DNA of 64,000 nt from Sporopachydermia quercuum (Eukaryota). Positions 1 through 64,000 of the stretch are shown in pieces (positions within the stretch are counted from its first letter, which is position 1; each line of letters begins with the position of its first letter). The stretch spans positions 1,240,001-1,304,000 of the forward strand of contig BCGN01000001.1 of NCBI GenBank assembly GCA_001599295.1, given 5' to 3'. A program made the translations under genes and the position numbers. The notes under the pieces were generated by a model that was given only the letters and a program-made list of their open reading frames with translations, searched no databases and was not told the DNA's origin.

Positions 1-2560
1 GCTTTTTCAATCCAGTCTATCCTACTCTTGATGATACATAACAATGCAGTGATTACCTATAGATTTGAATGAGAAAGAAAGAAAAAAAAAAAAGATAAAT
101 CTCATTTCTATTATTTCTATTTCTTTTTTATTGTTACTATCAAGCAAAAATTGTTGGACTTGTACAAGAGAAATCCATGCTTGATAGAAGTTTTGATACT
201 TGAATATAGTATTTGATTCGTAGTTATGTCGTTATCGTCTTTAGAGTTTATGTATTTTCATATCGTAGCGATAAAAAATGAATATCAAAAAACAAAGCAG
301 TACTTGATAAACTTGTAGAATACACAGTGAAAGGAGAATTATGAGCAAGCTAGTTAGTCCGGCCAAGGTAATGTTGGCATTATGGTTTCTTGTGGAATGA
401 AGCTTCCATTCACTGTCTAGAATGGTATCGATAATTGTATAGACAAGAACCATGAAAACTCCTCTCAATTTATTCAAGCCCCCCTGCGAATTGATCGACA
501 ATATTTTAATTAATGTGTGAAATAAAAAAGTTTGAGGTGCTAACGATGATTGGATGAGTGTATAGGCATAGGTATGGTATATCAAATATATCATGATACA
601 ACTTAGTTAACCCCTGCTAGGAAATGTTTTATTGATTCAAACTGTACGTTTTTACTGTGTGAAAAATGGAAAGCATATTTTCGTAGAATCACAGACACAC
701 TGTTTTGATTTCTCTACTATAAGTCAACCGTAATTGATTTATTCAGTCAAGTGTTTCCTAGATGTGAAAGATGAAAAGTGAACTTCTTAGCTCATTCTAC
801 TCAATCTGGAAGCTTTCTATCTTTGTCTAATTCTTAAATCAACCATTGGAATTTTGATAATCGAATAGTCAACCCAAGTCGTTTGAGCATAATAACCACC
901 TGCTTCTTTCTACTACTCCTACAACGTCACAGAATTTATCAGAGAATAATAGAACTCAGTAAATCTATAACCATTGTTGTACATCTCATAGAACTTATTC
1001 GGACTCGTACTTTGATGAAAGAGTAACCTCTCTTAAACTTAATTATAGTTGGAATTTGTTTATTCTTCTTTCCCTTCCAAGCAAAGTTCACACTCAATTT
1101 AGAGAAAATATCGAAAATGTTTCAAATTTGTTTTACTTTTAACTTTACTTTAGCGAGCGCGTTCAATAGCAAGTCTAATATGGTAGCTACATGACAATGC
1201 ATAGGATACGCGTCAAAAAATGAAAGTTGTGATTAAATACGAGAAAAATGAGTTTGATTTTATGGGAACAAAGAGTTATTGAAATGGTAGAATGAAATCA
1301 TCTGCTAATTCAAAATTTTAGTCAACGCGTTTTTTCTTCCGTTTCAATTCCACCACGCCAAAGGAAATGGAACGAAATGGAACTTCTTTTCATAAATTAG
1401 GAATTATTAAAAGGTGCAAGTAGCTTTCAAAATGCAAAGTGCCAATCCATGATGATCCATTTTTGACTTATTTGTCATTTAATATGTCAAACTCCTAAAT
1501 CGATCGCTTTGGTAAACAACCTGTTTTGGTTGCAGGCTGTCACTTTGAAGAGATCATTAGGACTTGAAATGTGTCGATCCTATTGTAGAAGTTTGGTGCT
1601 TTAAGGTTTTGGATCTTCTCATAGTAAATCCAGCTGTATTGAAATTAATGTGGAAAGAACATCAATAAAAATAGCTTAGAATATTCCAAATCAGAATTGA
1701 GTTTTAAAGTTCGTACTAGGTGGTGGCCTTTTTTAACCTTAATTGACTTTTCAGAACTTTATTTGTCACATTATGAGCTTCCTTGCCCTTAGTCTTAGTT
1801 GACTTTAGCCCATAATAGTCCTATGAGTAGGGTGGTACTTCCAAATCGACTTAACTCGAAAGGAAAAACATAAGAGAGAAGAAAAGAGGTATTTGTAGAA
1901 GTCAATCGGTATTATCATCAATTGGATGATTCCACTACGCTTCAGCATCAATGAATATTCAAGTCAAGCCTTTTTTTGCGGTGGTCATTTCAACATCCAA
2001 AGCAATGATTGATATCAGAACAATGGAGAACTATCAATCGAACCAATATACGATTTGCGAGAATAAAAACTACTACATCCTCTTTAAAACATGCTTGAAT
2101 ATCGAAAAACGCTGTGACCTCATGAGTTCGTCACAATTGCTGTTAAGTTCAAACTATATGGTATGATCTTGTCACGAGGAACACTCTAGAGTCTTTCGTG
2201 AATACTAGCGGTCCTACACTAAAGATTTTTCTTGACATTTTGATTATGTAATCTTCTATCTATTTATTGGAATATGTCTAACACAAACATGACTTTGCTC
2301 ACTTCTGAGTAAGTATGCCGAAAACACATAACTCAGACTCTCTGTTGCAAACAGCCAGCAATTGTCTAATTATCAGTTCCATTACAGTGAATCATACAAA
2401 GTTTCATTGAACAGGTCATAAAACATTCTTTTGAAGTACGTAACATAAATCATGAAATTATATAAAGAAAATGAAAGAAAAACTAGATACCTACTGTAAA
2501 CCAAGGATTGGAAATTGTAAACCATATAAAAAATTTAATCCAAAGAGATGATCAAATTGA

Positions 2561-4273
2561 TTAGGCTTTTGATTCATCAATTGAAGTGCTTGATGACTTT
2601 TCAATGAATTCATCCTTAACTTCGCCCTTAGGATTTGAAAAATCAATTTCTGGCACAGTGTTCTCGGTAAGACCTAGCTCCTCGTAGATTCTGGCCATTC
2701 TAGCATTATCAGCGGCACCAGTGCCGGAATCATCATGGAATAATTCATCAATTTCTTCTAAGGTTCTTCCCTTGGTTTCAGGAAGGAAGAACCATACGTA
2801 GAAAGCACTCAAGAACGAAATGATACCGAAGAAAATGTAAGCACCATAATGCATAGTCTTGAACATATCAGATGTAGCCATTGCAACAGCAAAGTTATTC
2901 AACCAATTTGAAGAGGCACCAATTGAAACACCCTTAGCACGAACACCAAGTGGGAAAACCTCAGAGACGACAATCCAAGCGCAAGGACCCCATGAGTAAC
3001 CGAAATTACAGACGAAAATCCAACAGAAGACGACAGCTACCCAACCGGCACCAGAATGATTATCAAAATCACCCCAGAAAGAACCAGCAATACCAGCATC
3101 AACGAATAAACAAACAGCCATACCCAGTGAACCAGCAATCAATGTCGGTTTTCTTCCCCAGCTGTCAACATACATAACAGTAGGAATAGTGAAGACAAAC
3201 ATACAAATACCGACGACACCAGAGGCTAACAGAGAGATAGAGCTTCCAGTCAATCCTAAATCCTGAAAAATAAATGCTGCATAATAAACGATACCATTGA
3301 CGCCAGACCATTGTTGGAACATCATAGTAAGAACGGCAACTAAGGTTCTCTTTCTTAAGCCTGGATGAACAAAAAGTCTCTTGTATGAGTTGTAACCTAA
3401 TAGGAAGTTTGATTTTCTTGAACCATCTTGATAATCGGGGAATAACTCTCTTGATGTTTCAAGATCGAAGATACGTTGCGCCTTAATTTCTAAAAATTCA
3501 ATTCTAATAGATTCATCGCTGATTGGGAGATTTCGAAGTCTAGCGATGGTCTCCAGGGCTTCTTCTTCAAGTCCTCTATTAACTAACCATCTTGGAGACT
3601 GGGGCATGAACATGATACCAACACCGAGGACGAATGCTGGAGCAATTTGAATACAAATAGGAATCAGCCAAGCAGCATTACTTTGTCCTTCTCCTGTTCC
3701 TCCAATGTAGTTAGTTCCGTAACCAATCCAGTACGAAACCATAATACCAAAAGTAATAGAAAGTTGTTGTAAAGCAACTAGAGCACCTCGAATTTCTGGG
3801 GGTGATAACTCAGCATTGTATAAAGGTACGATCATTGACAAGGAACCTACACCCAGACCAGTGACGAATCTACCTCCATAGATATAGTCAGCGTTTTGAG
3901 CACAGGCTTGTACAATTACACCCACAATGAAGACAACCACACCAACCACGGTACATAGTTTTCTACCAAGAGCATCTGCAAGATAACCATTTGCTAATAC
4001 ACCAACCCAGGCTCCCAGTTCCAAAATTGAAGTCAATAGACCTCTTGTGGTTGGATTGCTGATGTTTTCGACATGAATCCTTTGCTGGAAAGAATGCATA
4101 TTCATGATTTGACCAAACATACCTTGGTTATAACCATAAACAAAACCACCAAGGGATGCAAAAATTGCGATAGCGAAAACCTTAGCATTATTGAATAGAC
4201 CTTTGACACCTACTGGCTTGTCTCCCCTTTTACTAGCTAAGGCAGAGATTGGTTGTGAACTAACAGCAACCAT
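2561..4273 (-). CDS. MFS sugar porter, XUT1/XUT3-like putative pentose (xylose) transporter, copy A
   Basis: 570-aa multi-TM ORF with sugar-porter motifs (ADALGRK, PQSPRWL, QQWSGVN, VDSWGRK, PETKG). FASLGGFVYGYNQGMFGQI, GLLTSILELGAWVG and YGTNYIGGTG resemble Scheffersomyces stipitis Xut1 as I recall it. Substrate is inferred from family and neighbours. Confidence 0.9.
   Translation of the reverse strand: MVAVSSQPISALASKRGDKPVGVKGLFNNAKVFAIAIFASLGGFVYGYNQGMFGQIMNMHSFQQRIHVENISNPTTRGLLTSILELGAWVGVLANGYLADALGRKLCTVVGVVVFIVGVIVQACAQNADYIYGGRFVTGLGVGSLSMIVPLYNAELSPPEIRGALVALQQLSITFGIMVSYWIGYGTNYIGGTGEGQSNAAWLIPICIQIAPAFVLGVGIMFMPQSPRWLVNRGLEEEALETIARLRNLPISDESIRIEFLEIKAQRIFDLETSRELFPDYQDGSRKSNFLLGYNSYKRLFVHPGLRKRTLVAVLTMMFQQWSGVNGIVYYAAFIFQDLGLTGSSISLLASGVVGICMFVFTIPTVMYVDSWGRKPTLIAGSLGMAVCLFVDAGIAGSFWGDFDNHSGAGWVAVVFCWIFVCNFGYSWGPCAWIVVSEVFPLGVRAKGVSIGASSNWLNNFAVAMATSDMFKTMHYGAYIFFGIISFLSAFYVWFFLPETKGRTLEEIDELFHDDSGTGAADNARMARIYEELGLTENTVPEIDFSNPKGEVKDEFIEKSSSTSIDESKA
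3761..4048. repeat. 288-bp block identical to 8787-9074 (transporter paralogues)
   Basis: By-eye comparison shows a constant offset of 5026 and no mismatch. Further identical blocks are 3680-3741 = 8706-8767 and 4092-4165 = 9118-9191. Confidence 0.9.
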
Positions 4274-4589
4274 TATTAATTAGATAGTATGTGAATGAGT
4301 TTGAATAGATTAAAAAAAAATCCGCGAGTTATAGTTCACTAAGGATAATGGGTGATGAGTAGTTCAATTCAAGTAAATGAATCGAAATTTGTATGAAATT
4401 TAAAATGTATTATCAAAATTTTGACTTGAGTCGATTTGAATTTTTAAAGTAAGAAAGAAAAACCTTTTATTTTTTAAGGATTCTGAATTGATTTGATGAA
4501 ACTAGGGAGGGATTATGGCGTATTTATAACCAGAAGGCTATTAAATCTTTTTGTTATCAATCAAGGGGGAAATAACTGACCATTTACCT

Positions 4590-4614
4590 TTATTCTGGGG
4601 AAATCTGGGGAAAT
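4590..4614 (+). promoter_or_regulatory. Tandem Mig1/CreA-type sites upstream of transporter A
   Basis: TTATTCTGGGG AAATCTGGGG AAAT: two SYGGRG cores with AT-rich 5' flanks, about 320 bp upstream of the ATG and just distal to a TATAAATA (minus strand, 4521-4528). Confidence 0.6.
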
Positions 4615-7589
4615 TTCAACGGCTATTTGTTATGATTAAAGAGGGAATAATAGGTTGATTTTTATCAGTAGTTTTCGAGTCTTCGTTTGAACTTTGGTGA
4701 AGATTTGTACGTAAAGGACTTATATCCGGAGTTTTAAATTGAGAATTGAGCCCAGTTTGAAATGTAAAAAGTAAATCATACCGTTAGACGTTATAAATCT
4801 GAACTTTACTACGTTAGTATGCGGCTAATATAAAAAATTAATGTTTACTGAATCTGGTATAGATAAACTTTATTGAGAGTGATGGGGTGGAATAATGAAG
4901 ACTACTGTTGAGTTAGTAGTATTAGTGATGACATGCTTTGAGTCTGAAATCTGGGAAGGAAAAACCTAGGTTTATTGATTTTATTGTAAAACCAATGCTT
5001 AATGAATCAGTTTTACTGAAAGAAACAAAAATTGTTACGGAAATCACCATCAGTATTGCAATCTGTGTACTCAGGAAGGTAAAAGAAATCATCATCTTAT
5101 TATTTAGGTTGATATAAAGCCGCTCCGTACACTTACTGTTTTACTGATGCTTAATAAACTAAGCCTAAGGGACAGTATTGGAATGAGAAATCTACTATCA
5201 ACAAAATCACCTATGACCAACTTTGAATGATTTCTGTGAATCAAGTCTAAATTGTGTTTCTGAGATGTTCTTGTGTTCTTGTTTGGTACAATGATTTGTT
5301 ACTACGACATTTGAAACGACCTTCTAGTTCTATGATAAACGTTGAGAGATGACACAAAACTGATTAATCGAAATACTCTTCATCTGAATGAATAGATCAA
5401 TAAACTCCCATAAATTAGACAACTATGTTACTTCGGTTTAAAAAAATATATTCATTTGGCTCCCTTATTTGAGATCAAAAGAAAAGGGTTCATCTTTTAT
5501 TTTCACCCTTGTTTCAATCCTTTTCTTATTACTTGTGATAGAGAAAAAACTTACTGTTGGCTAGCATGGTTCACATAATTCAACTCCACTTCATAACCGA
5601 AGTAGCTCATCGGCTTCCCAATAGAAAAAGCTTCACTTATTTTGAGTGAAGTTAGTTCTTGGTTTATTCCGGGTACTGCTCTCAATTATTTTAAAGTGTT
5701 TCTGAAGTTGAAAATGAATCGATGAATTGTTCCGCGATTGAAACTTAAGAATTGTTTCAACCATTACGATCATTAGGTATAAAATCCTCATTAGAGAGTG
5801 CCGTGCAATTGCTTTTATAAATATAAGAATTTACTCTACAGTCCAGGAATTTGAACGTTCAGTTGTAGAGCTATAGAAAAATATGTCCTATATAAAAAGT
5901 TACATTCGCCAGATCATAACAAATGTTTGAGATTAATAGATAAACCAGTTACTAGTTGTATATACAATACTTGATTCCCACTTTGTTTTACCACAGAATA
6001 TGTTATCAAATCAAAAGTAAATAGTTCTGAGATTGTTTGATTCACAGTTGCTGTATTTAGATACCAGGTTGTAATTGAAAATAGAAAATACATTTATATC
6101 AAGGGATATACCGAGAAGTTTGGTCAAATAACTTTATGGATATAAAAACAAAACTCGCTCCTTTCGTAACAACAATCTACCCTGTGGGAAGTCAAAACTT
6201 CCCCAATCTTTCGGTTAAACAAAATCAACTGTAGCTAATCAAAGAGATTTCTTGCAAGAAGTCATTCAATTTTCTGGATTTCTCTCTTACCTAAATAGCC
6301 ATTGTTATAAGACAATAGAAAACAATAAATATATTAGGAGAAACTTTTGAAAGATTACTTGTCATGGGTATAAATAGATCATGAAGCTTATATAAGTTCC
6401 ATATAGTGAAATGACCCGAGAGAATGAGAAACAAACTTAAGATTGAGCTTAATTAAGTAAGAGAATAGGCTGTATGGCCCATAATGCGAATCAAATAAAG
6501 ATCACCTTTCACTGGGTTGACTAGCCTGAATTTCTTTTTGTAGTATATTAATTAAGAAGTATATTGAAAAACAAGAGATATATTACAACCACACAATTTT
6601 TTGCTATCCGCTGAATTAAACATGGCTATTTGATTAAGTACTTGATTATGATCCTTCTTTACCATCCTGTATCATGAACAGATTTCTAGCGATCTAACCA
6701 ACTAAATGAACTGGTAAATCTGTGACAAGAAGCAGCTCATTGACAATTACTTACTGGTTTCTATCAGAACTAACAAAACATAAACAAGTACGTAAAATAG
6801 AAGTTCCCTGGAGTAACTTCATAATCAGCTACAGACAATATTCATTGATGAAGTATAGTCATTTTGCTAGTGAGTATGTCGTGGATGAATTGTAAGAGAA
6901 GATCGGTTGAAATAGTTACGTACAAAAACTAAGCATCTGTAATAAAGTTAAGTTAGTAAGGGCTATTTCAAACTGTTCCTATGGATTATTCCGAAACTCT
7001 ATTTTTGCAGGCTTCGTCTATTCTCTTACCGTATTTCGTATACTTATCATCTCAACTGAAAATGAAACATTGATCGGGCCTCTATATATGAGTTGGGTAG
7101 AAATAGAGGGCACAAGCATATCTCACCTCTTGACCTGAGAAATGGGAATTGGTTTTGCTTTTATGCTAACGTGACAGGAATAATCCCTAGAGAAAAACTG
7201 ACAAGCAAGTAGTACTTAAAGAGTACTCCTATTTCATTTCCACAGAAGTCCTAAGGCATAGTTACCGTCCCTTATTCTATATAAAATAAAAATAAAATAA
7301 AACTAAGTGACAGAATAGCTCGAAAATACCAAAAAGTGGTTTTTGTGATCGTAAGATGGTATATTTTGTTTTCATGAGAATATCGATCCTGACTTGGTTT
7401 TCAGCAAAAGCCCGACAGTAACTAATACAGGAGGTTTGACTTTCTACAAGGTCTTTTATAGAGTATATGTTAATTAAATAAGTGTGAAATCATAATATAA
7501 CATCGTAAAAGAAAAAATTAGATCGTAAATGTTTAATAATACAACAGAAATCGTAGCATGCATGCATGTCTTCATGATTATATATATAA

Positions 7590-9305
7590 TTATGCTTTTT
7601 CATTAGCTTCGCTAGAATTGATACTGCCATTATCATGAGAAGTACTTGGCTTGACGCTGACGTTATAATATGAATCTGGTAAGGTATTTCCAACAAATCC
7701 CATTTCTTCCCAAATTCTAACCATTCTCGCAGCATCAGCAGCACCAATACCGGAATCATCTCTGAATAACATATCCATTTCTTCAAGAGTCTTATTCTTA
7801 GTTTCAGGAACAAAGAAAAAAATGTAGGCACCGCCTAATAGACAGAAGCAACCGAACCAAATGTAAGCACCATATCTCCATGAGGCAATCATATCAGAAG
7901 TTGACATTGCAACAACAAAGTTGTTCAACCAATTTGAAGAGGCACCAATTGAAACACCCTTTGCTCTGTAGGCCAATGGGAAAACTTCGGAAACGACAAC
8001 CCAAGCACAAGGACCCCATGAGTAACCGAAATTAACAACATAAATCCAAATGAATACAACAGCTACCCAACCGGCACCGGAATGATCGTCGAAAGAGTAC
8101 CAAAATGAACCAGAGATACCAGCAACAATAAAATGACAAATGGCCATACCAATAGAACCAGTGATCAGAGTCTTCTTCCTACCAAAATTATCAACAAACA
8201 GAACAGTTGGAATAGTAGCAAGGAAGTTAACAATACCGACAACACCAGAAGCTAACAAAGAAATGGTATTACCAGTTAATCCTAAATCTTGGAAAATAAA
8301 TGGTGCATAGTATAAAATAGCATTAATACCAGACCATTGTTGGAACAACATAGTAAGCACTGCAACTAAGGTTCTCTTTCTCAAACCAGGATGAACAAAC
8401 AATGCCTTGTAGTCGTTGTAACCAATCAAAAAGTTAGATCTTCTTGAACCATCTTGATAATCTGGATACTTTTCTCTTGCTGATTCAACGTCAAAAACAT
8501 GTTGAGCCTTCATTTCTAAAAATTCAATTTTAATTAATTCATCATCAGCCGACCTGTCTCTAAGGTAACAAATAGTGTCTAAAGCTTCTTGTTCACGGTT
8601 TTGGTCCATGAGCCATCTTGGAGATTGGGGCATAAACATAATACCAAAACCAAGGATCAATGCAGGAGCAATTTGAATACAAATAGGAATCAACCAAGCA
8701 GCATCACTTTGTCCTTCTCCTGTTCCTCCAATGTAGTTAGTTCCGTAACCAATCCAGTACGAAACCAGAATACCAAAAGTAATGGCAAGTTGTTGTAAAG
8801 CAACTAGAGCACCTCGAATTTCTGGGGGTGATAACTCAGCATTGTATAAAGGTACGATCATTGACAAGGAACCTACACCCAGACCAGTGACGAATCTACC
8901 TCCATAGATATAGTCAGCGTTTTGAGCACAGGCTTGTACAATTACACCCACAATGAAGACAACCACACCAACCACGGTACATAGTTTTCTACCAAGAGCA
9001 TCTGCAAGATAACCATTTGCTAATACACCAACCCAGGCTCCCAGTTCCAAAATTGAAGTCAATAGACCTCTTGTAGTGGGATCTCGGATCGTTTCAACGT
9101 CAATCTGNTGTTGAAAGGAATGCATATTCATGATTTGACCAAACATACCTTGGTTATAACCATAAACAAAACCACCAAGGGATGCAAAAATGGCAATAAG
9201 AGAAACTTTTTTGTTTGAAGCAAAAGCATGGAAGCCAACTTTTCCAGCAATAGCAGCCCGCTTGTCAGCAAGACCTTTCGGTAATGTGCCCTCTAATTCA
9301 GTCAT
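7590..9305 (-). CDS. MFS sugar porter, XUT1/XUT3-like putative pentose (xylose) transporter, copy B
   Basis: 571-aa tandem paralogue of 2561-4273 with the same motifs. The N-terminus KRAAIAGKVG resembles Xut1. It contains one ambiguous base (n). TATATAAA lies on the minus strand at 9543-9550. Confidence 0.9.
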   Translation of the reverse strand: MTELEGTLPKGLADKRAAIAGKVGFHAFASNKKVSLIAIFASLGGFVYGYNQGMFGQIMNMHSFQXQIDVETIRDPTTRGLLTSILELGAWVGVLANGYLADALGRKLCTVVGVVVFIVGVIVQACAQNADYIYGGRFVTGLGVGSLSMIVPLYNAELSPPEIRGALVALQQLAITFGILVSYWIGYGTNYIGGTGEGQSDAAWLIPICIQIAPALILGFGIMFMPQSPRWLMDQNREQEALDTICYLRDRSADDELIKIEFLEMKAQHVFDVESAREKYPDYQDGSRRSNFLIGYNDYKALFVHPGLRKRTLVAVLTMLFQQWSGINAILYYAPFIFQDLGLTGNTISLLASGVVGIVNFLATIPTVLFVDNFGRKKTLITGSIGMAICHFIVAGISGSFWYSFDDHSGAGWVAVVFIWIYVVNFGYSWGPCAWVVVSEVFPLAYRAKGVSIGASSNWLNNFVVAMSTSDMIASWRYGAYIWFGCFCLLGGAYIFFFVPETKNKTLEEMDMLFRDDSGIGAADAARMVRIWEEMGFVGNTLPDSYYNVSVKPSTSHDNGSINSSEANEKA

Positions 9306-12300
9306 TATGAGGATATAGGGCTATATGTGTTATTTGTAATATTTTTTCTTCCAGTAGAATATGGAATATTTATAGTAAATGTGAATAGTAGTTTTTGATT
9401 TATCCTTTAAGGGGATTTAGTCTCTAGAAGTGTTTGTTTATAAGTCGTAGTCAATCAAATATTGATTTAATAGTATATGAATGAAAATAAGTAAGAATAG
9501 GAATATAAGTAAAACTGGTGTGAACATAGAGAAGAAAACCTCTTTATATACTTTTTAAATATGACCATTCTTTTAGACGTAGATATTATAATAAACTGTA
9601 AATTGAAGGAGCGGAAGAACAAGCACTTCGACTCGAAAGTTCAATGAATACTAATTGTAGTGATTAAGTGAGCCAAACGAAGTAAGGTTTAGACACTGGA
9701 AAAACTATTGAATCTTATTTTTATTTCAGTAGTTATCTTGGTAATAAAGTTTTCTACTATTACCATTTTCATGTCTATCCCTGACTCACTAGTCCAGGTC
9801 ACACCAATGACGAAGGCTAAAGGGTCTGTGTTTACCTCGTTCGCTCGGAGCTCTATTAATAGGAAAGTGTCTGTTCCATTCTCCCCACCTTTACCAGATA
9901 TTTAAGATTATACTTGGTTTTTCAGTTCGTGCCCCATGTATTTTACATGGTTGTTAACTATGAAAGGGGGTAGAGTGAGTTTTAGGAGTTGGAGTGTCTC
10001 GTTTATTGGCTTAACCATCCTTTTCACTAATGTTTTCTAAAATTTCTATTTCGGAAGAATTACTTGGTTTCTCAACAGTATTATTCTAGTTAAAGTTTAT
10101 CATTGAATCAAGCTACATAGCAACCACCATTAAATCTTGTATTTAGATTATTCTTAACTGGCTTAACGGGAATTCTAGTACATCCTAACTCTTTGTAGTT
10201 TCTTCCTTCCCCATTTACTTACTCTCAACCCCATAAAACTTAACAGGGTCTGCGTCGTTCTTTATTACCCCAGATTAATAATTCGGAGCTTTAAGGTTAG
10301 CATGAAACCCTATTAAGGTTTGATTCTTCATTCATCATATGCTTGTTGTTGCACCTCTAACCAACTCAATGCATCACCGAATGATGTCGAAAAGAAAGAA
10401 AAAGAAAGAAATGCATAAAGGAACTTTAATAACAAGGATATCAACGGAAAAAATCGTTCTGGTTAGCTGATATTGAATAAAATGTAGTAGGTGTTGCTAT
10501 ATAGTCGCTTCAGATTGGGAAGTCAATGAAGATTTTTGAACTGTGTATCTGAGGGGGAAATATAAGAGTAGTAAGTCTTGTAATGCCAAATGAAATCTTT
10601 CGTTGCATATGTATAAAACTGAAATCTGCTTATTTTATCCTTTGATAGAGAGTCCGTTAATAGATTTGAATGTTACTTATTGCTATCATTCTTAGCTACC
10701 ATCACGCCTGTCCAATACCATGTCTACCATATCTTGCTTCGAAAATATGAAGTTAGGACTTGATATGTTTTCTTTCAAAACCTTCCCATAAATGTCTGAA
10801 ACGGTAACTACTCACCCACGAATGAGTATAGCTTTCCTCTGGCTTTTTTTATACCCCTACATAATTGTGCTGAATATCGATTAAATGCTCAGTTATTGGA
10901 TTATACGAGAATATTACTCTTGGACGTTAGTTAGAAGATAGGAACCGTTTCCCAGTTTTTTCATAGCTTAATAATAAAGTGGAGTAATTCAACTACGTCC
11001 TAAATATATCAACATCTTCTGATACTTAGATGTCACACATCAAATCGCAACGATACAAATTAAATATACAGATATATTTGGTAACATAGGAAAAATACCT
11101 TTCATAGAAAATGTTCCATAGATGATTAATTCTTAAACAAATAAATGTTATCATTAGTTTTGAGGGGAACTTTGCTGCTACGTTATAGTACCAGGTTATA
11201 CACTGAACTAATGAATCTGATTTCCAGTCACCAATTGACCCTTGTAGCCATTGTCTGAGTTCCCTAATTGACGATAGGACTTCAAAGAGCATGGTACCAT
11301 GGATGTGAATTGTATGTACATCGAATCAGTAATCTTCATATAGCCACTCAATTCAATTCCGTAGAATTTTAGAAATTAAGATACATCTTACAATTAGCAT
11401 TTAATAATAGACATATCGAATCATTTTTGGTGACAACAGTAATGCTATAATCAAATTGTAAAACGGACAAACCATCACTCTTCTATGGATTTCCTATCAC
11501 CAAATTACTGTCCAACATAAGGAAGCGATCATACCGGAGTAAAGCTTCATTTGATAATATGAACCTAAATAATACTCTCTTGAAAATGGATGCTAGCCAA
11601 GATATGATGTCATGAAATCATTCCTGTTCTACATGGAAGTTCTTAGATTCAAAGCTTCATATTGATGTTCCGATGGCCCAAACTAAGCCTTGTCAAACTC
11701 GAAAAAATTAGGGTGATGCTGAAAATTTTGAGAAAGGGTCTGAGGAGATGAGGTTTTGCTGCAATGGTCCTCGTTTTGAATAATAACACCTGAACGTTAA
11801 CAAGATGTGCTTGTATCAAAAAAAGGAAGAAACAGTTGAACAAAGTACTGTTAGCTTAACTCAAACTTGAAAACAAGCAATCATTATTTTTGGTAATCGA
11901 AGTATTATATTATGAACTTTTGATTTTGATGAAGGTATTCAAGAATTCTCTCAGGTGATTCATAGAGTTTTAGCGTGGAGTCAGGAAATAAAACATTTCC
12001 ATCATTTAAACTTAATCTTGTAAGGCTAAGGCAACATAAAGTTTGAACTTTAAAAATAGTTTTTCCGGTTTTCATAATATGAGGGGTCTGGCATTCGAAG
12101 CTGAAATAGTGAATCGAAACAATAATTTTTTGGGGTCAAATCATCAGAAAGTCGTGAGATTATAAAACCTTCAAATGACTGAAATTAGCTAATAAGTATT
12201 TCTTGACATTAAAGTTGCTGCTTTTGACATTTTAGTAAGCTTTCAACTGAAACCACTGCGGAACAACCGTTTCGTTCTTAATTTCGTAACTTTTCATGTC

Positions 12301-14240
12301 TGGCGAAAATGTAATTCCCATTTGTAACGAATAGATCAAGTATAGAAGATATCTGAAGCCAAGAGTACCAAGGTATATTTAGTGTTCTGGACATCGAGTA
12401 ACCAATATTGGGCTGAAACTTGTTCAACATGCAACTCTCCACTTGAAATTAACGCGAACCTTAACGCTAACGTTCAAGATACTCCGGATTAAATCTGTAG
12501 AATTTTTCCGAAATGGTTTCACTTCTATAATCATCAAATCAAATCCTAGATCTGAAGTAGCCTAGCTGAAATTCTCTTTTCTTAAAGTATGTTATCAATC
12601 AAATTGAAGCGGGGATTTGAAAATTTAAATTGTCCACAACTACTTGCCGAGTTCGGGCAGCTTTTCATTTATATCAAAATACAGAAGTATTATTTAAGGG
12701 AACTAGAATAATTACGGAAGCTCAACCTGTTGCCGTACACTGATTTGATTGAACTTATTCATCAATATGGGATTTTCGACATTATCAGCCAGTATTCAAA
12801 TCGAACTGCTGTTTTTACTTCTTAGTCAAAGATTGTATCTTCTCTGGTTCAGAAAGCTTAATTTAGCAAGAATCACAGGACTAACTCAAATAGTTAAACC
12901 CCTTGAATTTTCATTGGGTAGAGGATGTCAGACTACTTTTACTTTTCTTTCCGGCAAACAGTAACCAGTCTCGGAAAAATATTATTTCTAATAAAAGTCA
13001 TCCTTTTGATGGTAAGTTCTTAGACCCTTCAATACGACCACGCATTCGATTGGATTATCTATCAGTTTAATTCTAATCATCAATAAAACCAATTTTCCCT
13101 TGTGCCATTGTTAGTTAGACTCGATAATGTTCAATAAGAACTTTATCAATGTGTTGCAAGCTTCTATGTTGCCACATTGATTTCTGCAAAACAATTCGAT
13201 TCCACCCTCATTTACCCACTTCAGCATTTTATGACAATTAGTTAAAACATAGTTGGTTATAAGTGAAATTACTGGCAAGCTCTGAATTGATAACCCAATC
13301 AACTAACCCAATAAACTAACCCAAAAATACCAAACTAATTTCCAAAGTAAATAAAATACTTTAATAGAGTCTAATTAAAAGTGTTGTCGAATTTGAGCTT
13401 ATGAGCTTAATCAATCAAATAATTTATATAAGGCTAAGCAAACTGTTCCCCCGGATTAACTCATGTAAAGTTTGATTGAATTATTCCGCTAGTCTCACTA
13501 TCATTGAATTAGTAAGAAAGAGCTAAATATCATCGATAAATGATAATCCATGAATCAATTAGTTAATATAAGTACATGTCATTCAAAGCATCTAAACAAA
13601 TTGCTTAGTGATAAATAGTACAATCAATTAATTGTACATTATAATCCAAATGGCCTCTTCCTGAATTTATATGAGAACTACTTTCAACTCAAAAAAGACA
13701 ACAGAAAATGGCTACACTGAGCTGTGGACTATCACTGAAGGGATTTTGTTATTTGGTTAGCTTTGTTTTAATTACCGACTGAATTGCTATCGCTGATAAT
13801 AAATTCATCTATCTTTACATATGGAGTTAAATTGAACCTACAGGAGCACCCCAAGTGTTCCATCATCAATCCAAAAATGCGATGTTCATTGAACAAATAA
13901 TACTTCAAAGTAACAGAAAAGTACAATCGAATCATCGTAGAATCGTCATAGAACCACTTGATCTAGAGTAGTGTTCTTATATTAATAAACTCTTTTCAAA
14001 GAATAGTTCAGTTTATTTTTCCCGCTTAATGAAAAGAAGAAACTACCCACATTATTGTACACCCCAGTTGTTTACTTCTTTTTGTGCAAGAGTTCTGAAC
14101 TTCCTTGGAATAAATGCATTTGTAGCACCATCTCCTTAGGCATATCAACTAGAAAGCTCTCATACTTTGTGAGAAATCACATTACTATATTATTCTACTA
14201 TCTCTTTCAACGCAACCATCGTATTCAACGTACGAACCTT

Positions 14241-14306
14241 CCCCAGAAATTATCGCGAGATAACCCCAGAGAACCCCAGAGAACCCCAGAAACGCTTTAG
14301 TCTAAA
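14241..14306 (-). promoter_or_regulatory. Array of four CCCCAGA (CTGGGG, Mig1/CreA-type) motifs plus TTTAGTCTAAA palindrome
   Basis: CCCCAG occurs at 14241, 14264, 14274 and 14284, the last three with a 10-bp period. An interrupted palindrome follows at 14296-14306. The array sits in the transporter B / XYL1 divergent intergenic region. Confidence 0.6.
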
Positions 14307-15348
14307 CAAAGTTCTTGCTTATTTATCCTCTACGGGTTGCAATTGCAATAAAGTTACTATGCCAAACTTTATTGATAATATTTTAAGTTCATACTTATGT
14401 AGGGCAAACAGGAGATTACATGAAATTGCATATGATAAGAATTATGTTATCAGATACTACCTACATTATTAAGTTAAGGTTGAAGCTACGTACGTGCATG
14501 TGGAGTTGTTAAGTCTGAATGATAGAATAACGCCACTCGAATGTGATTGCAGATATGATTGTTATTACATGACAAGAAAGAAAGAAGATAATAACACAAA
14601 GGTAGTATCTCTGGATAAAGAAAGATCTATAGGCTATTATAGACCATAACAACATAGATTAGAAAGTATCAAAAAAATAGGAGAAGTAGCTGTAAAGCGA
14701 TTGGGAAGTACCTCCTCTACGTTTTACATAGCTAAAAAGGATTAATATAGAAACTTAGGCTTCTATGATATATTTTGTATACATAATTACTTAATAAACT
14801 CAGAACTTTTAAGGACAACGCTTCTCAGTATTGCACGGGTCAATTAATCAACCTTCCATGTACTCACATTGAATTATTTCCGAGCTTATTAAAATGAACA
14901 TAACTTTAAAGTTCGATTAAACCCGGTGACTGATAATCCTTCAAGTGCCATTTTCTCCATCCTTATACTAAGAATCAGAAGAAAAAGACTCCGATAAGTT
15001 CCTCCTGACCTATTACAAAGAAATATTTCTTTTTTAACTTTTTTGGTCTGACATCTTTTGTGGGGTTTCTGATATTTGTCTATTGCTAAGGCTCTTAATA
15101 CTTTTGACACCTTGTTGAATAGAGTTTACCAGTCTGAAGAATAAACCCGAGATTCTTTTGTCGCTATTAGAACAATTCGCAAATCATGTACTGTCATCTT
15201 AGAGAGAGGGATTTAGTGAAGAAGCTCCATAAATCAACTATTAGCGTATTCTATATCGAGGTTATATGTTCAATCAATAGTGTGCCATTATCACTCTTTG
15301 GTCAGTTTATCTTTCTTAAGTCAAGAAGAAGATTAAAGTTCAAAAACA

Positions 15349-15458
15349 CGGAGTAATTAGGTATTTTTTATACCTTATCCCCAAATCTAACCTTACCGGA
15401 ATAATACTCTTACTTGTGATGCTCAAGTGCCCTAACAATAAAATCAGTCCGGGGTAAA
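15349..15458 (+). promoter_or_regulatory. Three CGG-N2-TAAW motifs about 50 bp apart, candidate UAS of XYL1
   Basis: CGGAGTAAT (15349), CGGAATAAT (15397) and CGGGGTAAA (15450) lie on the same strand, 400-510 bp upstream of the ATG. CGG triplets are typical Zn2Cys6 half-sites. Confidence 0.45.
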
Positions 15459-15689
15459 ATATCCAAAACTTTTTCCGAACTAAGCACCAAACAGCCAACA
15501 TTTTGATGCCTTTAAAGCCTGTATCCCTAAGAAGTGACATACAAATCTAGCACCCCGTCTATAGTACTCGAATAATCTTTCAACTCATAATAGAGCCTAA
15601 AGTTCAAATCTCGCTAACGTCTCCGTACTAATCCACCCATTGTCACTCACTCATTCAAAAAGGAGGACTACATAGAGAATTTATTATTA

Positions 15690-15697
15690 TATATAAA
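15690..15697 (+). promoter_or_regulatory. TATA box of XYL1
   Basis: TATATAAA about 160 bp upstream of the ATG, followed by a pyrimidine-rich leader and an AAAAATG start context. Confidence 0.6.
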
Positions 15698-15855
15698 GGC
15701 ATAGAGTTCCAAAAAATAGACCTATATACCCTTGAAAGATTCCTTGTTTGCTACTAATAGTTTTCTGGTTCTTCCCATTTTTACCTTGCCTACTAATAGA
15801 TCACTGTTGATTAATATCTATAGACTGTAATACTACTAAATTATACACTTTAAAA

Positions 15856-16827
15856 ATGACTGCTGCTGAATCATACACAGTTCTTCCATCAGGATCTAAA
15901 ATGCCATTGATTGGCTTGGGTACTTGGAAGATCCCCACCGAAAAGGTCGCCGATACTGTCTACAACGCTATCAAAATTGGTTACCGTCTTTTTGATGGTG
16001 CTGAAGATTACGGCAACGAGAACTTATGCGGTGAAGGTGTCAAGAGAGCAATTGACGAAGGTATCGTTAAAAGAGAAGATCTGTTCATCACTTCCAAGTT
16101 ATGGAATACTTTTCACCATCCTGATCACGTCATTGATGCTTGTAAGAGATCTTTGGAAGATTGGGGCTTAGAATACTTTGATTTATTCTTGATTCATTTC
16201 CCCATTTCTTTGAAGTATGTTGATCCTGCAGTTAGATACCCTCCTGGCTGGAACTACGACGTTGAAAAAGGCACCATTGAATTCGAAGACGTTCCAATCA
16301 TTGATACCTGGAGAGCTATGGAGAAATTAGTTGAATTGGGGCTCGTCAAGAACATTGGTGTTTCTAACTTTTCTGGTGGTCTTCTTTATGACCTTATGAG
16401 ATCAGCTACTATCAAACCTGCTTCTTTACAAATTGAACACCATCCTTATTTAGTTCAAAAGCCTTTAGTTGATTACGCTTTAAAGAGTGGAATTGCTGTC
16501 ACTGGTTACTCCACTTTTGGACCTGCTTCTTACATTCAATTAGATCACGGTCAAGGTGTCGCCAGAGTTACTGAGTTGGAACCAATTAAGAAGATTGCTG
16601 AGAAATACAACAAGAGTCCTGCTCAAGTCGTCTTAAGATGGGCTACTCAAAGAGGTATTCATGTTAACCCCATGTCGACAACTGAGAAGTACTTAAAGGA
16701 GAATCTCAATACATTAGATTTCAACCTCACTGAAGAAGAATTATCAACAATCAGTGGTTATGATAGGAACTTCAGATTCAACGATCCTTATGACTGGCCA
16801 CCAACTGGTTTACCTATTTTTGTTTAA
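15856..16827 (+). CDS. XYL1: D-xylose reductase (aldo-keto reductase family 2B)
   Basis: 323 aa with AKR tetrad D47, Y52, K81 and H114. Xylose-reductase signatures are GYRLFDGAEDYGNE, LIHFPISLKYVDPAVRYPPGW, LQIEHHPYL, RFNDP and the C-terminal LPIFV. Confidence 0.93.
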   Translation: MTAAESYTVLPSGSKMPLIGLGTWKIPTEKVADTVYNAIKIGYRLFDGAEDYGNENLCGEGVKRAIDEGIVKREDLFITSKLWNTFHHPDHVIDACKRSLEDWGLEYFDLFLIHFPISLKYVDPAVRYPPGWNYDVEKGTIEFEDVPIIDTWRAMEKLVELGLVKNIGVSNFSGGLLYDLMRSATIKPASLQIEHHPYLVQKPLVDYALKSGIAVTGYSTFGPASYIQLDHGQGVARVTELEPIKKIAEKYNKSPAQVVLRWATQRGIHVNPMSTTEKYLKENLNTLDFNLTEEELSTISGYDRNFRFNDPYDWPPTGLPIFV

Positions 16828-17620
16828 AAAGGTAAATGAATTTTGGTGAGATTAATGAGTTTAGATAATACATACTTATAATACATACTTATAAATTAAA
16901 TGACATTTTATGATTATTTGATTAATTGAATGTAGAAAAATAGAGCAGTAGTCGATTAAACTGGGATCACCACAGGCAAGACAAGGAGGGAAACTTAGTT
17001 TTTCATTGTATTTGTGTTCAGGTGAAATTCTAAGAAACATATCATTAAGATGTGATTACGCTATGTTTATAATATGTTTACATGAATGATCATTCAACCA
17101 ATTTATATTTTCTGTATCCTATTTTCATCCCTTTTGCAATTTCAGAAATTCAAACGGATTATAAGTTCTGATAGCGAGTGCTAAAAACAGTAGGAGATGA
17201 ATGCATGACTTAAATTCTTGAATCCTTAGAGAGCTTGAATGTGATCTGACGTCTTAGAATGAAAAATCATACTACAGAATTTTTGTGTTCTACTTAAGTG
17301 CTATTAAAGATCTCATTATAGAATCATTTTACACGTTTGATGAACTTGTATTTGTTCTTAATCATTACGAAAGAAAGGAAGGAATGCCATCATATCATAA
17401 ACTCATNTCATCTCATCTCATCTCATCTGACCGTTGATCTAACAGACTCCAACAGATCACATACTTTTATAGTACTGACAGAAACTACGAATACGATCCT
17501 ACATCATACTCCATATTTTCATTCATTTATTCATATAAACAACTTATCTCATAAATACAAATAAATATATACGTACACATTACATACACATATCTCATCA
17601 TCTAATTCTATGCAACAAAT

Positions 17621-18688
17621 TTACTCAGGTCCATCAATGATAAGCTTAATAGCCTTTCCTTGTAGAACGGTCTTGAAGCCTTCTTCACATTCATCAAACT
17701 TGATTCTATGAGTGACAAGCTTTTTAACATCAATCTTACCAGAAGCAATTAATTCGACAGCACGTGGATAATCACCATCATAGTATCTGAATGAGCCCTT
17801 GAGAGTCAATTCCTTAGCAGCAACTTGAGCAATTGGGAAATTGACTTCATCTTTACCCATACCAGCTTGAACCATGACACCACCAGCTTTCAAAACATGG
17901 ACTGCAGCAGCAATTGAAGATTCAGCACCAGAACATTCCAAAGCAACGGTTGGCTTGAATCCGAGTTGAGCTTCAATCTTCTTAGCAGTTTCAACAGCGC
18001 TGTCATTCTTATCAACAACGTAACCATCAGTGGCGCCGAAATCTAAAGCAAACTTGACTCTGCTCTCAACGATATCAACAATTGCAACTCTGGTAGCACC
18101 ATAAGCCTTAGCTGTCGCAGCACATAATAAACCAATGGGACCAGCCCCGAATACAACGACTTTTGACCCAAAAGTGACGCCCGCAAGTCTATTAACGTGA
18201 ATACCAACTGATAGAGGTTCAACTAATGCACCCTCTTCTAATGAAACATTTTCTGGTAATTTAACACAGAAATCTTCCGGTAATAAATAAAATCTGGCTA
18301 ATGTTCCGTCATAAGGAGGAGTAGCAGCAAATGCCATATGAGGGCATAAGTTATATTTACCGGCTTTATATTCTTCAGAGTACCTTGATGGAATACCTGG
18401 TTCCATGGCGACTCTATCGCCAACTTTCAATGATGTAACTGCTGATCCAACTTCTGTGATAATACCTGCTGATTCATGACCAAGAACCATTGGTGCTTTA
18501 ACAATAAAATCACCAATTGATCCATGGGTATAGTAATGAACATCTGAACCGCAGATACCAGTCTTCTTCACTTCTACTTTAACATAGTGAGGATCCTTAA
18601 TTTCAGGAATTGGTCTATCTTCATAAGTTACATCATGAACCTTTTTAAGGACAAATGATGGATTTTTCATTGATTTGATATCGGTCAT
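17621..18688 (-). CDS. XYL2: NAD+-dependent xylitol dehydrogenase (MDR family)
   Basis: 355 aa. Catalytic Zn ligands are in CGSDVH and GHE, the Rossmann motif is GAGPIG, and VDIV carries the NAD-type Asp. EPGIPSRYSEEYKAGKYNLCPHMAFAATP lacks three structural-Zn cysteines, as in yeast Xyl2. Confidence 0.93.
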   Translation of the reverse strand: MTDIKSMKNPSFVLKKVHDVTYEDRPIPEIKDPHYVKVEVKKTGICGSDVHYYTHGSIGDFIVKAPMVLGHESAGIITEVGSAVTSLKVGDRVAMEPGIPSRYSEEYKAGKYNLCPHMAFAATPPYDGTLARFYLLPEDFCVKLPENVSLEEGALVEPLSVGIHVNRLAGVTFGSKVVVFGAGPIGLLCAATAKAYGATRVAIVDIVESRVKFALDFGATDGYVVDKNDSAVETAKKIEAQLGFKPTVALECSGAESSIAAAVHVLKAGGVMVQAGMGKDEVNFPIAQVAAKELTLKGSFRYYDGDYPRAVELIASGKIDVKKLVTHRIKFDECEEGFKTVLQGKAIKLIIDGPE

Positions 18689-20863
18689 TTTTAATAAGGA
18701 CTTTTAGTGATAATTATTCAGTTAGTAGGTTATTATTAGCAACTAAGCATTCGAACTACTAAGCAACAAACAATCGAATGAAGAGAACAATCAATTGACA
18801 ACCTAAGCGTAAAAATGTGGGAGAGACAGGTTTTTATGTTATTGAAATTGAAAATCTATCTCATACGAATAAGAGTTGAAAAAATTAATAAGGGAATTTC
18901 TTTCAATTGATGATGTGGTTCCAACTTGAGCTGTGAATGATAGATGATGTTATAGCTATCAGGCAGCATTCCTTTGTTCAGTATACTTTGATGTACGTAT
19001 GGGATAATAGGGAGAAATAGCAGGTTAAAATGTTTAATTTGTAGGTAGAGCTAATAAGATTCGGCATAGAGTGACTAAAACAAGTGAAGTTCAGAGTATA
19101 ATTGCCATTTTAATGTACTGATCGACTGTATAGAACAAGAGAAGTGGGTAAAATAAGGATGAGTTACTAGAAATGAATATGTTGGCTGGGTTAATTGATG
19201 TAATAGAAGGGAATAGATGGGGATGAGGATGTTATACTACACGGAACAATTGTTAGAACTGTAAATAGGAAATGATTACTTTGCTTCAGGTAGTTCCTTC
19301 CATTTTTTTCATTTCGAAGCAAAGTGCTACCGAATACTGTTTGAATAGTTTATGATGACGAAGAAGATAGGATGCACTTATTCTCATGTGGTTATACTGT
19401 AACCAACTAAACAAAGAAGTATCTTGTCTTCGTCATGAAATAAAACACGCCTGTTCTATTTTATTACTAACGAATTATCAGATGTTAATTCACTCTGTAT
19501 GAGAGATTTGGTTTTCTTCTTTTAGCTTCAACTTGTTACCTACGATCTCCTTCCCCGTTGCCAAATATCTTCTTGCCACACAATCAAACCAATATTCATC
19601 ATAAAACCAAGAAAATCAACGATGAATCCATTTTATCGATACATTTTCGATCATTTTGCTACCTCTTGAATGTATATTTTCTTCACAAATATCTCTTGTA
19701 TAAGTTGTTTTCCCACGCCTTGTTAGCAAACTTTAATAAGATAAGCCAAACCTTAATACCGGAGACAATGAGCTTTAGATATCGCTACAGTTTCTAGTTT
19801 GTGGAATGAGACGTGAAACTGTAATTACTTATTTTAGGCATACATCCGGATTATCTTTGTATAAACCCGACCCGAGAAACTTAGCTATATGTATATTTTT
19901 CATCCCTTCAAGCATGATTCTTTCTTTGCTCATTGATTCTTATCCTACGCGTTCTATAGAAACAAAAGCAAACACAAGTGATTCTATGAAAAACGAGAAT
20001 TCCGGGATAAATAACGGAGAAATTAAGCAAACATCATTCTTTATTTTTTTTCCTTATGTCAATATTATCCTACTTAAGTTGGACTGTAATACTCTATCCA
20101 CATCAACAATCATGTCATGTGTTCTATTCATCACCCACCCTCTAGAACCAACTGTAATCTCAACCCCAGAATTGAACCCCCTAGTCACTGAGCTACCCAA
20201 AAATTCGGGTGTTTCCAGGAAATAAAGCCTGGATTTTAAATTCAAATATCCACTCTTTTGATTCTCTGCTCACTTCCCTTCCTATGTTTCTTACCGTTAG
20301 TCATTTTCATTGACTTCGGAATATTTTATAAAGTTAAAGTTCAAGCTTGCCCGACAATCAATTTAATCAGGTTAAGACTTTTAGCCTGGTTGCTATTAAG
20401 GGTATAACTGTATATGGTTCGTTCTACGAGTAGCTATGAATATGTATTATCGGTACAACTAATTCCTANTGTTCTTTATATTTCGACTGGGAAAAGGATA
20501 ACTACCAATTTAAATGCTGGTTAATCCTTTCAATAGCTGCAGTTTCGAATCAGTCACGGAAAGATAGGAATAGCAAGCCAATTGAATATATACTTGGTTC
20601 GCTGAATAGTAACCTAATATGAAAACCAAAGCGATTGAAACTACAACAAGTACGAATGTATGAAGAATCAGTTTATTGGACTACATTCAATCAAAGAAAC
20701 TAGAAGGAAATTGATTGATATTGTTAATTCTTTCCAATTGAATTATCAACAACTTACCAATAATCTGCAAAAACCCTGCAATATTCTACAAAACTCTGCA
20801 CAACTTTCATACAAAATCTGCACATATCCGCACATATCCTGCATCAGAAATCCGTGACTCACG

Positions 20864-22609
20864 ATGACTGACCTCTTCCTTGGATTCGACTTATCAACGC
20901 AACAAATAAAAGCAGTTGTTGTTGATGAAAATCTAAAGCAATTCTATCAGAACTTTGTGGAATTTGATTCCGACACCCCAAGCTATAATGTGTCAAAAGG
21001 AGTCTATAAAAACTCAGCCGACAATTCAGTTTATGCTCCAGTTGCAATGTGGATAGATGCTTTAGAGATCCTATTAACCAAAATGAAAAATGATTCGTTC
21101 CCTTTCAATCGAGTGAAAGCTATCTCTGGAGCTTGTCAGCAACATGGATCTGTTTTCTGGTCAAAAGGNGCTGAAGAAATCCTCCATGATCTTAACCCAA
21201 ATGTGCCTTTGACTCCACAACTTTCTCCAAACGCTTTGGCTCATAAATATAGTCCTAATTGGCAAGATCATAGTACTCCTACTGAATGCGCTGAATTTGA
21301 AGCAGCCGTTGGTGGAGCCGAGGAATTATGCAAAATAACAGGCTCTAAAGCTCACCATAGATTCACTGGTCCTCAAATCCTCAAATTCAAAACTCAACAT
21401 CCTGATAGGTACGCTTCAACTTCTCGTATCGCTTTAGTATCATCATTCCTTACATCAATATTTCTAGGCAAACTTGCACCATTGGATATTTCCGATGTGT
21501 GCGGGATGAATCTATGGGATATTAAGAAATCTGAATGGTTGGATCCTATTATCACATTGACTGCTGGCTCTTCCGATGCGAGTATCAAGCAAGAATTGCT
21601 TGATAAATTAGGNCCAGTTGATAAATCACCAGAAAAATCATTAGGAACCATTTCCAAGTACTTTATCGAAAGATACGGATTCCCGGAAGACTGTGCTATA
21701 TCTAGTTTCACTGGTGACAATCCAGGAACTATTCTAGCTTTGCCTTTACAATCATCAGATCTGATGATATCTTTAGGTACATCAACAACTGTTCTATTAA
21801 CAACCGATCAATATGTTCCTAATGCATCATATCATGTATTTGGGCACCCTACAACTAAGGGTCTGTATATGGGTATGGTTTGCTACTGCAATGGTTCACT
21901 TGCAAGGGAGGAAGTTCGCAATGATATTAACAGTAAGTACAACATTAATGCTCCTCATCATTCGCCTATTAAATGGGAGAAGTTCAATCAGTTGGCTCTA
22001 TCAACACCAGCTTTTGGCAAAAAAAGTGGAGATTCACTTGCAAAGCTCGGAATTTATTTTCCATTAGCAGAAATAGTTCCAGATGCTGCTGCTGGTATTC
22101 ATCGTTATGAGTTTGACGACCAATCAAAGGATAAAGAATTCACTCTGGAAACAGATAATACATTGTGGAGTTTGCCTGATGATGATGCAAGAGCTATTAT
22201 TGAATCCCAAGCATTAAGCATGAGACTCCGAGCCGGCTCAATGCTTTCAGGAGAATCTGGCGATGCAAGACCCGGAAGATTGTTTTTCGTTGGAGGAGCA
22301 AGTAAGAATGAAGCTTTATGTAAAGTCATGTCTGAAGTTCTAGCCCCAAAACACGGTAGTTGGAGAGTTGAATTAGCAAATGCTTGTGCAACTGGTGCTG
22401 CCTATAAAGCAGCCTGGGTCGGATTATATAAACCTGGTTGGAGTTTTCAAGATATGATGAATGAGAAGTTTGATATGAATGAAGAAGGTCTCATTGCTAG
22501 AATTGACGGTGATGTTACCGATGAGCAAAGGCAGAATAATTGGAATACTTATGCTATTGGGGTTGAAGCTTTGGAGAAAGCTGAAGAATTATTACCGCAG
22601 AGTGTTTGA
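20864..22609 (+). CDS. XKS1: D-xylulokinase (FGGY family, eukaryotic type)
   Basis: 581 aa with LGFDLSTQQIK, ISGACQQHGSVFW, SPNWQDHST, GSKAHHRFTGPQI, FTGDNP, SLGTSTT, CYCNGSLARE and FVGGASKN. Also known as XYL3. Confidence 0.95.
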   Translation: MTDLFLGFDLSTQQIKAVVVDENLKQFYQNFVEFDSDTPSYNVSKGVYKNSADNSVYAPVAMWIDALEILLTKMKNDSFPFNRVKAISGACQQHGSVFWSKXAEEILHDLNPNVPLTPQLSPNALAHKYSPNWQDHSTPTECAEFEAAVGGAEELCKITGSKAHHRFTGPQILKFKTQHPDRYASTSRIALVSSFLTSIFLGKLAPLDISDVCGMNLWDIKKSEWLDPIITLTAGSSDASIKQELLDKLXPVDKSPEKSLGTISKYFIERYGFPEDCAISSFTGDNPGTILALPLQSSDLMISLGTSTTVLLTTDQYVPNASYHVFGHPTTKGLYMGMVCYCNGSLAREEVRNDINSKYNINAPHHSPIKWEKFNQLALSTPAFGKKSGDSLAKLGIYFPLAEIVPDAAAGIHRYEFDDQSKDKEFTLETDNTLWSLPDDDARAIIESQALSMRLRAGSMLSGESGDARPGRLFFVGGASKNEALCKVMSEVLAPKHGSWRVELANACATGAAYKAAWVGLYKPGWSFQDMMNEKFDMNEEGLIARIDGDVTDEQRQNNWNTYAIGVEALEKAEELLPQSV

Positions 22610-23959
22610 TTTATGAATTTAACAGCTTTACTTTGTTTTGGTTTCAAAGCATTATATTGAAAATGTATATAAGTATAAATATGAATATGAATATGAATAA
22701 GTAAAGTTATAAGTATAATAGATAATGAACTANTAGATAATGAACTGAATTATGATATAGGATATTACAGAGAAGAAAGTGCATGAGAAAAGTAGATAAC
22801 AGGGAGGGTTAGTTCTGTCCTTTTAATGTTCTTTTATTTTATGTTATCTCATTGTTTCTTACAACGTAGCACAATAGTACATATGTATGCTACATTCAGC
22901 ACCTTTAACGAGTAAATATCTGACTCTTTTACCTAAAAATTTCTAANCTATCTTATCAATAAATACATTAATACAAGAAATGAGTATTTGACTACTGATA
23001 CTTAAATGCTTTACATCGTTTCTGTGGTAGGCCCTCTGCGAGACAAAGTGCATCATGTAACTTGTTATTATGAAACAAAGGTAAAGCAGTAAGTGCAAAC
23101 ATAAGAAAAGGAATAAACAAACTCAAGAGAAAAGTAGATGATATAGAGCCTGATATTGTTTAAGGAGATGTAGTGAATCAAAACCATAGCTTGTTTCTCG
23201 AAAGAACAAAAATGTACTTCCCAGGCATTTAATCTCAGAAAAGGAGCATCCAACATCACCAACAAGCGCAGATATGCGGACATCTTGATGCATTAAAGGA
23301 TATGGATGGCTTTTGAATTAGTCAGTCTAGATGTTTTTATATCATTTAGTGGACAGTTTCAATAATAAGTGGCAAGTGCAGGGTGCAAAATCATAGAAAT
23401 GAATATGTCACAGGACCTTGGAAAATCACCATATAGAATTGTAAGGAAGTATGAAGATAAGGTATGTTGTTGAAAAGGAAAGAGCCAATAAAGGAATTGT
23501 CTGGGTCGGATTGGAATGGTTTAATGAATTGGCGATTGAAACGGTATTGATGAAATGATTCTGTTGAAATCAACCTGGAAATGAATTATCTTTGAAGTGT
23601 TTATGTTTCTCCTTACTTTATACATTTAAAACATGGTAACATAATCTAACCAAAACTTGAATAGAATCCTTCAAGCTCTGCTGAGGTAAATAGAGCCCGT
23701 CTCTCGTTTTCAAAATAGCATTTTTCCCATAGGGATTTCATAGATCTCATTATTCTCTTAATCTGGGTCAACTGATAGAACTTTTCACTGCATTGTTGTT
23801 ACATACTTTACTTTCATCTCCACAGTTCATCATTATTATATATTAGTTCTTATCTATATTACATTACACTCAACACCTTATGCCTATTAATTTTAAATAC
23901 TATCTACAAATACCCTCGCCAGTTTGGTCATCATATACCAAATATACCCTAGGCAGAAT

Positions 23960-26021
23960 CTAAGGCGCTATACCATATCCTCCACCAGTCCATCTATAAA
24001 CAGCCAAAGCTTCTTTCCGTTTTCTACTCAATTCTTCCTGTGATTCAGGGTCATTTGCATTTCCCACCGCAGCATTTGCATGCCTCAATGCTGCCCGCAT
24101 TATATTCCGTGATGTTCTCATATATTCTGCAGTCAAAGTTACAATACACACTTCATGAGCTCTTACTACAATTTCACATGCTCTCCTCATTTCATTCCCG
24201 AGTCCACTTCCGAGCCGATCGACCATATATAGTAGAATGGTACTTGCAGGAGAGAACAAATAAATTCCAGTGAAGAACGGCATAAGCCGAAGGTCGGAAT
24301 CAGTCGCCAGCACGGAATCCAAACATTCCGAAGCTTGAATTGCATGTGAAGACGCGATCCGAACTTCGGGCGAGTTCACCCATTCAGGCGGAGCATTCAA
24401 TAATTCTATCGGATCCCACGGAATGTTTAGTAGTATATGGAACACATGTACTAAATACATAGCATAGTCCTTCCAAGCTTCGGAATACTCCGAGAACACC
24501 ATTTCGCCGTTAATTGAACTCCGCGAATGCTCCTGCAAACGATTTGTTCTAGAAAAGCCTTTTAAAGATCTTGTATAGACTGCTAATTGGGTCTCTACCT
24601 GTGCTTTCACGTAATCACGATAATTCCTAGGTAACAATTGTACTGGCTGTTCACATAGTAAATGGGTAGTCACCATTCCCCCGAGAATCATCATTAAAGG
24701 TAAAAAAAATCCGAAAATGCCCTGGGATGATATACTAAACGAGATTCCGCAAGCTCGGGCCGAATCTTCTTCTGCCGGTTGTAAAGGGAACCGCGTTGAA
24801 TGATTCCATAAGGCATCGTCCTGAGGATGATAGAGATCTTTGCATTCAGCATCTAGTAGAGCTAAAGGCTGGTCGAAACAGAATCCTAAATGTCTGTCAA
24901 TCATATAAATGATCCACCAAGCTCTTCTTCTTTCTTCCCGAACTTCTTCGGGTAAAGTTGCAACTTCCATGTTAAGCTTGCTCTCACGTGCCAATCCTTG
25001 GGCTGTTTTCCACCATTTCATAGAAGCTCCTTTGAATTCTGAAGCCGANGCAACCGTCCCGAGCTGGATACACGTGATCACATCATCTAGTCCCGGTTCC
25101 ACTTCTGAGTTAGGCTGGTCTCTGTCCCGGCCAGGCTTGAACTTTTGGCCGAGCGATGAGTTTCTAGGATATCCTGCTTGTTGTAACGGAAGAGATAACT
25201 CTACCGCTAACTCAAACAGTTTAGTGGTGATAGCGTAATGATTAGACGGTACACATGTCAAATAGGGATGATGCGATCCGTGTACTGCTACCAACAATAA
25301 AGCACATAGTAGGGAAGCCGAAGTTGGTCTCGGATTCTCTTTGGACAGGATAGACGACTTACGTACAATGTATGCTAGTACATAAGGAGAATGGTCAAAA
25401 TATGACTCTAGAAGATCACACGCCACGTCCATCGGTAGAGAAATTTGGTCCAAATAAGGCAGCAGCGGCTCAAAAACCGGGTATCGCATATCTTGGCCAG
25501 CGTTCCGTGTACCGGGAGACGAAGAAGTAACCGACCCGTTAGTATCTGGAGGGTTATTTGCCGACATAATTGAATTCGAGCTATTAGGTTGAGGAATATT
25601 AGTGGATGATTGTGGGCCGTTTGGGGTTCCCGAGTTTAATGATGCCGTTGGTTGTTTTGTATTTATTGCAAATGACGACTTATGCCGAGATCCATACCGA
25701 ATAGAGTTTGCTTGAGCAGCTGAGCCGGAAATTGATCCGTATTGATCTACTGGGGGTGCGTACCGTAGACCAGGGTCATTTACTAAATCCATCATTGAGG
25801 ACCCGAAAGCTTCCGAGTTCTGTAAGTCCGTTGCATTTGGAGTTCNGCCGGATATAGCATAGAACGGAGATGGTAGATTCGGGTCGGTTAACATGTCGGT
25901 TGAATCACGCGGCGTTCGGCCTGTTCGATCCACATTGAATAGAAAAGAATCCATCTCATCTGGACCATTCGAAATCGAAACTTGCGATTGCTGTGCTTGT
26001 TGTGCTTGTTGGTGCTGATGG

Positions 26022-26052
<31 letters not shown>

Positions 26053-26788
26053 GATTGGTGAGTTGGCCGGAAGTCATTCGAGAAGAAGCGGAGGATCCCG
26101 GAGATAGAAAGCTTGATTGTGATTCTGGAGAGCCTTTCGGGTCGGAGATCAATTCCATTAAAAGATTATTTGGCATTTGCTGATTTGACTCTATTGGTAA
26201 CCCTGGGTTATCTGGACCTTGAGCCGAACCCATTGACTGACCGGTACCAGTTTGAAGTTTATGAACTCCGTTCAATCCAACACGATCCGCAGGTGGTAGG
26301 CCCATATCGGCAGCAACTGGAACGCTTCCCGAGGTATTTCCAGCAAGCAAACCTTGAGGTATTGAGGCAACACCAGTCATTGGAGCTACAGCTCCTCTAT
26401 CCGATTTCTCTTTCATTTCTTTTTCCTTTTGCTGTTGCAACAACATTGCTTGACGTTTACTAGTGTAAGATTCCGAAGCTCTGCCCCTCTTCCGAGGTTC
26501 TCGTGAATATTCGCATTTGATTTTAACTCTTACACAGTGATGACAAGGAAATGCACCATCACATTTCGTTCTCCGTTGGTTACATTGATCACATGCTCTA
26601 GCCACGCGCTTTGACTTTTTTGGTTTCGGCACATCCGAAGAAAACAAATCCATAGGTTCATCTGATCTCTCCGGAGACCTCGGCTTATTTTCATTCCCCA
26701 TCGAGTTCTCTCCACCTTGGCTTTCGATTTGACCTGATCCTGTCCCAGAAGACATGCCAGGAACTGATGCGCTCATATCGAAGGACAT
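23960..26788 (-). CDS. xlnR: XlnR/Xyr1-like Zn2Cys6 xylanolytic / pentose-catabolism transcriptional activator
   Basis: 942 aa, no intron needed. The zinc cluster [22 protein letters not shown]...[81 protein letters not shown] and C-terminal [11 protein letters not shown] are all XlnR/AraR-family signatures. Confidence 0.88.
26024..26053 (-). repeat. (CAA)10 microsatellite encoding poly-Gln in XlnR
   Basis: Ten uninterrupted TTG triplets on the + strand, within a Q/H-rich segment. Confidence 0.95.
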
Positions 26789-29063
26789 TCAGTTGTTTAA
26801 ACGGTAAAACAGAGGCATGATATTCCGATAAATAGCAGCAGATATCAATTTTTTTTTCAGTGATTGTATTGACTTATCGGTATTTCTCAAATATGCTTTC
26901 TCTTGTGTTCCGCGTTTCGTGTTCCGTGTTCCCTTATGTTCCCTTAATTCACGCTCTATTATTGTACGTGCAAAACTTGTATAGTCCTATTCTGTATCTT
27001 CTATAGCACACAGGGCAAGTCGGCGAAACCGAAACAAGATAATCTTGTTTATATGTTTACGAAATTACCTATTGTCAATTGCCGTTCATTAGCTCGTTCA
27101 TAAACGATTCCTTCCGTTGTCTTTTATTTCGTACGCTGTTCCGAGAGGTGAAAAAAAGCGGGAGAAACAGGTGTTTTGCTTATATGGGGAGAAAAGCCAT
27201 GTAGAGAGTCAGATGAGTAGCCTGATGAAATGGGACATGAGGCCTAGGGGGCTATTAGAGGAAGGTAAGTAAAGGACTAGAGTCACAATATATTAGGGCC
27301 AGAGGTTCGGGAAATTACTTTTGCTGGGGAAAAAGTGGAGAAAAGGGAAGGAGAATAACGAGAAAAACAAGGGGTACAAAAGAGAAAATATTTCATCACG
27401 TGATACGTAAAAAGAGGGGGCTTCACGAGCGAATTAGAGATGAGAGATATTTATGCCAGAATAGGCAGATATATGCAGAAAAATATGCTGGTGTACTAAG
27501 GACTCTGGAATACGGCAAGTATAGAGGAGAGTAGGTAGTCAAACCAAGAAAGAAGTGTGGTGAATGATAGATTATAGAATATTAAGGATAGAAAGAAAGG
27601 AGAAATAAATCAAATCAGAAAATTCATCAGGCATTTGAGGTGTTGTTGTTTGATATACTAAAGTTGAAGCTGGGGGTGGAGTTGGCAACAAAATGAGGAT
27701 TTACACAACGAGTTGTAGTGTATAATGGTAAACAAACTGCTTTATTTATCATGAACAGTGAATTGAACTTATATGAGAAGGCAAAAAAATACAATTTCAT
27801 GTCATACGAGGAGTTGATAGCGGATATTCAACTATGAAAGCTCAACAAATGATCAGAAGTACGATCACCTAATATACGTAAGATAGGAGTAGATAGATAT
27901 CCAGCTGTACATCGGATACTCCTTCAATGGTCACTTTCCCTTCATTGACATATCTCAGTCTTAATTTTATCTTGCAAGTTTCCATTTATACTATCGACAG
28001 GTTGGCCAGACAGTACTTTAGATTTGATGCGATAAGACAGGAAAGTAATAATCAATCCTGATTTACAAAGTTGTCGAAGCTAGAATAAGATTCTAACTTT
28101 AGTCAGGAACCGAAACTCAAACACTGGCGACAATTCATACAAAAATAGTAATATTTGATAAAGTTTAACTAAACTACTCTAAAATCGAAACGTTAACTTT
28201 CCAATCAATAACTCAGACTCAGCACACATTATAGCAATTCGACCAAAAAGCATGTTACTATCTTCCTGTATGGTTTATTATCATGATACTTGCTCACGAA
28301 ATTCAATTGTTGGAATTCCACAGAATAACTTCATCAAATGATAACCTTGTTAAAATGACTCTTTGCAAGCTCAAGCCACTCGAAAAATGCATTATGTTTC
28401 AAAAAATTGTCAATTTGGGTACATAATAGACGTTTAAATCAACTTAGTACTGTGAATTCTTTCTCAGAAATATTATAGGAATTTCGTTATAATGAAAACT
28501 CAAAGTAATAACGTTACTGTTAAAAATTTATCCTCTCACCGTTTTCCCTTTTTCAGACTGAATGCTTTCTATCGGAGTTTCCTAGTTTATCATTTTTTGC
28601 TGCAGGGGAGGTATTCGCTTATTCATTAATATGGTATTTCATCGGGATAGACCATAATATTTCTATTACTTACTCCATTTCTTTAGCTATTCAAATGTGA
28701 GGAGTAGGTTGTTATTCAAACCGGCGCTTACTTTTCGTTTATGATATACTAATTAATACTATCAGTCTTTCCAAAATGTATCGGGTTAAAAGAATATCTT
28801 TTCCATGTAACAAAGACTTATAAATAACATCAGCATCCTTTCAAATAACTTACAACATAATTACGAAATACTTTTTAGCATACGTCTGTTTTCTTTTTTT
28901 CTTTCTTTTTTTGTTTTCAACTAAAATCATTAGAAATTGAGCTGGATAGAGAAACTTCAATAGATATTTTATATCTTTTACTGTTTTCACGGACTCCCAA
29001 AAGTTCATTACTACTTTGTAGTTCAATGAAAGGAAAAAGAAACCTCAATAATCATTCACAACA

Positions 29064-30482
29064 ATGTCTAGTCCCGCTAAGGTTTATTACCCTTATGAGC
29101 CTGCTGCTCCTAAGATGATCACCTCTTATCCTCCTCCGAAATCTAGTCAAGCAATTGAGGATTTGAAGGAAGTATTTCCAAGTCACATCTCTCAAATTGT
29201 GGTTGATTACAAGAAATCAAATGGCAATTACCTTGTTGATGTTGACGGAAATACTTATCTAGATGTTTATGCTCAAATTGCATCAATAGCTCTTGGATAT
29301 AACAATCCTGCTTTAGAAGCAGCTGCCAAGTCGGAGGAAATGATTCAAGCCATTATTGATCGACCTGCAACTGCTCATTATCCTCCTGATTACTATAAAG
29401 ACATAATTAAGGATGGATTATTGGCAGCTCATCCTCAAGGACAAGACAAAGTCTGGTGCACTTTTTCGGGATCTGATGCTAATGATCATTGTTTCAAAGC
29501 TGCTTTCATTTACTACAAGGCGAAACAAAGAGGTCATAAGGCTTTGATTAGTGCTGAAGAAGCAAATTCTTGCTTAGAAAACTCTGAACCTGGTTCCCCC
29601 GAGCTTGCGGTNTTATCTTTCAAGAAATCCTTCCATGGTAGGCTTTTTGGTTCCGGTTCTGCTTCAAGAGCTCAAGTTTTACATAAGTTGGATATACCAG
29701 CTTTCAAGTGGCCACGAGCTATTTTCCCCAATTTAAAGTATCCCTTAGAAAAGTATGCTAAGGAAAATGCTGAAGAAGAAGCTTTGAGATTAAAGGAAGT
29801 TGAGGAAATCTTCAAGACTTGGGATTGCCCAATTGCGGCTTTGATTGTTGAACCTATTTTGTCAGAAGGTGGAGACCTTCATGCTTCCAACAGCTTCTAT
29901 CAAGGACTAAGAGATATTACTATCAAATTTGGAGCTTCATTAATTATCGATGAAGTTCAAACTGGCTTTGGTGCTACTGGTAAATTATGGGCTCACGAAC
30001 ATTTCAATATTACTCCTCCACCTGATTTTGTTACATTTTCAAAGAAAGCTCAAGCTGCTGGTTATTACTATCATGACCCACTAGCTTTGCCTGACAAAGT
30101 GTTCCGCATCTTTAACACTTGGGTCGGTGATCCTGTTAGAGCTATTATTGGTGGTGCTATATATAGAGAAATTGCTAGCAAAGGGTTAGTAGAACATACA
30201 AAGAGAGTTGGCGAATACATCTATGGAAAGCTTGAAGGTTTACAAGATAAATATAGTGATAAGCTCTTCAATTTGAGAGGTAAAGATAGAGGAACATTTA
30301 TTGCATTTGATTTGTCTTCTCCTGAAAAGAGAGATGAATTTATTCTTAGAGCTAAGGGTAAAGGATTAAACATTGGTGGTTGTGGTACTGAATCTATTAG
30401 ACTAAGACCAACTTTGACTTTCGATGAGTCGCATGCTGATATTCTTCTTCCACTTGTTGAAGAGCTTTTGACTGAATTATAA
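29064..30482 (+). CDS. 4-aminobutyrate aminotransferase-like class III PLP aminotransferase (Uga1/Pyd4 family)
   Basis: 472 aa with GNYLVDVDGNTYLDVYAQIASIALGYNNP, FHGR, SEGGD, IDEVQTG, TFSKK (PLP lysine), FNTW and RLRP. Several family motifs have diverged, so orthology to UGA1 is not asserted. Confidence 0.88.
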   Translation: MSSPAKVYYPYEPAAPKMITSYPPPKSSQAIEDLKEVFPSHISQIVVDYKKSNGNYLVDVDGNTYLDVYAQIASIALGYNNPALEAAAKSEEMIQAIIDRPATAHYPPDYYKDIIKDGLLAAHPQGQDKVWCTFSGSDANDHCFKAAFIYYKAKQRGHKALISAEEANSCLENSEPGSPELAXLSFKKSFHGRLFGSGSASRAQVLHKLDIPAFKWPRAIFPNLKYPLEKYAKENAEEEALRLKEVEEIFKTWDCPIAALIVEPILSEGGDLHASNSFYQGLRDITIKFGASLIIDEVQTGFGATGKLWAHEHFNITPPPDFVTFSKKAQAAGYYYHDPLALPDKVFRIFNTWVGDPVRAIIGGAIYREIASKGLVEHTKRVGEYIYGKLEGLQDKYSDKLFNLRGKDRGTFIAFDLSSPEKRDEFILRAKGKGLNIGGCGTESIRLRPTLTFDESHADILLPLVEELLTEL

Positions 30483-30929
30483 ACAATGTAGAAAAAATTG
30501 AAATGGATAAAGTATAGTGAGTAACTATTTTAATAGATTAGAAGTCTTGGTTATTAATTAGATTGTTCGTACTTTACTGGTAGATATAAACTTTCACCAC
30601 TTGATGAAATTGAGCTAAATAAATGTACTCAGCACTAAATCTAACTAAACTTAACTAAATTAATGAACTTACCATGCGTTATTGCATTATTAGATGCAAT
30701 AATAAGATGTCAATGAATTGATAATATTGGTATGAACTACTAGCATTATGATATGCCATCATTTATGTTTTATCTACAATAAAGCCAATAGCCATTAGAG
30801 ATCTTCTAAAGTGAACCTGCACAGGAATGATTATAAAAATTAACACATCTATATATAAAACAATAAAAATAATATAAAATCTATACACCTCAAAATCAAT
30901 TCAGTTATTCAATGATACTACATCAGCCG

Positions 30930-32978
30930 CTAAGCTTTTCCAATTATTTCAGTGTTAACAACTTCAACATCATCGCTCAAACTATCTGATTCCATAATAA
31001 CTGCATCTTCTTTCTCATTTTCTTTACCGACCATGGTGTAATCTAATCCCTTAATGTCATAGATTATCTTCTTGAAAACCGTTGGAATTGCCACTCTACC
31101 ATTCCATAATGGCAATAATGTGATCACCAAAGTTGCAAAGAAAGCCCAAATAAATACGACAACAATCCAACCAACAAAGAAAGATTTTGAAAAAATGTAT
31201 CTAGTTCCATATAATGGCATTGGGAAAACAACCAAGAAGAATAAGATAAAGATCGCTGATACAACCATGGCTCTATTTCTAGCGATCTTGACTTTCTTAT
31301 CTTCGGCAATTGCAATGGTAATAGCAGTTAATTCTTCAGCAGTGTGAAGTTCCCTAGCACCATGTTCCTTATCAAACTCTGAATCATCATTTTGTTTGAT
31401 ATCTCTCCAGATTTGGAAGTCAAAGTCATCTGGTTTTATGTAGGCAAACAAAGGTGTAAGGATTAATGGTAAACCAACAGCAAAGACATTACCTGCTGCT
31501 AATGCTTCCATGGTTGACAAAGTTGCTAAGGTAACAATACCTGATTGATGATAAGTATAGCCAATCCATAATGCTAAAGCAGCACAAGTTGAGATTGTAG
31601 TTGAAAGGCAGAAAGAAAAAGCTGACATTTTTCTCCAAGTGATAGTCAAGACCATTGGAACTACGCAAGGTCCAACAACAATACCAGCAACAGTAGTAAT
31701 GAATGAAACACTGAAACCAGCATGAGCAAGACCAATTGCTAATCCAACGACAAAAACACCAAAGGAGATAACGGAAATATGTCCAACTTTCACTAAGGTC
31801 TTACCGGTAGCGTTGGGGTTAATATAAGCTTGGTAAATATCATAAGTAGCTAATGCAGAAACGGCGACAGCTTCAGAAGAGAAAGCAGATGTTGTGGCCA
31901 TGAAAACCATAACTAAGACAGCTCCGGCACCACCTGTTCCCATCAATGTAATAGCAGCATAAGGCATGACCATACCTGCGTCAATTTCTTCTGCTGTCAT
32001 TAAATTGGGATATGTGACAAAAGAAGGTGATGTTTCTAACCCACGTGCAGCCAAACCGAGGGTAGATGCTAAACAGAAAGGAATGGTAAACCAGCAAATA
32101 CCACCTAGAACATAGCCACCGAATGTGGAAACTGGATTTGCAGCAATGGCCTTTTGGAATAAAGCAGAATCAACTGTGTAGGCCCAGCCTGCTCCAATAT
32201 TCACTAAACCAAACAAACCTGCTTGTCTTGATGTCATTGTCAATAAAGATCCTTGGTAATTACCAGCAACAGGTCTTTCTTCAGAGGCAACTTTCAACAT
32301 TTCCCATAAAACACCGGGAGATCCAATCAAATCACTTGTACAATAGACAACAAATAAGAACATTAACATACAGAAGTAAATGATAATTGTATGCATCCAA
32401 TCGGTAACAAAGGTTGCTTTGATACCACCGAGCATTGTATAAATCAGAACTCCAATAGGTAGTAGAACAATGGATGCATCTCTGTTAACACCAGTGAGGT
32501 TACTGAAAATCGATGAACCATTAATAAGTAAATTTGCTGAAGCAGTAATTTGTTGAATCAAGGAGTAAGTACACATCAAAATATGAGTAGTTGGACCAAA
32601 TCTCAATCTTAAAGCTTCCTGAAAAGTATGGCAATTTGGAGCTTTTCTTTTCAATTCAATACACACAGTAGCAAACATAATGATTTGAACGCAAGCACCA
32701 GCTCCGTACCACCAAGGGGCAGCAATACCATAAGAAAATGCAACTGTACAAGATAATAACAAGGTTGCACCAATAGTCCATTGAGAAACGCAAGCAGAGG
32801 CAATTAATCCTGCACCAACACTTCTTTTAGCAGTCATTTGCATTTCCGAATCTTGAATTTCTGACATATATCGTGACAATAACCACGAGATACCGACCAT
32901 GATAATTGCAAATGCTGCACCAACACCGACGATGATCCCATAGCCAACGCCTGAGTCATAAATTGGCATTTCAATCAT
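30930..32978 (-). CDS. DUR3-like urea/polyamine transporter (sodium:solute symporter family)
   Basis: About 680-aa polytopic protein with GVGYGIIVGVG, TAKRSVGAGLIAS, WYGAGA, ELKRKAPNCHT, GGIKATFVTDWMHT, WFTIPF, YDIYQAYINPNATG and YIFSKSFF. The first ATG is at 32978 (alternative 32969); the ORF-track start at 32984 is TTG. Confidence 0.88.
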   Translation of the reverse strand: MIEMPIYDSGVGYGIIVGVGAAFAIIMVGISWLLSRYMSEIQDSEMQMTAKRSVGAGLIASACVSQWTIGATLLLSCTVAFSYGIAAPWWYGAGACVQIIMFATVCIELKRKAPNCHTFQEALRLRFGPTTHILMCTYSLIQQITASANLLINGSSIFSNLTGVNRDASIVLLPIGVLIYTMLGGIKATFVTDWMHTIIIYFCMLMFLFVVYCTSDLIGSPGVLWEMLKVASEERPVAGNYQGSLLTMTSRQAGLFGLVNIGAGWAYTVDSALFQKAIAANPVSTFGGYVLGGICWFTIPFCLASTLGLAARGLETSPSFVTYPNLMTAEEIDAGMVMPYAAITLMGTGGAGAVLVMVFMATTSAFSSEAVAVSALATYDIYQAYINPNATGKTLVKVGHISVISFGVFVVGLAIGLAHAGFSVSFITTVAGIVVGPCVVPMVLTITWRKMSAFSFCLSTTISTCAALALWIGYTYHQSGIVTLATLSTMEALAAGNVFAVGLPLILTPLFAYIKPDDFDFQIWRDIKQNDDSEFDKEHGARELHTAEELTAITIAIAEDKKVKIARNRAMVVSAIFILFFLVVFPMPLYGTRYIFSKSFFVGWIVVVFIWAFFATLVITLLPLWNGRVAIPTVFKKIIYDIKGLDYTMVGKENEKEDAVIMESDSLSDDVEVVNTEIIGKA

Positions 32979-35900
32979 CTTCAAAGAAGTTTGATCAATG
33001 TATGTTTATTTTGCCTTAAAAAGTTATTAGTTGAAAACCAAAACTCTGTTAATGATTAAATGTCGAATCAATAGTGATGTTTGCTGGAAATGGTGTTTTT
33101 CATTTATATTGCATTGGTCAAGATCTGATTCGTGATAGGAAACATTGAATCTTTGGGCGATGATGTGATATATATAGAATGAGAGCGCTGATGAAAGAAG
33201 AATTGAAAAGAATTTAAGAAAAATACAAAATGAGATAAGACAATCAGAAAATACCACTTCGAGTAATCTGATTTAGTTTCCACGGTATTACTGGATATAG
33301 ATTGGTTTATCTGTTTACTGACGAACAATGGATATACTGAAATAGTTGATTGATAGGTAGAATTGCTCTGGAGTCAAAGTTACAAGTAAGGTTTAAAATG
33401 ATAAAATAAGGGCTGAAGCTTAATTAACGTTTCTAACCTTAACTAAGGAAGTTTCGCAAGCGACTGAAACTTCGAAATTTCTCACTAACGATAAGTAGTT
33501 GATAACTTTAAACCAAGTAGACTTTGGTGGATAAAACCAACCGAATGATAGAGCAAGATTATAATCAACTAATTGTTTATTGAAAAATGCGACGTTGTCA
33601 AATGTAGTCAGCTGCATGAGGCTTCACTCCTGTTAAAGCCTTAGGTGGTGTGGGGCCTACCAAATAACTTAGATCATTGAGTAAAATAGGAAGTTGAATA
33701 GAAAATTGTGCTATAATACTGCTATCTAGGGACCTCCCATTGAGCCTTATTGAATACGAACTGCAGACTCATTGTACTTGCTTCAACTGCAACTAAAGAA
33801 AACTAAAGTACACCTTCAGTTTAATAACTCTGTATCGAATAAAGCTTGTCATTCACTATCATGCTTGACTCAGTTGAATCTAATCATCCTCTTGACAGAT
33901 CCAGGTGTTAGTGAAAGAGGACAGATCAACTAATCAATTCGTAAGAATATCAAAATAAAGTTCATCAATTCATCTGATTTATGATTTCTTGTTTTTTCCT
34001 TAAGAACAAACTATAATGTTGCTTGCTACAGAAAAATTTAACTTCTGTAGTATTCCTCTCGCTATTTACCAATGCTATGCTATTGAGTTGATAGCTTTCT
34101 TTTTGTACTATACTGTTCTCTGTTTATCCAAGATCTTCCAAGATAGATGAGATCATATTCTTGATTGTGCAGATTTGAAGTCAGGAAATTTTTATAGTAA
34201 TAAAAGTGATCATCTTAATTACTATTTTAATCATACACACTTTGATGTCTCTATGCAAAATTAGAGGAACACTAGACTCATAAATACTAGCTACTGCTTT
34301 TGATTCAGCTCTCACATATGTTCTAACTGAAAAATTAATGATAAGTTTGCTATGTAGTTATGTATATGTAATTTAGTCGAGGTCCATAATGCACGCGTGT
34401 AGTAATCCTCTTCGTCAGTCTTAGCCTGATAATAGCTATGCTGACTACATTTGATGTGCTATATTCAATGTTTTGGAGTTTTTCCAGATTTGAAGACAAA
34501 TGAGGGTAAACTGAAAATCATCAGTGAGTTTCATGAATATTTTGATCTTAAGTATACCAAAGCATATAGTGNGACTTCATTCAAGATGATTATTCCAGAA
34601 AAGGAATATCCACCTCAAGCTATACTTAATGCGCTTAGGAAACCGTTATTTGATTTCGGTTAATGACTTTGTGAATATATAGTTAAATCAGTTGGGATAA
34701 AACCACTATTTCTAAGCTTCTATTAGTTTCTAGGATGTTTAGTATTGTTCAATTACCAAAACATAGAGCTTGTAGAGTATGAATGCTGATGCCATGTTGT
34801 GAGATATTATACGTCGAGATAGTTAGCAAAAACAAAACTTGCTATTAATAACGTTATTTTACTCAGATTTGTCAGTTTTCAACACAACCATTTCATTGTA
34901 CGTTCAAGAGTCCTTTTGTCATCAAATTGCGAATAGTCGACATTTCATTAAGGACAAAACTTAAAACTAAGGTTTGAACCTTTTAGTTAGTATTTAAAAC
35001 AAAAAGTCGTTTATTCCACTGAATAAGGCAACTGAGTAAAAGGTTCGATAAATCAAAACTCTATTCTTATCTAAATTATTCCTTAGCATGAACCATAATT
35101 TTGACTCAATTTTTCTCTGCCGCAATTTACATTTTATCACGCATCATTTAATTTGCTCTATTCTATATATTGGGCTAAGCCAAAATTCTATTGAGATTAG
35201 TCCAAAAGTTCTCAAAGTCGGGAATGCTTAATTAAGTCATAGGCTTCGAATAATCCCTACGCTTAACCTGCATATCTAACGTCTATTCTTCTACTTTCAA
35301 CATGAATTTCAATATCATCGCTCTAACTAAGATCTACTACTACCAATTTTTTTCAAACCATTCACATCAAGTTGTTATTAGCATCTTTAATGCTTATTAT
35401 TTTATCTGATCGATATCAAATTAAATGTATTGTTTAAATTCTGCTATCATAGCTATCTAAAGTACTAAGTTTCATAATTCTAAGAATTCACTTCTGCCTA
35501 TCAATCTGCAAAGTATAATAATGAATAAATAAATATAATGCCCTGGAATTTCTTTTCTATATAAAATAGTACCGTCATTTGAAAATAACGAAAAATCTGA
35601 GGATAATAGAACTGTATTCAATCTGTTTCCTTCTTTTCTTTTAAAAAAGATCGACAGATTCGTTAAAATAAGAAAATACTGCTTCCATACCATACCATTC
35701 TCTATGAGATAATTAACCATTGTCAGTATTGTACAAGTATGATAGAATAACCAAATACAAAATATTGGCAACAACAAAAAGTGAAACATTTATAAAATAA
35801 GTGCGAGATGTGAAGTAATAAAAAAATCAAATCCGTTGAAGTACATAAATTAGTAACAGTTCAATTACGTGATAACAAATCGCATTCCTAAAGGCCATCT

Positions 35901-38112
35901 CTCTCATTGTATCAAATCATCCGAAACCACTAAGAGATTCAATGCCTAACGAAATAGAAAAAGAGTGAAAAGTTTAAGCCATTTATTATTAATATTGTTT
36001 ATATGAGAGAATTTCCTCTTTTTGAACTGGTCAGTCAAAGAACCAACATGATGACAATCACTCACTTGGATTTCCGAGCCTTTTAGATAAATCCTGTAAC
36101 CAATTAGAATGAAACGGAACCTACACAATATTCCTACAAATATATTTACTTTTTATACTTTTAATTAACCCTATCATCACTTATCAGATTATACAGTATC
36201 TTTCAGATCGCCGCTCTCAATCATTTGCAGATTTGGTGACAAGAGCAAACNTACCTATCAATGATCATTACAGAAGGAAACAAGAGAAAAACTTACTTTT
36301 ANCATTCGAGCAAATTAAGAGCAAACATTATAGTTATCTTGATAAAAGATAATCAGCATTTTATTTTTAACTCTAATTGCTTTACTGAACTTAACAGAAA
36401 TCGTTTGCTTGGTTGTTGTTTGGGATGGTTGAATAGAATTATGTTTTACTGAAAATATCAACAGATAATGTATACTAATTATAAAATTGATACAAGATTA
36501 TGACTGTTTTTATTATAATTTTGCTGCATGAATATTAAATGTCAATGATTTACTCAATTTCATAGTACGGTAAGATGAGAGCTGTAAGTTATCTTGTCAA
36601 GCAATTTGCTCATCTCAACCGAAAAATTTGAAACTAAGGAAACAAAAGAAAATATTGGCAAAAAATGTAGAAGCATTGATAATAAATTATAGTGGTTAAT
36701 AAAATAAAAAGATAAAAAGAAGATAAAGGTCATTTGGGGAAAGTAGCTCTTCATAGTTCAATTCAATTCATTTCAGCCAGCAAGAAATCGTCAAATAAAA
36801 AGAACGAATGAACAAGACCCAAATTATAAAGCTCCAAGATCGACTAGAGACTATTACTACAAGTACATAAAATTTGAATATTTTTAATAACAAAAATTTA
36901 AACTATGAAAGAAACAAAGACGAAAGCAGAAATGCTTCCGTTTGAGTTTTAGTACTGTTGCTCTTCCTGATGAATCGTCAAATGAGAATTCGATATTCGA
37001 TCCAAACGAATCTTTTTCTTTGATACCCTGTATTCTGATTTGAAATGTAGAGATTGTATTTAAATAAGACTTATTTCAAGTTGAATGAAGAAACATAGTA
37101 TTATATTACTCTTACTAAGGCTAGGTAATGAAGTTGGTCAAGTTCTGCTCCTCTACTCAATTATTCAATCAAACTAGTTACAAGAGAAACCGGATTCTAC
37201 GACCAATTTTTTACANTTTTTTTTGCTATTTTCAACATTAGTATTAGTGCAATTATCATGAATATAGTTAATATTTTTGCTTGTAAGTTGGTTTGAAAGA
37301 AGCTTTCTTTGTTTCCTAAGAAAAAAATCTTGCAAGCGTTTCGGAAAGTGATTATTGGCTGAATTGTATGTTCATCTGGGATGAGTTACCTTCAATTTAT
37401 TGGTCCGGAAGGAAGTTACTAATGAATTTTAATATTGTTATAATAGATGATATCTACTCTATCTTCAAAGTGCTCAGTTTCACCTGCTTATCATTTTAAT
37501 TGGCGTATGCCGATCATGGAACAGCTACAATTCATGTTAACTGAAAAGTGTGAAAGTGGCAGCTGTGAAGAACCCTCCTCAGACTGATATGCCAATTGTA
37601 AATGGTAAATTGTAATTTCTCTTATTCATAGAAGTAAGAAAGAATTTAGAAGAATACCCATCATATACCACCAACTATAAACCGATGATAAAATATGGCG
37701 AAAAACAACAGAAAACAAGGAAGAACGAATTATCAATCTAAAAAAAACAAAGTAAAAGGGGAAAATGAAACGACAATAGCTTTGATTTTATAATTATAAT
37801 AAATACAAAGTTAATTCATTCAATCTACAAACCATTTAAGTTGAGATAAGCAGCAAAATACCTAATGAGAGTTATAACAACAACAAAAGTAATTCAATGT
37901 TAAGAAAACAAAGAAAGAAAAAAAAAAAGACATAACAAAATGGTCAAGGTTGACTGCGAAAACTAAAGTAGGATCGAAAAGGAACTGTAAATTATTTCAA
38001 GTCTCAGGGAAGCTAATAGAACTAAAAGGTTAATAGTAATTATGTGCTATTATTCCAATTATTGTTCCTATCCCTATCCCAATGTTATCCTATCCTAATC
38101 GTGATGTAACAT

Positions 38113-39381
38113 TTACTCCTCCGAACTCGATTCATCAGATTCTTCCTCAGCATTATCTAGCCATTCAATAAAAGGCTTAGCAGCCAAACGAACGCTCTTA
38201 GAAACATCTTTTGGTACATACTTCTTTGAAACTTTGGAAGCCCAGTTTCTTAAAACAGTTTCCGAAATAACCTCTTCATTATATAATTCAATTAAAACTC
38301 TTGGTATAACTTTCTTTAATTCTGGTCTTTCTAAGCCAACAAATCTCTCAATTCCACCTAAAAATGCCTTTTCGTGCTCAGATGTAGTAATCAATTTGCT
38401 CAATAAACCAGTGTGTGTTTCAATCTCATCAACAATATCATCATCAAATAATGTTTGAGCCAATACATGAACGGTATGGATTGAATCAACAATATCTAAA
38501 GACTTAGCCTTCTTGTAAATATCAACATCAGAAGGCAAATTCTCTTTATCTTCACCAAAGGAAATAATCCAATCACCAAAGGTAGCGTAGGGGGTTTCAT
38601 TATCTTCCTCGTCAATACCTCTATCAGCAATAGATAATGCTTCTAGTTCCTTTGCTCTAGCTTTAACAGCTTCTTCTGAAGTATCGACATCCCAATCATC
38701 AACACTGACTTCAGTAACAGCTAATGCTGCAGCCTCCGCGTTGATTCTTCTGGTCAATTCGTCATCATCATTATAATCATCATCGTCATTACCTTCAACT
38801 TCACTGGTTGTAACATCAGGACTGTTTGCTCCATCTTGATTATCATGAGCGGCTGCAATATCAGAGATCGTTGTACCATTACCTAATTGTGCAGAAGCAT
38901 GAGCAGCCTTCTTGGTCTTCTTTGATGATTTACTACTACTTGCAGCATTCTTCAAAATATAAGTAGTTAGTTTCTGACGAGGATCAATTGGCCTTCTCTG
39001 ACCACAAGCTTTACAATTCTTTGTGATCGTCCCGCTTTTATTATCAATTTCTAAATCAGTTTCAGGATTCTTACAAGCAGGACATAAAACAAAATTGTTA
39101 ATGAACGTATCAAGAATTTCTTGTAATCTTTCAGTATCATGTTGACCATTGACAAGATAACGATCATTTGATTCTTCGATTTTGGTTTGAGCGCCCAATT
39201 CAAACCCGAAAAACTTGACAACGTAACTTGGTGGTCTTGATAAAGCTCTTGCAACATCTGACATGTTTATAACATTTGTTTTGATACCATTACCTCTACC
39301 CTCAGTTTTTGATTGTAGGGCAGGCATCTTATACCGATAGAAGGGATCAGTGTTACTTCTGCAAATATTATAGGTAGCCAT
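38113..39381 (-). CDS. TIF5: Translation initiation factor eIF5
   Basis: DPFYRYKMP, EGRGNGIKT, FFGFELGAQT, Zn ribbon CPACKNPET...CKACG, and a C-terminal W2 domain ending KPFIEWLDNAEEES. Confidence 0.97.
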   Translation of the reverse strand: MATYNICRSNTDPFYRYKMPALQSKTEGRGNGIKTNVINMSDVARALSRPPSYVVKFFGFELGAQTKIEESNDRYLVNGQHDTERLQEILDTFINNFVLCPACKNPETDLEIDNKSGTITKNCKACGQRRPIDPRQKLTTYILKNAASSSKSSKKTKKAAHASAQLGNGTTISDIAAAHDNQDGANSPDVTTSEVEGNDDDDYNDDDELTRRINAEAAALAVTEVSVDDWDVDTSEEAVKARAKELEALSIADRGIDEEDNETPYATFGDWIISFGEDKENLPSDVDIYKKAKSLDIVDSIHTVHVLAQTLFDDDIVDEIETHTGLLSKLITTSEHEKAFLGGIERFVGLERPELKKVIPRVLIELYNEEVISETVLRNWASKVSKKYVPKDVSKSVRLAAKPFIEWLDNAEEESDESSSEE

Positions 39382-40987
39382 TTTGATGTTTGTTTGCCGG
39401 TCGAATTATATATAGTTTGATTCTAGTGATATTTATGCTTTTATCCCCTTTTTTTGTTTCTTCTTTCTATCAGTTGTTTTTTTTTTTGTTTTTTCTTTAT
39501 GTTTAACTCATTAATGGTTATGATGTATATGCCGTATACTCAAACTGTTGTAGCTATTATAATAGCAACATATATTATCAATAATAACAAGGGATGAATG
39601 CATAAGCCTTACTTATTACTTTAACAATTTACTCAATAAGCAAACTTCTTCTGCTTGAGGATATCAACAAAACTAAAGTAGCTTGATGGGAGAACACAAA
39701 TAGGAGCAGTTAATCTTAAGCTTTGAAGAACTTGTTATACTTCTTCTTCTTCTTGATATGAATAGCAACACTCACTCAGAGACAGGTCTTGACAAGTTGA
39801 TGATACTGCGGTTTTTCCTTTCGGTTTAGGAAACACGATTCAAATGAACAAATAGTGTTATTGGTTGAATCTCAGGTATTGTTGCTCGGTAATTCGATAG
39901 TAGAGTTGGGGTATAAATAAATGATCTGTATGTATATAATGTGATGAATGAATAAGAAGAATGTGTACCAACCAGTGATTCGTGTGCAGTTTGAAAGGAA
40001 AAATCTGAAAATTTTCATTTTGTACGATGGTTGGAGAATGGGTCTGTCCGGGAAAACAGAAAGAGACGTAAGGGACAAGAACGTGACAGGGAAATGCAAA
40101 AACTCCTTTGAACTTAATAATGGAGGGGGCAGAAGTGTGAGATAATATATTGTTTCGAAGAAAAATAATGAAGGTAAAGAGCAACGCACCCACCAAAAGG
40201 ACAAAAGAAATAGGAGAGTATAAATGTATTTTGCCGCGTTCCTCAACTTTAGATGAACGTTCTAATGAGGATTTCTGAAGATAATTAGATTAGACTGTCC
40301 GCTAGGTTAGATCTAACCTAAGCTATTCAGAGTGAGACATAGTTTTTATCTCAGATTCACATAATAAAGGAACCAAAAGCAGATAGCAACAAATGAAATA
40401 TGTATCCCAAATAATTGTTATCAAGATTGAAATTCCGTCTCCTCTTATGTGCCACCCTCAAGTATATTCTATCTGATCATACTTTCTTTGCCACAGGATC
40501 ATGTTGTCCGGTATACCTTTCTTCAGAGGCGCCCTCTAGGTGAGTGCTCTCAAACATTGATACAATATATTACATTGATCCCTGTTATGGGACGCTATCT
40601 ATCTACTTTTATTCCCGACCCTTTTTAATATTCTTAGGTGTATGTGAGAGTCTATCAAAAGAGTCTCGATGTAATGGTGTATCTTCAACATCTACTTGCC
40701 TTCACTATGTGTTCAACATATCCATCAATCGGATGAACATATTGCTTTATTATATAATTGAATATAGTAACTTTAAATGTTTTAATATCTAATAGGAAGT
40801 ATTTATGGGCTTGCTCTGGCTTATAATTGGTCTGCATAGTTTAAGATAGAGTCTTCTATCATTTAAGCCCTCAGCAATTGACTGATCTTACCATACACTA
40901 TCCTCTACTCATCATCATCGTATTGTCTACCTGTCTGTCAATAAATGCTCATCTAGAGAAACATACAAAACATATTTCTTTCTCAAA

Positions 40988-41890
40988 ATGTCTGAGAAGA
41001 AAACAATTCATTATTTCTTGGCTTTACAAAGGTCAGGAACATATGCTACAATGACCCCTGAGGATCTATTCGAAAACTGGTCAGACTTAGCAAACTACCT
41101 GAATATAAATTTGGGATCACTTAAGGACAGCAATCTTTATGACCTGCTTGAACTTCATTTCTACCTATGCATATTGACAAATCATGATATAGAAGCTAAA
41201 AATATGCTTGATATGATAGCGGATAAATTTGATCATACTCTTTCTCAAAGGTTGGGCGTGTTAACTAGTTTTTTCATTCAAGCAGCTGCACCTAATGGTG
41301 AGATCAATGGCACTGGCAGTAATGACAGTTTAAAGTACCTAGAAGCAAGAGATCCTAACGAAACCGATTGTATTAAGAGGAAAATAGGTATTATAAAAGG
41401 AGTTGGCAGGATTGCTGTTACAATATCTGAGTTAATTGATTATTTAGATCTTAGGCCAACAGATGCAGAGGCATGGTGTGAATTGGCAGAATTGTATGCA
41501 ATAAACGCTAACTTTGACGAAGCAATTTATAGTCTACAAAGGGCATTAATAGTTATTCCTTTAGCTTATAACGTGTTTGCAAGAATCGGGGAAATCTATC
41601 ATGAGAAAACTATCATTTTTTCGCACGGTAAATCAGATAACCTGATACTTGGAAACAAACACTTTCTACGATCTGTGGAACTGTTTGCTGACTATGTACG
41701 TGGTTGGGCTGGCGTGTACACTTGCAGTAAAGAATTATTAGCACTACGAGGTAACGAGAAGTTAGTTGATGAGGAAGAAAAGAAATATGAGAAGCTACTG
41801 GAGTTAAGCAAGTCACAGCTAGAGCGCATAGTTGAGAATCAACTGGCAAGCGAGAAAGACCTCGTTGCTGCTAAATTGGTACTTCAATAA
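40988..41890 (+). CDS. EMC2: TPR protein, probable ER membrane complex subunit 2
   Basis: 300 aa. YLDLRPTDAEAWCELAELY, PLAYNVFARIGE, HFLRSVEL and YVRGWAGV match the Emc2/Oca3 TPR pattern. Confidence 0.72.
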   Translation: MSEKKTIHYFLALQRSGTYATMTPEDLFENWSDLANYLNINLGSLKDSNLYDLLELHFYLCILTNHDIEAKNMLDMIADKFDHTLSQRLGVLTSFFIQAAAPNGEINGTGSNDSLKYLEARDPNETDCIKRKIGIIKGVGRIAVTISELIDYLDLRPTDAEAWCELAELYAINANFDEAIYSLQRALIVIPLAYNVFARIGEIYHEKTIIFSHGKSDNLILGNKHFLRSVELFADYVRGWAGVYTCSKELLALRGNEKLVDEEEKKYEKLLELSKSQLERIVENQLASEKDLVAAKLVLQ

Positions 41891-42063
41891 ACTTAGACAT
41901 AACAAAAGGTATCCATCCGTTTTCAAATAATTACTATTATCAATTACATTGATTAAAACATTCACAAAAAATTCCTATATACAAGTAAGTTATCCCAATT
42001 GCTCACTAAACAATGACTGATTATTCAGTAGAAGAAGATCCGATACAGCATGGCATAATTGCT

Positions 42064-43149
42064 TTATCGCACAATTGCTTTCTCTATTGTTTCTGCTTTT
42101 ATGGGGAGCTTACTAGCTACCCAATTAGCATCTCGCAGATAGCTTGTTGGATCCTTCACACCAAATGGTACCATTCTCTTTACTTTGTCATACACCATTT
42201 CCTGCTCACGATAATCTCTCATCACCAATCCTTCTTTGAACTCAACGTATAGTCTTGTATCTCTAATACGGAATAGAACATTATCAATTCTCAAGAAAAA
42301 TCTCATCAGTAGTAACATTCTTTCCGGCATAACTCTTATCTTGAGATTCAACACCGATATACCATTATCACCTAATTCGTCTTCATATAAAACCATGTCA
42401 TCAAAAAACAGTATAGGATCAGGTCTTGATAATTTATCTACTGGTAATTTATCATCTGTGGGTTCGAATTTGATCCCAATATCTGTTTCATTAGCCAATT
42501 CGATATGCCCTTTATAATCAGTAGAGTATGTCCAATCGTAACGACGAAGTATTCCTTTAGAATCCTCTTGACGAGCAGACATCCAAGCTTTAGAATGAGC
42601 AACTTGTAGTAGTTCACCAGCTTTTGTCTCCTTTTGAACGTTCTCTAGAGCTTTGATTGTACTGAAACTAACACACCAGCCGATTTTGTCATTGCTCACT
42701 ATTACTCTGTTATGACCAAAGATCATTTCCGGTACAGGTATTCCAACGTGCTTTTCGACTGCCTCAATTTCTCCAGATGCCAAAATTGGCTCCCGGAAAG
42801 TGAATATCGACCAATCCCCAACAGATATTGAGGGAGACTGTGTCAATGGGTATGTTGCCACTGGTGATGGAATAATCATCCGCCCACATTGAGTGCAAGT
42901 GGGGTGTGATGTTGATTCCTGTGTGCAAGTATGAGTTGGAGGAGATGGATGTAAGGCACGGTCTAGAGAAGGCTGTGGCATTCTTGATTCAGTTATTGTA
43001 GTTGTTTCCGTCGTGATTTTAGTTGTTATTGTTTCATTGGGCCTCGATGGTACTGTGAAGTTCTCCTTTTTCCTTTCTATTCGTATCATAGGGATACGAG
43101 ACGCAGGCCTAGCAGGCACTGGCTGAGTTGGATCTTGTCTTGGAATCAT
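42064..43149 (-). CDS. TIP41: TOR signalling / PP2A regulator Tip41
   Basis: CTQCGRMIIPSP, PEMIFGHN, YDWTYSTDYKG, DPILFFDDMVLYEDELGDNGISVL and RFFLRIDNVLFRIRDTR. The first ATG is at 43149. Confidence 0.95.
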   Translation of the reverse strand: MIPRQDPTQPVPARPASRIPMIRIERKKENFTVPSRPNETITTKITTETTTITESRMPQPSLDRALHPSPPTHTCTQESTSHPTCTQCGRMIIPSPVATYPLTQSPSISVGDWSIFTFREPILASGEIEAVEKHVGIPVPEMIFGHNRVIVSNDKIGWCVSFSTIKALENVQKETKAGELLQVAHSKAWMSARQEDSKGILRRYDWTYSTDYKGHIELANETDIGIKFEPTDDKLPVDKLSRPDPILFFDDMVLYEDELGDNGISVLNLKIRVMPERMLLLMRFFLRIDNVLFRIRDTRLYVEFKEGLVMRDYREQEMVYDKVKRMVPFGVKDPTSYLRDANWVASKLPIKAETIEKAIVR

Positions 43150-44090
43150 CACTGTTTATCTGAGAAGTAAGCAAAAAGTAGAGGCAGTAACTAACAACAT
43201 ACAATTGGTTCTGACGTATTATTTGTTGACTTTTGGCGGAATAAATGGAAGAATTTACATGAATGGGTAGATTACTAGGAAGTATCTATCTATGTTCATC
43301 TCATCATGCTTTTGATAAAGAAGGAAAAGTAAATGTTGGTTTTCAGGAGATCATCAAACATGTGAATTTACATTTGCATGGGATTGCAGAATATACGCGC
43401 TGATTGTGCATTAAGATTGGGATGATCATCAAAGGTGAGCTTAGAGGTGAACAGATGAAATATTTCTAGAAATGGGGTGTAATGAAAAAATATTGTTTTC
43501 TATATTTATAACTGAGAAATTGAAGCCCGTAATTAAAAATAGATTAGATTGGAGACTGATTTTATAAGTTTGTTTGATCTTTGTTCTATGATATTAAGAG
43601 ATATTCTCATAATGTCGAAGACTCGGGATTAGTAATTTATACTCATGGATGATGACTCTGGAAAGAGGATATTTTTCTGTGATAATTACCACCCTGGAAA
43701 CACAGAAAACATCTCAGCATTACTCCAACGTCTACATATTTCTTCCCTTGCACAATAGTTTTGTTTTCTTTTAAAACAATAGTATATAGTCCTTCTCAAT
43801 GTCAGCTCACTTACTCATCCATGCATATTTGATGCATAAGCCCTTCATGCAAATATGCTTTATCATGAAAACCTTATTTTTAGGTCTACAAAACCTACCA
43901 CGAATTACAATATTCTCTACTACAAAATTGGATCAGCGTTATCAGCCACATTTCTACTTTATCTCATCCACCGCTTTACAGACTGCTCTTTTTCTCGTAT
44001 GCACTTTAATCTACTCAAATATTATATAGAGAGCTAAATTTTATTGCATCTTCATTCCCCTACTTCAATCACGCGTTTCTGTTAGCCACA

Positions 44091-44966
44091 ATGCGAGTGA
44101 TAAGAAAACCAGGAGTAGCACTAGTGACAGCATGTCTGGTCATTATCGTGTTCATGCTTATGTCTCGTAGCTCTAAACTAGAAGGAGCTCCATTAGAAGT
44201 ATCGGAGAGGCAAAATAAGAATGAAGGATACGGAAATTTATCCACAAATGACAAGAATAATGAAGTTGTTTCTGGAGACAAGGGAGATCATGCTGTGGAG
44301 AAAGAATCCAATATTGAGAAACTCAGCAAAGGAGGCGCAGATAACAGTCCTTTAGAACTTACATTAGATAAACCTATTATGCCAGAAATGGGTAACGAAA
44401 CATTGAAAGCTGAACTGGGTAGATCGACTTGGAAGCTGTTCCACACAATTCTTGCAAGATATGCTGAAGAGCCAGCTGAACATGACAGAAGTGTTCTACG
44501 AGACTACCTAAGCTTATTCTCACAAGTGTACCCTTGTGGAGACTGCGCAAAGCATTTTCAAAAGCTGCTGAAAGAATTTCCGCCACAATTAGCTAATAGA
44601 GATACTGCGTCAAACTGGGGATGTTTTGTTCACAATCAAGTTAACAAACGTCTTGGCAAAGAGGAATATGACTGCAGCGATGTAGTAGAAAACTACAACT
44701 GTGGTTGTGGTCCTGAATATGAAGTCGAAGATGATGATGAAAAAGGAAAAGCAACTGGAAAAAAAGACACAGAATTTAAAAATACCGAGAAATCTCTCAC
44801 GTCGTTTGAACAAGCTTTGGGATCATCTAAGGATTCTTTTGAAGAGAAAGAGCCACAGCCTCGTAAGACCAAGTTGATTGGATCTAAAAAATCTGCAGCA
44901 GAAAGGAAAAAGAATTTAGAAGGTATCAAACTTGAATCCAAAGAAGATCTTACTAAAGGAGGCTAA
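44091..44966 (+). CDS. ERV2: ER FAD-linked sulfhydryl oxidase Erv2
   Basis: N-terminal signal anchor, ELGRSTWKLFH, redox YPCGDCA, CFVHNQVNKRL and the CGC shuttle motif (YNCGC). Confidence 0.93.
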   Translation: MRVIRKPGVALVTACLVIIVFMLMSRSSKLEGAPLEVSERQNKNEGYGNLSTNDKNNEVVSGDKGDHAVEKESNIEKLSKGGADNSPLELTLDKPIMPEMGNETLKAELGRSTWKLFHTILARYAEEPAEHDRSVLRDYLSLFSQVYPCGDCAKHFQKLLKEFPPQLANRDTASNWGCFVHNQVNKRLGKEEYDCSDVVENYNCGCGPEYEVEDDDEKGKATGKKDTEFKNTEKSLTSFEQALGSSKDSFEEKEPQPRKTKLIGSKKSAAERKKNLEGIKLESKEDLTKGG

Positions 44967-45092
44967 ATCATAGATCTACGATTCATATTAATGAAGCTTG
45001 ATTAATAATGACTACAACAAATATATCATACGTGGTTTGTCAACGTACTCAAAATAGATTGCTGAATCTGATTGTCGCTCACCATATAATTT

Positions 45093-45519
45093 TCACATTA
45101 TCAAGCAGCATGCTGCATCTTGATGTGCCTTTTTTTGTCTTTTCGTAAGATACGGATTTTGTTCAGCAGTGATTTGTCCCCATATCGAAGGGATCAGCAG
45201 ATCTCTTGTTTGCTTGGTATAATTGATGACCCTAAATTTTGTGGTTAGGATATAGATTTTCTCAATTATTTCTATGTTTTACCTTGTACTTTTATTCCTG
45301 TATTAATTATCAGAAAGAAATTGTTCTCTTCATTGTGAACCAAATTAATACTCACGAAAGATTTGCAGTTGAAGCATGTACCTGTTCTTTACCTAGTTTG
45401 TCTTTTAACTGTTGGCTATAAGCCAAAATACGTTTCAGTTTGAGTTGATTTATTAACTGAGTTTTCCTTTGGACTTCTTCAGCCATAGCCTCATCCATAC
45501 CTAGGAAAGTCGCTGACAT
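45093..45519 (-). CDS. STE18: Heterotrimeric G-protein gamma subunit; 2 exons (45519-45356, 45231-45093)
   Basis: Intron 45355-45232 reads GTGAGT...CCTAAC...TTTAG. The spliced 100-aa product is ...QLKLKRILAYSQQLKDKLGKEQVHASTANLS/VINYTKQTRDLLIPSIWG...ACCLIM*, with the Ste18 core and a terminal CCaaX lipidation motif. Confidence 0.93.
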
Positions 45520-46074
45520 AGTCGATCCGTTCCTCTTCAACTGATAAACTGGTTGCAGTAGGTATTGCAAGTCGTGTGTCTTTTTGAAAATGTAGAGCAG
45601 ATCCACACTCTGCGTTTCAACTTTATTTTATTATTCGTTTTCCACGTTGAACAACTTGCTTACAACTAGTGGACTTTGGAGCACTCAAATAAACCGTCAT
45701 TCATCTTTTTTTTTGCTATCCCAGCTTACTTATATGTTATCCTATCTATATCTATCTGTTCTACAACGATTTCTCACTTCCTTAAACTACTCATCTGTAA
45801 TTAGTTTCAAGATAGAGTCTGAGATTGAGTTTTATGTTTCGAAACTCAATTTCTAAAACCAAACTTAAAATAAGTATCAAGACCTACCCCCATACTAGAA
45901 TTCTGGAATTCCGGAAAAGATAATAAAAGAGAAGCAAGGAATAACAGTCGAAACTGACAGTATCCTTGAGAAAACTGCAAGGGGAATATGATAAATTTGC
46001 AAGCACAAGGAGTCCTATATGATGGATGCAAAAAGAAGCATAGTGATAATGTGTTGAATTGATCAGTTGGAGAA

Positions 46075-46634
46075 ATGGAAAAGAAATCAGAAGAAGATTT
46101 ATTGGCAAGATTCTATGGATTGGTGAGTAATGCTGTCACTGTCATGAGTTTGTTAGCGACTAGATAGCAATATTTGACTCCAAAGATGGAGCAAAGCAGT
46201 TTCCTTTGGAATCGAAAAGTATATTCTAACTAAAGATTAAAGGATCCCTCGTTTGTAGCGTTATGTTACACCACTGTTTCTTTCTTAGGAGGAACAGTTG
46301 CCTCGTAAGTTGAGGTCATTGCTTGTAGTCATTTAAGGAGAATTAGAATACTAACTGTTTATCTAGTAAACGACTGAGATCTCTGCCTGTGTTTGCGGGC
46401 TCTACACTAGTCGCTGCTGCATACGCGAGAACAATTGATCTCAGCAGGAACGATATTTCACGAGCATCGAAATGGGGTCTCGTTGCTTCTACAGTATTTA
46501 CTGGAGCGGGAATTGTAGGGTCTGTTATTGGCTCATTGGGACTCACAGGAATCGTTTCAATTCGATCATATAAAATAGTAGCAATGGGTCTACCAGGAAT
46601 AGCGTATTTTTACAACTTACACACCAAACAATAA
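46075..46634 (+). CDS. Small multi-TM protein, TMEM14-like; 3 exons (46075-46122, 46243-46304, 46367-46634)
   Basis: Intron 2 (46305-46366) is canonical: GTAAGT...TACTAAC...TAG. Intron 1 (46123-46242) is GTGAGT...TTCTAAC...AAG. The joined ORF is 125 aa: ...SFLGGTVASKRLRSLPVFAGS...WGLVASTVFTGAG...GLPGIAYFY. Exon 1 is the least certain part. Confidence 0.6.
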
Positions 46635-49600
46635 AATGAGGATAAAGATTGTTGAGTGTTAGACCGTAATTTACTTGTATAGAGAATTATTTTCTTGGAA
46701 GGCGAGATCATGGAAAATAGGTTCTACAATCAATATGTTTATGAAGCTGCTCTACAGTCATATGATAAGAAGAACCATATTCTAAGAATCAAGATAAAAT
46801 GCAAAATGAGTAATAAATATTAATATAAACCATAAATAAATGAGTGGGCGAACCAAGAACAAGGCCAATCAGGTTCTACTGATAAGTGTTATGACTAGAT
46901 GCTGCATTGACCATTGAATGCAAATAGAGCTTGAAAAAACTTTTTCTTTAAAGCCGATGAATTTATGCTTTCAAAGCATGATGAGTTCTAGAAGACCATA
47001 GCTCATGATCTTTTTCTGTGTACATATGCTTTGGTATCACATGAGGAATGAATGTAGGTCTTGGTTCAGCTGTTAGCACTAGAAAATGCTTTGATGAATT
47101 TTGCTTGTCTTTTTCAATTTGTTGACTAACCATAGTTAATAATTGAATTGCTTTTGTTTCACACAATTAATTCAGTGTTATGAGTTATGAGCAAACAGTT
47201 AATNCAAATTTTTTTTTTTATGCACTATAATGCTTTGTTGTTTCTTTGTTGACTTATCTTTTGCGATATGAATGTCTATCAAGTTAATATAGTAGTTAAA
47301 AACAATTCTTATTTAGAGAATTATTACTCTTCATAAAGAAAACAACTAAACAAATATTGAAACAAAGAAGTAGTTTGGAATTGACTTTTTATTTATACTT
47401 CTTCATTAGCCCAAATCCCGAGAGATTAATTAATGTCAAATCACGAGCTGAGCGATTTCCCATACATTTACCCCAGAAAAACCGAAACAGTTAGTGACTG
47501 AACTTTGCGTACATTTTCAGGTACACATCTTGAGGACCCACACAAAATGCCGGACTAACCTTCCGTAAATTATACGGAGGTTATAATTATCCGAAGATCA
47601 TGACATGGAAAAGGAAGACTTATGACAATTGAGAAATCACTCAGGTTACCGAATTTAATATCCCTGGTATACGAATTGCTGTCACGTGAATCAATGCTCA
47701 TGACATGGGTCTTCCATTAATCTTCCCTTAGAATACAAAACCTGACATAAATATCAGATTGAGTTAATTGTAGCAATCGATAAATGGTCCATAAGTTGAA
47801 TTCATCATTTACCGGGTTCCATAAATAGCTCACCAAAAAAGAATGAAAGAAAATATTCATTTCATAGAAGTTTGATTGAGGCATTATGGGCTTTCTCACT
47901 ATCATTAAAACCAGATGTTAGGGGTGCAACCTTTTGGTAGTCACCAAATGTCCATGTCGGAAGTAAATGCCAGTGCTTACTCAACAGCTCTTTTCTCAAG
48001 GTATTCCCTAGAGATCTTACACACCATCTTTTACCCAAGGTAGAAATAGTAGATAAAAGCTATCATGAATATATAAATATTATTAGATTAAGTATTAAGA
48101 AAGTAAACCTTAGAACGAATTCTCAATGTCACCAGCGTATCTCAATTTCTTCAATTGAACTTCAGGCTCTACCAAATATGTCTGCTCATTGGCTTGACAC
48201 ATTAGAAATACTACAGATTCCATGTACAGAGTTAAAAAATAATCCATAAAATAATACTTCTATGGTCTCTTTCAGCACTTTTTTTCATCTATTAATAAAT
48301 CCAGTTATCTATCGGGTAGCTTTTACACAATACTATTGAGAATCGTTTTCATGTGAAAACCAGTCCCCATTTCAGCTTGCTACCTCGGGTTGAAACCCCA
48401 CACAAACAATGTTATGCTAATTATTAATGATTCAAATGACTGATTGCTTACTGCAAGATGTCGATAGTCGACACAATAATAGATGTTTAACATTTATTTT
48501 CTCGCTTTTTTTGAAACAAAAAATTTCTACCCTTCTATGAATTCATATCATATTCAGCAGTTTGTCCACTGTTCACTTCTACCTGCAAAATTACATACAA
48601 TCTTATCTCATTTGCTCTTCGAATTGCAATTTCTACCAGAATTCAGACAACATGAATCAACCTACATCATTAAATCCATTATGATATTACCATTTGCTCC
48701 ACATAGAGTACATTATAAACCCAAATGACCTAATAAGGATACTTTCCTTCTAATAATAGAAGGTTTTATAAACTACCAACCCTAGCGTTGAATCATCAAG
48801 AAAAAAGAGACAACTTTGATTCAATGATGCCTTAGTGCTAAGACTTTCATTAACTTAATTCCCATAATACCACATCATTCTTCATTCATTAGTTAGCAAA
48901 TAATATTTTGTTTTTCATAATAATAATTGCGTACATGCATGCTATGCTTCAGGTGGTGATGCACTTTCGTTCACAATAAATAATGTGGTTTACCCCTCAT
49001 ATCACATTCGCATATGGTGTGTGAGTTCTCGCTCTTTCGAGAACAAAAAATTCTAAAAGGCATAACACTTGTATGGAAAATGTAAATAATCAAAGATAAC
49101 AAATAGTAAGAGCATTCCTTTTCTTTCTTCTCTTTAAAAGTATTTCTTAAATCTACTCCAGTTGCTCCTTCTAGTATTTTTTGGTCATCCTTCTAGTTGC
49201 CTACATTCTCATCTCATCAATAAATAAGCTATAAACTAAAGTTCATCATAGGAAGGAAGTTTATTCTTCTGCATTTGTATGCGTATGCAAAAGAAAGCTT
49301 AACTTTATTTACTCCGTCAAAGAATCCTTAAAAAGGAACTAAAAATTCCCGTATTTGGGGTCAAGTGAAGCATTGAAACATTGTTCGGTATCTTAACAAC
49401 GGGAATATTGTGTTTGAAAATAAGTAATCTATTACACAATATAGTAGGATTGCCATTAGAACTGTTCTTTTTGATTGGTTGAGGTGAAATGGAAGAAATA
49501 ATCTGGTAAAATGACAAGAATGGTTGTATACTAAATTCAAAACCAGCGATGGACAAAGTTTGCTCGGATGAGATAATGAGCTCATTAATGATATACCTAT

Positions 49601-50022
49601 TACTAAACAAATTTATCCACTATTATGAAAGAGGATATAACAATAGTCTGACTAAATAAAGGTTCTCTTGATTCTATTAAGATTCAGGAAATAAATGGCA
49701 TAATTAATTTGTCATTTCAAATTCTAGATCTCCCTGAAATTTTCAGTTAGTTTTTACTACCCGAGACAGGAGAAGAAGCAGTTCCCGTGGCACCATAATA
49801 CCTTAATCTCTTTTAGAGAATATTCCATTAGAGTATATAAAGCGAGACCACCGCTCTTTGCTTGTATTTTTCAACGTCTTCTTCTATTGCACAGTTGTTC
49901 AACTACTATTTATCTTGTCTACACTAACCCTTCGCCAAGCACCAGATCGTATTGAAGATTGCTATACATTTACCCGTTCAGACAAGGTTCTTTACTATTA
50001 ACATAATTAATATTTATCAAAA

Positions 50023-50775
50023 ATGAATTTCAAAGTTGTTTCTTTACTGGCAGTTGCTGCTGTAATAGCAAATGCTCAAGTCGACCCTGAAGTTATCTCA
50101 AAGTATCCGGAATATATGAGTTCAATTGTCCAGTACTACTTGGCCAATCCTACTCTTTCTGTTCCTCCCGGATTATTATCTTTCTATGGTGAGCTGCAAA
50201 CTCTGACCAACAGTCAAGAGGTTGCTTCTGTATTTTCTGACGGATGGCCTGACATCTCTAGTGAATACGAATCTTTCATCACTAATTTACCATTTGGTGA
50301 AGAAGTTTCCTTCGATGATGGTGGTGAAGCAGGCGGTGAAGGTGATAGTGCTAGTGTAAGTGGAACTGAAGTTAGTGCTACTGAGACCACTGATAGTACC
50401 GGAAGCCCTAGCGGAACTGACACTGCTAGCATTACCAGTGGAAGTGAAACAGAAACTACATCTGGAGCGGTTACTACTGGAACAAGTGAGGAAAGCGAAA
50501 CTGTCACTACTGGTACAAGTGAGGAAAGTGAAACTGCCACTACTGGAACAAGTGAGGAAAGTGAATCTATCACTACTGGAACTGATGAGAGTGGATCTCC
50601 CACCACTGGCACCACTGACACCACCGAGGAAAGTGAATCTATCACTACTGGAACTGATGAGAGTGGATCTACCACCACTGGAGCCGCTGATACTGAAACT
50701 TCTGAAAACAACGCTGTTGCTACCTTGATATCTTCCAACGCCGCTTTGATTGCTGGATTCTTCCTCTTATTGTAA
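50023..50775 (+). CDS. GPI-anchored cell-wall mannoprotein, Srp1/Tip1 (TIR/DAN)-like
   Basis: Signal peptide, a short domain (YYLANPTLSVPPGLLSFY...FITNLPF), Ser/Thr/Glu-rich repeats, and a candidate omega site (SENNA) followed by a hydrophobic tail. TATATAAA is at 49834-49841. Confidence 0.8.
   Translation: MNFKVVSLLAVAAVIANAQVDPEVISKYPEYMSSIVQYYLANPTLSVPPGLLSFYGELQTLTNSQEVASVFSDGWPDISSEYESFITNLPFGEEVSFDDGGEAGGEGDSASVSGTEVSATETTDSTGSPSGTDTASITSGSETETTSGAVTTGTSEESETVTTGTSEESETATTGTSEESESITTGTDESGSPTTGTTDTTEESESITTGTDESGSTTTGAADTETSENNAVATLISSNAALIAGFFLLL
50473..50681 (+). repeat. Coding minisatellite (33-bp TTGTSEESETx units, then duplicated EESESITTGTDESGS units)
   Basis: Units start at 50473, 50506, 50539 and 50572. 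A near-identical duplication of about 56 bp is at 50554-50609 and 50626-50681. Confidence 0.9.
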
Positions 50776-51733
50776 AACAACATGGGGTCTTAGTTATCTA
50801 GAACTTGTGTCTGCTTTTTGATTGTACAACATGAAAAATTGTTTTGAAAAAGTATTTAGATAATATATATTTATCTACGTTCTGTCTGATCAATTATTTT
50901 TGACATTTTTACTATTTATAGTAACATAAATCTAGTACTAAATCTTATTACTTTACACTAATCTGTCGCATTTCGATTCTTGAATGTCAACTCAATTGCA
51001 TTTTTCTACTCTACTTTACTATAACGAATTATCTATATCCTTTCAATGGACCTGAATACCTCTAATCGAAGACTTCTAATGAACTGACTATTATTTCTTC
51101 TGCTTATTTCATCCTTGCTTTTAAATTTCCCCATTGCCTTTGCCGTACAGAGGATTAAGTTAAACTTCGAAGACTCATCATCGACTTCTGTGGAGTTTAA
51201 ATTAAACCCCACAACTACCTCACATGCTCTTGCACATTTATACAGCAACCTTTTTTGATGATTTGTAATTATTAGATAACATAATCATTTATTAACTCCT
51301 ATCTCATGCAACGAGATGGTCGGGTGTATGTTATACTACTGTACCATACAACTGACTCTGAACTCTATTCCATCACTTGGTTTATTGTATGAGAACACGA
51401 GTGGAAAAACACTCTGGTTACTCCAAGCTGCTCATAGATAACGAAGAGGAGAGGTGTGTCTGAGAAGACTTATTGCCGTTGAATTTGAAGAAAGAGTAGT
51501 ACCGCTTTATATTTTAGTATTTGGACGTACTCAGAGTATTGGATCAAGTAAACCAAGACTTGTTTGTCTATATTCTGTTGTACTAAACATATACTGTGTG
51601 TACATCGGAGATCATTCAAACACAATACAAAATCGAATCATATAGTGTCATATCGTGTCATATCGCTTTTATGTTTGTTTATTCTAGACGCTAATATTGT
51701 GACTGACGAAAGGAAAATATAATAGATTTCAAG

Positions 51734-53195
51734 ATGACGGAGAGACAGAATATGGCCAGCAAGGAGGAGATGCAAGCAGTTTTCAACAAACTGATGTCAA
51801 GTCCCGCTAATAAGGTATGCATGCTGTGAAATGGATGATAGATAGTTCATTGTATAGTAACCTCGACCATTTCGCTAACATTCTTAGGTGTGTTTTGATT
51901 GTCCTAACAAGAATCCAACTTGGACATCAGTTCCATTTGGTGTTTTCATTTGTGTGGAATGTTCATCTGTTCATAGACAACTGGGTGTTCACATTTCATT
52001 CGTGAGATCATCAAATTTAGATAACTGGTCAAGAGATCAATTAAGAGTAATGAAGCATGGCGGTAATCAGTCGGCTAGAGATTATTTCAGAAAGCATGGC
52101 GGTGCATCTTTTTTGACTGATGGCTATGATGCCAAAGAGAAGTATACTAGTAAAGTAGCATTAAATTATAAACAAGAATTACAACGAAGAGCAGCCAGAG
52201 ATGAAGTCAAGTATCCTGATGAAGTAGTGATGAATGATGATACAGATTCATCATTAGATTCATCAGCTTCTGGTGTTTCTTCTATTAACAGTTCTAAGGA
52301 TGACTTCTTCGCTAATTGGGACAAACCCATTGTCGAAAAGTCAACCCCTGTTTCTTCCAGACCAGGTACACCATCATTGAAGGATGGACTAAAAACCAGC
52401 GGTGTTAGTGAAGCTCCTGCAGTAAAACGTACTGTCAAGACAACAAGTTCTGTTCTCTCTGCTCGTTCAGGTGCTAAGAAAGGATTAGTTCTCGGCGGTG
52501 GTAAGAAGAAGTTAGCTGCCAAAAAAGTTACTACAGTTGATCCTATTGATTTTGATGAAGCTGAAAGATTAGCTAAGGAAGAAGAAAGGGAGATTGAACT
52601 TCTTGCTAGTAAGCCAAAATCCGAAAGCCGAAAATCTTCTGTGGCATCGTCTTTTGGTTCCAGCTCAGTCACATCATCTGCATATAAGAAGCCTGAGCCT
52701 ATGGCCTCGTCTGCTTATGAATATAAAGAGTCGGTTGAATCAGTAACTCCCACATTTGCCAAGCTTGGGTTTGGTCAAGTTGCTGGCGCCAGTAGTGCCC
52801 CATCGTCTACTGCATCAACACCAAAGCCTTCCAAACCTTCTTACAATGAGCCTGAATCTGGTACCATTTCCTCTAAGTTTGGTAACCAAAAGGCAATTTC
52901 ATCTGATGAAGTGTTTGGCAGAAAGACGTTTGATCCCAGTTTGCAAGCTGAAGCAAAGACGCGTCTTCAAGCATTTGACGGGTCCACTTCTATTTCGTCT
53001 GCAGCTTATTTCGGAGAAGATCAAAATCAACAACAACAGCAAGGCAACTCTGATTACAGTGAATTACCTGCTTTTGCTCAGGATATTGTTGATCGATTCG
53101 GTGGTACTGCAAATGAAGATATAGCAGCACTAAAAGATGCTTTTGAGCAAGGTGCTTCGAAACTTTCTAGTCTTATGAGAGATTATCTACGTTGA
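51734..53195 (+). CDS. GLO3: ArfGAP Glo3; 2 exons (51734-51814, 51888-53195)
   Basis: Intron 51815-51887 reads GTATGC...GCTAAC...TTAG. Splicing gives ...[42 protein letters not shown], plus the Glo3 motifs KAISSD and SISSAAYFG. Confidence 0.95.
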
Positions 53196-53798
53196 TGATG
53201 ACCTTTTTTTCTCAAAACTTAATATTTCATTTGTAGGATATAAATAAACTGGTTTCTTAGAAAGGAATTTTATCTCTCTTTGTACTGTAGATTTATGGAC
53301 CGCTTCAGACATATGAATGAATGGATTGGGCAATACGTTGATAGTGAAGTATACTATCGAAAGGACTAACATGTAACAGCTCGTCCTTATAAGCAAACAC
53401 TGTTATTGTCATTAGTACTAGATATTTATGATTATTGTATTTTATGACCTATTTTCTTTTTGGATCCATAAAGCTCTCTCTCATTCCTAAAGTGATAAAT
53501 ATCGGAGATTATGATTTAGTAGCTATCCCCATCATGTCCTAATGCATAGAATTTTGTTTCACACTTCCTATACCTAATATGGGACACATTTTTATCTGAA
53601 AATGACATGATCAGTTATTTGAGTGATTTGATAAGAATGACAGACCGTTTTTCCTCAATATTTTTAGATTTGCAGGTAATTAAATATTTGCTTGGGAATT
53701 ATAGAAGTAGATTTTCAGACTTGCTCAAAAACGATTATGCGTTTGATTGATCAGTTTGAAATCTTGAAGCTGTACTTATTACTGCCACTACATAAAGG

Positions 53799-55223
53799 AT
53801 GTCTAAAGGTTCAATTGCAGTTGTTGGAGGTGGACTAGTAGGGTGCCTTGGTTCACTAGGTTTAGAAAGAAAAGGATATAAAGTAGATGTGTATGAAATG
53901 CGAGGAGATCTTAGGGATCAATCAGAGGAAAGAAATTTGAGATCAATCAATTTGGCTGTATCTGATAGAGGAATCAAAGCTTTAAAGTATGTCGATGAAG
54001 CAATGGCTGACAGAGTTCTGAAAGATGTTATTCCTATGTATGGAAGAATGATTCACGATTTGAAAGGTAACGAAGAAAGTCAAATATATGGTTTATTTGG
54101 AGAAAGCATCAATTCAATTGACCGAGCATTTCTGAATAAAGAGCTTCTAAATGAGTTAGCAAAATCAGAGAATATTACGATACATTTCCATCATAAGCTG
54201 CTGAGGTGTAACTTTGATAGTCCGAATGGTGTCGAGTTGACCTTTATTAAGACAGAAGGTGAAGGTTCAGTAACTGGAGATGAAGAGAGGATCAAATATA
54301 ATGGGTATGATTTTGTTATAGGGGCTGATGGAGCGTACTCCGTTGTTAGAAATCAGCTTCAGAGGGTTACTCGTATGAATTATCAACAGGAGTACTTAGA
54401 CCATATGTATTTGGAACTTTATATTCCACCTGGCCCACTTGATTCTAATGGTGAAGGAACTTTTCTAATTGATCCTAATCATTTACATATATGGCCGAGA
54501 CACGAGTTTATGCTGATAGCTTTGGCAAATAAGAATGGTTCTTTCACATCAACATTTTTTGCTCCTTGGAAACTAACAGAGTCATTAGACTCTCATGAAA
54601 AAGTGCTTTCTTTTTTCAAGGAAAACTTTCCTGACGCTGTTAGTCTTATTGGTGAAGATAGTCTAGTGAAGTCATTTGATGATCATCCTAAAGGCTCACT
54701 GGTTTGTATTAAATGCAAGCCATATAATTATAAAGGTAAAGCAATAATAATTGGTGATGCAGCACATTCAATGGTTCCATTCTATGGACAAGGAATGAAT
54801 TGTGGGTTTGAAGATGTGAGAATCTTGTTAGAAACTTTAGAAAAGAGAAATTTCGATCTGGAACAATCTTTCAATGAGTATACTAGCGCGAGACATGAAG
54901 ATTTAACAACTATCATTGATCTTGCTATGAACAATTATATAGAAATGAGACATTCAGTAACAGATCCTCTGTATTTAGTCAGAAAAACTGTTGATGGTGT
55001 TCTAGGTAGATTGTTCAGAGACTATTGGATTCCTATGTACACCATGATATCGTTCAGAGGTGATATACCTTATTCTAGAGCTCTGGCGTTAAAGAAACGA
55101 CAAGATCGAATTTTCTCGTATGGAATGAAGCTCGTCGGCGGAATCTCTCTTTTATGCTTGGTGCGATTTTCTAACCGTTTGAAGTTTGGTGTCGAAAACG
55201 TTCTCCACTTATTTACACGTTAG
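53799..55223 (+). CDS. BNA4: Kynurenine 3-monooxygenase
   Basis: VGGGLVG FAD fold, RSINLAVSDRG, PMYGRMIH, GADGAYS, LHIWPR, GDAAHSMVPFYGQGMNCGFED and LAMNNYIEMR. Confidence 0.96.
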   Translation: MSKGSIAVVGGGLVGCLGSLGLERKGYKVDVYEMRGDLRDQSEERNLRSINLAVSDRGIKALKYVDEAMADRVLKDVIPMYGRMIHDLKGNEESQIYGLFGESINSIDRAFLNKELLNELAKSENITIHFHHKLLRCNFDSPNGVELTFIKTEGEGSVTGDEERIKYNGYDFVIGADGAYSVVRNQLQRVTRMNYQQEYLDHMYLELYIPPGPLDSNGEGTFLIDPNHLHIWPRHEFMLIALANKNGSFTSTFFAPWKLTESLDSHEKVLSFFKENFPDAVSLIGEDSLVKSFDDHPKGSLVCIKCKPYNYKGKAIIIGDAAHSMVPFYGQGMNCGFEDVRILLETLEKRNFDLEQSFNEYTSARHEDLTTIIDLAMNNYIEMRHSVTDPLYLVRKTVDGVLGRLFRDYWIPMYTMISFRGDIPYSRALALKKRQDRIFSYGMKLVGGISLLCLVRFSNRLKFGVENVLHLFTR

Positions 55224-55849
55224 GTCGATTAACTCGCATACTAACCCCTTTGATTGATGTATATATACAACAGTAGTCCTATTGCCTATTCAAAATCAAC
55301 TTTAAGACTTCTCTTATTAGATCAATCAATCGATCATGCAATTATTCAATCAATCAATCAATCATTAGAAAGCTCATATATTCACTCTGCGTGTAATTCA
55401 TATCTTTTCCCATTTTTCCAACCTCGGCAAACAATCGTGCATTCTCATATCACGTGACTTAGTTATACCTAAAACGTCCTCCGAGTCGGCCAATAGACTG
55501 TTCGACTGTCTTTAGACTGCCCCCGTAATTCTATCCTAATTAGGCCATCCCCAACAAATAAATTGATTAGCGTTGTATGCGGTTAATCAAAAACTCATCA
55601 GTTGCTTGTCAATCTGAGTAGACGATACGTTGACTTATTTTTGTCCTATATATACGGGGAAGAGTTCAAGTGGTGAGACGTCTGTTGTAGTCTTGATTGG
55701 ATTAATCTTCATAGTTATTTCATACTTTGTTGTTGGGCAATTGAATAGATCCTATCAGTCCTATCTCAAACAGTAGTAGTATTAGTATAGATCATCTATT
55801 ACTAATAATCTGTAGTAATTGAGAGTTAGATCGTTGTAATTCAGAAACA

Positions 55850-56770
55850 ATGCTAGGAATATACAGAAGGCTTGCAAGAGGTGGTCCTCAGCTTGGTACT
55901 AAACAGCAATATCTAGTATATAGTATAGCGCTCAGCAGGAAGCCAATTAGCAATTTCACTAGGCTTCAATCCTCCTCCTCATCATCACCATCATCAACTA
56001 ATAATACTAACCAACAAGATACCGGTACTGTAAAAAAGAAGAAAGCAAAAGGAATTGTGGTTCTTGGTTTCGAACCTGAAGTTCAGGGGTTCAAGTATAG
56101 CTTTTCCCCAATTTTCAAATCTATCGTGTTTTTTGTCTTAGGATACGCCATATTCGTCAAAGATTGGCAGAGCAGAGATGATGCACATAGACCTGACAGT
56201 GAAGACAAAGAGCTAGGAGAGAAGTTAGCGCAACATCCGTTGGTAAAAGAGTTAGATTCTCATAGCAAAAAAGGCCTACTACGGAAAGTACTTCACAGCG
56301 ATGTTGTACCTGATATATTTAAACCAGATCATGTCTCAATTGGATTACTGTTTGGTCCTGGAAAGCTAACTGTTGATCCTTTGTTATATTTCCATGAAAA
56401 GGATGGTACAGCTTATGCTTTTTTCCATCTAGGTGAAGAATTATGTAATCATGACGGAACAATACATAATGGATTGTTAGCAACATTGATGGATGAAGGT
56501 CTATGTATGGCAGGTTTCCCTTTCTTGCCTAGTAGAAGAGGAGTGACTGGTAGCTTCAAAGTGGATTTTGTCGAGAAAGTGCCACCAGATACGTTTGTTC
56601 TATTAAAAGCAAAGGTTGCTTCGCATAAGGGAAGAAAAGTTGTCATTGAGGGTCATATTGAAACATTAGAGTTTGATGACAAAGTCGAGCCGACAGTTCT
56701 TGTAGCAGGATCTTGCGTTTTGATTGAACCAAAAATATTCAAGTATATCTCTTGGGCTTTACCTTTCTAA
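55850..56770 (+). CDS. Probable mitochondrial hot-dog-fold (PaaI/THEM4-like) thioesterase, Fmp10/Mrx3-like
   Basis: Arg/Ser-rich presequence and one hydrophobic segment, then FHLGEELCNHDGTIHNGLLATLMDEGL, GVTG and GRK motifs. Confidence 0.8.
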   Translation: MLGIYRRLARGGPQLGTKQQYLVYSIALSRKPISNFTRLQSSSSSSPSSTNNTNQQDTGTVKKKKAKGIVVLGFEPEVQGFKYSFSPIFKSIVFFVLGYAIFVKDWQSRDDAHRPDSEDKELGEKLAQHPLVKELDSHSKKGLLRKVLHSDVVPDIFKPDHVSIGLLFGPGKLTVDPLLYFHEKDGTAYAFFHLGEELCNHDGTIHNGLLATLMDEGLCMAGFPFLPSRRGVTGSFKVDFVEKVPPDTFVLLKAKVASHKGRKVVIEGHIETLEFDDKVEPTVLVAGSCVLIEPKIFKYISWALPF

Positions 56771-57123
56771 TTTTTCTGTTCAGTTTGATATAACTTCTCA
56801 TTATGCTGTCAATGAAACAAAGAAAAGAGAAGATAATTAGATTGATACATAGATATATAAACAGACGTTACAATTACTGATTCACCACCCATATCATAAA
56901 AGATGTTCGTATCATAACGAGCATATATTTAATAATACTAATATTTAATACTTTAAATTACAATTATTTTAATCCCTCCGGGAATGTTGCTGCAACTACA
57001 TTTGTGTCTGTATAGTCATAATCATCATATATATTCGTAATCATATTCATAAAATCATCGCAACTACTAACAAATCATAAAAAGGCTAATCATTTGAAAA
57101 AAATAAAACAATAGAACAATCAT

Positions 57124-58164
57124 TCAAGCAGCAATCTCATCACGTTTCCAACCTGTTGGATGGTGTGTCGACAAATCATTACCAGGCTGGGGTTTGCCAT
57201 TAACAATCTTCATTGCAAAAGGATTTCTATCGGTTGTCTTCAAGTTACCAAATGTATGATTCACTTCTCTATGTTTTGCTTCATCAGCTCTAATATAAAG
57301 AATTAAATCTCTCATTGTAGAGTTTTCACCCATATGCCAGTAATCCTTTGCAATATCAGGAACCTCTAACGTTTTCCACTCGGGCAATAGACCGTTATCA
57401 ATATCTTCCAAAAGACGAGTGTAAGTTAGAACAGCTTCTTCTTCTAAATATCCAACAAACCTGTGACAAGTTCTAGGACTAACTAAGTAAGAAAAGAAGA
57501 ACATATTAAAGAAAACACCTTGCCCTCCTAAAAGCATCATTCTCATGAAGAAACCAGGTTTTGCTAATTTCATGAAAACTAAAAGATGCATTCTTTCATT
57601 ATAAGCTTCCTCTAAAAGACTTTGAATCCATGCTTTATCTCTTCTCAAAAGTCTTAAAGAATGAAGATGACGAACCATGCCACCAACCATACCAGGGACA
57701 CCAGCAATAGATTCTAAGAACACAACTCTGGTCAACCATTTCTCTGGAGTCATACGATGTTGTAAACTATATTCTTTACCTTCTTCAGGGTGAATATATC
57801 CTGTGAAGTAATCAAATGTTATTCTTAACGTTCTCATCACAGTGAATGCTACCTTATCGCTAAAGCTTTCAGGTGCTCTATGAGCAAATGCAATAGTTTC
57901 CATTTGCTCTTTAGGGAAATTAGGATGTTCCCAAGCAGGTTTCGTCACATAATGATGGTCGTCTTTGTCCAATAAATTAGAAGATTTGGTATCATTTTCC
58001 GTAGCAATGGTCTTAGTAGAATTGAAATGAATTGAGGAGCCTGAGAAGCTTCTAATAGCCGTATGGTTAGCATTTAGAAGAACAGGTGCGAGTATACCGC
58101 AAGTCAAGGGAACAACCTTGGTTCTCGCGATTCTTGCGTTTGCTGTCAAGAGAAGAGTTGACAT
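57124..58164 (-). CDS. AOX1: Mitochondrial alternative oxidase
   Basis: Di-iron ligand motifs FLESIAGVPGMV, EEAYNERMHL, FVGYLEEEA and IRADEAKH, with an N-terminal presequence. Confidence 0.97.
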   Translation of the reverse strand: MSTLLLTANARIARTKVVPLTCGILAPVLLNANHTAIRSFSGSSIHFNSTKTIATENDTKSSNLLDKDDHHYVTKPAWEHPNFPKEQMETIAFAHRAPESFSDKVAFTVMRTLRITFDYFTGYIHPEEGKEYSLQHRMTPEKWLTRVVFLESIAGVPGMVGGMVRHLHSLRLLRRDKAWIQSLLEEAYNERMHLLVFMKLAKPGFFMRMMLLGGQGVFFNMFFFSYLVSPRTCHRFVGYLEEEAVLTYTRLLEDIDNGLLPEWKTLEVPDIAKDYWHMGENSTMRDLILYIRADEAKHREVNHTFGNLKTTDRNPFAMKIVNGKPQPGNDLSTHHPTGWKRDEIAA

Positions 58165-61100
58165 TCCCGAAAGGCTTTGAGTAAACGGGTTTGAAAATCT
58201 GATAATTCAGCAAAATGTTAAACAGATGTCAATTATAAGGTTATTTCATCACTAGATCTCTGTTATAGTATGAATGAGTAGAAGCTGGAATAAGTATAGG
58301 GATGAAAGACAAGAAAACAGATGGAAATGGCTTGTATTTATATATATATTTGATAGGACACAACTGGAACCTTTTATATAATGATCTTTCCTGCTACATT
58401 TGATATTCAATCAATTTTCTTGGGACAACAATAAGATTGTTCTTAAGATTTTGTCAACTACATCTTCTTACTGGTTTATTTGAGATGTCATTTAGACAGA
58501 ACTAAAATGAGTACCTATAATTCAGAATCGAAACTTTAACTTTGTTTTCCATAAAACACTTAAAGTTTGCGCAATCTTAATTTCAAACTGAATTTCCGAG
58601 TTATTGAAACTTTAAAAGCCACAAAATGAACTATGGCACTTGCTGTCTTCGGAACAAGTTGTGGCTTAGGCGGTTTTATCAGTCAATTCCCCATTCCCAG
58701 AGGAGTTTAACTAGTCATTGCCAGTAAAGCAGATTGTATTTTATAATTAATATTAAGCAAGCAATTGAATGAAGTAATAAAGAAAGTTATAATTGAACAA
58801 GAATAGATCTTGGATTATGACGGGCGGTTTTCAAACTTGTAGTAGAGGAACAGGAAATAGCAGAAACCAGTATCAGTCCAATGAAAGAGCAAGTAAACGG
58901 CTCGCACGCACATTCGAATAAGATACAACTGATATCAGTTGTAGCATCTGGGACATTCCTTAAGTTAATTCCGAAGGAACCACAGTTACCATATTAGGAT
59001 TATTAGAACCCTTTAATGAGCAATATTTTTTCTCATACAGTACTTTCGTTTCCTATGAGTGATTCAGGTTTTATAGCTTACCAGAAATTATCAAACCGAT
59101 GACCAGCATTGTTAGAAATTCAAGTGAGGTATCATTGGGAAGGAATAACTCGGAAACATTAAAGAAAAATTAATAGAATATAAGATAAAGAATAAACTAT
59201 TTTCCATATAATCAAAGGCTAGACACTGTCAAGTATTAGTAATAGATATCTATTTGCTCGTTATAAAGGAATGACCTGTTTGATACAATCAATAAAAATA
59301 GCTGGGATAATTCGAGTTATGTTCAAATGGTTAAGGAAGTTTTCGGGTTTTTGAATTTGGATTTACTGCTAACCCCCTTTTGGATATTTATCAAACTTTT
59401 ATTATATAGAACTGTATTATCGGATTACTTTGATAATCAAACGAATTGTTCTTTGAATAGCATACTCTGTTTGACTTAATCTACATACTACGATGAATAG
59501 ATCATAGAGGCAATATGACTTTGATTCATCATAAGTGTCTACGAATTTTGAACCTGATCCAATCAAATTCAAATCAAGCCAAATGAATATCACTTGAATT
59601 CAGGATCTACCTACTTTCAGCAATCATCACCGAAACAAGCCAATTCGATAACCGTGTATTAATTCCAATCTTCTGTTCGTTCTAACGTTTCATTTACATC
59701 TATCAACCCGTTCTGAAGTCACAGGTCTCGGAAAGATCAGGACTGTTAACAGTTCAATTTCCTATTCAGTATAGCAAAAATGACTACGCCACATTTAAGG
59801 TAAACGATCCTGCAAGAATACGTAAGATCTTAGTTTAATTTTCTAAATTAGATTATACTTTGACTAATAGACCACAATTGTACCTTTCAAAAGTTAAGGT
59901 TTAGTATTTTAAAGTTCTGGAACAATGCTTTCTACCGAAGAAGTATGTTTCTCCGAAGAGGTGAAGGAAGCGAAGCATTCAGCACAACATCTCGTCAACC
60001 AGGGAGATTCAAGTTTTCTTGGTTAGTATTCAGTTAGATAGTGAGCTGGTCACTGAATGATATTGCGTATGGATAGATTTGATTCTTTGATAGAAGGTTG
60101 TTCATATAGAAGGAAGAACTAAAATAATACAAAGTAAGTGATAAGAATCCCCTGAGATGAGTTGCTCTCCTTGCCTCAATTGATCTTACATTCCTATGAT
60201 AGATAATATAGGAGTTGAAACGGACGTCTCTTAGACTCCATTATTCTAACGGTTGCATCTTCCTATCTAACTGTAAAGGCTACAAACAAAAAGGGTTATG
60301 TGAATAAGTAGGCGAACTAGGTGATGTTAACGTGGGGGAAAAACAATCAAGGATGTTCTACTATGAAAGAGTGAGATTTATTATTGATTATCAATCAACT
60401 TGACTATTCAAGTTTTCGTTGGTTCATCCTTTTGTTCAGTTTTCTTGGTTCAATTTCAAGGGAAAACAGTAGAAAAAAACTACGTATTTGTTCTGAATTA
60501 CTCGGCTGAAAATCCATGAAGAAAAAAGCACCTATCCTCTTAATCAATTTTGATGCTAGCAGCTCTTCTACAGAAAGTAAAGACAAAAGATAATCGAACC
60601 TCCTTAACATCAAAATTGCATACTGTACATAAGCATTATTCAAAAAATCATATAATGGATTACCTGCTATTCTATAATTACAAATTCAATCGAACGAACA
60701 GCCAATCATATGCGCAGCAGGTAACATCTGATTGTGGCCACCTCAAAAACCCCAAGATGCTCACTTCATTCAGTTTTCAGTCAGTTAGAAGTCTCAGTCT
60801 CAAATATTTCCTATTCCTACTCTCATAGCTGCTTTACTCCAGCAGAGATACCATATATAATCATAAATGAAGTAATAAAACTAAAATAATCATTATTTGT
60901 TATTTTGTATTTCATCGTTAAGTGTTTAATGTGTCAAGTAACTACATACGAAAGCACGTTCTCTAGCAAACACATTACAAGAAGTACCTTACATATTGAC
61001 CTCTAGGAACTTATATTTCAACCTAGACAAATGAATCAGTAATACTACATTAGCTGGTTCATTCATTTGACTATCAAATCTCTGAAAACTGAAAAAACAG

Positions 61101-61222
61101 CTACCCGTAAGTTTTTAATTACAAGTGCTCAATAAAACTTTTGTTCATTCTTTTCATTTATACAAATCACGCAGGAACTTTCTCAGTATATCCAACACTT
61201 CTTCAATTCGCCTAACCTTGCC

Positions 61223-63379
61223 TCAGCTTGCCTCAACAGCAATAATTGGGAATAATGTATCACCATCAACAGATTCACCTCTACTATCTTCTTTACTGTT
61301 TCCTTTAACAATAGTATTTGTTACTAGTTTCTCCTTTTCCAACTTTTCACCTTTTACTACTTTCTCAATCTCATCTTTAGTTAAAGTCTCATATTCTAAC
61401 AATCCACGAGCTAAACGTTGTAATTCTAAGGATTTACTTCTCAGTAAATTCTGGGTACGTTCTTCTGATGCAACAAGCATCTCCCGTACTTCTTGATCAG
61501 CAGAATCTCGTATCTTTGGACTCCAGGATTCCCATTCATCAGACAGTCTTACTGGCCCAATCTTCTCAGACATACCATACTGAGTAACCATAGCTCTTGC
61601 GGTTTGGGTGGCAGATTGCAAATCTGATCCGCACCCAGATGTTGTATTTTCCTTCCCATAGGCGATTTCTTCGGCAACTTTACCACCCATGCAAACATCT
61701 AAACGGGCCAAGCACTCTCTCTTAGTTATATCGATTTTATCCATCTCTGGTAACTGAAAAGTTACACCAAGGGCTCTACCACGAGGTAGAATTGTTGCTT
61801 TATATAAAGATGTAGCTCCAGGGGTATACATTGCCATAATAGCATGGCCAGCTTCATGGTAAGCAGTAGATATTCTTGATGCTTCTGTCATCACCATAGA
61901 TTTTCTTGCCGCACCCAGAAGGATTTTATCTTTAGCCCATTCGAAATGAGACATATCAACAGCCAAAGCATTTTGTTGTGAAGCATGAATTGCTGCCTCG
62001 TTCACCAAATTCATTAATTCTGCGCCGGACATTCCTGGGGTACCTCTAGCAATAACTGTTGGGTCAACATCAGCTGCACATTCAACGTTCTTCATATGAT
62101 GCTTCAAAATATCAGATCGGCCTCTGACATCAGGTAAATCTACATTAACAATCTTATCAAATCTTCCTGGACGGGTTAATGCTTTATCTAGAGATTCAGG
62201 GAAATTTGTTGCGCCAATAATAATGATACCTTCAGTTTGAGAGAAACCATCTAACTCAACTAGTAATTGGTTTAACGTTTGTTTAGCATATGCTTGATCT
62301 CTAGGATTTCTCTTACCTCCAATAGCATCTAACTCATCAATGAATACAATGGCGGGTGATTTGGCTCTGGCAGCAGCAAATAGTTCTCGCACTCTTTTTG
62401 CACCAACACCAACATACAATTCATCAAATTCGGATCCTGACATGAAGAAGAAAGGAACTCCTGCTTCACCAGCGGTAGCTCTTGCTAATAATGTTTTACC
62501 AGTACCTGGTGGACCTGTGAGTAAGACTCCTTTTGGCAATTTACCACCTAAACCTGTGAATTTAGTAGGATCGCGTAAAAATTCTACAATTTCTTCTAAT
62601 TCAGCTCTTGCTTCATCAACACCATGAACATCGGAAAATCTAACGTCAGACTGAGCCATGTCAGCATCTTTAGCTCTCGTAGAATCTCCTCTTCCAAGAA
62701 TCGAACCGGAATCTGAAAGAAACTCGGCACCGGTTCTGATGGCATAACCAATAGCAATTACAGGGATCAAAAATCGCAGTAACTTGGTGAACAATGTAAG
62801 ATAAGACTCAGTGACAACAACGTGAAGAGGTTCAGCTTTGGTGCCTGAACCATAACCCATTGACCCAATGCCAAAATTTCCTTGATTGAATCTTGCCTGT
62901 CTTGTATTGGCCTCTGTATTGTAATTATTTCCACCGTTATTTCTTAAGGACTCATTGACAGCTGCTGCTTTACTGTGTTGCCCTATACGTTCTAACGCTA
63001 AAGCATACAACATAGCACATTCTTCATTAGAAGAAATTCCTGGGGTTTCAAATCTGGAAACAACAATATGAGGATAGTTTGCTTCTAACAATAGTTTATA
63101 GAAATCCGCTTGAATACCAGGATTCACTAATTCTCTGTTAGCAACCCGTTCTTTAGCTGCAAGTACTTCGTTATTGATATTTGACCCATTTCCTAATGGA
63201 GAGACCTCTGAAGCGAGCTTTGATTGTGATGTCGACGAAAATAACCGAATAGAAGGTGATTGGAGTCCACGAGATAATCCTGATTTGATTATAAGGGTTG
63301 CTGACGGTATTGATGCTCGTAATAGCAAGTTGTTACCATTCCTAAGTACCCTACCTTGTTTCAAACATCTGGACAGCAT
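61223..63379 (-). CDS. YME1: Mitochondrial i-AAA protease
   Basis: Walker A GPPGTGKT, Walker B VFIDELD, SRH TRPGRFD, M41 zinc motif HEAGH and YAKQTLNQLLVELDGF. Confidence 0.97.
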   Translation of the reverse strand: MLSRCLKQGRVLRNGNNLLLRASIPSATLIIKSGLSRGLQSPSIRLFSSTSQSKLASEVSPLGNGSNINNEVLAAKERVANRELVNPGIQADFYKLLLEANYPHIVVSRFETPGISSNEECAMLYALALERIGQHSKAAAVNESLRNNGGNNYNTEANTRQARFNQGNFGIGSMGYGSGTKAEPLHVVVTESYLTLFTKLLRFLIPVIAIGYAIRTGAEFLSDSGSILGRGDSTRAKDADMAQSDVRFSDVHGVDEARAELEEIVEFLRDPTKFTGLGGKLPKGVLLTGPPGTGKTLLARATAGEAGVPFFFMSGSEFDELYVGVGAKRVRELFAAARAKSPAIVFIDELDAIGGKRNPRDQAYAKQTLNQLLVELDGFSQTEGIIIIGATNFPESLDKALTRPGRFDKIVNVDLPDVRGRSDILKHHMKNVECAADVDPTVIARGTPGMSGAELMNLVNEAAIHASQQNALAVDMSHFEWAKDKILLGAARKSMVMTEASRISTAYHEAGHAIMAMYTPGATSLYKATILPRGRALGVTFQLPEMDKIDITKRECLARLDVCMGGKVAEEIAYGKENTTSGCGSDLQSATQTARAMVTQYGMSEKIGPVRLSDEWESWSPKIRDSADQEVREMLVASEERTQNLLRSKSLELQRLARGLLEYETLTKDEIEKVVKGEKLEKEKLVTNTIVKGNSKEDSRGESVDGDTLFPIIAVEAS

Positions 63380-64000
63380 TTTTGATCAAAAACATAAAGC
63401 TCCTCCTTCTTTTGCGTTGTGTTCAAGTGAATGAATAAATAATGCAATCTGACAAAAACAATTATGGTCTAGAATGTCTTGTTTGTTGCTATTTTCAAAG
63501 TGTTCCCTGTAAGAAATACTATCCTGTTGAGATGTAATACTCAGTGATTTTTATGGGAGTAACTGATTAGTGCGATTGATTAAATATAATAACTTTTTTC
63601 TATGAATGAACTATCACCGCTTTTGTTGAACTACTACTACAACAACAACCTCTACTTCTTCTTAACGCATAATAAAATGGTTTATATTGGTTGTCAAACA
63701 GCTCAACGAGCGAGCTATAAATGGATAATTCAATAGATAGACCCTTTGGTAGATAAATAGATAGGAATGAGTAAATTGGTGATAAGAATGGAGAGAGAAA
63801 GGAAGGCAAGGATGGAAGATCAGTTGAGAAAATAAGACCCTTCCACGGAAGCTTAGGGACTGATAATTTAGAAATTTGCCTTCGAAGCGTGACATAGTAA
63901 GTCATGAATAACGGACAAACGTGTCACATTATTATATGAATATTTTATAGTCACGTGGGCCAGAGGAGCTTATGATAGCTTTAGACCCCCAAAGTCGTGC

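Follow-up and report, generated by a model that had tools for sequence, protein, structure and literature searches.

The locus described here is, in our assessment, probably a budding-yeast gene cluster for the catabolism of D-xylose, switched by a regulator of the XlnR type. Gene identities, adjacency and contiguity of the cluster were confirmed: six of six consecutive open reading frames (ORFs), all intron-less according to ORF calls and Pfam, belong to the pathway and lie within one 24 kb stretch of the window, i.e. the 64 kb of DNA analysed as a whole. With at least three neighboring pathway genes and an encoded factor of the pathway type, the locus has the make-up of a yeast catabolic gene cluster of the GAL/MAL/LAC type, which carries its own regulator. 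We regard the probability that five functionally linked families adjoin by chance in a genome of ~17 Mb as negligible, which is a judgement and not a computed value. Xylose uptake, conversion to xylulose-5-phosphate and a probable regulator at one locus form an arrangement that we did not find described for any fungus. The original prediction knew of no description of such a cluster, and full-text literature searches likewise found no earlier report of a fungal xylose gene cluster; phrases of the type "xylose gene cluster" gave bacterial or unrelated matches only.

In the proposed scheme, two tandem XltA-type porters would import xylose, xylitol would arise from it through an aldo-keto reductase and be oxidized by a zinc polyol dehydrogenase to D-xylulose, from which an FGGY kinase would form xylulose-5-phosphate, which enters the pentose phosphate pathway. 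The XlnR orthologue would switch the five structural genes on with xylose present, while a CreA/Mig1-type repressor would shut off the locus on glucose, including the regulator gene. Substrate, induction, regulator targets and glucose repression of the cluster are what we infer here. In this lineage, an old XlnR-pentose regulon may have come to be, or remained, physically linked.

Gene order and spacers

The six genes named in the original prediction were recovered over ~24 kb by ORF calls and Pfam. Sugar porter A (2561..4273, minus strand; 570 aa; Sugar_tr, E 2.4e-115), an XltA-type putative xylose transporter, is followed by its tandem paralogue porter B (7590..9305, minus strand; 571 aa; Sugar_tr, E 4.3e-117), the xylose reductase gene XYL1 (15856..16827, plus strand; 323 aa; Aldo_ket_red, E 2.4e-49) and the xylitol dehydrogenase gene XYL2 (17621..18688, minus strand; 355 aa; ADH_N and ADH_zinc_N, E 1e-25 and 2.4e-25). 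The D-xylulokinase gene XKS1/XYL3 of the FGGY family (20864..22609, plus strand; 581 aa; FGGY_N and FGGY_C, E 1.3e-15 and 3.9e-21) and a gene for a Zn2Cys6 factor of the XlnR/Xyr1/XLR-1 type (23960..26788, minus strand; 942 aa; Zn_clus and Fungal_trans, E 3.4e-08 and 5.7e-08) complete the series. The orientations are as claimed, with porter B/XYL1 and XYL2/XKS1 as divergent pairs; XYL1 converges with XYL2 and XKS1 with the regulator gene, and porters A and B are in tandem. All six identities held in Pfam and solved-structure searches, by likeness to XltA and by placement in the XlnR clade. The window starts 2.5 kb before porter A, so the cluster as seen here may be incomplete on the left side.

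Spacers between successive cluster genes measure 3.3, 6.5, 0.8, 2.2 and 1.35 kb; those of 3–6 kb exceed what is usual in a co-regulated yeast cluster, though gaps of equal size occur elsewhere in the window. The claim that no unrelated coding sequence lies between the genes was upheld by a Pfam search of stop-to-stop frames of at least 55 aa, in which none of 63 frames in and around the cluster spacers reached the cut-off; this test is blind to intron-bearing or domainless genes. Searches of the cluster spacers for tRNAs, Rfam families and relics of cluster genes also found none. No recognizable gene lies in the 6.5 kb that separate the divergent genes of porter B and XYL1 (9306..15855). In the 2.2 kb divergent XYL2/XKS1 promoter region (18689..20863), one ATG-initiated ORF of 139 aa (19806–20225, plus strand) resembles non-coding sequence, had no match in a Pfam search and is unsupported as a gene.

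Enzymes and porters

Among solved structures, XYL1 comes closest to 5z6t (E 5e-113) and 1jez, both yeast xylose reductases, with the next enzyme class at 9.7e-74. The catalytic residues D47, Y52, K81 and H114 are kept (same residues in 78, 77, 79 and 81 of 81 representatives, respectively). The cofactor motif reads NPMS where IPKS is usual, and M273 and Y279 stand at the positions contacting the NADPH phosphate, which are occupied by Lys in 75 of the 81 representatives and Arg in three (at M273), and by Arg in 68 and His in seven (at Y279, six residues past the position of the motif Lys). XYL1 therefore lacks both the IPKS motif expected of a yeast xylose reductase and the Arg that should follow the motif Lys at a distance of six residues. 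By overall similarity, the predicted membership of XYL1 in the xylose reductase group stands, with a cofactor pocket that is atypical; NPMS instead of IPKS suggests a preference for NADH.

For XYL2, the xylitol dehydrogenase 7y9p was the best solved relative (E 1.5e-107), closely followed by sorbitol dehydrogenase (2.5e-100) and at a distance by L-arabinitol 4-dehydrogenase (1.2e-74). The protein keeps the GroES-like and Rossmann domains, the zinc-site stretches and the Rossmann "VDI" (Pfam, alignment), and has the features of zinc MDR xylitol/sorbitol dehydrogenases including the acidic residue of NAD-dependent enzymes; Asp at this site is a marker of NAD-dependent zinc MDR dehydrogenases. 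XKS1 is a eukaryotic D-xylulokinase that has both FGGY domains and is nearer to eukaryotic xylulokinases than to other FGGY kinases, with human xylulokinase 4bc2 as best solved relative (E 2.8e-95) and bacterial XylB at 1.4e-07 or weaker. Among the 120 fungal relatives listed, identity was 46–57%, mostly across 98–99% of the length, and many carry the name xylulose kinase.

Along 92% of the length, the porters match with 62% identity An06g00560 (xltA) of A. niger, described in the available text of PMC5968117 as a characterized D-xylose transporter that is xylose-induced and XlnR-controlled. In the porter tree, A and B are sisters (SH-aLRT 100) and group with porters of Lipomycetaceae and Geotrichum (SH-aLRT 93), to which porter A is 66–69% identical; their subclade adjoins that of XltA and does not lie inside it. 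Judged by these relationships, both are of the XltA type, near a transporter known to carry xylose, and are putative xylose transporters. The two genes are 82.6% identical over 1493 nt of DNA (protein 77%) and share a gene-conversion tract (8659..9083 in porter B, minus strand; partner tract 3633–4057 in porter A), in which 416 of 425 aligned bases agree, with 288 nt as the longest identical run, versus 906 of 1238 in the remainder of the genes.

These assignments bear on the alternative that the cluster serves pentoses and polyols broadly (L-arabinose, xylitol, sorbitol, arabinitol) or that its main substrate is not D-xylose, which would be one input among others. The near-match of sorbitol dehydrogenases to XYL2 and the putative specificity of the porters fit this possibility, xylose reductases commonly reduce L-arabinose too, and XlnR-type factors also affect L-arabinose genes according to the available part of PMC12969433. 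However, xylulokinase belongs specifically to the D-xylulose end of the pathway, the cluster has no gene for an L-arabinitol dehydrogenase or L-xylulose reductase, yeast xylose reductases match XYL1 40 orders of magnitude better than other aldo-keto reductase classes, and xylose is the substrate of the closest characterized relative of the porters. We therefore consider broad or non-xylose use unlikely and a D-xylose cluster the better reading.

Regulator and promoter motifs

The regulator has a Zn_clus domain at residues 64–100 and a Fungal_trans domain at 596–706 (Pfam), and is collinear from end to end with proteins named XlnR, DNA-binding domain and C-terminal tail included. An alignment of nine proteins had 77 invariant columns spread between the DNA-binding domain and a block ~55 residues before the C-terminus, and the tail is conserved among the eight proteins reaching it. 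In a quick tree with automatic database names and without characterized AraR or GalR sequences, the regulator fell inside a clade of 22 XlnR-type proteins (SH-aLRT 100) together with Lipomyces tetrasporus; its branch is long (1.58) and the Lipomyces pairing is a long-branch join. Four shorter Aspergillus proteins without the zinc-cluster domain, taken as paralogues, were placed outside the clade. The protein is probably an XlnR orthologue, whose pathway specificity would follow from homology.

For promoter analysis, XlnR-type motif definitions were taken from the available text of PMC12969433, which reports that in Aureobasidium the genes XYR, XDH and XKI are under XlnR control. GGNTAA sites occur two to seven times within 1 kb upstream of every structural gene (four for XYL2, seven for XKS1), whereas the corresponding 1 kb before the regulator gene has none. 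Enrichment of XlnR-type motifs was not found, neither for GGCTAA in the window (17 observed, 22.1 expected) nor in the cluster spacers for GGNTAA (28, 33.4 expected), GGCTRA (7, 8.3 expected) and GGCWWW (44, 41.4 expected), and no k-mer common to all cluster promoters was found.

In contrast, CreA/Mig1-type boxes (SYGGRG) were twofold enriched in the 16.5 kb of cluster spacers, with 29 sites versus 14.4 +/- 3.6 in shuffled sequences and none of 300 shuffles reaching 29; the other spacers had 12 versus 16.0 expected, and the binomial p was 2e-4. This speaks for the proposed glucose repression. The porter B/XYL1 spacer holds 17 of these boxes. The best discriminating 6-mer was CTGGGG (p 5.7e-4 before correction over ~1,900 words), which occurred 22 times versus 9.6 +/- 3.4 expected (17 of these sites lie in the first 27.7 kb) and is present upstream of both porters, XYL1, XKS1/XYL2 (one site at 20164) and the regulator. 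Four CTGGGG boxes, of the CreA/Mig1 type, form an array at 14241..14289 (minus strand), ~1.6 kb upstream of XYL1, with sites at 14241, 14264, 14274 and 14284; three of the four lie inside a tandem repeat of period 10 (14258–14290). A further CTGGGG lies at 14062.

The missing enrichment of XlnR-type sites, the lack of a common promoter word and the very long spacers could also mean adjacency without a regulatory unit, the Zn2Cys6 factor acting elsewhere (e.g. on secreted xylanases) or on nothing nearby and the structural genes being regulated independently; the dispersal of XlnR targets in filamentous fungi is in line with this. On the other hand, six of six consecutive genes constitute one pathway plus its known regulator family, every structural gene has its two to seven GGNTAA sites, and elsewhere, as far as the cited texts describe, precisely these classes of enzyme and this type of transporter are under XlnR control. 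We give adjacency without a regulatory unit little probability; by analogy, self-regulation of the cluster by the XlnR-type factor appears the more plausible reading.

Descent, contiguity and related systems

The host is a budding yeast with the standard genetic code (CUG = Leu), outside the Lipomyces family. Gene trees, which the original prediction had proposed, were built for the kinase, the porters and the regulator; each groups the query with other budding yeasts, so that inheritance of the cluster looks vertical. In the kinase tree, the query falls in one group (SH-aLRT 97) with Tortispora, Sugiyamaella and Trichomonascus. Acquisition by horizontal transfer, with a filamentous ascomycete or a Lipomyces-like yeast as the donor, would agree with the best named matches of regulator and kinase, which include Pezizomycotina, with a 2026 paper holding that XlnR is missing from budding yeasts, and with the GC content of the regulator gene, which is the highest of any gene in the window (GC 0.452, GC3 0.371). 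We nevertheless consider it very improbable: the three trees otherwise follow the species tree, no match exceeds 69% identity, all genes are intron-less, GC3 of the cluster genes (0.26–0.37) overlaps that of the other, housekeeping genes in the window (0.25–0.33), and the higher GC of the regulator accompanies Gln/Ser/Pro-rich low-complexity stretches.

Regarding contiguity, an 11,280-nt contig covering 14771–26004 was present in three of three runs (dated 2016 and 2023) from two studies and holds XYL1, XYL2, XKS1 and 2,045 nt of the regulator gene. Repeat search and contig mapping placed the only break between XYL1 and the regulator start at a CAG/CAA (poly-Gln) repeat in the regulator gene (25988..26053, minus strand). 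Contigs also break within the porter paralogues, where depth is doubled at the gene-conversion tract. Although the runs with the cluster stretch are possibly the source of the assembly and therefore not independent, an assembly artefact is extremely unlikely, as one contig spans the enzyme genes and most of the regulator gene in every run, the breaks fall at the paralogue repeat and the CAG repeat with adjoining contigs overlapping end to end, and the window has no runs of N (15 single Ns only).

As a proposed synteny check, 80 fungal xylulokinase loci from metagenomes were inspected, a sample without close relatives of this yeast (best kinase relative 57% identical), and none carries the cluster; at one locus, a xylitol-dehydrogenase-like gene lies 7 kb from the kinase with three unrelated genes between. 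In filamentous ascomycetes, the XlnR targets (xyrA, xdhA, xkiA, xltA, xylanases) are dispersed as far as is known, and none of the 80 kinase-anchored loci has them linked. The XlnR/Xyr1/XLR-1 regulon there has the same regulator family, the same target classes (reductase, dehydrogenase, kinase and XltA-type porter) and CreA boxes in the regulator promoter, according to the available texts of PMC5968117 and PMC12969433 (the latter for the boxes), whereas the present yeast has its putative targets in one contiguous stretch with the regulator gene, and no xylanase gene is in view.

Among clustered systems, bacterial xyl operons (xylAB, xylFGH/xylE, xylR) follow the same logic of uptake, xylulose-5-phosphate formation and a dedicated regulator at one locus, but differ in the isomerase route, polycistronic transcription and unrelated regulators and transporters. 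Yeast MAL loci have permease, maltase and Zn2Cys6 activator side by side and partly in divergent pairs, as in this cluster. The Ogataea polymorpha MAL cluster (PMC6070925, in the text available) is one such case of clustered sugar-use genes; the present cluster differs from MAL in substrate and enzyme families, three sequential enzymes, duplicated porters, an activator of the XlnR and not the Mal63 family, and much longer spacers. GAL1-GAL10-GAL7 clusters are likewise primary-metabolism sugar pathways clustered in budding yeasts, and the Candida intermedia GALLAC cluster has a XYL1 paralogue (an aldose-reductase gene) and the regulator LAC9_2 (PMC11497787); as far as the text available goes, the GAL and GALLAC clusters serve galactose and lactose and are without XYL2, XKS1, a xylose porter and XlnR.

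Scheffersomyces stipitis and other xylose-fermenting yeasts use the same three-enzyme oxidoreductive pathway, with XYL1, XYL2 and XYL3 dispersed. We know of no XlnR-type regulator in yeasts of this type. The available text of a review on P. stipitis gene clusters makes no mention of a XYL cluster (PMC2784038). The reductase and dehydrogenase of the present cluster are closest to solved enzymes of xylose-fermenting yeasts, and the IPKS motif, kept in S. stipitis-type yeasts, is changed in this XYL1.

Gene content and contiguity of the cluster

The gene cluster at 2561–26788 is real and coherent, and it most likely represents a module for xylose utilisation that carries an XlnR-type activator of its own. 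Seven ORFs of at least 150 aa were found in the first 30 kb of the window, and six of them are the cluster genes, with coordinates that match the original prediction exactly: porter A (2561–4273, minus strand), porter B (7590–9305, minus), XYL1 for xylose reductase (15856–16827, plus), XYL2 for xylitol dehydrogenase (17621–18688, minus), XKS1 for xylulokinase (20864–22609, plus) and the Zn2Cys6 regulator gene (23960–26788, minus). Also, the orientations are as predicted, including the divergent pairs porter B/XYL1 and XYL2/XKS1; the porters form a tandem, both on the minus strand, and the pairs XYL1/XYL2 and XKS1/regulator converge. All six genes are uninterrupted reading frames. By Pfam, the two porters belong to Sugar_tr (E 2.4e-115 and 4.3e-117), XYL1 encodes an aldo-keto reductase (2.4e-49), XYL2 a zinc medium-chain dehydrogenase (ADH_N 1e-25, ADH_zinc_N 2.4e-25), XKS1 an FGGY kinase (FGGY_C 3.9e-21, FGGY_N 1.3e-15) and the regulator gene a Zn2Cys6 factor (Zn_clus 3.4e-08, Fungal_trans 5.7e-08). 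An exact-sequence look-up of three cluster proteins gave no match.

The spacers within the cluster are long (3.3, 6.5, 0.8, 2.2 and 1.35 kb); gaps of 3–5 kb are also present in the rest of the window. Spacers and the two flanks were scanned for stop-to-stop frames of at least 55 aa, and the resulting 63 frames were checked against Pfam. None reached the cut-off; two sub-threshold matches were both located beyond the regulator gene. The spacers were also searched for tRNAs, Rfam families and relics of cluster genes, and none were found. The XYL2/XKS1 spacer contains an ATG ORF of 139 aa in a 148-codon open frame (19806–20225, plus), to which Pfam assigns no family. It resembles non-coding DNA and has a hydrophobic translation of low complexity; it is probably not a gene, though long for DNA of 35% GC. 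Directly past the regulator gene, at 29064–32978, a class-III aminotransferase gene (GABA-transaminase-like) and a DUR3-like sodium:solute symporter gene are arranged tail to tail, and the two may form a pair for nitrogen catabolism with no relation to the cluster. Elsewhere in the window, ordinary genes were found, including those for eIF5, TIP41, an Erv1-type oxidase, alternative oxidase, YME1, and the said aminotransferase and symporter.

The window contains 15 isolated N bases, with no N runs and no gap. Five of these bases fall within cluster genes and yield X in porter B, the kinase (two) and the regulator (two). The cluster stretch is contained in contigs of three runs (about 17 Mb of contigs), which come from two studies, of 2016 and 2023, on the same organism, and in each run a single contig of 11,280 nt spans 14771–26004, thereby covering XYL1, XYL2, XKS1 and most of the regulator gene. 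Contig breaks are confined to the repeat formed by the porter paralogues and to the CAG repeat of the regulator gene. The agreement of the runs is taken as consistency and not as independent proof of contiguity, because the same runs may underlie the assembly. In the contigs of all three runs, a 177-nt skip with raised depth occurs at 14600–14778, which suggests a small repeat nearby.

Transporters and enzymes

The two porters share 77% protein identity and are sisters in the tree (SH-aLRT 100), and therefore a duplication within this lineage is indicated. A tract covering the N-terminal third of the proteins is nearly identical between the genes (3633–4057 and 8659–9083; 416 of 425 nt, versus 906 of 1238 nt or 73% elsewhere in the genes) and marks recent gene conversion between the tandem copies. 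At 8768–9117, the two 2016 runs have a 486-nt contig with 18 differences from the window and a depth about 1.6–2 times that of the contigs on either side, which may involve the overlapping gene-conversion tract. The best relatives of the porters come from Lipomycetaceae and Geotrichum (66–69% identity). With Aspergillus niger An06g00560, they share 62% identity over 92% of the length; according to excerpts of PMC5968117, this gene is xltA, encoding a characterised D-xylose transporter that is xylose-induced and XlnR-controlled. As XltA falls into a neighbouring Pezizomycotina subclade of the porter tree, the porters are assigned to the same family and not regarded as strict orthologues.

Among solved structures, the reductase is closest to the yeast xylose reductases 5z6t (E 5e-113) and 1jez (7e-109), the next enzyme class following at 9.7e-74, and it retains the four catalytic residues (Asp, Tyr, Lys, His). 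The dehydrogenase is nearest to xylitol dehydrogenase 7y9p (1.5e-107), followed by sorbitol dehydrogenases (2.5e-100) and L-arabinitol 4-dehydrogenase (1.2e-74). For the kinase, human xylulokinase is the nearest solved structure (2.8e-95), with bacterial XylB far behind (1.4e-07); among the matches listed, 120 fungal relatives show 46–57% identity, mostly over 98–99% of the length, and many of these bear the name xylulose kinase.

The cofactor motif of the reductase is unusual. Residues 271–280 (16666–16695) read NPMSTTEKYL, so that NPMS replaces the IPKS of yeast xylose reductases and Tyr replaces the Arg six residues past the Lys of the motif. For comparison, 81 representatives of 295–345 aa out of the best 150 aldo-keto reductases (AKRs) were used. 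The Lys position is occupied by Lys in 75 of these, by Arg in 3 and by Met in none, while the Arg position holds Arg in 68 and His in 7; the double change to Met and Tyr is unique among the 81. NPMS is thus rare among AKRs, a statement that does not extend to a frequency among yeast xylose reductases, as clustering of the representatives at 50% identity merged the true xylose reductases into few rows. In the Scheffersomyces stipitis enzyme, Lys270, Ser271, Asn272 and Arg276 contact the 2′-phosphate of NADPH, and K270M, R276H and the engineered loop variant IPSGPTVPFL move the preference toward NADH (excerpts of PMC2213684). Judged from the alignment, both phosphate contacts have been naturally lost in the reductase studied here, which resembles these engineered variants and is possibly NADH-preferring. 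The dehydrogenase retains the acidic residue that is typical of NAD-dependent enzymes. A redox-balanced xylose pathway is plausible on the basis of these two features.

The XlnR-type regulator and promoter motifs

A protein search with the regulator gave 33 matches among 8,000 scored candidates, the best with 38% identity over 54% of the query; therefore, the collection searched holds no close relative. The regulator was aligned with eight relatives, two of them named XlnR by their sources, and all the way between the zinc cluster and the final residues the alignment remains collinear. It has 77 invariant columns, the first in the zinc cluster and the last in a block about 55 residues before the C-terminus, and the C-terminal tail is also conserved among the eight proteins extending that far. 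In a quick maximum-likelihood tree, the regulator groups on long branches with a Lipomyces tetrasporus protein (P0011) and a protein from Logan (P0007; SH-aLRT 99). Its sister is a Pezizomycotina clade whose branching mostly agrees with taxonomy at the class level, and four short Aspergillus paralogues are placed outside the whole XlnR-type group (SH-aLRT 100). Because of the full-length collinearity and the tree position, the regulator is assigned to the XlnR/Xyr1/XLR-1 family, with the qualification that the database names are automatic and that the tree contains no characterised AraR or GalR. In a protein atlas, a search with the C-terminal 362 residues returned only generic fungal transcription-factor clusters.

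P0011 and P0007 both come from yeast-like sources and are XlnR-type proteins of full length. According to passages of PMC12969433 (2026), Saccharomycotina lack XlnR homologues; the Lipomyces protein and the regulator of this locus contradict this statement and argue against such an absence. The regulator is rich in long Ser/Gln/Pro/Asn stretches, includes a poly-glutamine CAG/CAA repeat (25988–26053), and is encoded by the most GC-rich gene of the window (0.452).

For the promoter analysis, XlnR-type motif definitions and the CreA consensus SYGGRG were taken from excerpts of PMC12969433. GGNTAA occurs at 2–7 sites within 1 kb upstream of every structural gene, and none was found within 1 kb upstream of the regulator gene. 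Compared with shuffles, none of GGCTAA, GGCTAG, GGNTAA, GGCTRA and GGCWWW exceeded expectation; CGG/CCG triplet pairs were not enriched, and a de novo k-mer search of the six promoters gave no informative shared word. TAGCTAA (7 versus 0 in the spacer comparison) was rejected as a cluster motif, its window-wide count of 13 versus 10.1 expected being at chance level.

The cluster spacers (16.5 kb) contain 29 SYGGRG sites versus 14.4 ± 3.6 in shuffles (0 of 300 reached 29), and the other spacers (22.5 kb) contain 12 versus 16.0 expected (binomial p 2e-4). In a discriminative k-mer search, CTGGGG (CreA/Mig1-type), one of the forms of SYGGRG, alone stood out, with 22 sites window-wide versus 9.6 ± 3.4 expected (0 of 100 shuffles), 17 of which lie in the first 27.7 kb. 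Sites are located upstream of porter A (4595, 4605), porter B (10268), XKS1/XYL2 (20164) and the regulator gene (27324, 27670). Five more fall within 230 nt about 1.6–1.8 kb upstream of XYL1 (14062–14289), three of them within a 10-nt tandem repeat (AGAGAACCCC). These motif counts, which are counts and no demonstration, fit CreA/Mig1-type repression by glucose that would act across the whole locus.

Descent, meaning and occurrence of the cluster

In the kinase tree, Pezizomycotina (100) and Lipomycetaceae (98) form separate groups and the query is placed with Tortispora, Sugiyamaella and Trichomonascus (97). In four genes, 18 of 19 CTG sites have Leu or another hydrophobic residue in relatives, and therefore CUG reads as Leu. 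The GC3 of the cluster genes (0.26–0.37) overlaps that of their neighbours (0.25–0.33). Taken with the lack of introns, these results point to a host among the budding yeasts, though not in Lipomycetales, and to vertical inheritance of the cluster genes.

A tentative reading, against which the chances are somewhat greater than those in its favour, is that the XlnR-pentose regulon of ancestral ascomycetes was retained in an early-branching budding yeast and compacted into one module. This self-contained module would comprise uptake, three enzymes and an activator, with the reductase and the dehydrogenase possibly both using NAD(H), since the reductase lost both NADPH-phosphate contacts. Under this reading, the locus would be the first "xylose operon-like" cassette native to a eukaryote, with redox balance and xylose sensing, and XlnR-based xylose sensing would be older than the divergence between yeasts and filamentous ascomycetes, with repeated losses in yeasts. 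A candidate xylose-responsive activator is joined to its presumptive targets at one locus, which makes the relation directly testable in one organism. For engineering, the locus is a compact source of parts, namely the two porters, the reductase with its possible preference for NADH, the dehydrogenase, the kinase and the regulator. In terms of genome evolution, a central plant-sugar pathway joins the short list of primary-metabolism clusters in yeasts.

Catabolic gene clusters with a Zn2Cys6 regulator are a known type in yeasts, and this cluster belongs to them; a description of this particular one was not found. The original prediction knew of no description of such a cluster, and the literature searched gave none: a fungal xylose cluster turned up neither for the XYL genes and their enzymes, nor for XlnR in Saccharomycotina, nor for metabolic clusters and xylose, and the papers matching phrases for a xylose cluster were all bacterial or unrelated. 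The main text of a 332-genome XYL survey (PMC10263009) never uses the words cluster, synteny, adjacent or tandem, and a 2026 review of xylose-fermenting yeasts (PMC13270690) mentions neither gene cluster nor XlnR nor regulon. No genomic xylose cluster is described in the main text of either paper, nor in those of PMC11067038, PMC13130702, PMC7068945, PMC8601170, PMC4022394 and PMC7653285.

Metagenome contigs were scanned with a 13-protein kinase alignment as anchor. This gave 329 kinase relatives; the 80 best were retained, along with flanks of up to 10 kb per side. At 40 of these loci one flank or both measure at least 5 kb, and at 19 both do; the flanks total 635 kb. In a tblastn search with the five remaining cluster proteins (E 1e-10 or better), a match was obtained at 1 of the 80 loci. 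As these are mostly from filamentous fungi and hold no close relative of this yeast, the result speaks to a cluster that is probably not widespread in fungi, and not to a unique one. The single match lies on an intron-less, yeast-like contig (L051:928–10755), on which a xylitol-dehydrogenase-like gene is located about 7 kb from the xylulokinase gene. Three genes, for an MFS_1 transporter, an ISU1-type protein and a mitochondrial carrier, lie in the interval; the linkage is loose and differs from the cluster described here.

What the first reader, a model, noticed from the sequence alone, without database searches (positions are those of the whole stretch)
16666..16692. Xylose reductase lacks the NADPH 2'-phosphate residues: candidate natural NADH-preferring XR
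Seen: codons AAC CCC ATG TCG ACA ACT GAG AAG TAC give RGIHV-NPMSTTEKY-LKEN (M273 at 16672, T275, Y279), with no ambiguous base. Established: the AKR motif is IPKS; S. stipitis XR reads IPKSNTVPRLLEN, where K270, N272 and R276 shape NADPH 2'-phosphate binding. K270M/R, N272D and R276H are classic engineered mutations that lower NADPH preference. Here all three positions differ (K to M, N to T, R to Y) while the catalytic tetrad is intact. Inference: an evolved NADH-shifted XR of biotechnological interest. Caveats: the Glu implicated in NAD ribose binding (SFVE in other XRs) appears to be Gln here (SYIQ), and K270M also reduced efficiency in engineered enzymes.
Basis: partly seen in the sequence, partly recalled or inferred. 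Interest (0 to 1): 0.88.

Follow-up and report, generated by a model that had tools for sequence, protein, structure and literature searches.

The report
Xylose reductase with rebuilt cofactor pocket
A budding-yeast xylose reductase gene, sitting in a cluster with the next two xylose-pathway genes, has lost the residues that normally grip the extra phosphate of NADPH, so it may use NADH instead, but only an enzyme assay can show that.

Summary
Window 15856-16827 (+) is an intact 323-aa aldo-keto reductase. Its best solved relatives are the S. stipitis and C. tenuis xylose reductases (E 5e-113 and 7e-109). The conserved IPKS-N-x3-R stretch reads NPMS-T-x3-Y, and the NAD-ribose Glu is Gln.

These changes are rare. 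Lys is present in 119 of 119 fungal homologues and 80 of 80 metagenome loci. Glu and Ile are each present in 118 of 119.

The catalytic tetrad, the nicotinamide and pyrophosphate contacts and the sugar-pocket residues are all kept. The changes are confined to the adenosine 2'-phosphate subsite.

The gene has the strongest codon bias in the window. It lies beside an NAD+-type xylitol dehydrogenase, a xylulokinase, two sugar transporters and a Zn2Cys6 regulator.

Loss of NADPH preference is therefore likely. "NADH-preferring" is not shown:
- Engineered K270M/K274M enzymes bind both cofactors worse, and C. tenuis K274M still favours NADPH about 5-fold.
- The Glu that binds the NAD ribose is gone.
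- A neighbouring Lys278 might still reach the phosphate.

No close relative exists in any collection searched, so conservation of the variant could not be tested. Verdict: a new natural variant of a known enzyme kind, and a good, cheap candidate for kinetic testing.

The parts
15856..16827 (+). XYL1-type xylose reductase gene (323 aa plus stop), AKR family 2
   Evidence: ORF found. Pfam Aldo_ket_red E 2.4e-49. PDB sequence hits 5z6t 5e-113 and 1jez/1k8c/1mi3 7e-109. AF2 model pLDDT 95.4, with C. tenuis XR at TM 0.96-0.97.
16666..16692 (+). Variant cofactor motif N271-P-M273-S-T275-T-E-K278-Y279, which replaces I-P-K-S-N-x-x-x-R
   Evidence: Sequence and alignment. Family counts: K 119/119, I 118/119, N 89/119 (T 15), R 96/119 (Y 2). 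K in 80/80 metagenome loci.
16660..16662 (+). H269 codon. Homologues have Ala in 112 of 119 and His in none.
16525..16539 (+). A224-S-Y-I-Q228, which replaces Q219-S-F-V-E223 of S. stipitis XR (loop over the adenosine ribose)
   Evidence: alignment. E in 118/119 and Q in 0/119. At 224: Q 71, A 32 of 119.
15994..16197 (+). Span holding the catalytic tetrad codons: D47 (15994-15996), Y52 (16009-16011), K81 (16096-16098), H114 (16195-16197)
   Evidence: sequence. All four are invariant in 119/119 homologues and present here.
17621..18688 (-). XYL2-type xylitol dehydrogenase (355 aa), convergent with the XR gene. Keeps the Asp of the NAD+ site (VDIVESR against VDIFDNK).
   Evidence: Pfam ADH_N and ADH_zinc_N. 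Best PDB sequence 7y9p xylitol dehydrogenase, 1.5e-107, with the alignment printed.
20864..22609 (+). XYL3-type xylulokinase (581 aa), divergent from the XDH gene
   Evidence: Pfam FGGY_N/FGGY_C. Human xylulokinase 4bc2 at 2.8e-95.
2561..4273 (-). Sugar transporter paralogue 1 (570 aa)
   Evidence: Pfam Sugar_tr 2.4e-115. 77% identical to paralogue 2 over 533 aligned residues.
7590..9305 (-). Sugar transporter paralogue 2 (571 aa)
   Evidence: Pfam Sugar_tr 4.3e-117.
23960..26788 (-). Zn2Cys6 transcription factor (942 aa) next to the xylulokinase gene. Candidate cluster regulator by inference only.
   Evidence: Pfam Zn_clus and Fungal_trans. The Atlas gives only generic fungal transcription-factor clusters.

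Best explanation
This is the working xylose reductase (XYL1) of a clustered xylose pathway in an isolated budding-yeast lineage. Its adenosine 2'-phosphate subsite has been rebuilt without charge.

Shown: the fold, the catalytic tetrad, the nicotinamide and pyrophosphate contacts and the sugar pocket are canonical. The residues that hydrogen-bond or salt-bridge the NADPH 2'-phosphate and ribose in solved XRs are replaced as follows:
- Lys -> Met273
- Asn -> Thr275
- Arg -> Tyr279
- Gln -> Ala224
- Glu -> Gln228
- Flanking changes: Ile -> Asn271 and Ala -> His269

Inferred:
- Removing both cations removes most of the binding energy specific to NADPH.
- Neutralising Lys and Glu together removes two charged partners that both touch the ribose, loosening coenzyme binding overall.
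- The enzyme therefore no longer prefers NADPH. At cellular coenzyme levels it draws at least as much on NADH as on NADPH.
- This matches the NAD+-dependent xylitol dehydrogenase encoded 0.8 kb away and would ease the redox imbalance of the XR-XDH route.
- Higher Km values for both coenzymes than in canonical XRs are expected.
For: Identity as an XR:
- PDB sequence hits to XRs at 5e-113 and 7e-109.
- AF2 model pLDDT 95.4; best structural matches are C. tenuis, D. nepalensis and S. stipitis XRs at TM 0.94-0.97.
- Inside the XR clade with support 0.979.

Selective remodelling, not decay:
- Of 119 columns conserved at 90% or more, the protein keeps 110. Four of its 9 departures (Q228, H269, N271, M273) lie in the adenosine subsite or on the strand just before it, and a fifth (Y226) is two residues before Q228. 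Others in the set have up to 17 departures.
- D47, Y52, K81, H114, S170, N171, Q192, Y218, S219, F221, S225, W24, D51, W83, F115 and N309 are all canonical.

Functional importance:
- Highest Fop (0.64) and near-lowest ENC (36.7) of the 18 window genes; the XDH gene has ENC 36.4.
- Clustered with an XDH that keeps the NAD+-site Asp, a xylulokinase, two transporters and a regulator.

Structural roles of the replaced residues: PMC6261992, PMC7068945, PMC9427786.

Mutant precedent:
- K270S/S271G/N272P/R276F, which also lacks both cations and has an aromatic residue at 276, prefers NADH 13-fold (PMC2213684, abstract and passages).
- R276H gives kcat 6.8 s-1 with NADH against 0.3 s-1 with NADPH.
- C. 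tenuis K274M is predicted to use NADH 1.5 times as fast as NADPH at physiological levels, against 0.54 for wild type (PMC3334502 Table 1).
Against: - No kinetics exist for this protein.
- K->M alone leaves C. tenuis XR NADPH-preferring (Rsel 0.18) and raises both Km values.
- The Glu that makes bidentate bonds to the NAD+ ribose is Gln here. Randomising Q219 and E223 gave no NADH-improved mutant.
- The protein lacks the Asp at position 272 and the Arg at position 270 seen in described natural NADH-using XRs.
- S274, T275 and Y279 hydroxyls and Lys278 (next to Y279) could still hold a 2'-phosphate. C. thermophilum XR, with Thr at 276 and Ile at 280 but Arg at 277, remains more efficient with NADPH (PMC6337131).
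- No model coordinates were available to measure these distances.
- No close relative was found, so conservation of the variant is untested.
- Whether the genome holds a second, canonical XR is unknown, because no genome is held.
- The Fop figure uses an S. cerevisiae optimal-codon list recalled from memory. ENC does not depend on it.
Confidence: 0.5

Rival explanations
1. A functional xylose reductase that still prefers NADPH, or binds both coenzymes weakly without real NADH preference. The phosphate would be held by hydroxyls (S274, T275, Y279) and by Lys278 instead of the canonical Lys/Arg pair.
For: - C. tenuis K274M keeps a roughly 5-fold NADPH preference (Rsel 0.18).
- S. stipitis K270M weakens both coenzymes.
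- C. thermophilum XR lacks Asn276 and Arg280 yet is more efficient with NADPH, with a relocated Arg277 proposed to bind the phosphate.
- Lys278 sits beside Y279 on the helix predicted at residues 277-284.
- The NAD-ribose Glu is lost.
Against: - Here four phosphate or ribose contacts are changed at once, not one.
- A quadruple mutant that is similarly uncharged reverses preference 13-fold toward NADH.
- There is no Arg at the 277-equivalent position, which is T276 here.
Confidence: 0.3
2. A diverged or impaired AKR whose main job is no longer xylose reduction. It could be under relaxed selection, or recruited to another carbonyl substrate, with another XR elsewhere in the genome doing the pathway step.
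For: - Second-longest ingroup terminal branch (0.575), with an unresolved, near-basal position in the XR tree.
- 9 departures from conserved columns against a median of 2.
- K270M enzymes lose 80-90% of specific activity (PMC2213684 passage citing Kostrzynska 1998).
- XYL1 paralogues are common in yeasts (PMC10263009 passage).
Against: - The ORF is intact and the tetrad and sugar-pocket residues are all kept.
- Strongest codon bias in the window.
- It sits in a cluster with XDH, xylulokinase and transporters.
- A slow housekeeping protein, YME1, also has no relative above 72% identity, so the long branch reflects the lineage.
Confidence: 0.12
3. Sequencing or assembly artefact at the motif.
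For: None found.
Against: - Contigs of three runs from two studies are identical over 15700-17000, though they may be the source data.
- The differences need many separate base changes in several codons spread over about 170 bases.
Confidence: 0.01

Closest known systems
Candida tenuis xylose reductase AKR2B5 (PDB 1k8c NADP+, 1mi3 NAD+) and Scheffersomyces stipitis XR (5z6t)
   Same: - Same fold (TM 0.95-0.97, rmsd 1.2 A).
- Same catalytic tetrad, nicotinamide and pyrophosphate contacts and sugar-pocket residues.
- Same length, and no indel near the motif.
   Different: - About 53% identity to C. tenuis XR (my count on the alignment; Foldseek gives 51-54% for the C. tenuis and S. stipitis XR chains).
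- KSN-x3-R reads MST-x3-Y, IP reads NP, the Glu over the ribose is Gln, and Q219 is Ala.
Engineered NADH-shifted XRs: S. stipitis K270M, K270R, N272D, R276H, K270S/S271G/N272P/R276F; C. tenuis K274M, K274R/N276D
   Same: The same positions are altered. Met at the Lys site equals K270M/K274M. The loss of both cations with an aromatic residue at 276 resembles the 13-fold NADH-preferring quadruple mutant.
   Different: - This is a natural sequence.
- It combines changes never tested together.
- It also changes E223, I268 and the Ala two residues before it, which engineers left alone or found unproductive to change.
Natural NADH-using XRs: C. parapsilosis XR, Spathaspora passalidarum XYL1.2, C. 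intermedia XR2, Sc. xylosifermentans XR
   Same: They are natural departures from KSN-x3-R linked to better redox balance on xylose.
   Different: Those enzymes keep a cation at the Lys site (Lys or Arg), and two of them add Asp at 272 (KSD, KGD-x3-H). None is reported with Met, Thr and Tyr or with Gln for the ribose Glu. Their preference is measured; this one's is not.

Membership tests
Aldo-keto reductase superfamily / family 2 xylose reductases | (alpha/beta)8 AKR fold | tested here: met
   Pfam PF00248 E 2.4e-49. AF2 pLDDT 95.4. XR structures at TM 0.94-0.97.
Aldo-keto reductase superfamily / family 2 xylose reductases | Catalytic tetrad Asp-Tyr-Lys-His | tested here: met
   D47, Y52, K81 and H114 are present. 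Each is invariant in 119/119 homologues.
Aldo-keto reductase superfamily / family 2 xylose reductases | Sugar-pocket residues of solved XRs (Trp20, Asp47, Trp79, Phe111, Asn306 in S. stipitis numbering; the residue list is partly recalled) | tested here: met
   W24, D51, W83, F115 and N309 are present, each 119/119 in homologues.
Aldo-keto reductase superfamily / family 2 xylose reductases | Sequence identity rule of the AKR nomenclature (above 40% for a family, above 60% for a subfamily; rule recalled) | tested here: inconclusive
   About 53% identity to AKR2B5. At most 63% to any protein found, a Lipomyces homologue. The protein is clearly family 2; subfamily 2B by the 60% rule is doubtful.
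Aldo-keto reductase superfamily / family 2 xylose reductases | Conserved Ile-Pro-Lys-Ser tetrad and KSN-x3-R coenzyme motif | tested here: not met
   The protein reads NPMS and MST-x3-Y. The motif is defined in PMC7068945 and PMC3953602.
Aldo-keto reductase superfamily / family 2 xylose reductases | NAD(P)H-dependent reduction of D-xylose to xylitol | not testable with these tools
   Only context supports it: XDH, xylulokinase and transporters in one cluster.
Natural NADH-preferring xylose reductases (functional class) | Measured kcat/Km higher with NADH than with NADPH | not testable with these tools
   No kinetic data exist for this protein, and no paper on such a variant was found.
Natural NADH-preferring xylose reductases (functional class) | Sequence signatures reported for the class: Arg for the motif Lys (C. 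parapsilosis) or Asp at position 272 (Sp. passalidarum XYL1.2, C. intermedia XR2) | tested here: not met
   Met273 and Thr275 are found instead.
Natural NADH-preferring xylose reductases (functional class) | Glu that hydrogen-bonds the 2' and 3' hydroxyls of the NAD+ adenosine ribose (Glu227 of AKR2B5) | tested here: not met
   Gln228 is found here. Glu is present in 118/119 homologues. Its role is described in PMC9427786.

The most novel reading that the evidence does not exclude
A natural xylose reductase that has discarded the whole NADPH-recognition apparatus of the AKR superfamily: the Lys-Glu pair over the ribose plus the Asn/Arg/Gln phosphate contacts. It has become a truly NADH-specific enzyme by a route no engineer has tried (Asn271, His269, Gln228 and Tyr279 as new ribose or adenine contacts). 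It would have co-evolved with an NAD+ xylitol dehydrogenase inside a XYL1-XYL2-XYL3-transporter-regulator gene cluster, giving a redox-neutral xylose pathway in a budding yeast.
Probability: 0.2. Interest if true: 0.75.

Novelty: new variant of a known kind. Interest (0 to 1): 0.52.

Why it matters
The mismatch between NADPH-preferring xylose reductase and NAD+-dependent xylitol dehydrogenase is the classic cause of xylitol loss when yeasts ferment xylose. Two decades of protein engineering have aimed at exactly the residues that nature has replaced here.

Only a handful of natural XRs with relaxed or reversed preference are known, and all keep a cation at the motif Lys. A natural, apparently well-expressed XR with Met/Thr/Tyr at these sites and Gln for the ribose Glu can be tested directly by expression and a two-coenzyme assay.

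It would be useful in either case. It would be either a new solution for NADH use, or a natural experiment showing how an AKR tolerates loss of the invariant Lys. The tight clustering of the three pathway genes with transporters and a regulator also offers a compact, transferable xylose module.

Tried and rejected
- Whole-genome search for a second XR: no genome is held for this window.
- Close relatives that would show whether the variant is conserved:
  - Full-length search gave at best 63% identity.
  - A search restricted to residues 258-305 gave 1 candidate and none scored.
  - The exact sequence is not in the 15-billion collection.
  - The metagenome scan gave 80 loci with at most 61% identity, none with the variant.
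- Expression: no RNA holder was listed among the sequencing runs.
- Clustering elsewhere: tblastn of the window's XDH, xylulokinase, transporters and regulator against the 80 metagenome loci (flanks up to 3 kb, many contigs short) gave no hit. This says little either way.
- Regulator identity: the Atlas gives only generic fungal transcription-factor clusters.
- CGG-N-CCG sites typical of Zn2Cys6 factors: 21 in the window, mostly inside the regulator's own GC-richer coding region and not in the cluster promoters.
- Earlier notes of this scan: nothing by place, words or sequence.
- Papers not held: the Kavanagh 2003 NAD+ structure paper and the Lee 2003 C. parapsilosis paper. Their content is cited only through passages in other papers.
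- Literature for a natural XR with Met at the motif Lys, or for a XYL1-XYL2-XYL3 cluster in budding yeasts: not found. The Nalabothu 2023 text holds no 'cluster', 'adjacent', 'synten' or 'tandem'. Subscription journals are mostly outside the library.
- A coenzyme-bound model was not made. The tools give no model coordinates and no scored ligand docking, so side-chain distances to the 2'-phosphate were not measured. Complex prediction was not used, because no protein-protein claim is made.
- CUG reassignment was rejected. CTG codons sit at conserved Leu in XR (L76) and in 3 of 3 informative YME1 columns.

Full report
**Observation**

The nine codons at 16666-16692 read AAC CCC ATG TCG ACA ACT GAG AAG TAC. 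They lie in frame in an uninterrupted ORF, 15856-16827 on the + strand, encoding 323 aa (protein P0001).

phmmer against all PDB chain sequences gives xylose reductases as the best hits:
- S. stipitis 5z6t, E 5e-113.
- C. tenuis 1jez/1k8c/1mi3, E 7e-109.
- D. nepalensis 5zci, E 2.2e-108.

In the printed alignment GIHVNPMSTTEKYLKEN lies against GIAIIPKSNTVPRLLEN with no gap nearby. SFVE->SYIQ (E223->Q228) is also confirmed. From the same alignment I read two further changes: Q219->A224 and F236->T239.

None of the window's 15 ambiguous bases lies in this gene. Contigs of three public runs (two samples, two studies) match 15700-17000 with no difference. They may be the source of the window, so this excludes a copying slip rather than giving independent proof.

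**How unusual it is**

I aligned P0001 with 119 of the 120 best homologues from the 5.8-billion-protein search. One 555-aa fusion, P0119, was left out. Residues found in the homologues at the changed positions:

| Position | Here | In 119 homologues |
|---|---|---|
| 273 | Met | Lys 119 |
| 228 | Gln | Glu 118 |
| 271 | Asn | Ile 118 |
| 269 | His | Ala 112, His 0 |
| 275 | Thr | Asn 89, Thr 15 |
| 279 | Tyr | Arg 96, Tyr 2 |
| 224 | Ala | Gln 71, Ala 32 |

Further counts:
- All 80 XR-like loci from the metagenome scan have Lys, and 65 of them have the full K/N/R set.
- I aligned 124 of the 150 AKR cluster representatives from the 1.84-billion library. The 26 longer than 460 aa were dropped. 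Lys occupies the site in 106 of 115 non-gap rows. Arg occurs 4 times, Ser 3, Gln 1 and Met 1.
- The one Met row (P0379) looks like an AKR fused to an unrelated N-terminal piece.

**Where the changes fall**

The protein departs from the majority residue at 9 of 119 columns conserved at 90% or more. Within the set the median is 2 and the maximum is 17. Four of the nine (Q228, H269, N271, M273) lie in the adenosine subsite or on the strand just before it, and a fifth (Y226) sits two residues before Q228.

Everything else that solved structures assign to catalysis or binding is canonical (residue roles from PMC6261992 passages):
- Catalytic tetrad: D47, Y52, K81, H114.
- Nicotinamide and pyrophosphate binding: S170, N171, Q192, Y218, S219, F221, S225.
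- Sugar binding: W24, D51, W83, F115, N309.

An AlphaFold2 model from a 90-sequence alignment is confident (pLDDT 95.4, pTM 0.93). It superposes on C. tenuis XR complexes at TM 0.96-0.97 and rmsd 1.2 A. This pattern looks like focused remodelling of one subsite, not general decay.

**Context**

Pfam and PDB-sequence searches identify the neighbours:
- 17621-18688 (-): a xylitol dehydrogenase (7y9p, 1.5e-107). Its VDIVESR segment keeps the Asp of VDIFDNK that marks NAD+ use.
- 20864-22609 (+): a xylulokinase (human 4bc2, 2.8e-95).
- 2561-4273 and 7590-9305 (-): two sugar transporters, 77% identical to each other.
- 23960-26788 (-): a Zn2Cys6 regulator.

The XR therefore sits in a XYL1-XYL2-XYL3 cluster.

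Of the 18 window genes, the XR gene has the highest Fop (0.64, using an S. cerevisiae codon list recalled from memory). Its ENC (36.7) is near the lowest, next to the XDH gene (36.4). This speaks for high expression.

CTG is read as Leu.

The lineage is isolated. YME1 has no relative above 72% identity. The XR has none above 63%, and the exact protein is not in the 15-billion collection.

In a FastTree of 120 XRs plus 5 outgroup AKRs, the protein lies inside the XR clade (support 0.979). It sits on the second-longest ingroup terminal branch (0.575), and its position is near-basal and poorly resolved.

**What the mutant literature allows**

PMC7068945 (passages) defines KSN-x3-R as the NADPH-specificity motif. 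It reports that C. intermedia XR2, with KGD-x3-H, has equal Km for both coenzymes.

PMC3334502 Table 1 gives these values for C. tenuis XR:

| Enzyme | Km NADH (uM) | Km NADPH (uM) | Rsel (NADH/NADPH) | Predicted physiological rate ratio (NADH/NADPH) |
|---|---|---|---|---|
| Wild type | 38 | 3 | 0.03 | 0.54 |
| K274M | 380 | 75 | 0.18 | 1.5 |

K274M also has a higher kcat with both coenzymes than wild type.

Other results:
- R276H keeps kcat with NADH (6.8 s-1) but drops to 0.3 s-1 with NADPH.
- K270S/S271G/N272P/R276F prefers NADH 13-fold. Its Km for NADH rises 12.8-fold and its Km for NADPH rises 67.8-fold (PMC2213684).
- In the same study, randomising Q219 and E223 gave nothing better.
- Glu227 of AKR2B5 makes bidentate bonds to the NAD+ ribose (PMC9427786 passage).
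- C. thermophilum XR (Thr276, Arg277, Ile280) is dual but more efficient with NADPH (PMC6337131).

**Reading**

Removing the Lys and the Arg, plus the Asn and Gln contacts, should abolish most NADPH-specific binding. I hold it likely (about 0.7 across the first two explanations' overlap) that the strong NADPH preference of ordinary XRs is gone.

Whether NADH is preferred is open, for three reasons:
- The single K->M change is not enough.
- The ribose-binding Glu is lost.
- Lys278 and three hydroxyls (S274, T275, Y279) could still serve a phosphate.

The paired neutralisation of Lys273 and Glu228, both of which touch the ribose in S. stipitis XR, looks compensatory. It predicts looser, faster-exchanging coenzyme binding. 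This is inference.

I put 0.5 on 'uses NADH at least as well as NADPH', 0.3 on 'still NADPH-leaning or an indiscriminate weak binder', 0.12 on 'impaired or re-purposed', and 0.01 on artefact.

**Comparison and novelty**

The protein is a family-2 AKR by fold, tetrad and sugar pocket. It fails the IPKS / KSN-x3-R motif test. It is about 53% identical to AKR2B5 (my count; Foldseek gives 51-52%).

Described natural NADH-using XRs keep Lys or Arg at the motif site, and some add Asp. No paper with a natural Met variant turned up. No paper describing a XYL1-XYL2-XYL3 cluster in budding yeasts turned up either. The library lacks most subscription journals, and supplements were not consulted.

This is a new natural variant of a known enzyme kind. 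It is worth a kinetic test but is unproven.

Noticed in passing
window 2561-26788: The three xylose-pathway genes lie together: XR 15856-16827 (+), XDH 17621-18688 (-), xylulokinase 20864-22609 (+). With them are two 77%-identical sugar transporters and a Zn2Cys6 regulator. I found no description of such a XYL1-XYL2-XYL3 cluster in budding yeasts in the held library.
   Followed up: partly
window 4953, 10204, 19548, 27345 (also 59137, 61650): The 8-mer GGGAAGGA occurs 6 times against 1.09 expected, and 0 of 100 shuffles reach 6. Four copies lie 560-900 bp upstream of the two transporter genes, the XDH gene (in the XDH-xylulokinase divergent region) and the regulator. None lies within 2 kb upstream of the XR gene; there is only one 7-mer match, on the opposite strand, at 14237. 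It is a possible shared cis-element.
   Followed up: partly
window 24001-28000: The Zn2Cys6 gene region is GC-richer (0.45 and 0.41) than the rest of the window (about 0.30-0.39). The gene has weak codon bias (ENC 51.1).
   Followed up: no
window 9108, 17407, 20469, 21169, 21613, 22733, 22947, 25049, 25846, 29612, 34572, 36251, 36302, 37216, 47204: Fifteen isolated ambiguous bases occur in the window. Several lie inside genes: transporter 2, the xylulokinase and the regulator. None lies in the XR gene. They could be heterozygous or masked sites.
   Followed up: no
window 9306-15855: A stretch of about 6.5 kb upstream of the XR gene has no ORF of 100 aa or more in any frame. This is unusually long for a yeast intergenic region.
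   Followed up: no
L065 (metagenome locus), motif region: An XR-like gene reads IPKGDLPEH at the motif. This is the same KGD-x3-H pattern as the dual-specificity C. intermedia XR2.
   Followed up: no
P0379 (cluster representative, 380 aa): This is the only other AKR found with Met at the motif Lys (ITMSTRTEH). Its AKR part follows an unrelated N-terminal segment of about 95 residues, so it may be a fusion or a mis-called gene.
   Followed up: no
window 57124-58164 (-): An alternative oxidase gene (Pfam AOX, 2.4e-103) lies in the same window. This points to a respiratory, non-Saccharomyces-type yeast.
   Followed up: no

Follow-up and report, generated by a model that had tools for sequence, protein, structure and literature searches.

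The window, i.e., the whole 64-kb stretch of DNA analyzed here, harbors a gene for a zinc-cluster transcription factor of the XlnR/XYR1/AraR family (referred to as the regulator in the following). On its 3' side, within 24 kb, genes for xylose reductase, xylitol dehydrogenase, xylulokinase and two paralogous sugar transporters are located. The features are as follows, with positions counted within the window:

2561..4273, minus strand: sugar transporter (Sugar_tr) paralogue 1, putative target, 77% identical to paralogue 2, with CGGCTAAT about 550 bp upstream
7590..9305, minus strand: sugar transporter (Sugar_tr) paralogue 2, putative target, with GGCTAA about 510 bp upstream
15856..16827, plus strand: xylose reductase (XYL1), putative target
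17621..18688, minus strand: xylitol dehydrogenase (XYL2), putative target
20864..22609, plus strand: xylulokinase (XKS1/XYL3), putative target, assigned by named matches, PDB, Pfam and tree
22610..23959, no strand: convergent spacer from the XKS1 stop to the regulator stop, without Pfam or Rfam match
23960..26788, minus strand: XlnR/AraR-family Zn2Cys6 transcription factor gene (the regulator), 942 codons and a stop codon, readable without an intron
23966..25492, minus strand: conserved regulatory region of the regulator (aa 433-941), colinear with XYR1 322-919, including the Fungal_trans match and the family C-terminal tail
26005..26062, minus strand: CAG/CAA poly-glutamine tract within the low-complexity linker (aa 101-432), at which the public contigs end
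26489..26599, minus strand: Zn2Cys6 DNA-binding cluster (aa 64-100), with a single L to R change compared to the XlnR/XYR1 signature
26789..29063, no strand: upstream region of the regulator, divergently shared with an aminotransferase gene, with four SYGGRG (CreA/Mig1-type) sites less than 1 kb from the ATG and without a canonical XlnR site

The regulator and XKS1 are convergent, with 1,350 bp between their stop codons, which agrees with the tail-to-tail arrangement described in an earlier note on this DNA. XKS1 is a true xylulokinase gene, as its product matches named xylulose kinases at 45-57% identity and PDB entry 4bc2 at E 2.8e-95. One 11,280-base contig, found in each of three public assemblies, spans positions 14771-26004 with zero differences and contains XYL1, XYL2, XKS1 and the larger part of the regulator. 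The assemblies stem from two studies, and the window itself may derive from one or the other. Since the public contigs span the same genes, XKS1 and the regulator did not become neighbors through a join within the window. Thirteen small open reading frames tested in the gaps gave no Pfam match, Rfam gave no match at positions 1-30000 of the window, and tRNA genes were absent from the 64-kb window. A look-up of RNA runs found none that contains this DNA.

The reading frame of the regulator runs uninterrupted from the first ATG to the stop and encodes 942 aa. As the stop-to-stop frame has identical limits, no intron is needed, and the earlier description of the gene as full-length and intronless was borne out. 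Two residues of the translation are given as X, owing to single N bases at 25049 and 25846. The domains recognized by Pfam are Zn_clus (aa 64-100, E 3.4e-08) and Fungal_trans (aa 596-706, E 5.7e-08). In BLASTP, aa 433-941 align with aa 322-919 of Trichoderma reesei XYR1 (P0243) at 36% identity (E 9e-102), and a second segment covers the DNA-binding domain (aa 60-117), so that the alignment spans nearly the full length. The family C-terminal tail YRWTG.G.GLA is present in the alignment as well. Thus, the zinc-cluster signature, the Fungal_trans domain colinear with XYR1 and the position inside the family in the trees identify the protein as a member of the XlnR/XYR1/AraR family, as had been proposed. 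In the recognition stretch of the zinc cluster, the regulator has R where XlnR has L, and its DNA site may accordingly differ from that of XlnR; the AraR-like clade also has R. Directly after the cluster, the regulator reads RASESY, similar to KASQ[ST]Y of Dipodascales, compared to KASRKD in XYR1 and the Pezizomycetes/Orbilia proteins. A PDB sequence search with the regulator gave matches limited to the zinc-cluster domains of PUT3, LAC9 and Pho7, and an Atlas search with aa 581-942 yielded nothing beyond generic Fungal_trans clusters. At the position of XYR1 A824 the regulator features Ser, which is uninformative as 12 of 64 relatives share it.

In four trees the regulator was placed outside the Pezizomycotina clade, which comprises XYR1 and the AraR-like group, and in three of them it fell into a branch consisting of budding yeasts only (Lipomyces, Dipodascopsis, Tortispora, Trichomonascus, Geotrichum). 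In a FastTree of 239 rows, it lay inside the ingroup of 235 rows and there within a 76-row yeast clade (support 99), separate from the 152-row Pezizomycotina clade; the named members of the yeast clade belong to the five genera mentioned only, and Blastobotrys adeninivorans joins the list via the cluster of an otherwise unnamed clade member (P0019). A mixture-model tree of 38 rows gave the yeast clade a support of 100 and united the regulator with Tortispora and one Dipodascales group (support 85). With three distant, long-branched outgroup rows included, the regulator became basal to the whole family (support 89). It forms a long branch of 0.86-1.7 changes per site. A phmmer search against 1.84 billion representatives assigned all of the best ten scores to the yeast clade, and public protein sets already contain over 70 members of this branch of the family. 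The regulator does not group with XYR1/XlnR to the exclusion of the AraR-like paralogues, and in the trees it is also found outside the Eurotiales-restricted AraR-like clade of Aspergillus and Monascus proteins of about 830 aa, a clade called AraR from length and zinc-cluster position, not by name. For comparison, AraR of A. niger comprises 832 aa with the zinc cluster at aa 32-73 (PMC6486530). No sequence named GalR occurred among the search matches, and the trees cover the XYR1 and AraR-like groups. Hence, the "filamentous-fungus-type" XlnR of the earlier note turned out to belong to a yeast-only sister branch; its separation from AraR stood, while its grouping with XlnR did not. Being placed outside the whole Pezizomycotina clade, the regulator is co-orthologous to XlnR and AraR together, and the tree topologies make it very likely a member of the budding-yeast branch of the family. 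These comparisons show a family apparently older than the split between budding yeasts and filamentous ascomycetes and later lost in the familiar yeasts.

The promoters were scanned for the XlnR site forms GGCTAA, CGGNTAAW, GGCTAR and GGNTAAA. In silico, each of the two transporter genes and XKS1 has a single XlnR-type site about 480-550 bp upstream, and no canonical site was located less than 1 kb from XYL1, XYL2 or the regulator. GGCTAA is not enriched in the 64-kb window (17 observed, 22 expected), and GGCTAA, GGCTGA and GGCTAG together reach a mean of 0.5 per cluster promoter compared to 0.55 elsewhere (p 0.62). The relaxed core GGNTAA was denser in cluster promoters (p 0.006), yet four of ten scrambled controls gave p <0.02; as scrambled controls match this signal and intergenic densities are equal, it is not specific. 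The enrichments of GGDTAA and GGNTAAA likewise failed the scrambled controls, and a k-mer screen brought up GGGAAGGA (6 compared to 1.1 expected), which was chosen post hoc and lacks an extended motif. A CGG-pair spacing common to the cluster promoters was not found. SYGGRG occurs 12 times in six cluster promoters and five times in 11 others (permutation p 0.015), with no more than 5 of 119 scrambled motifs performing equally, which gives a weak hint that the cluster may share carbon-catabolite control.

The regulator resembles XlnR, XYR1 and XLR-1 in domain order, in a near-identical zinc-cluster signature, in the similarity over the regulatory region and in the YRWTG.G.G tail, but differs from them by its position in the yeast sister branch, the missing intron, the poly-Q linker and the exchange of L for R. 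In Neurospora crassa, the promoters to which XLR-1 binds include those of xyr-1, xdh, xk and a gene for a xylose transporter (PMC4620465), and it is the same gene classes, i.e., xylose reductase, xylitol dehydrogenase, xylulokinase and xylose transporter, that adjoin the regulator. In Aspergillus, pentose catabolic genes are induced by XlnR and AraR (PMC8601170 and PMC6486530). The regulator is clustered with its putative targets, whereas none of 80 metagenome loci with family members carried a homologue of the xylose genes of the window at E 1e-10. Only four of these loci are yeast-like, and their flanks measure 0.1-5 kb. Xylose genes were absent from the short flanks of two Geotrichum-like loci and a Dipodascales-like one, and housekeeping genes border the two yeast-clade loci with readable flanks as well as one Taphrinomycotina-like locus. 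Consequently, linkage to xylose genes is not a general trait of the family. The homologues of the yeast branch, i.e., ARAD1B09636p of Blastobotrys adeninivorans and those of Tortispora caseinolytica, Trichomonascus, Geotrichum candidum, Lipomyces and Dipodascopsis, share clade and architecture with the regulator at 37-48% identity and are intronless where seen; no published function was found for them in the literature searched. Pathway genes and a zinc-cluster activator in one locus are further described for the GALLAC cluster of Candida intermedia (LAC9, GAL1, GAL10, XYL1; PMC11497787) and the L-rhamnose cluster with RhaR (PMC5674754). Both involve other regulator families and other sugars, and there the role of the regulator was shown by deletion. 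The regulator described here is a member of a known family, and its arrangement beside xylose genes is unreported.

Taken as a whole, the explanation we lean towards, with some reservation, is that of a functional activator of the yeast branch, vertically inherited, responsive to pentoses and controlling the adjoining xylose genes. The regulator would act as a Zn2Cys6 activator passed on within the Saccharomycotina and co-orthologous to all Pezizomycotina paralogues, not to XlnR alone. Its N-terminal zinc cluster may bind a GG-N-TAA-like site, the linker rich in glutamine may activate transcription together with the C-terminal region, and the large regulatory domain in the C-terminal part would hold back activity as long as a pentose signal is missing. 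The likeliest targets would be XYL1, XYL2, XKS1 and the two transporter genes, belonging to gene classes that are run by XlnR, AraR and XLR-1 in molds. For a pentose-responsive activator of the neighboring genes in particular, the chances appear about even.

It is rather unlikely that the regulator, as a genuine family member, answers to another signal or governs another regulon, e.g., L-arabinose or polyols as in the case of AraR, or secreted hemicellulases encoded elsewhere, in which case little would follow from its location next to the xylose genes. The Pezizomycotina paralogues XlnR and AraR do differ in inducer and targets according to PMC6486530, the budding yeasts of the branch usually possess two paralogue groups, and the R at the variable recognition position is common to the regulator and the AraR-like clade. 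The missing enrichment of canonical XlnR sites beside the cluster and the absence of adjoining xylose genes in yeast relatives with visible flanks point in the same direction. Nevertheless, the regulator stays outside the AraR-like clade (as delimited above) in all trees, and since AraR, according to the same source, drives xdhA and xkiA, even an AraR-like role would still include two of the neighbors. Moreover, a chance meeting of such a regulator with five genes of coherent function in a stretch of 24 kb is, in a qualitative judgement, unlikely. Far less probable is a relic losing its function. Of 85 columns with an identity of at least 90% among 64 relatives, the regulator retains 72 (median of the relatives 82, lowest 64), and the 13 missing columns together with the long terminal branch would suit decay. 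However, three accepted family members have fewer conserved columns than the regulator, nine of the 13 changes replace one hydrophobic residue by another (L to F or I, A to V, F to V), and the frame of 942 codons is open, with the family signature, the C-terminal tail and each of the six cysteines of the zinc cluster preserved.

As to the mode of inheritance, the trees speak for vertical descent, which we consider probable. An acquisition of the regulator gene, perhaps together with the cluster, from a filamentous ascomycete or an early-branching yeast, e.g., of the Dipodascales, seems quite improbable. Placing the regulator in the Pezizomycotina costs 27.7 lnL and is not formally rejected (p-AU 0.075), but the free trees give the yeast clade with a support of 99-100, and a close donor is lacking, the best identity being 42-48%. 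The GC3 of 0.371, the highest of 17 window ORFs measured (0.293 +/- 0.031 for the other 16), would suit acquisition, but the excess is small and nearly equaled by XYL1 (0.361). Acquisition would also suit the finding that there is no named later-branching yeast among the family matches. None of eight window proteins looked up has an exact counterpart in the protein collection. The YME1 protein of the host does not exceed 72% identity to any entry of this collection, forms a long branch in its tree and finds its best named matches in later-branching yeasts, whereas the regulator and XKS1 are nearest to Tortispora, Dipodascales and Lipomycetales. This contrast may be an artefact of an unplaced and long-branched host lineage, and the common tree placement of regulator and XKS1 with Tortispora and Dipodascales sequences fits a position after the Lipomycetales in the species tree. 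The earlier note had suggested vertical retention in an early-diverging yeast: the vertical part is favored by this common placement, while an early-diverging host is not supported by YME1.

Returning to the putative activation of the adjoining xylose genes, the regulator is a good candidate for a native yeast xylose switch, as an intact regulator gene lies directly beside three xylose-pathway genes and two transporters. The cluster-specific regulator and xylose sensor of the earlier note are putative roles likewise. Going further, the 24-kb stretch might constitute a self-contained yeast xylose module with two transporters, XYL1, XYL2, XKS1 and its own pentose-sensing activator, an ancient yeast co-orthologue of XlnR with an altered recognition residue and, because of the latter, its own DNA site; this extension is tentative and somewhat doubtful. 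If it is true, this would be the first case in which a native activator of XYL genes is identified in a budding yeast, and the regulator would offer a portable xylose-responsive switch for engineering. Saccharomyces cerevisiae engineered for xylose utilization is not known to sense xylose as a fermentable sugar. In the literature searched, no paper on a budding yeast that uses xylose names the activator of its XYL1, XYL2 and XYL3 genes, and a regulator located beside every xylose-pathway gene offers a concrete and cheaply testable candidate. Besides, according to a paper from 2026 (PMC12969433, section 3.5), the Saccharomycotina lack XlnR homologues. Public protein data contradict this claim, as judged by sequence relationships, in that a whole yeast branch of the XlnR family exists. 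Concerning the genetic code of the host, two of five CTG codons align with positions that are Leu in all 14 of 14 homologues, and CTG is accordingly read as Leu.

The XlnR/XYR1/AraR-family regulator is encoded by 942 uninterrupted codons from the first ATG (23960-26788, minus strand), and since the stop-to-stop limits of the frame are identical to those of the ORF, no intron is needed. The gene is convergent with its 3' neighbour XKS1, the two stops lying 1,350 bp apart, so that the earlier note's description of an intact, intronless gene tail-to-tail with XKS1 holds. The window is AT-rich (GC approximately 0.35) with isolated single N bases throughout, two of which (25049 and 25846) give X residues in the protein.

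Genes of the xylose set and the adjoining 5' side
2561-4273 and 7590-9305, both minus strand: sugar transporters 1 and 2 (Pfam Sugar_tr)
15856-16827, plus strand: XYL1, xylose reductase (PDB 5z6t, E 5e-113; 1jez, E 7e-109)
17621-18688, minus strand: XYL2, xylitol dehydrogenase (PDB 7y9p, E 1.5e-107)
20864-22609, plus strand: XKS1, xylulokinase (named xylulose kinase matches, 45-57% identity; PDB 4bc2, E 2.8e-95)
23960-26788, minus strand: regulator (Pfam Zn_clus, aa 64-100; Fungal_trans, aa 596-706)
29064-30482, 5' side of the regulator: class-III aminotransferase (Pfam)
30930-32978, convergent with the aminotransferase: SSF-family (sodium:solute symporter) transporter (Pfam)

From the zinc cluster to aa 432, the protein consists of a low-complexity Ser/Gly/Pro/Gln linker including a poly-Q run, whose coding stretch (26005-26062) is the break point of public contigs. 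Against T. reesei XYR1, BLASTP aligned aa 433-941 with 322-919 (36% identity, E 9e-102) and the DNA-binding domain as a separate alignment, the zinc-cluster family signature showing R in place of the XlnR L. The C-terminal tail fits the family pattern ...YRWTG.G.GLA. The regulator retains 72 of the 85 columns in which 64 relatives show at least 90% identity (median relative 82, lowest 64), and 9 of its 13 departures are hydrophobic-for-hydrophobic swaps. Judged by this conservation, the gene looks functional, though among the more derived family members.

The two transporters at the distal end of the xylose set share 77% identity across 533 residues, with long identical runs, and have the look of a tandem duplication. 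On the 5' side, the aminotransferase and SSF genes, which may form a nitrogen-related pair, come next, and the regulator thus marks one edge of the set. An 11,280-base contig spans 14771-26004 with zero differences in all three public assemblies (two studies), which shows that the join is not peculiar to the window; since its own source may be among these assemblies, they do not count as independent confirmation. In the same three assemblies, a short contig bridges 14600-14778 omitting 177 bases, and word depth is doubled in 14534-15067, a pattern suggestive of a repeat, or of a variant in length, some 1.1-1.3 kb before XYL1. The 6.5-kb gap between transporter 2 and XYL1 (9306-15855) has a length unusual between yeast genes; it holds no ORF of at least 100 codons and no Rfam match, and its seven ORFs of 70-99 codons have no Pfam match. 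Pfam-negative ORFs elsewhere in the window lie at 52050-53195 (381 codons) and 50023-50775 (250 codons).

Of 7,504 candidates in a word-seeded search with aa 440-942, 132 matched at E 1e-3 or better. The top matches (38-43% identity) include Trichomonascus, Geotrichum, Tortispora, Lipomyces and Dipodascopsis, followed by Pezizomycotina proteins, several of them annotated xylanolytic activator or xlnR. The match P0074 represents the T. reesei XYR1 cluster and gave P0243, 'xylanase regulator 1 [Trichoderma reesei QM6a]', and Blastobotrys adeninivorans ARAD1B09636p is a member of another, yeast-branch cluster. An exhaustive phmmer search of 1.84 billion representatives gave 1,383 proteins with E up to 1e-3, of which 200 reached 1e-30 or lower.

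Four trees were built for the family: (i) FastTree with 121 rows; (ii) FastTree with 239 rows, comprising all word-seeded matches and phmmer representatives of at least 550 aa (shorter rows being excluded) plus six named cluster members; (iii) IQ-TREE under a site-mixture model with 68 chosen rows including three distant, long-branched outgroup rows; and (iv) the same mixture model with 38 rows, after removal of the distant outgroup, the longest rows and near-duplicates. In tree (ii), the regulator falls within a 76-row clade (support 99) in which every named row comes from a budding yeast of the Lipomycetales, Trigonopsidales (Tortispora) or Dipodascales. XYR1 lies in a 152-row Pezizomycotina clade together with the Alternaria 'xylanolytic activators' and a clade of Aspergillus/Monascus proteins about 830 aa long, and the Taphrinomycotina yeast Savitreella is placed in a 7-row clade. 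A. niger AraR is described as having 832 aa with the zinc cluster at aa 32-73 (PMC6486530); because the Aspergillus/Monascus proteins are of similar length and their zinc cluster starts at a similar position (aa 36-37), this clade is taken to be AraR, a label that comes from these two features and not from any source's name. Rooted on the Savitreella group, tree (iv) gives support of 100 each to the Pezizomycotina and yeast clades and joins the regulator with Tortispora and one Dipodascales group (support 85). Tree (iii) puts the regulator basal to the entire family (89), left out of a Pezizomycotina plus Taphrinomycotina clade (100); this basal position is read as long-branch attraction between the regulator (branch length 1.08) and the very long outgroup.

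The yeast clade holds two paralogue groups, and since both span Lipomycetales and Dipodascales, the duplication is old in yeasts. As the Pezizomycotina paralogues (XlnR, AraR and others) originated inside their own clade, the regulator is co-orthologous to XlnR and AraR together. The motif after the zinc cluster (RASESY in the regulator, KASQ[ST]Y in the Dipodascales group, KASRKD in XYR1 and Pezizomycetes/Orbilia) agrees with the tree. Family membership, as claimed by the earlier note, is borne out, whereas its label 'filamentous-fungus-type XlnR' has to be given up: by its place on the yeast-only branch, the protein is neither XlnR in the strict sense nor AraR.

Vertical and horizontal origins had both been proposed, and vertical descent of the regulator is favoured as the probable one by the placements of both regulator and XKS1. 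In a quick LG+G4 tree of 32 rows selected out of 120 matches, XKS1 and its sister at 57% identity group with Tortispora, Sugiyamaella and Trichomonascus (support 92), with Lipomycetales and Pezizomycotina each apart (99 each), which agrees with the placement of the regulator. The sister, P0480, is an NCBI-sourced xylulokinase on an 11.6-kb contig and may derive from the host's nearest sampled relative. Gain of the regulator by yeast-to-yeast or mould-to-yeast transfer is possible; its GC3 (0.371) is the highest of 17 ORFs measured, the other 16 averaging 0.293 +/- 0.031 with XYL1 at 0.361. A mould donor is disfavoured: forcing the regulator with 14 Pezizomycotina rows, a group chosen after the tree had been seen, cost 27.7 log-likelihood units (p-AU 0.075, short of formal rejection). 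The host itself belongs to a budding yeast lineage that has no close annotated relative. None of eight window proteins was found in a 15-billion-protein collection, and its YME1 shows at most 72% identity to any entry, the best named matches being Pachysolen, Cyberlindnera, Ascoidea, Candida albicans and Lachancea; the single-gene YME1 tree places the host on a long branch, whose position this one gene does not settle. CTG is decoded as Leu.

Descending probably by the vertical route, the regulator is, by its sequence, a new family member that is intact and rather derived, and its location at the edge of a complete xylose-utilisation set is unusual for the family. Among JGI metagenome contigs, 80 loci with family members (1.5-22.8 kb, 873 kb in total) were scanned by tblastn with both transporters, XYL1, XYL2, XKS1, the aminotransferase and the SSF protein; no locus matched at E 1e-10, and E 1e-3 added one weak alcohol-dehydrogenase match (L060). 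Four loci are intronless and yeast-like, with short flanks of 0.1-5 kb. Of these, L001 and L004 match the two Geotrichum candidum paralogues almost exactly; L002 falls in the Dipodascales group and L003 in the Taphrinomycotina-like clade. The flanks of L001-L003 encode Rad21, Vma12, nitronate monooxygenase, Nup159, a proteasome subunit and a GTPase, and those of L004 (<0.7 kb) no other ORF among those tested. As far as seen in these 80 loci, xylose-gene linkage is not a family trait. The regulator's budding-yeast branch is present in public databases with no description found in the literature searched: the texts joining XlnR to budding yeasts, seen in part, yielded no published budding-yeast member, nor was a description found of clustered XYL1/XYL2/XYL3 with a regulator, subscription journals and supplements being outside the scope of both searches. 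The words 'cluster', 'synten' and 'transcription factor' are absent from PMC10263009, and PMC2784038 treats XYL1, XYL2 and XYL3 solely as co-induced. A 2026 paper (PMC12969433) gives XlnR homologues as missing from Saccharomycotina, which the yeast-branch sequences in public protein sets contradict.

Its position makes the regulator the obvious candidate for control of the xylose set, and by analogy it would control the adjoining genes. N. crassa XLR-1 has ChIP-seq peaks at xyr-1, xdh, xk and a xylose transporter, with the motif GGNTAAA (PMC4620465), and these bound gene classes are those adjoining the regulator here. In Aspergillus, pentose catabolic genes are induced by XlnR and AraR, for which GGCTAA, GGCTGA and GGCTAG, or CGGNTAAW (XlnR) and CGGDTAAW (AraR), are reported (PMC6323846, PMC8601170, PMC6486530). 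Clusters of yeast sugar genes that include a zinc-cluster activator are known, e.g., GALLAC with LAC9 (PMC11497787).

Canonical sites give no enrichment: GGCTAA occurs 17 times in the 64 kb (22 expected), and the mean number of the three hexamers per 1-kb promoter is 0.5 for the six genes of the set vs 0.55 for eleven others (p 0.62), none occurring in those of XYL1, XYL2 and the regulator. XKS1 and both transporters have one GGCTAA each at 483-555 bp upstream, the two transporter sites not being independent since these genes are paralogues. CGG-pair spacings revealed none common to the promoters of the set. GGNTAA was four times denser in these promoters (19 vs 8, p 0.006) but was discarded, as p <0.02 was also reached by 4 of 10 scrambled motifs and the intergenic density was the same (1.66 vs 1.59 per kb). 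In Gal4-type clusters, the stretch between the second and third cysteines contacts DNA. There, the regulator and the AraR-like clade carry R for the XlnR L, so that the true site of the regulator may differ from GGCTAA. The 8-mer GGGAAGGA, chosen post hoc from a k-mer screen, has six copies vs 1.1 expected, of which four precede genes of the set by 560-900 bp (4953, transporter 1; 10204, transporter 2; 19548, XYL2; 27345, the regulator) and two lie at 59137 and 61650; no extended shared motif surrounds them.

CreA/Mig1-type SYGGRG sites number 12 in the six promoters (four before the regulator; 5.5 expected from shuffles) vs 5 in the eleven others (9.4 expected); the contrast between the two sets has p 0.015 and is matched by 5 of 119 scrambled motifs. 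This weak positive signal fits common glucose repression and is not evidence of control by the regulator. Upstream of the regulator, two close SYGGRG pairs are located at -893/-887 and -552/-541.
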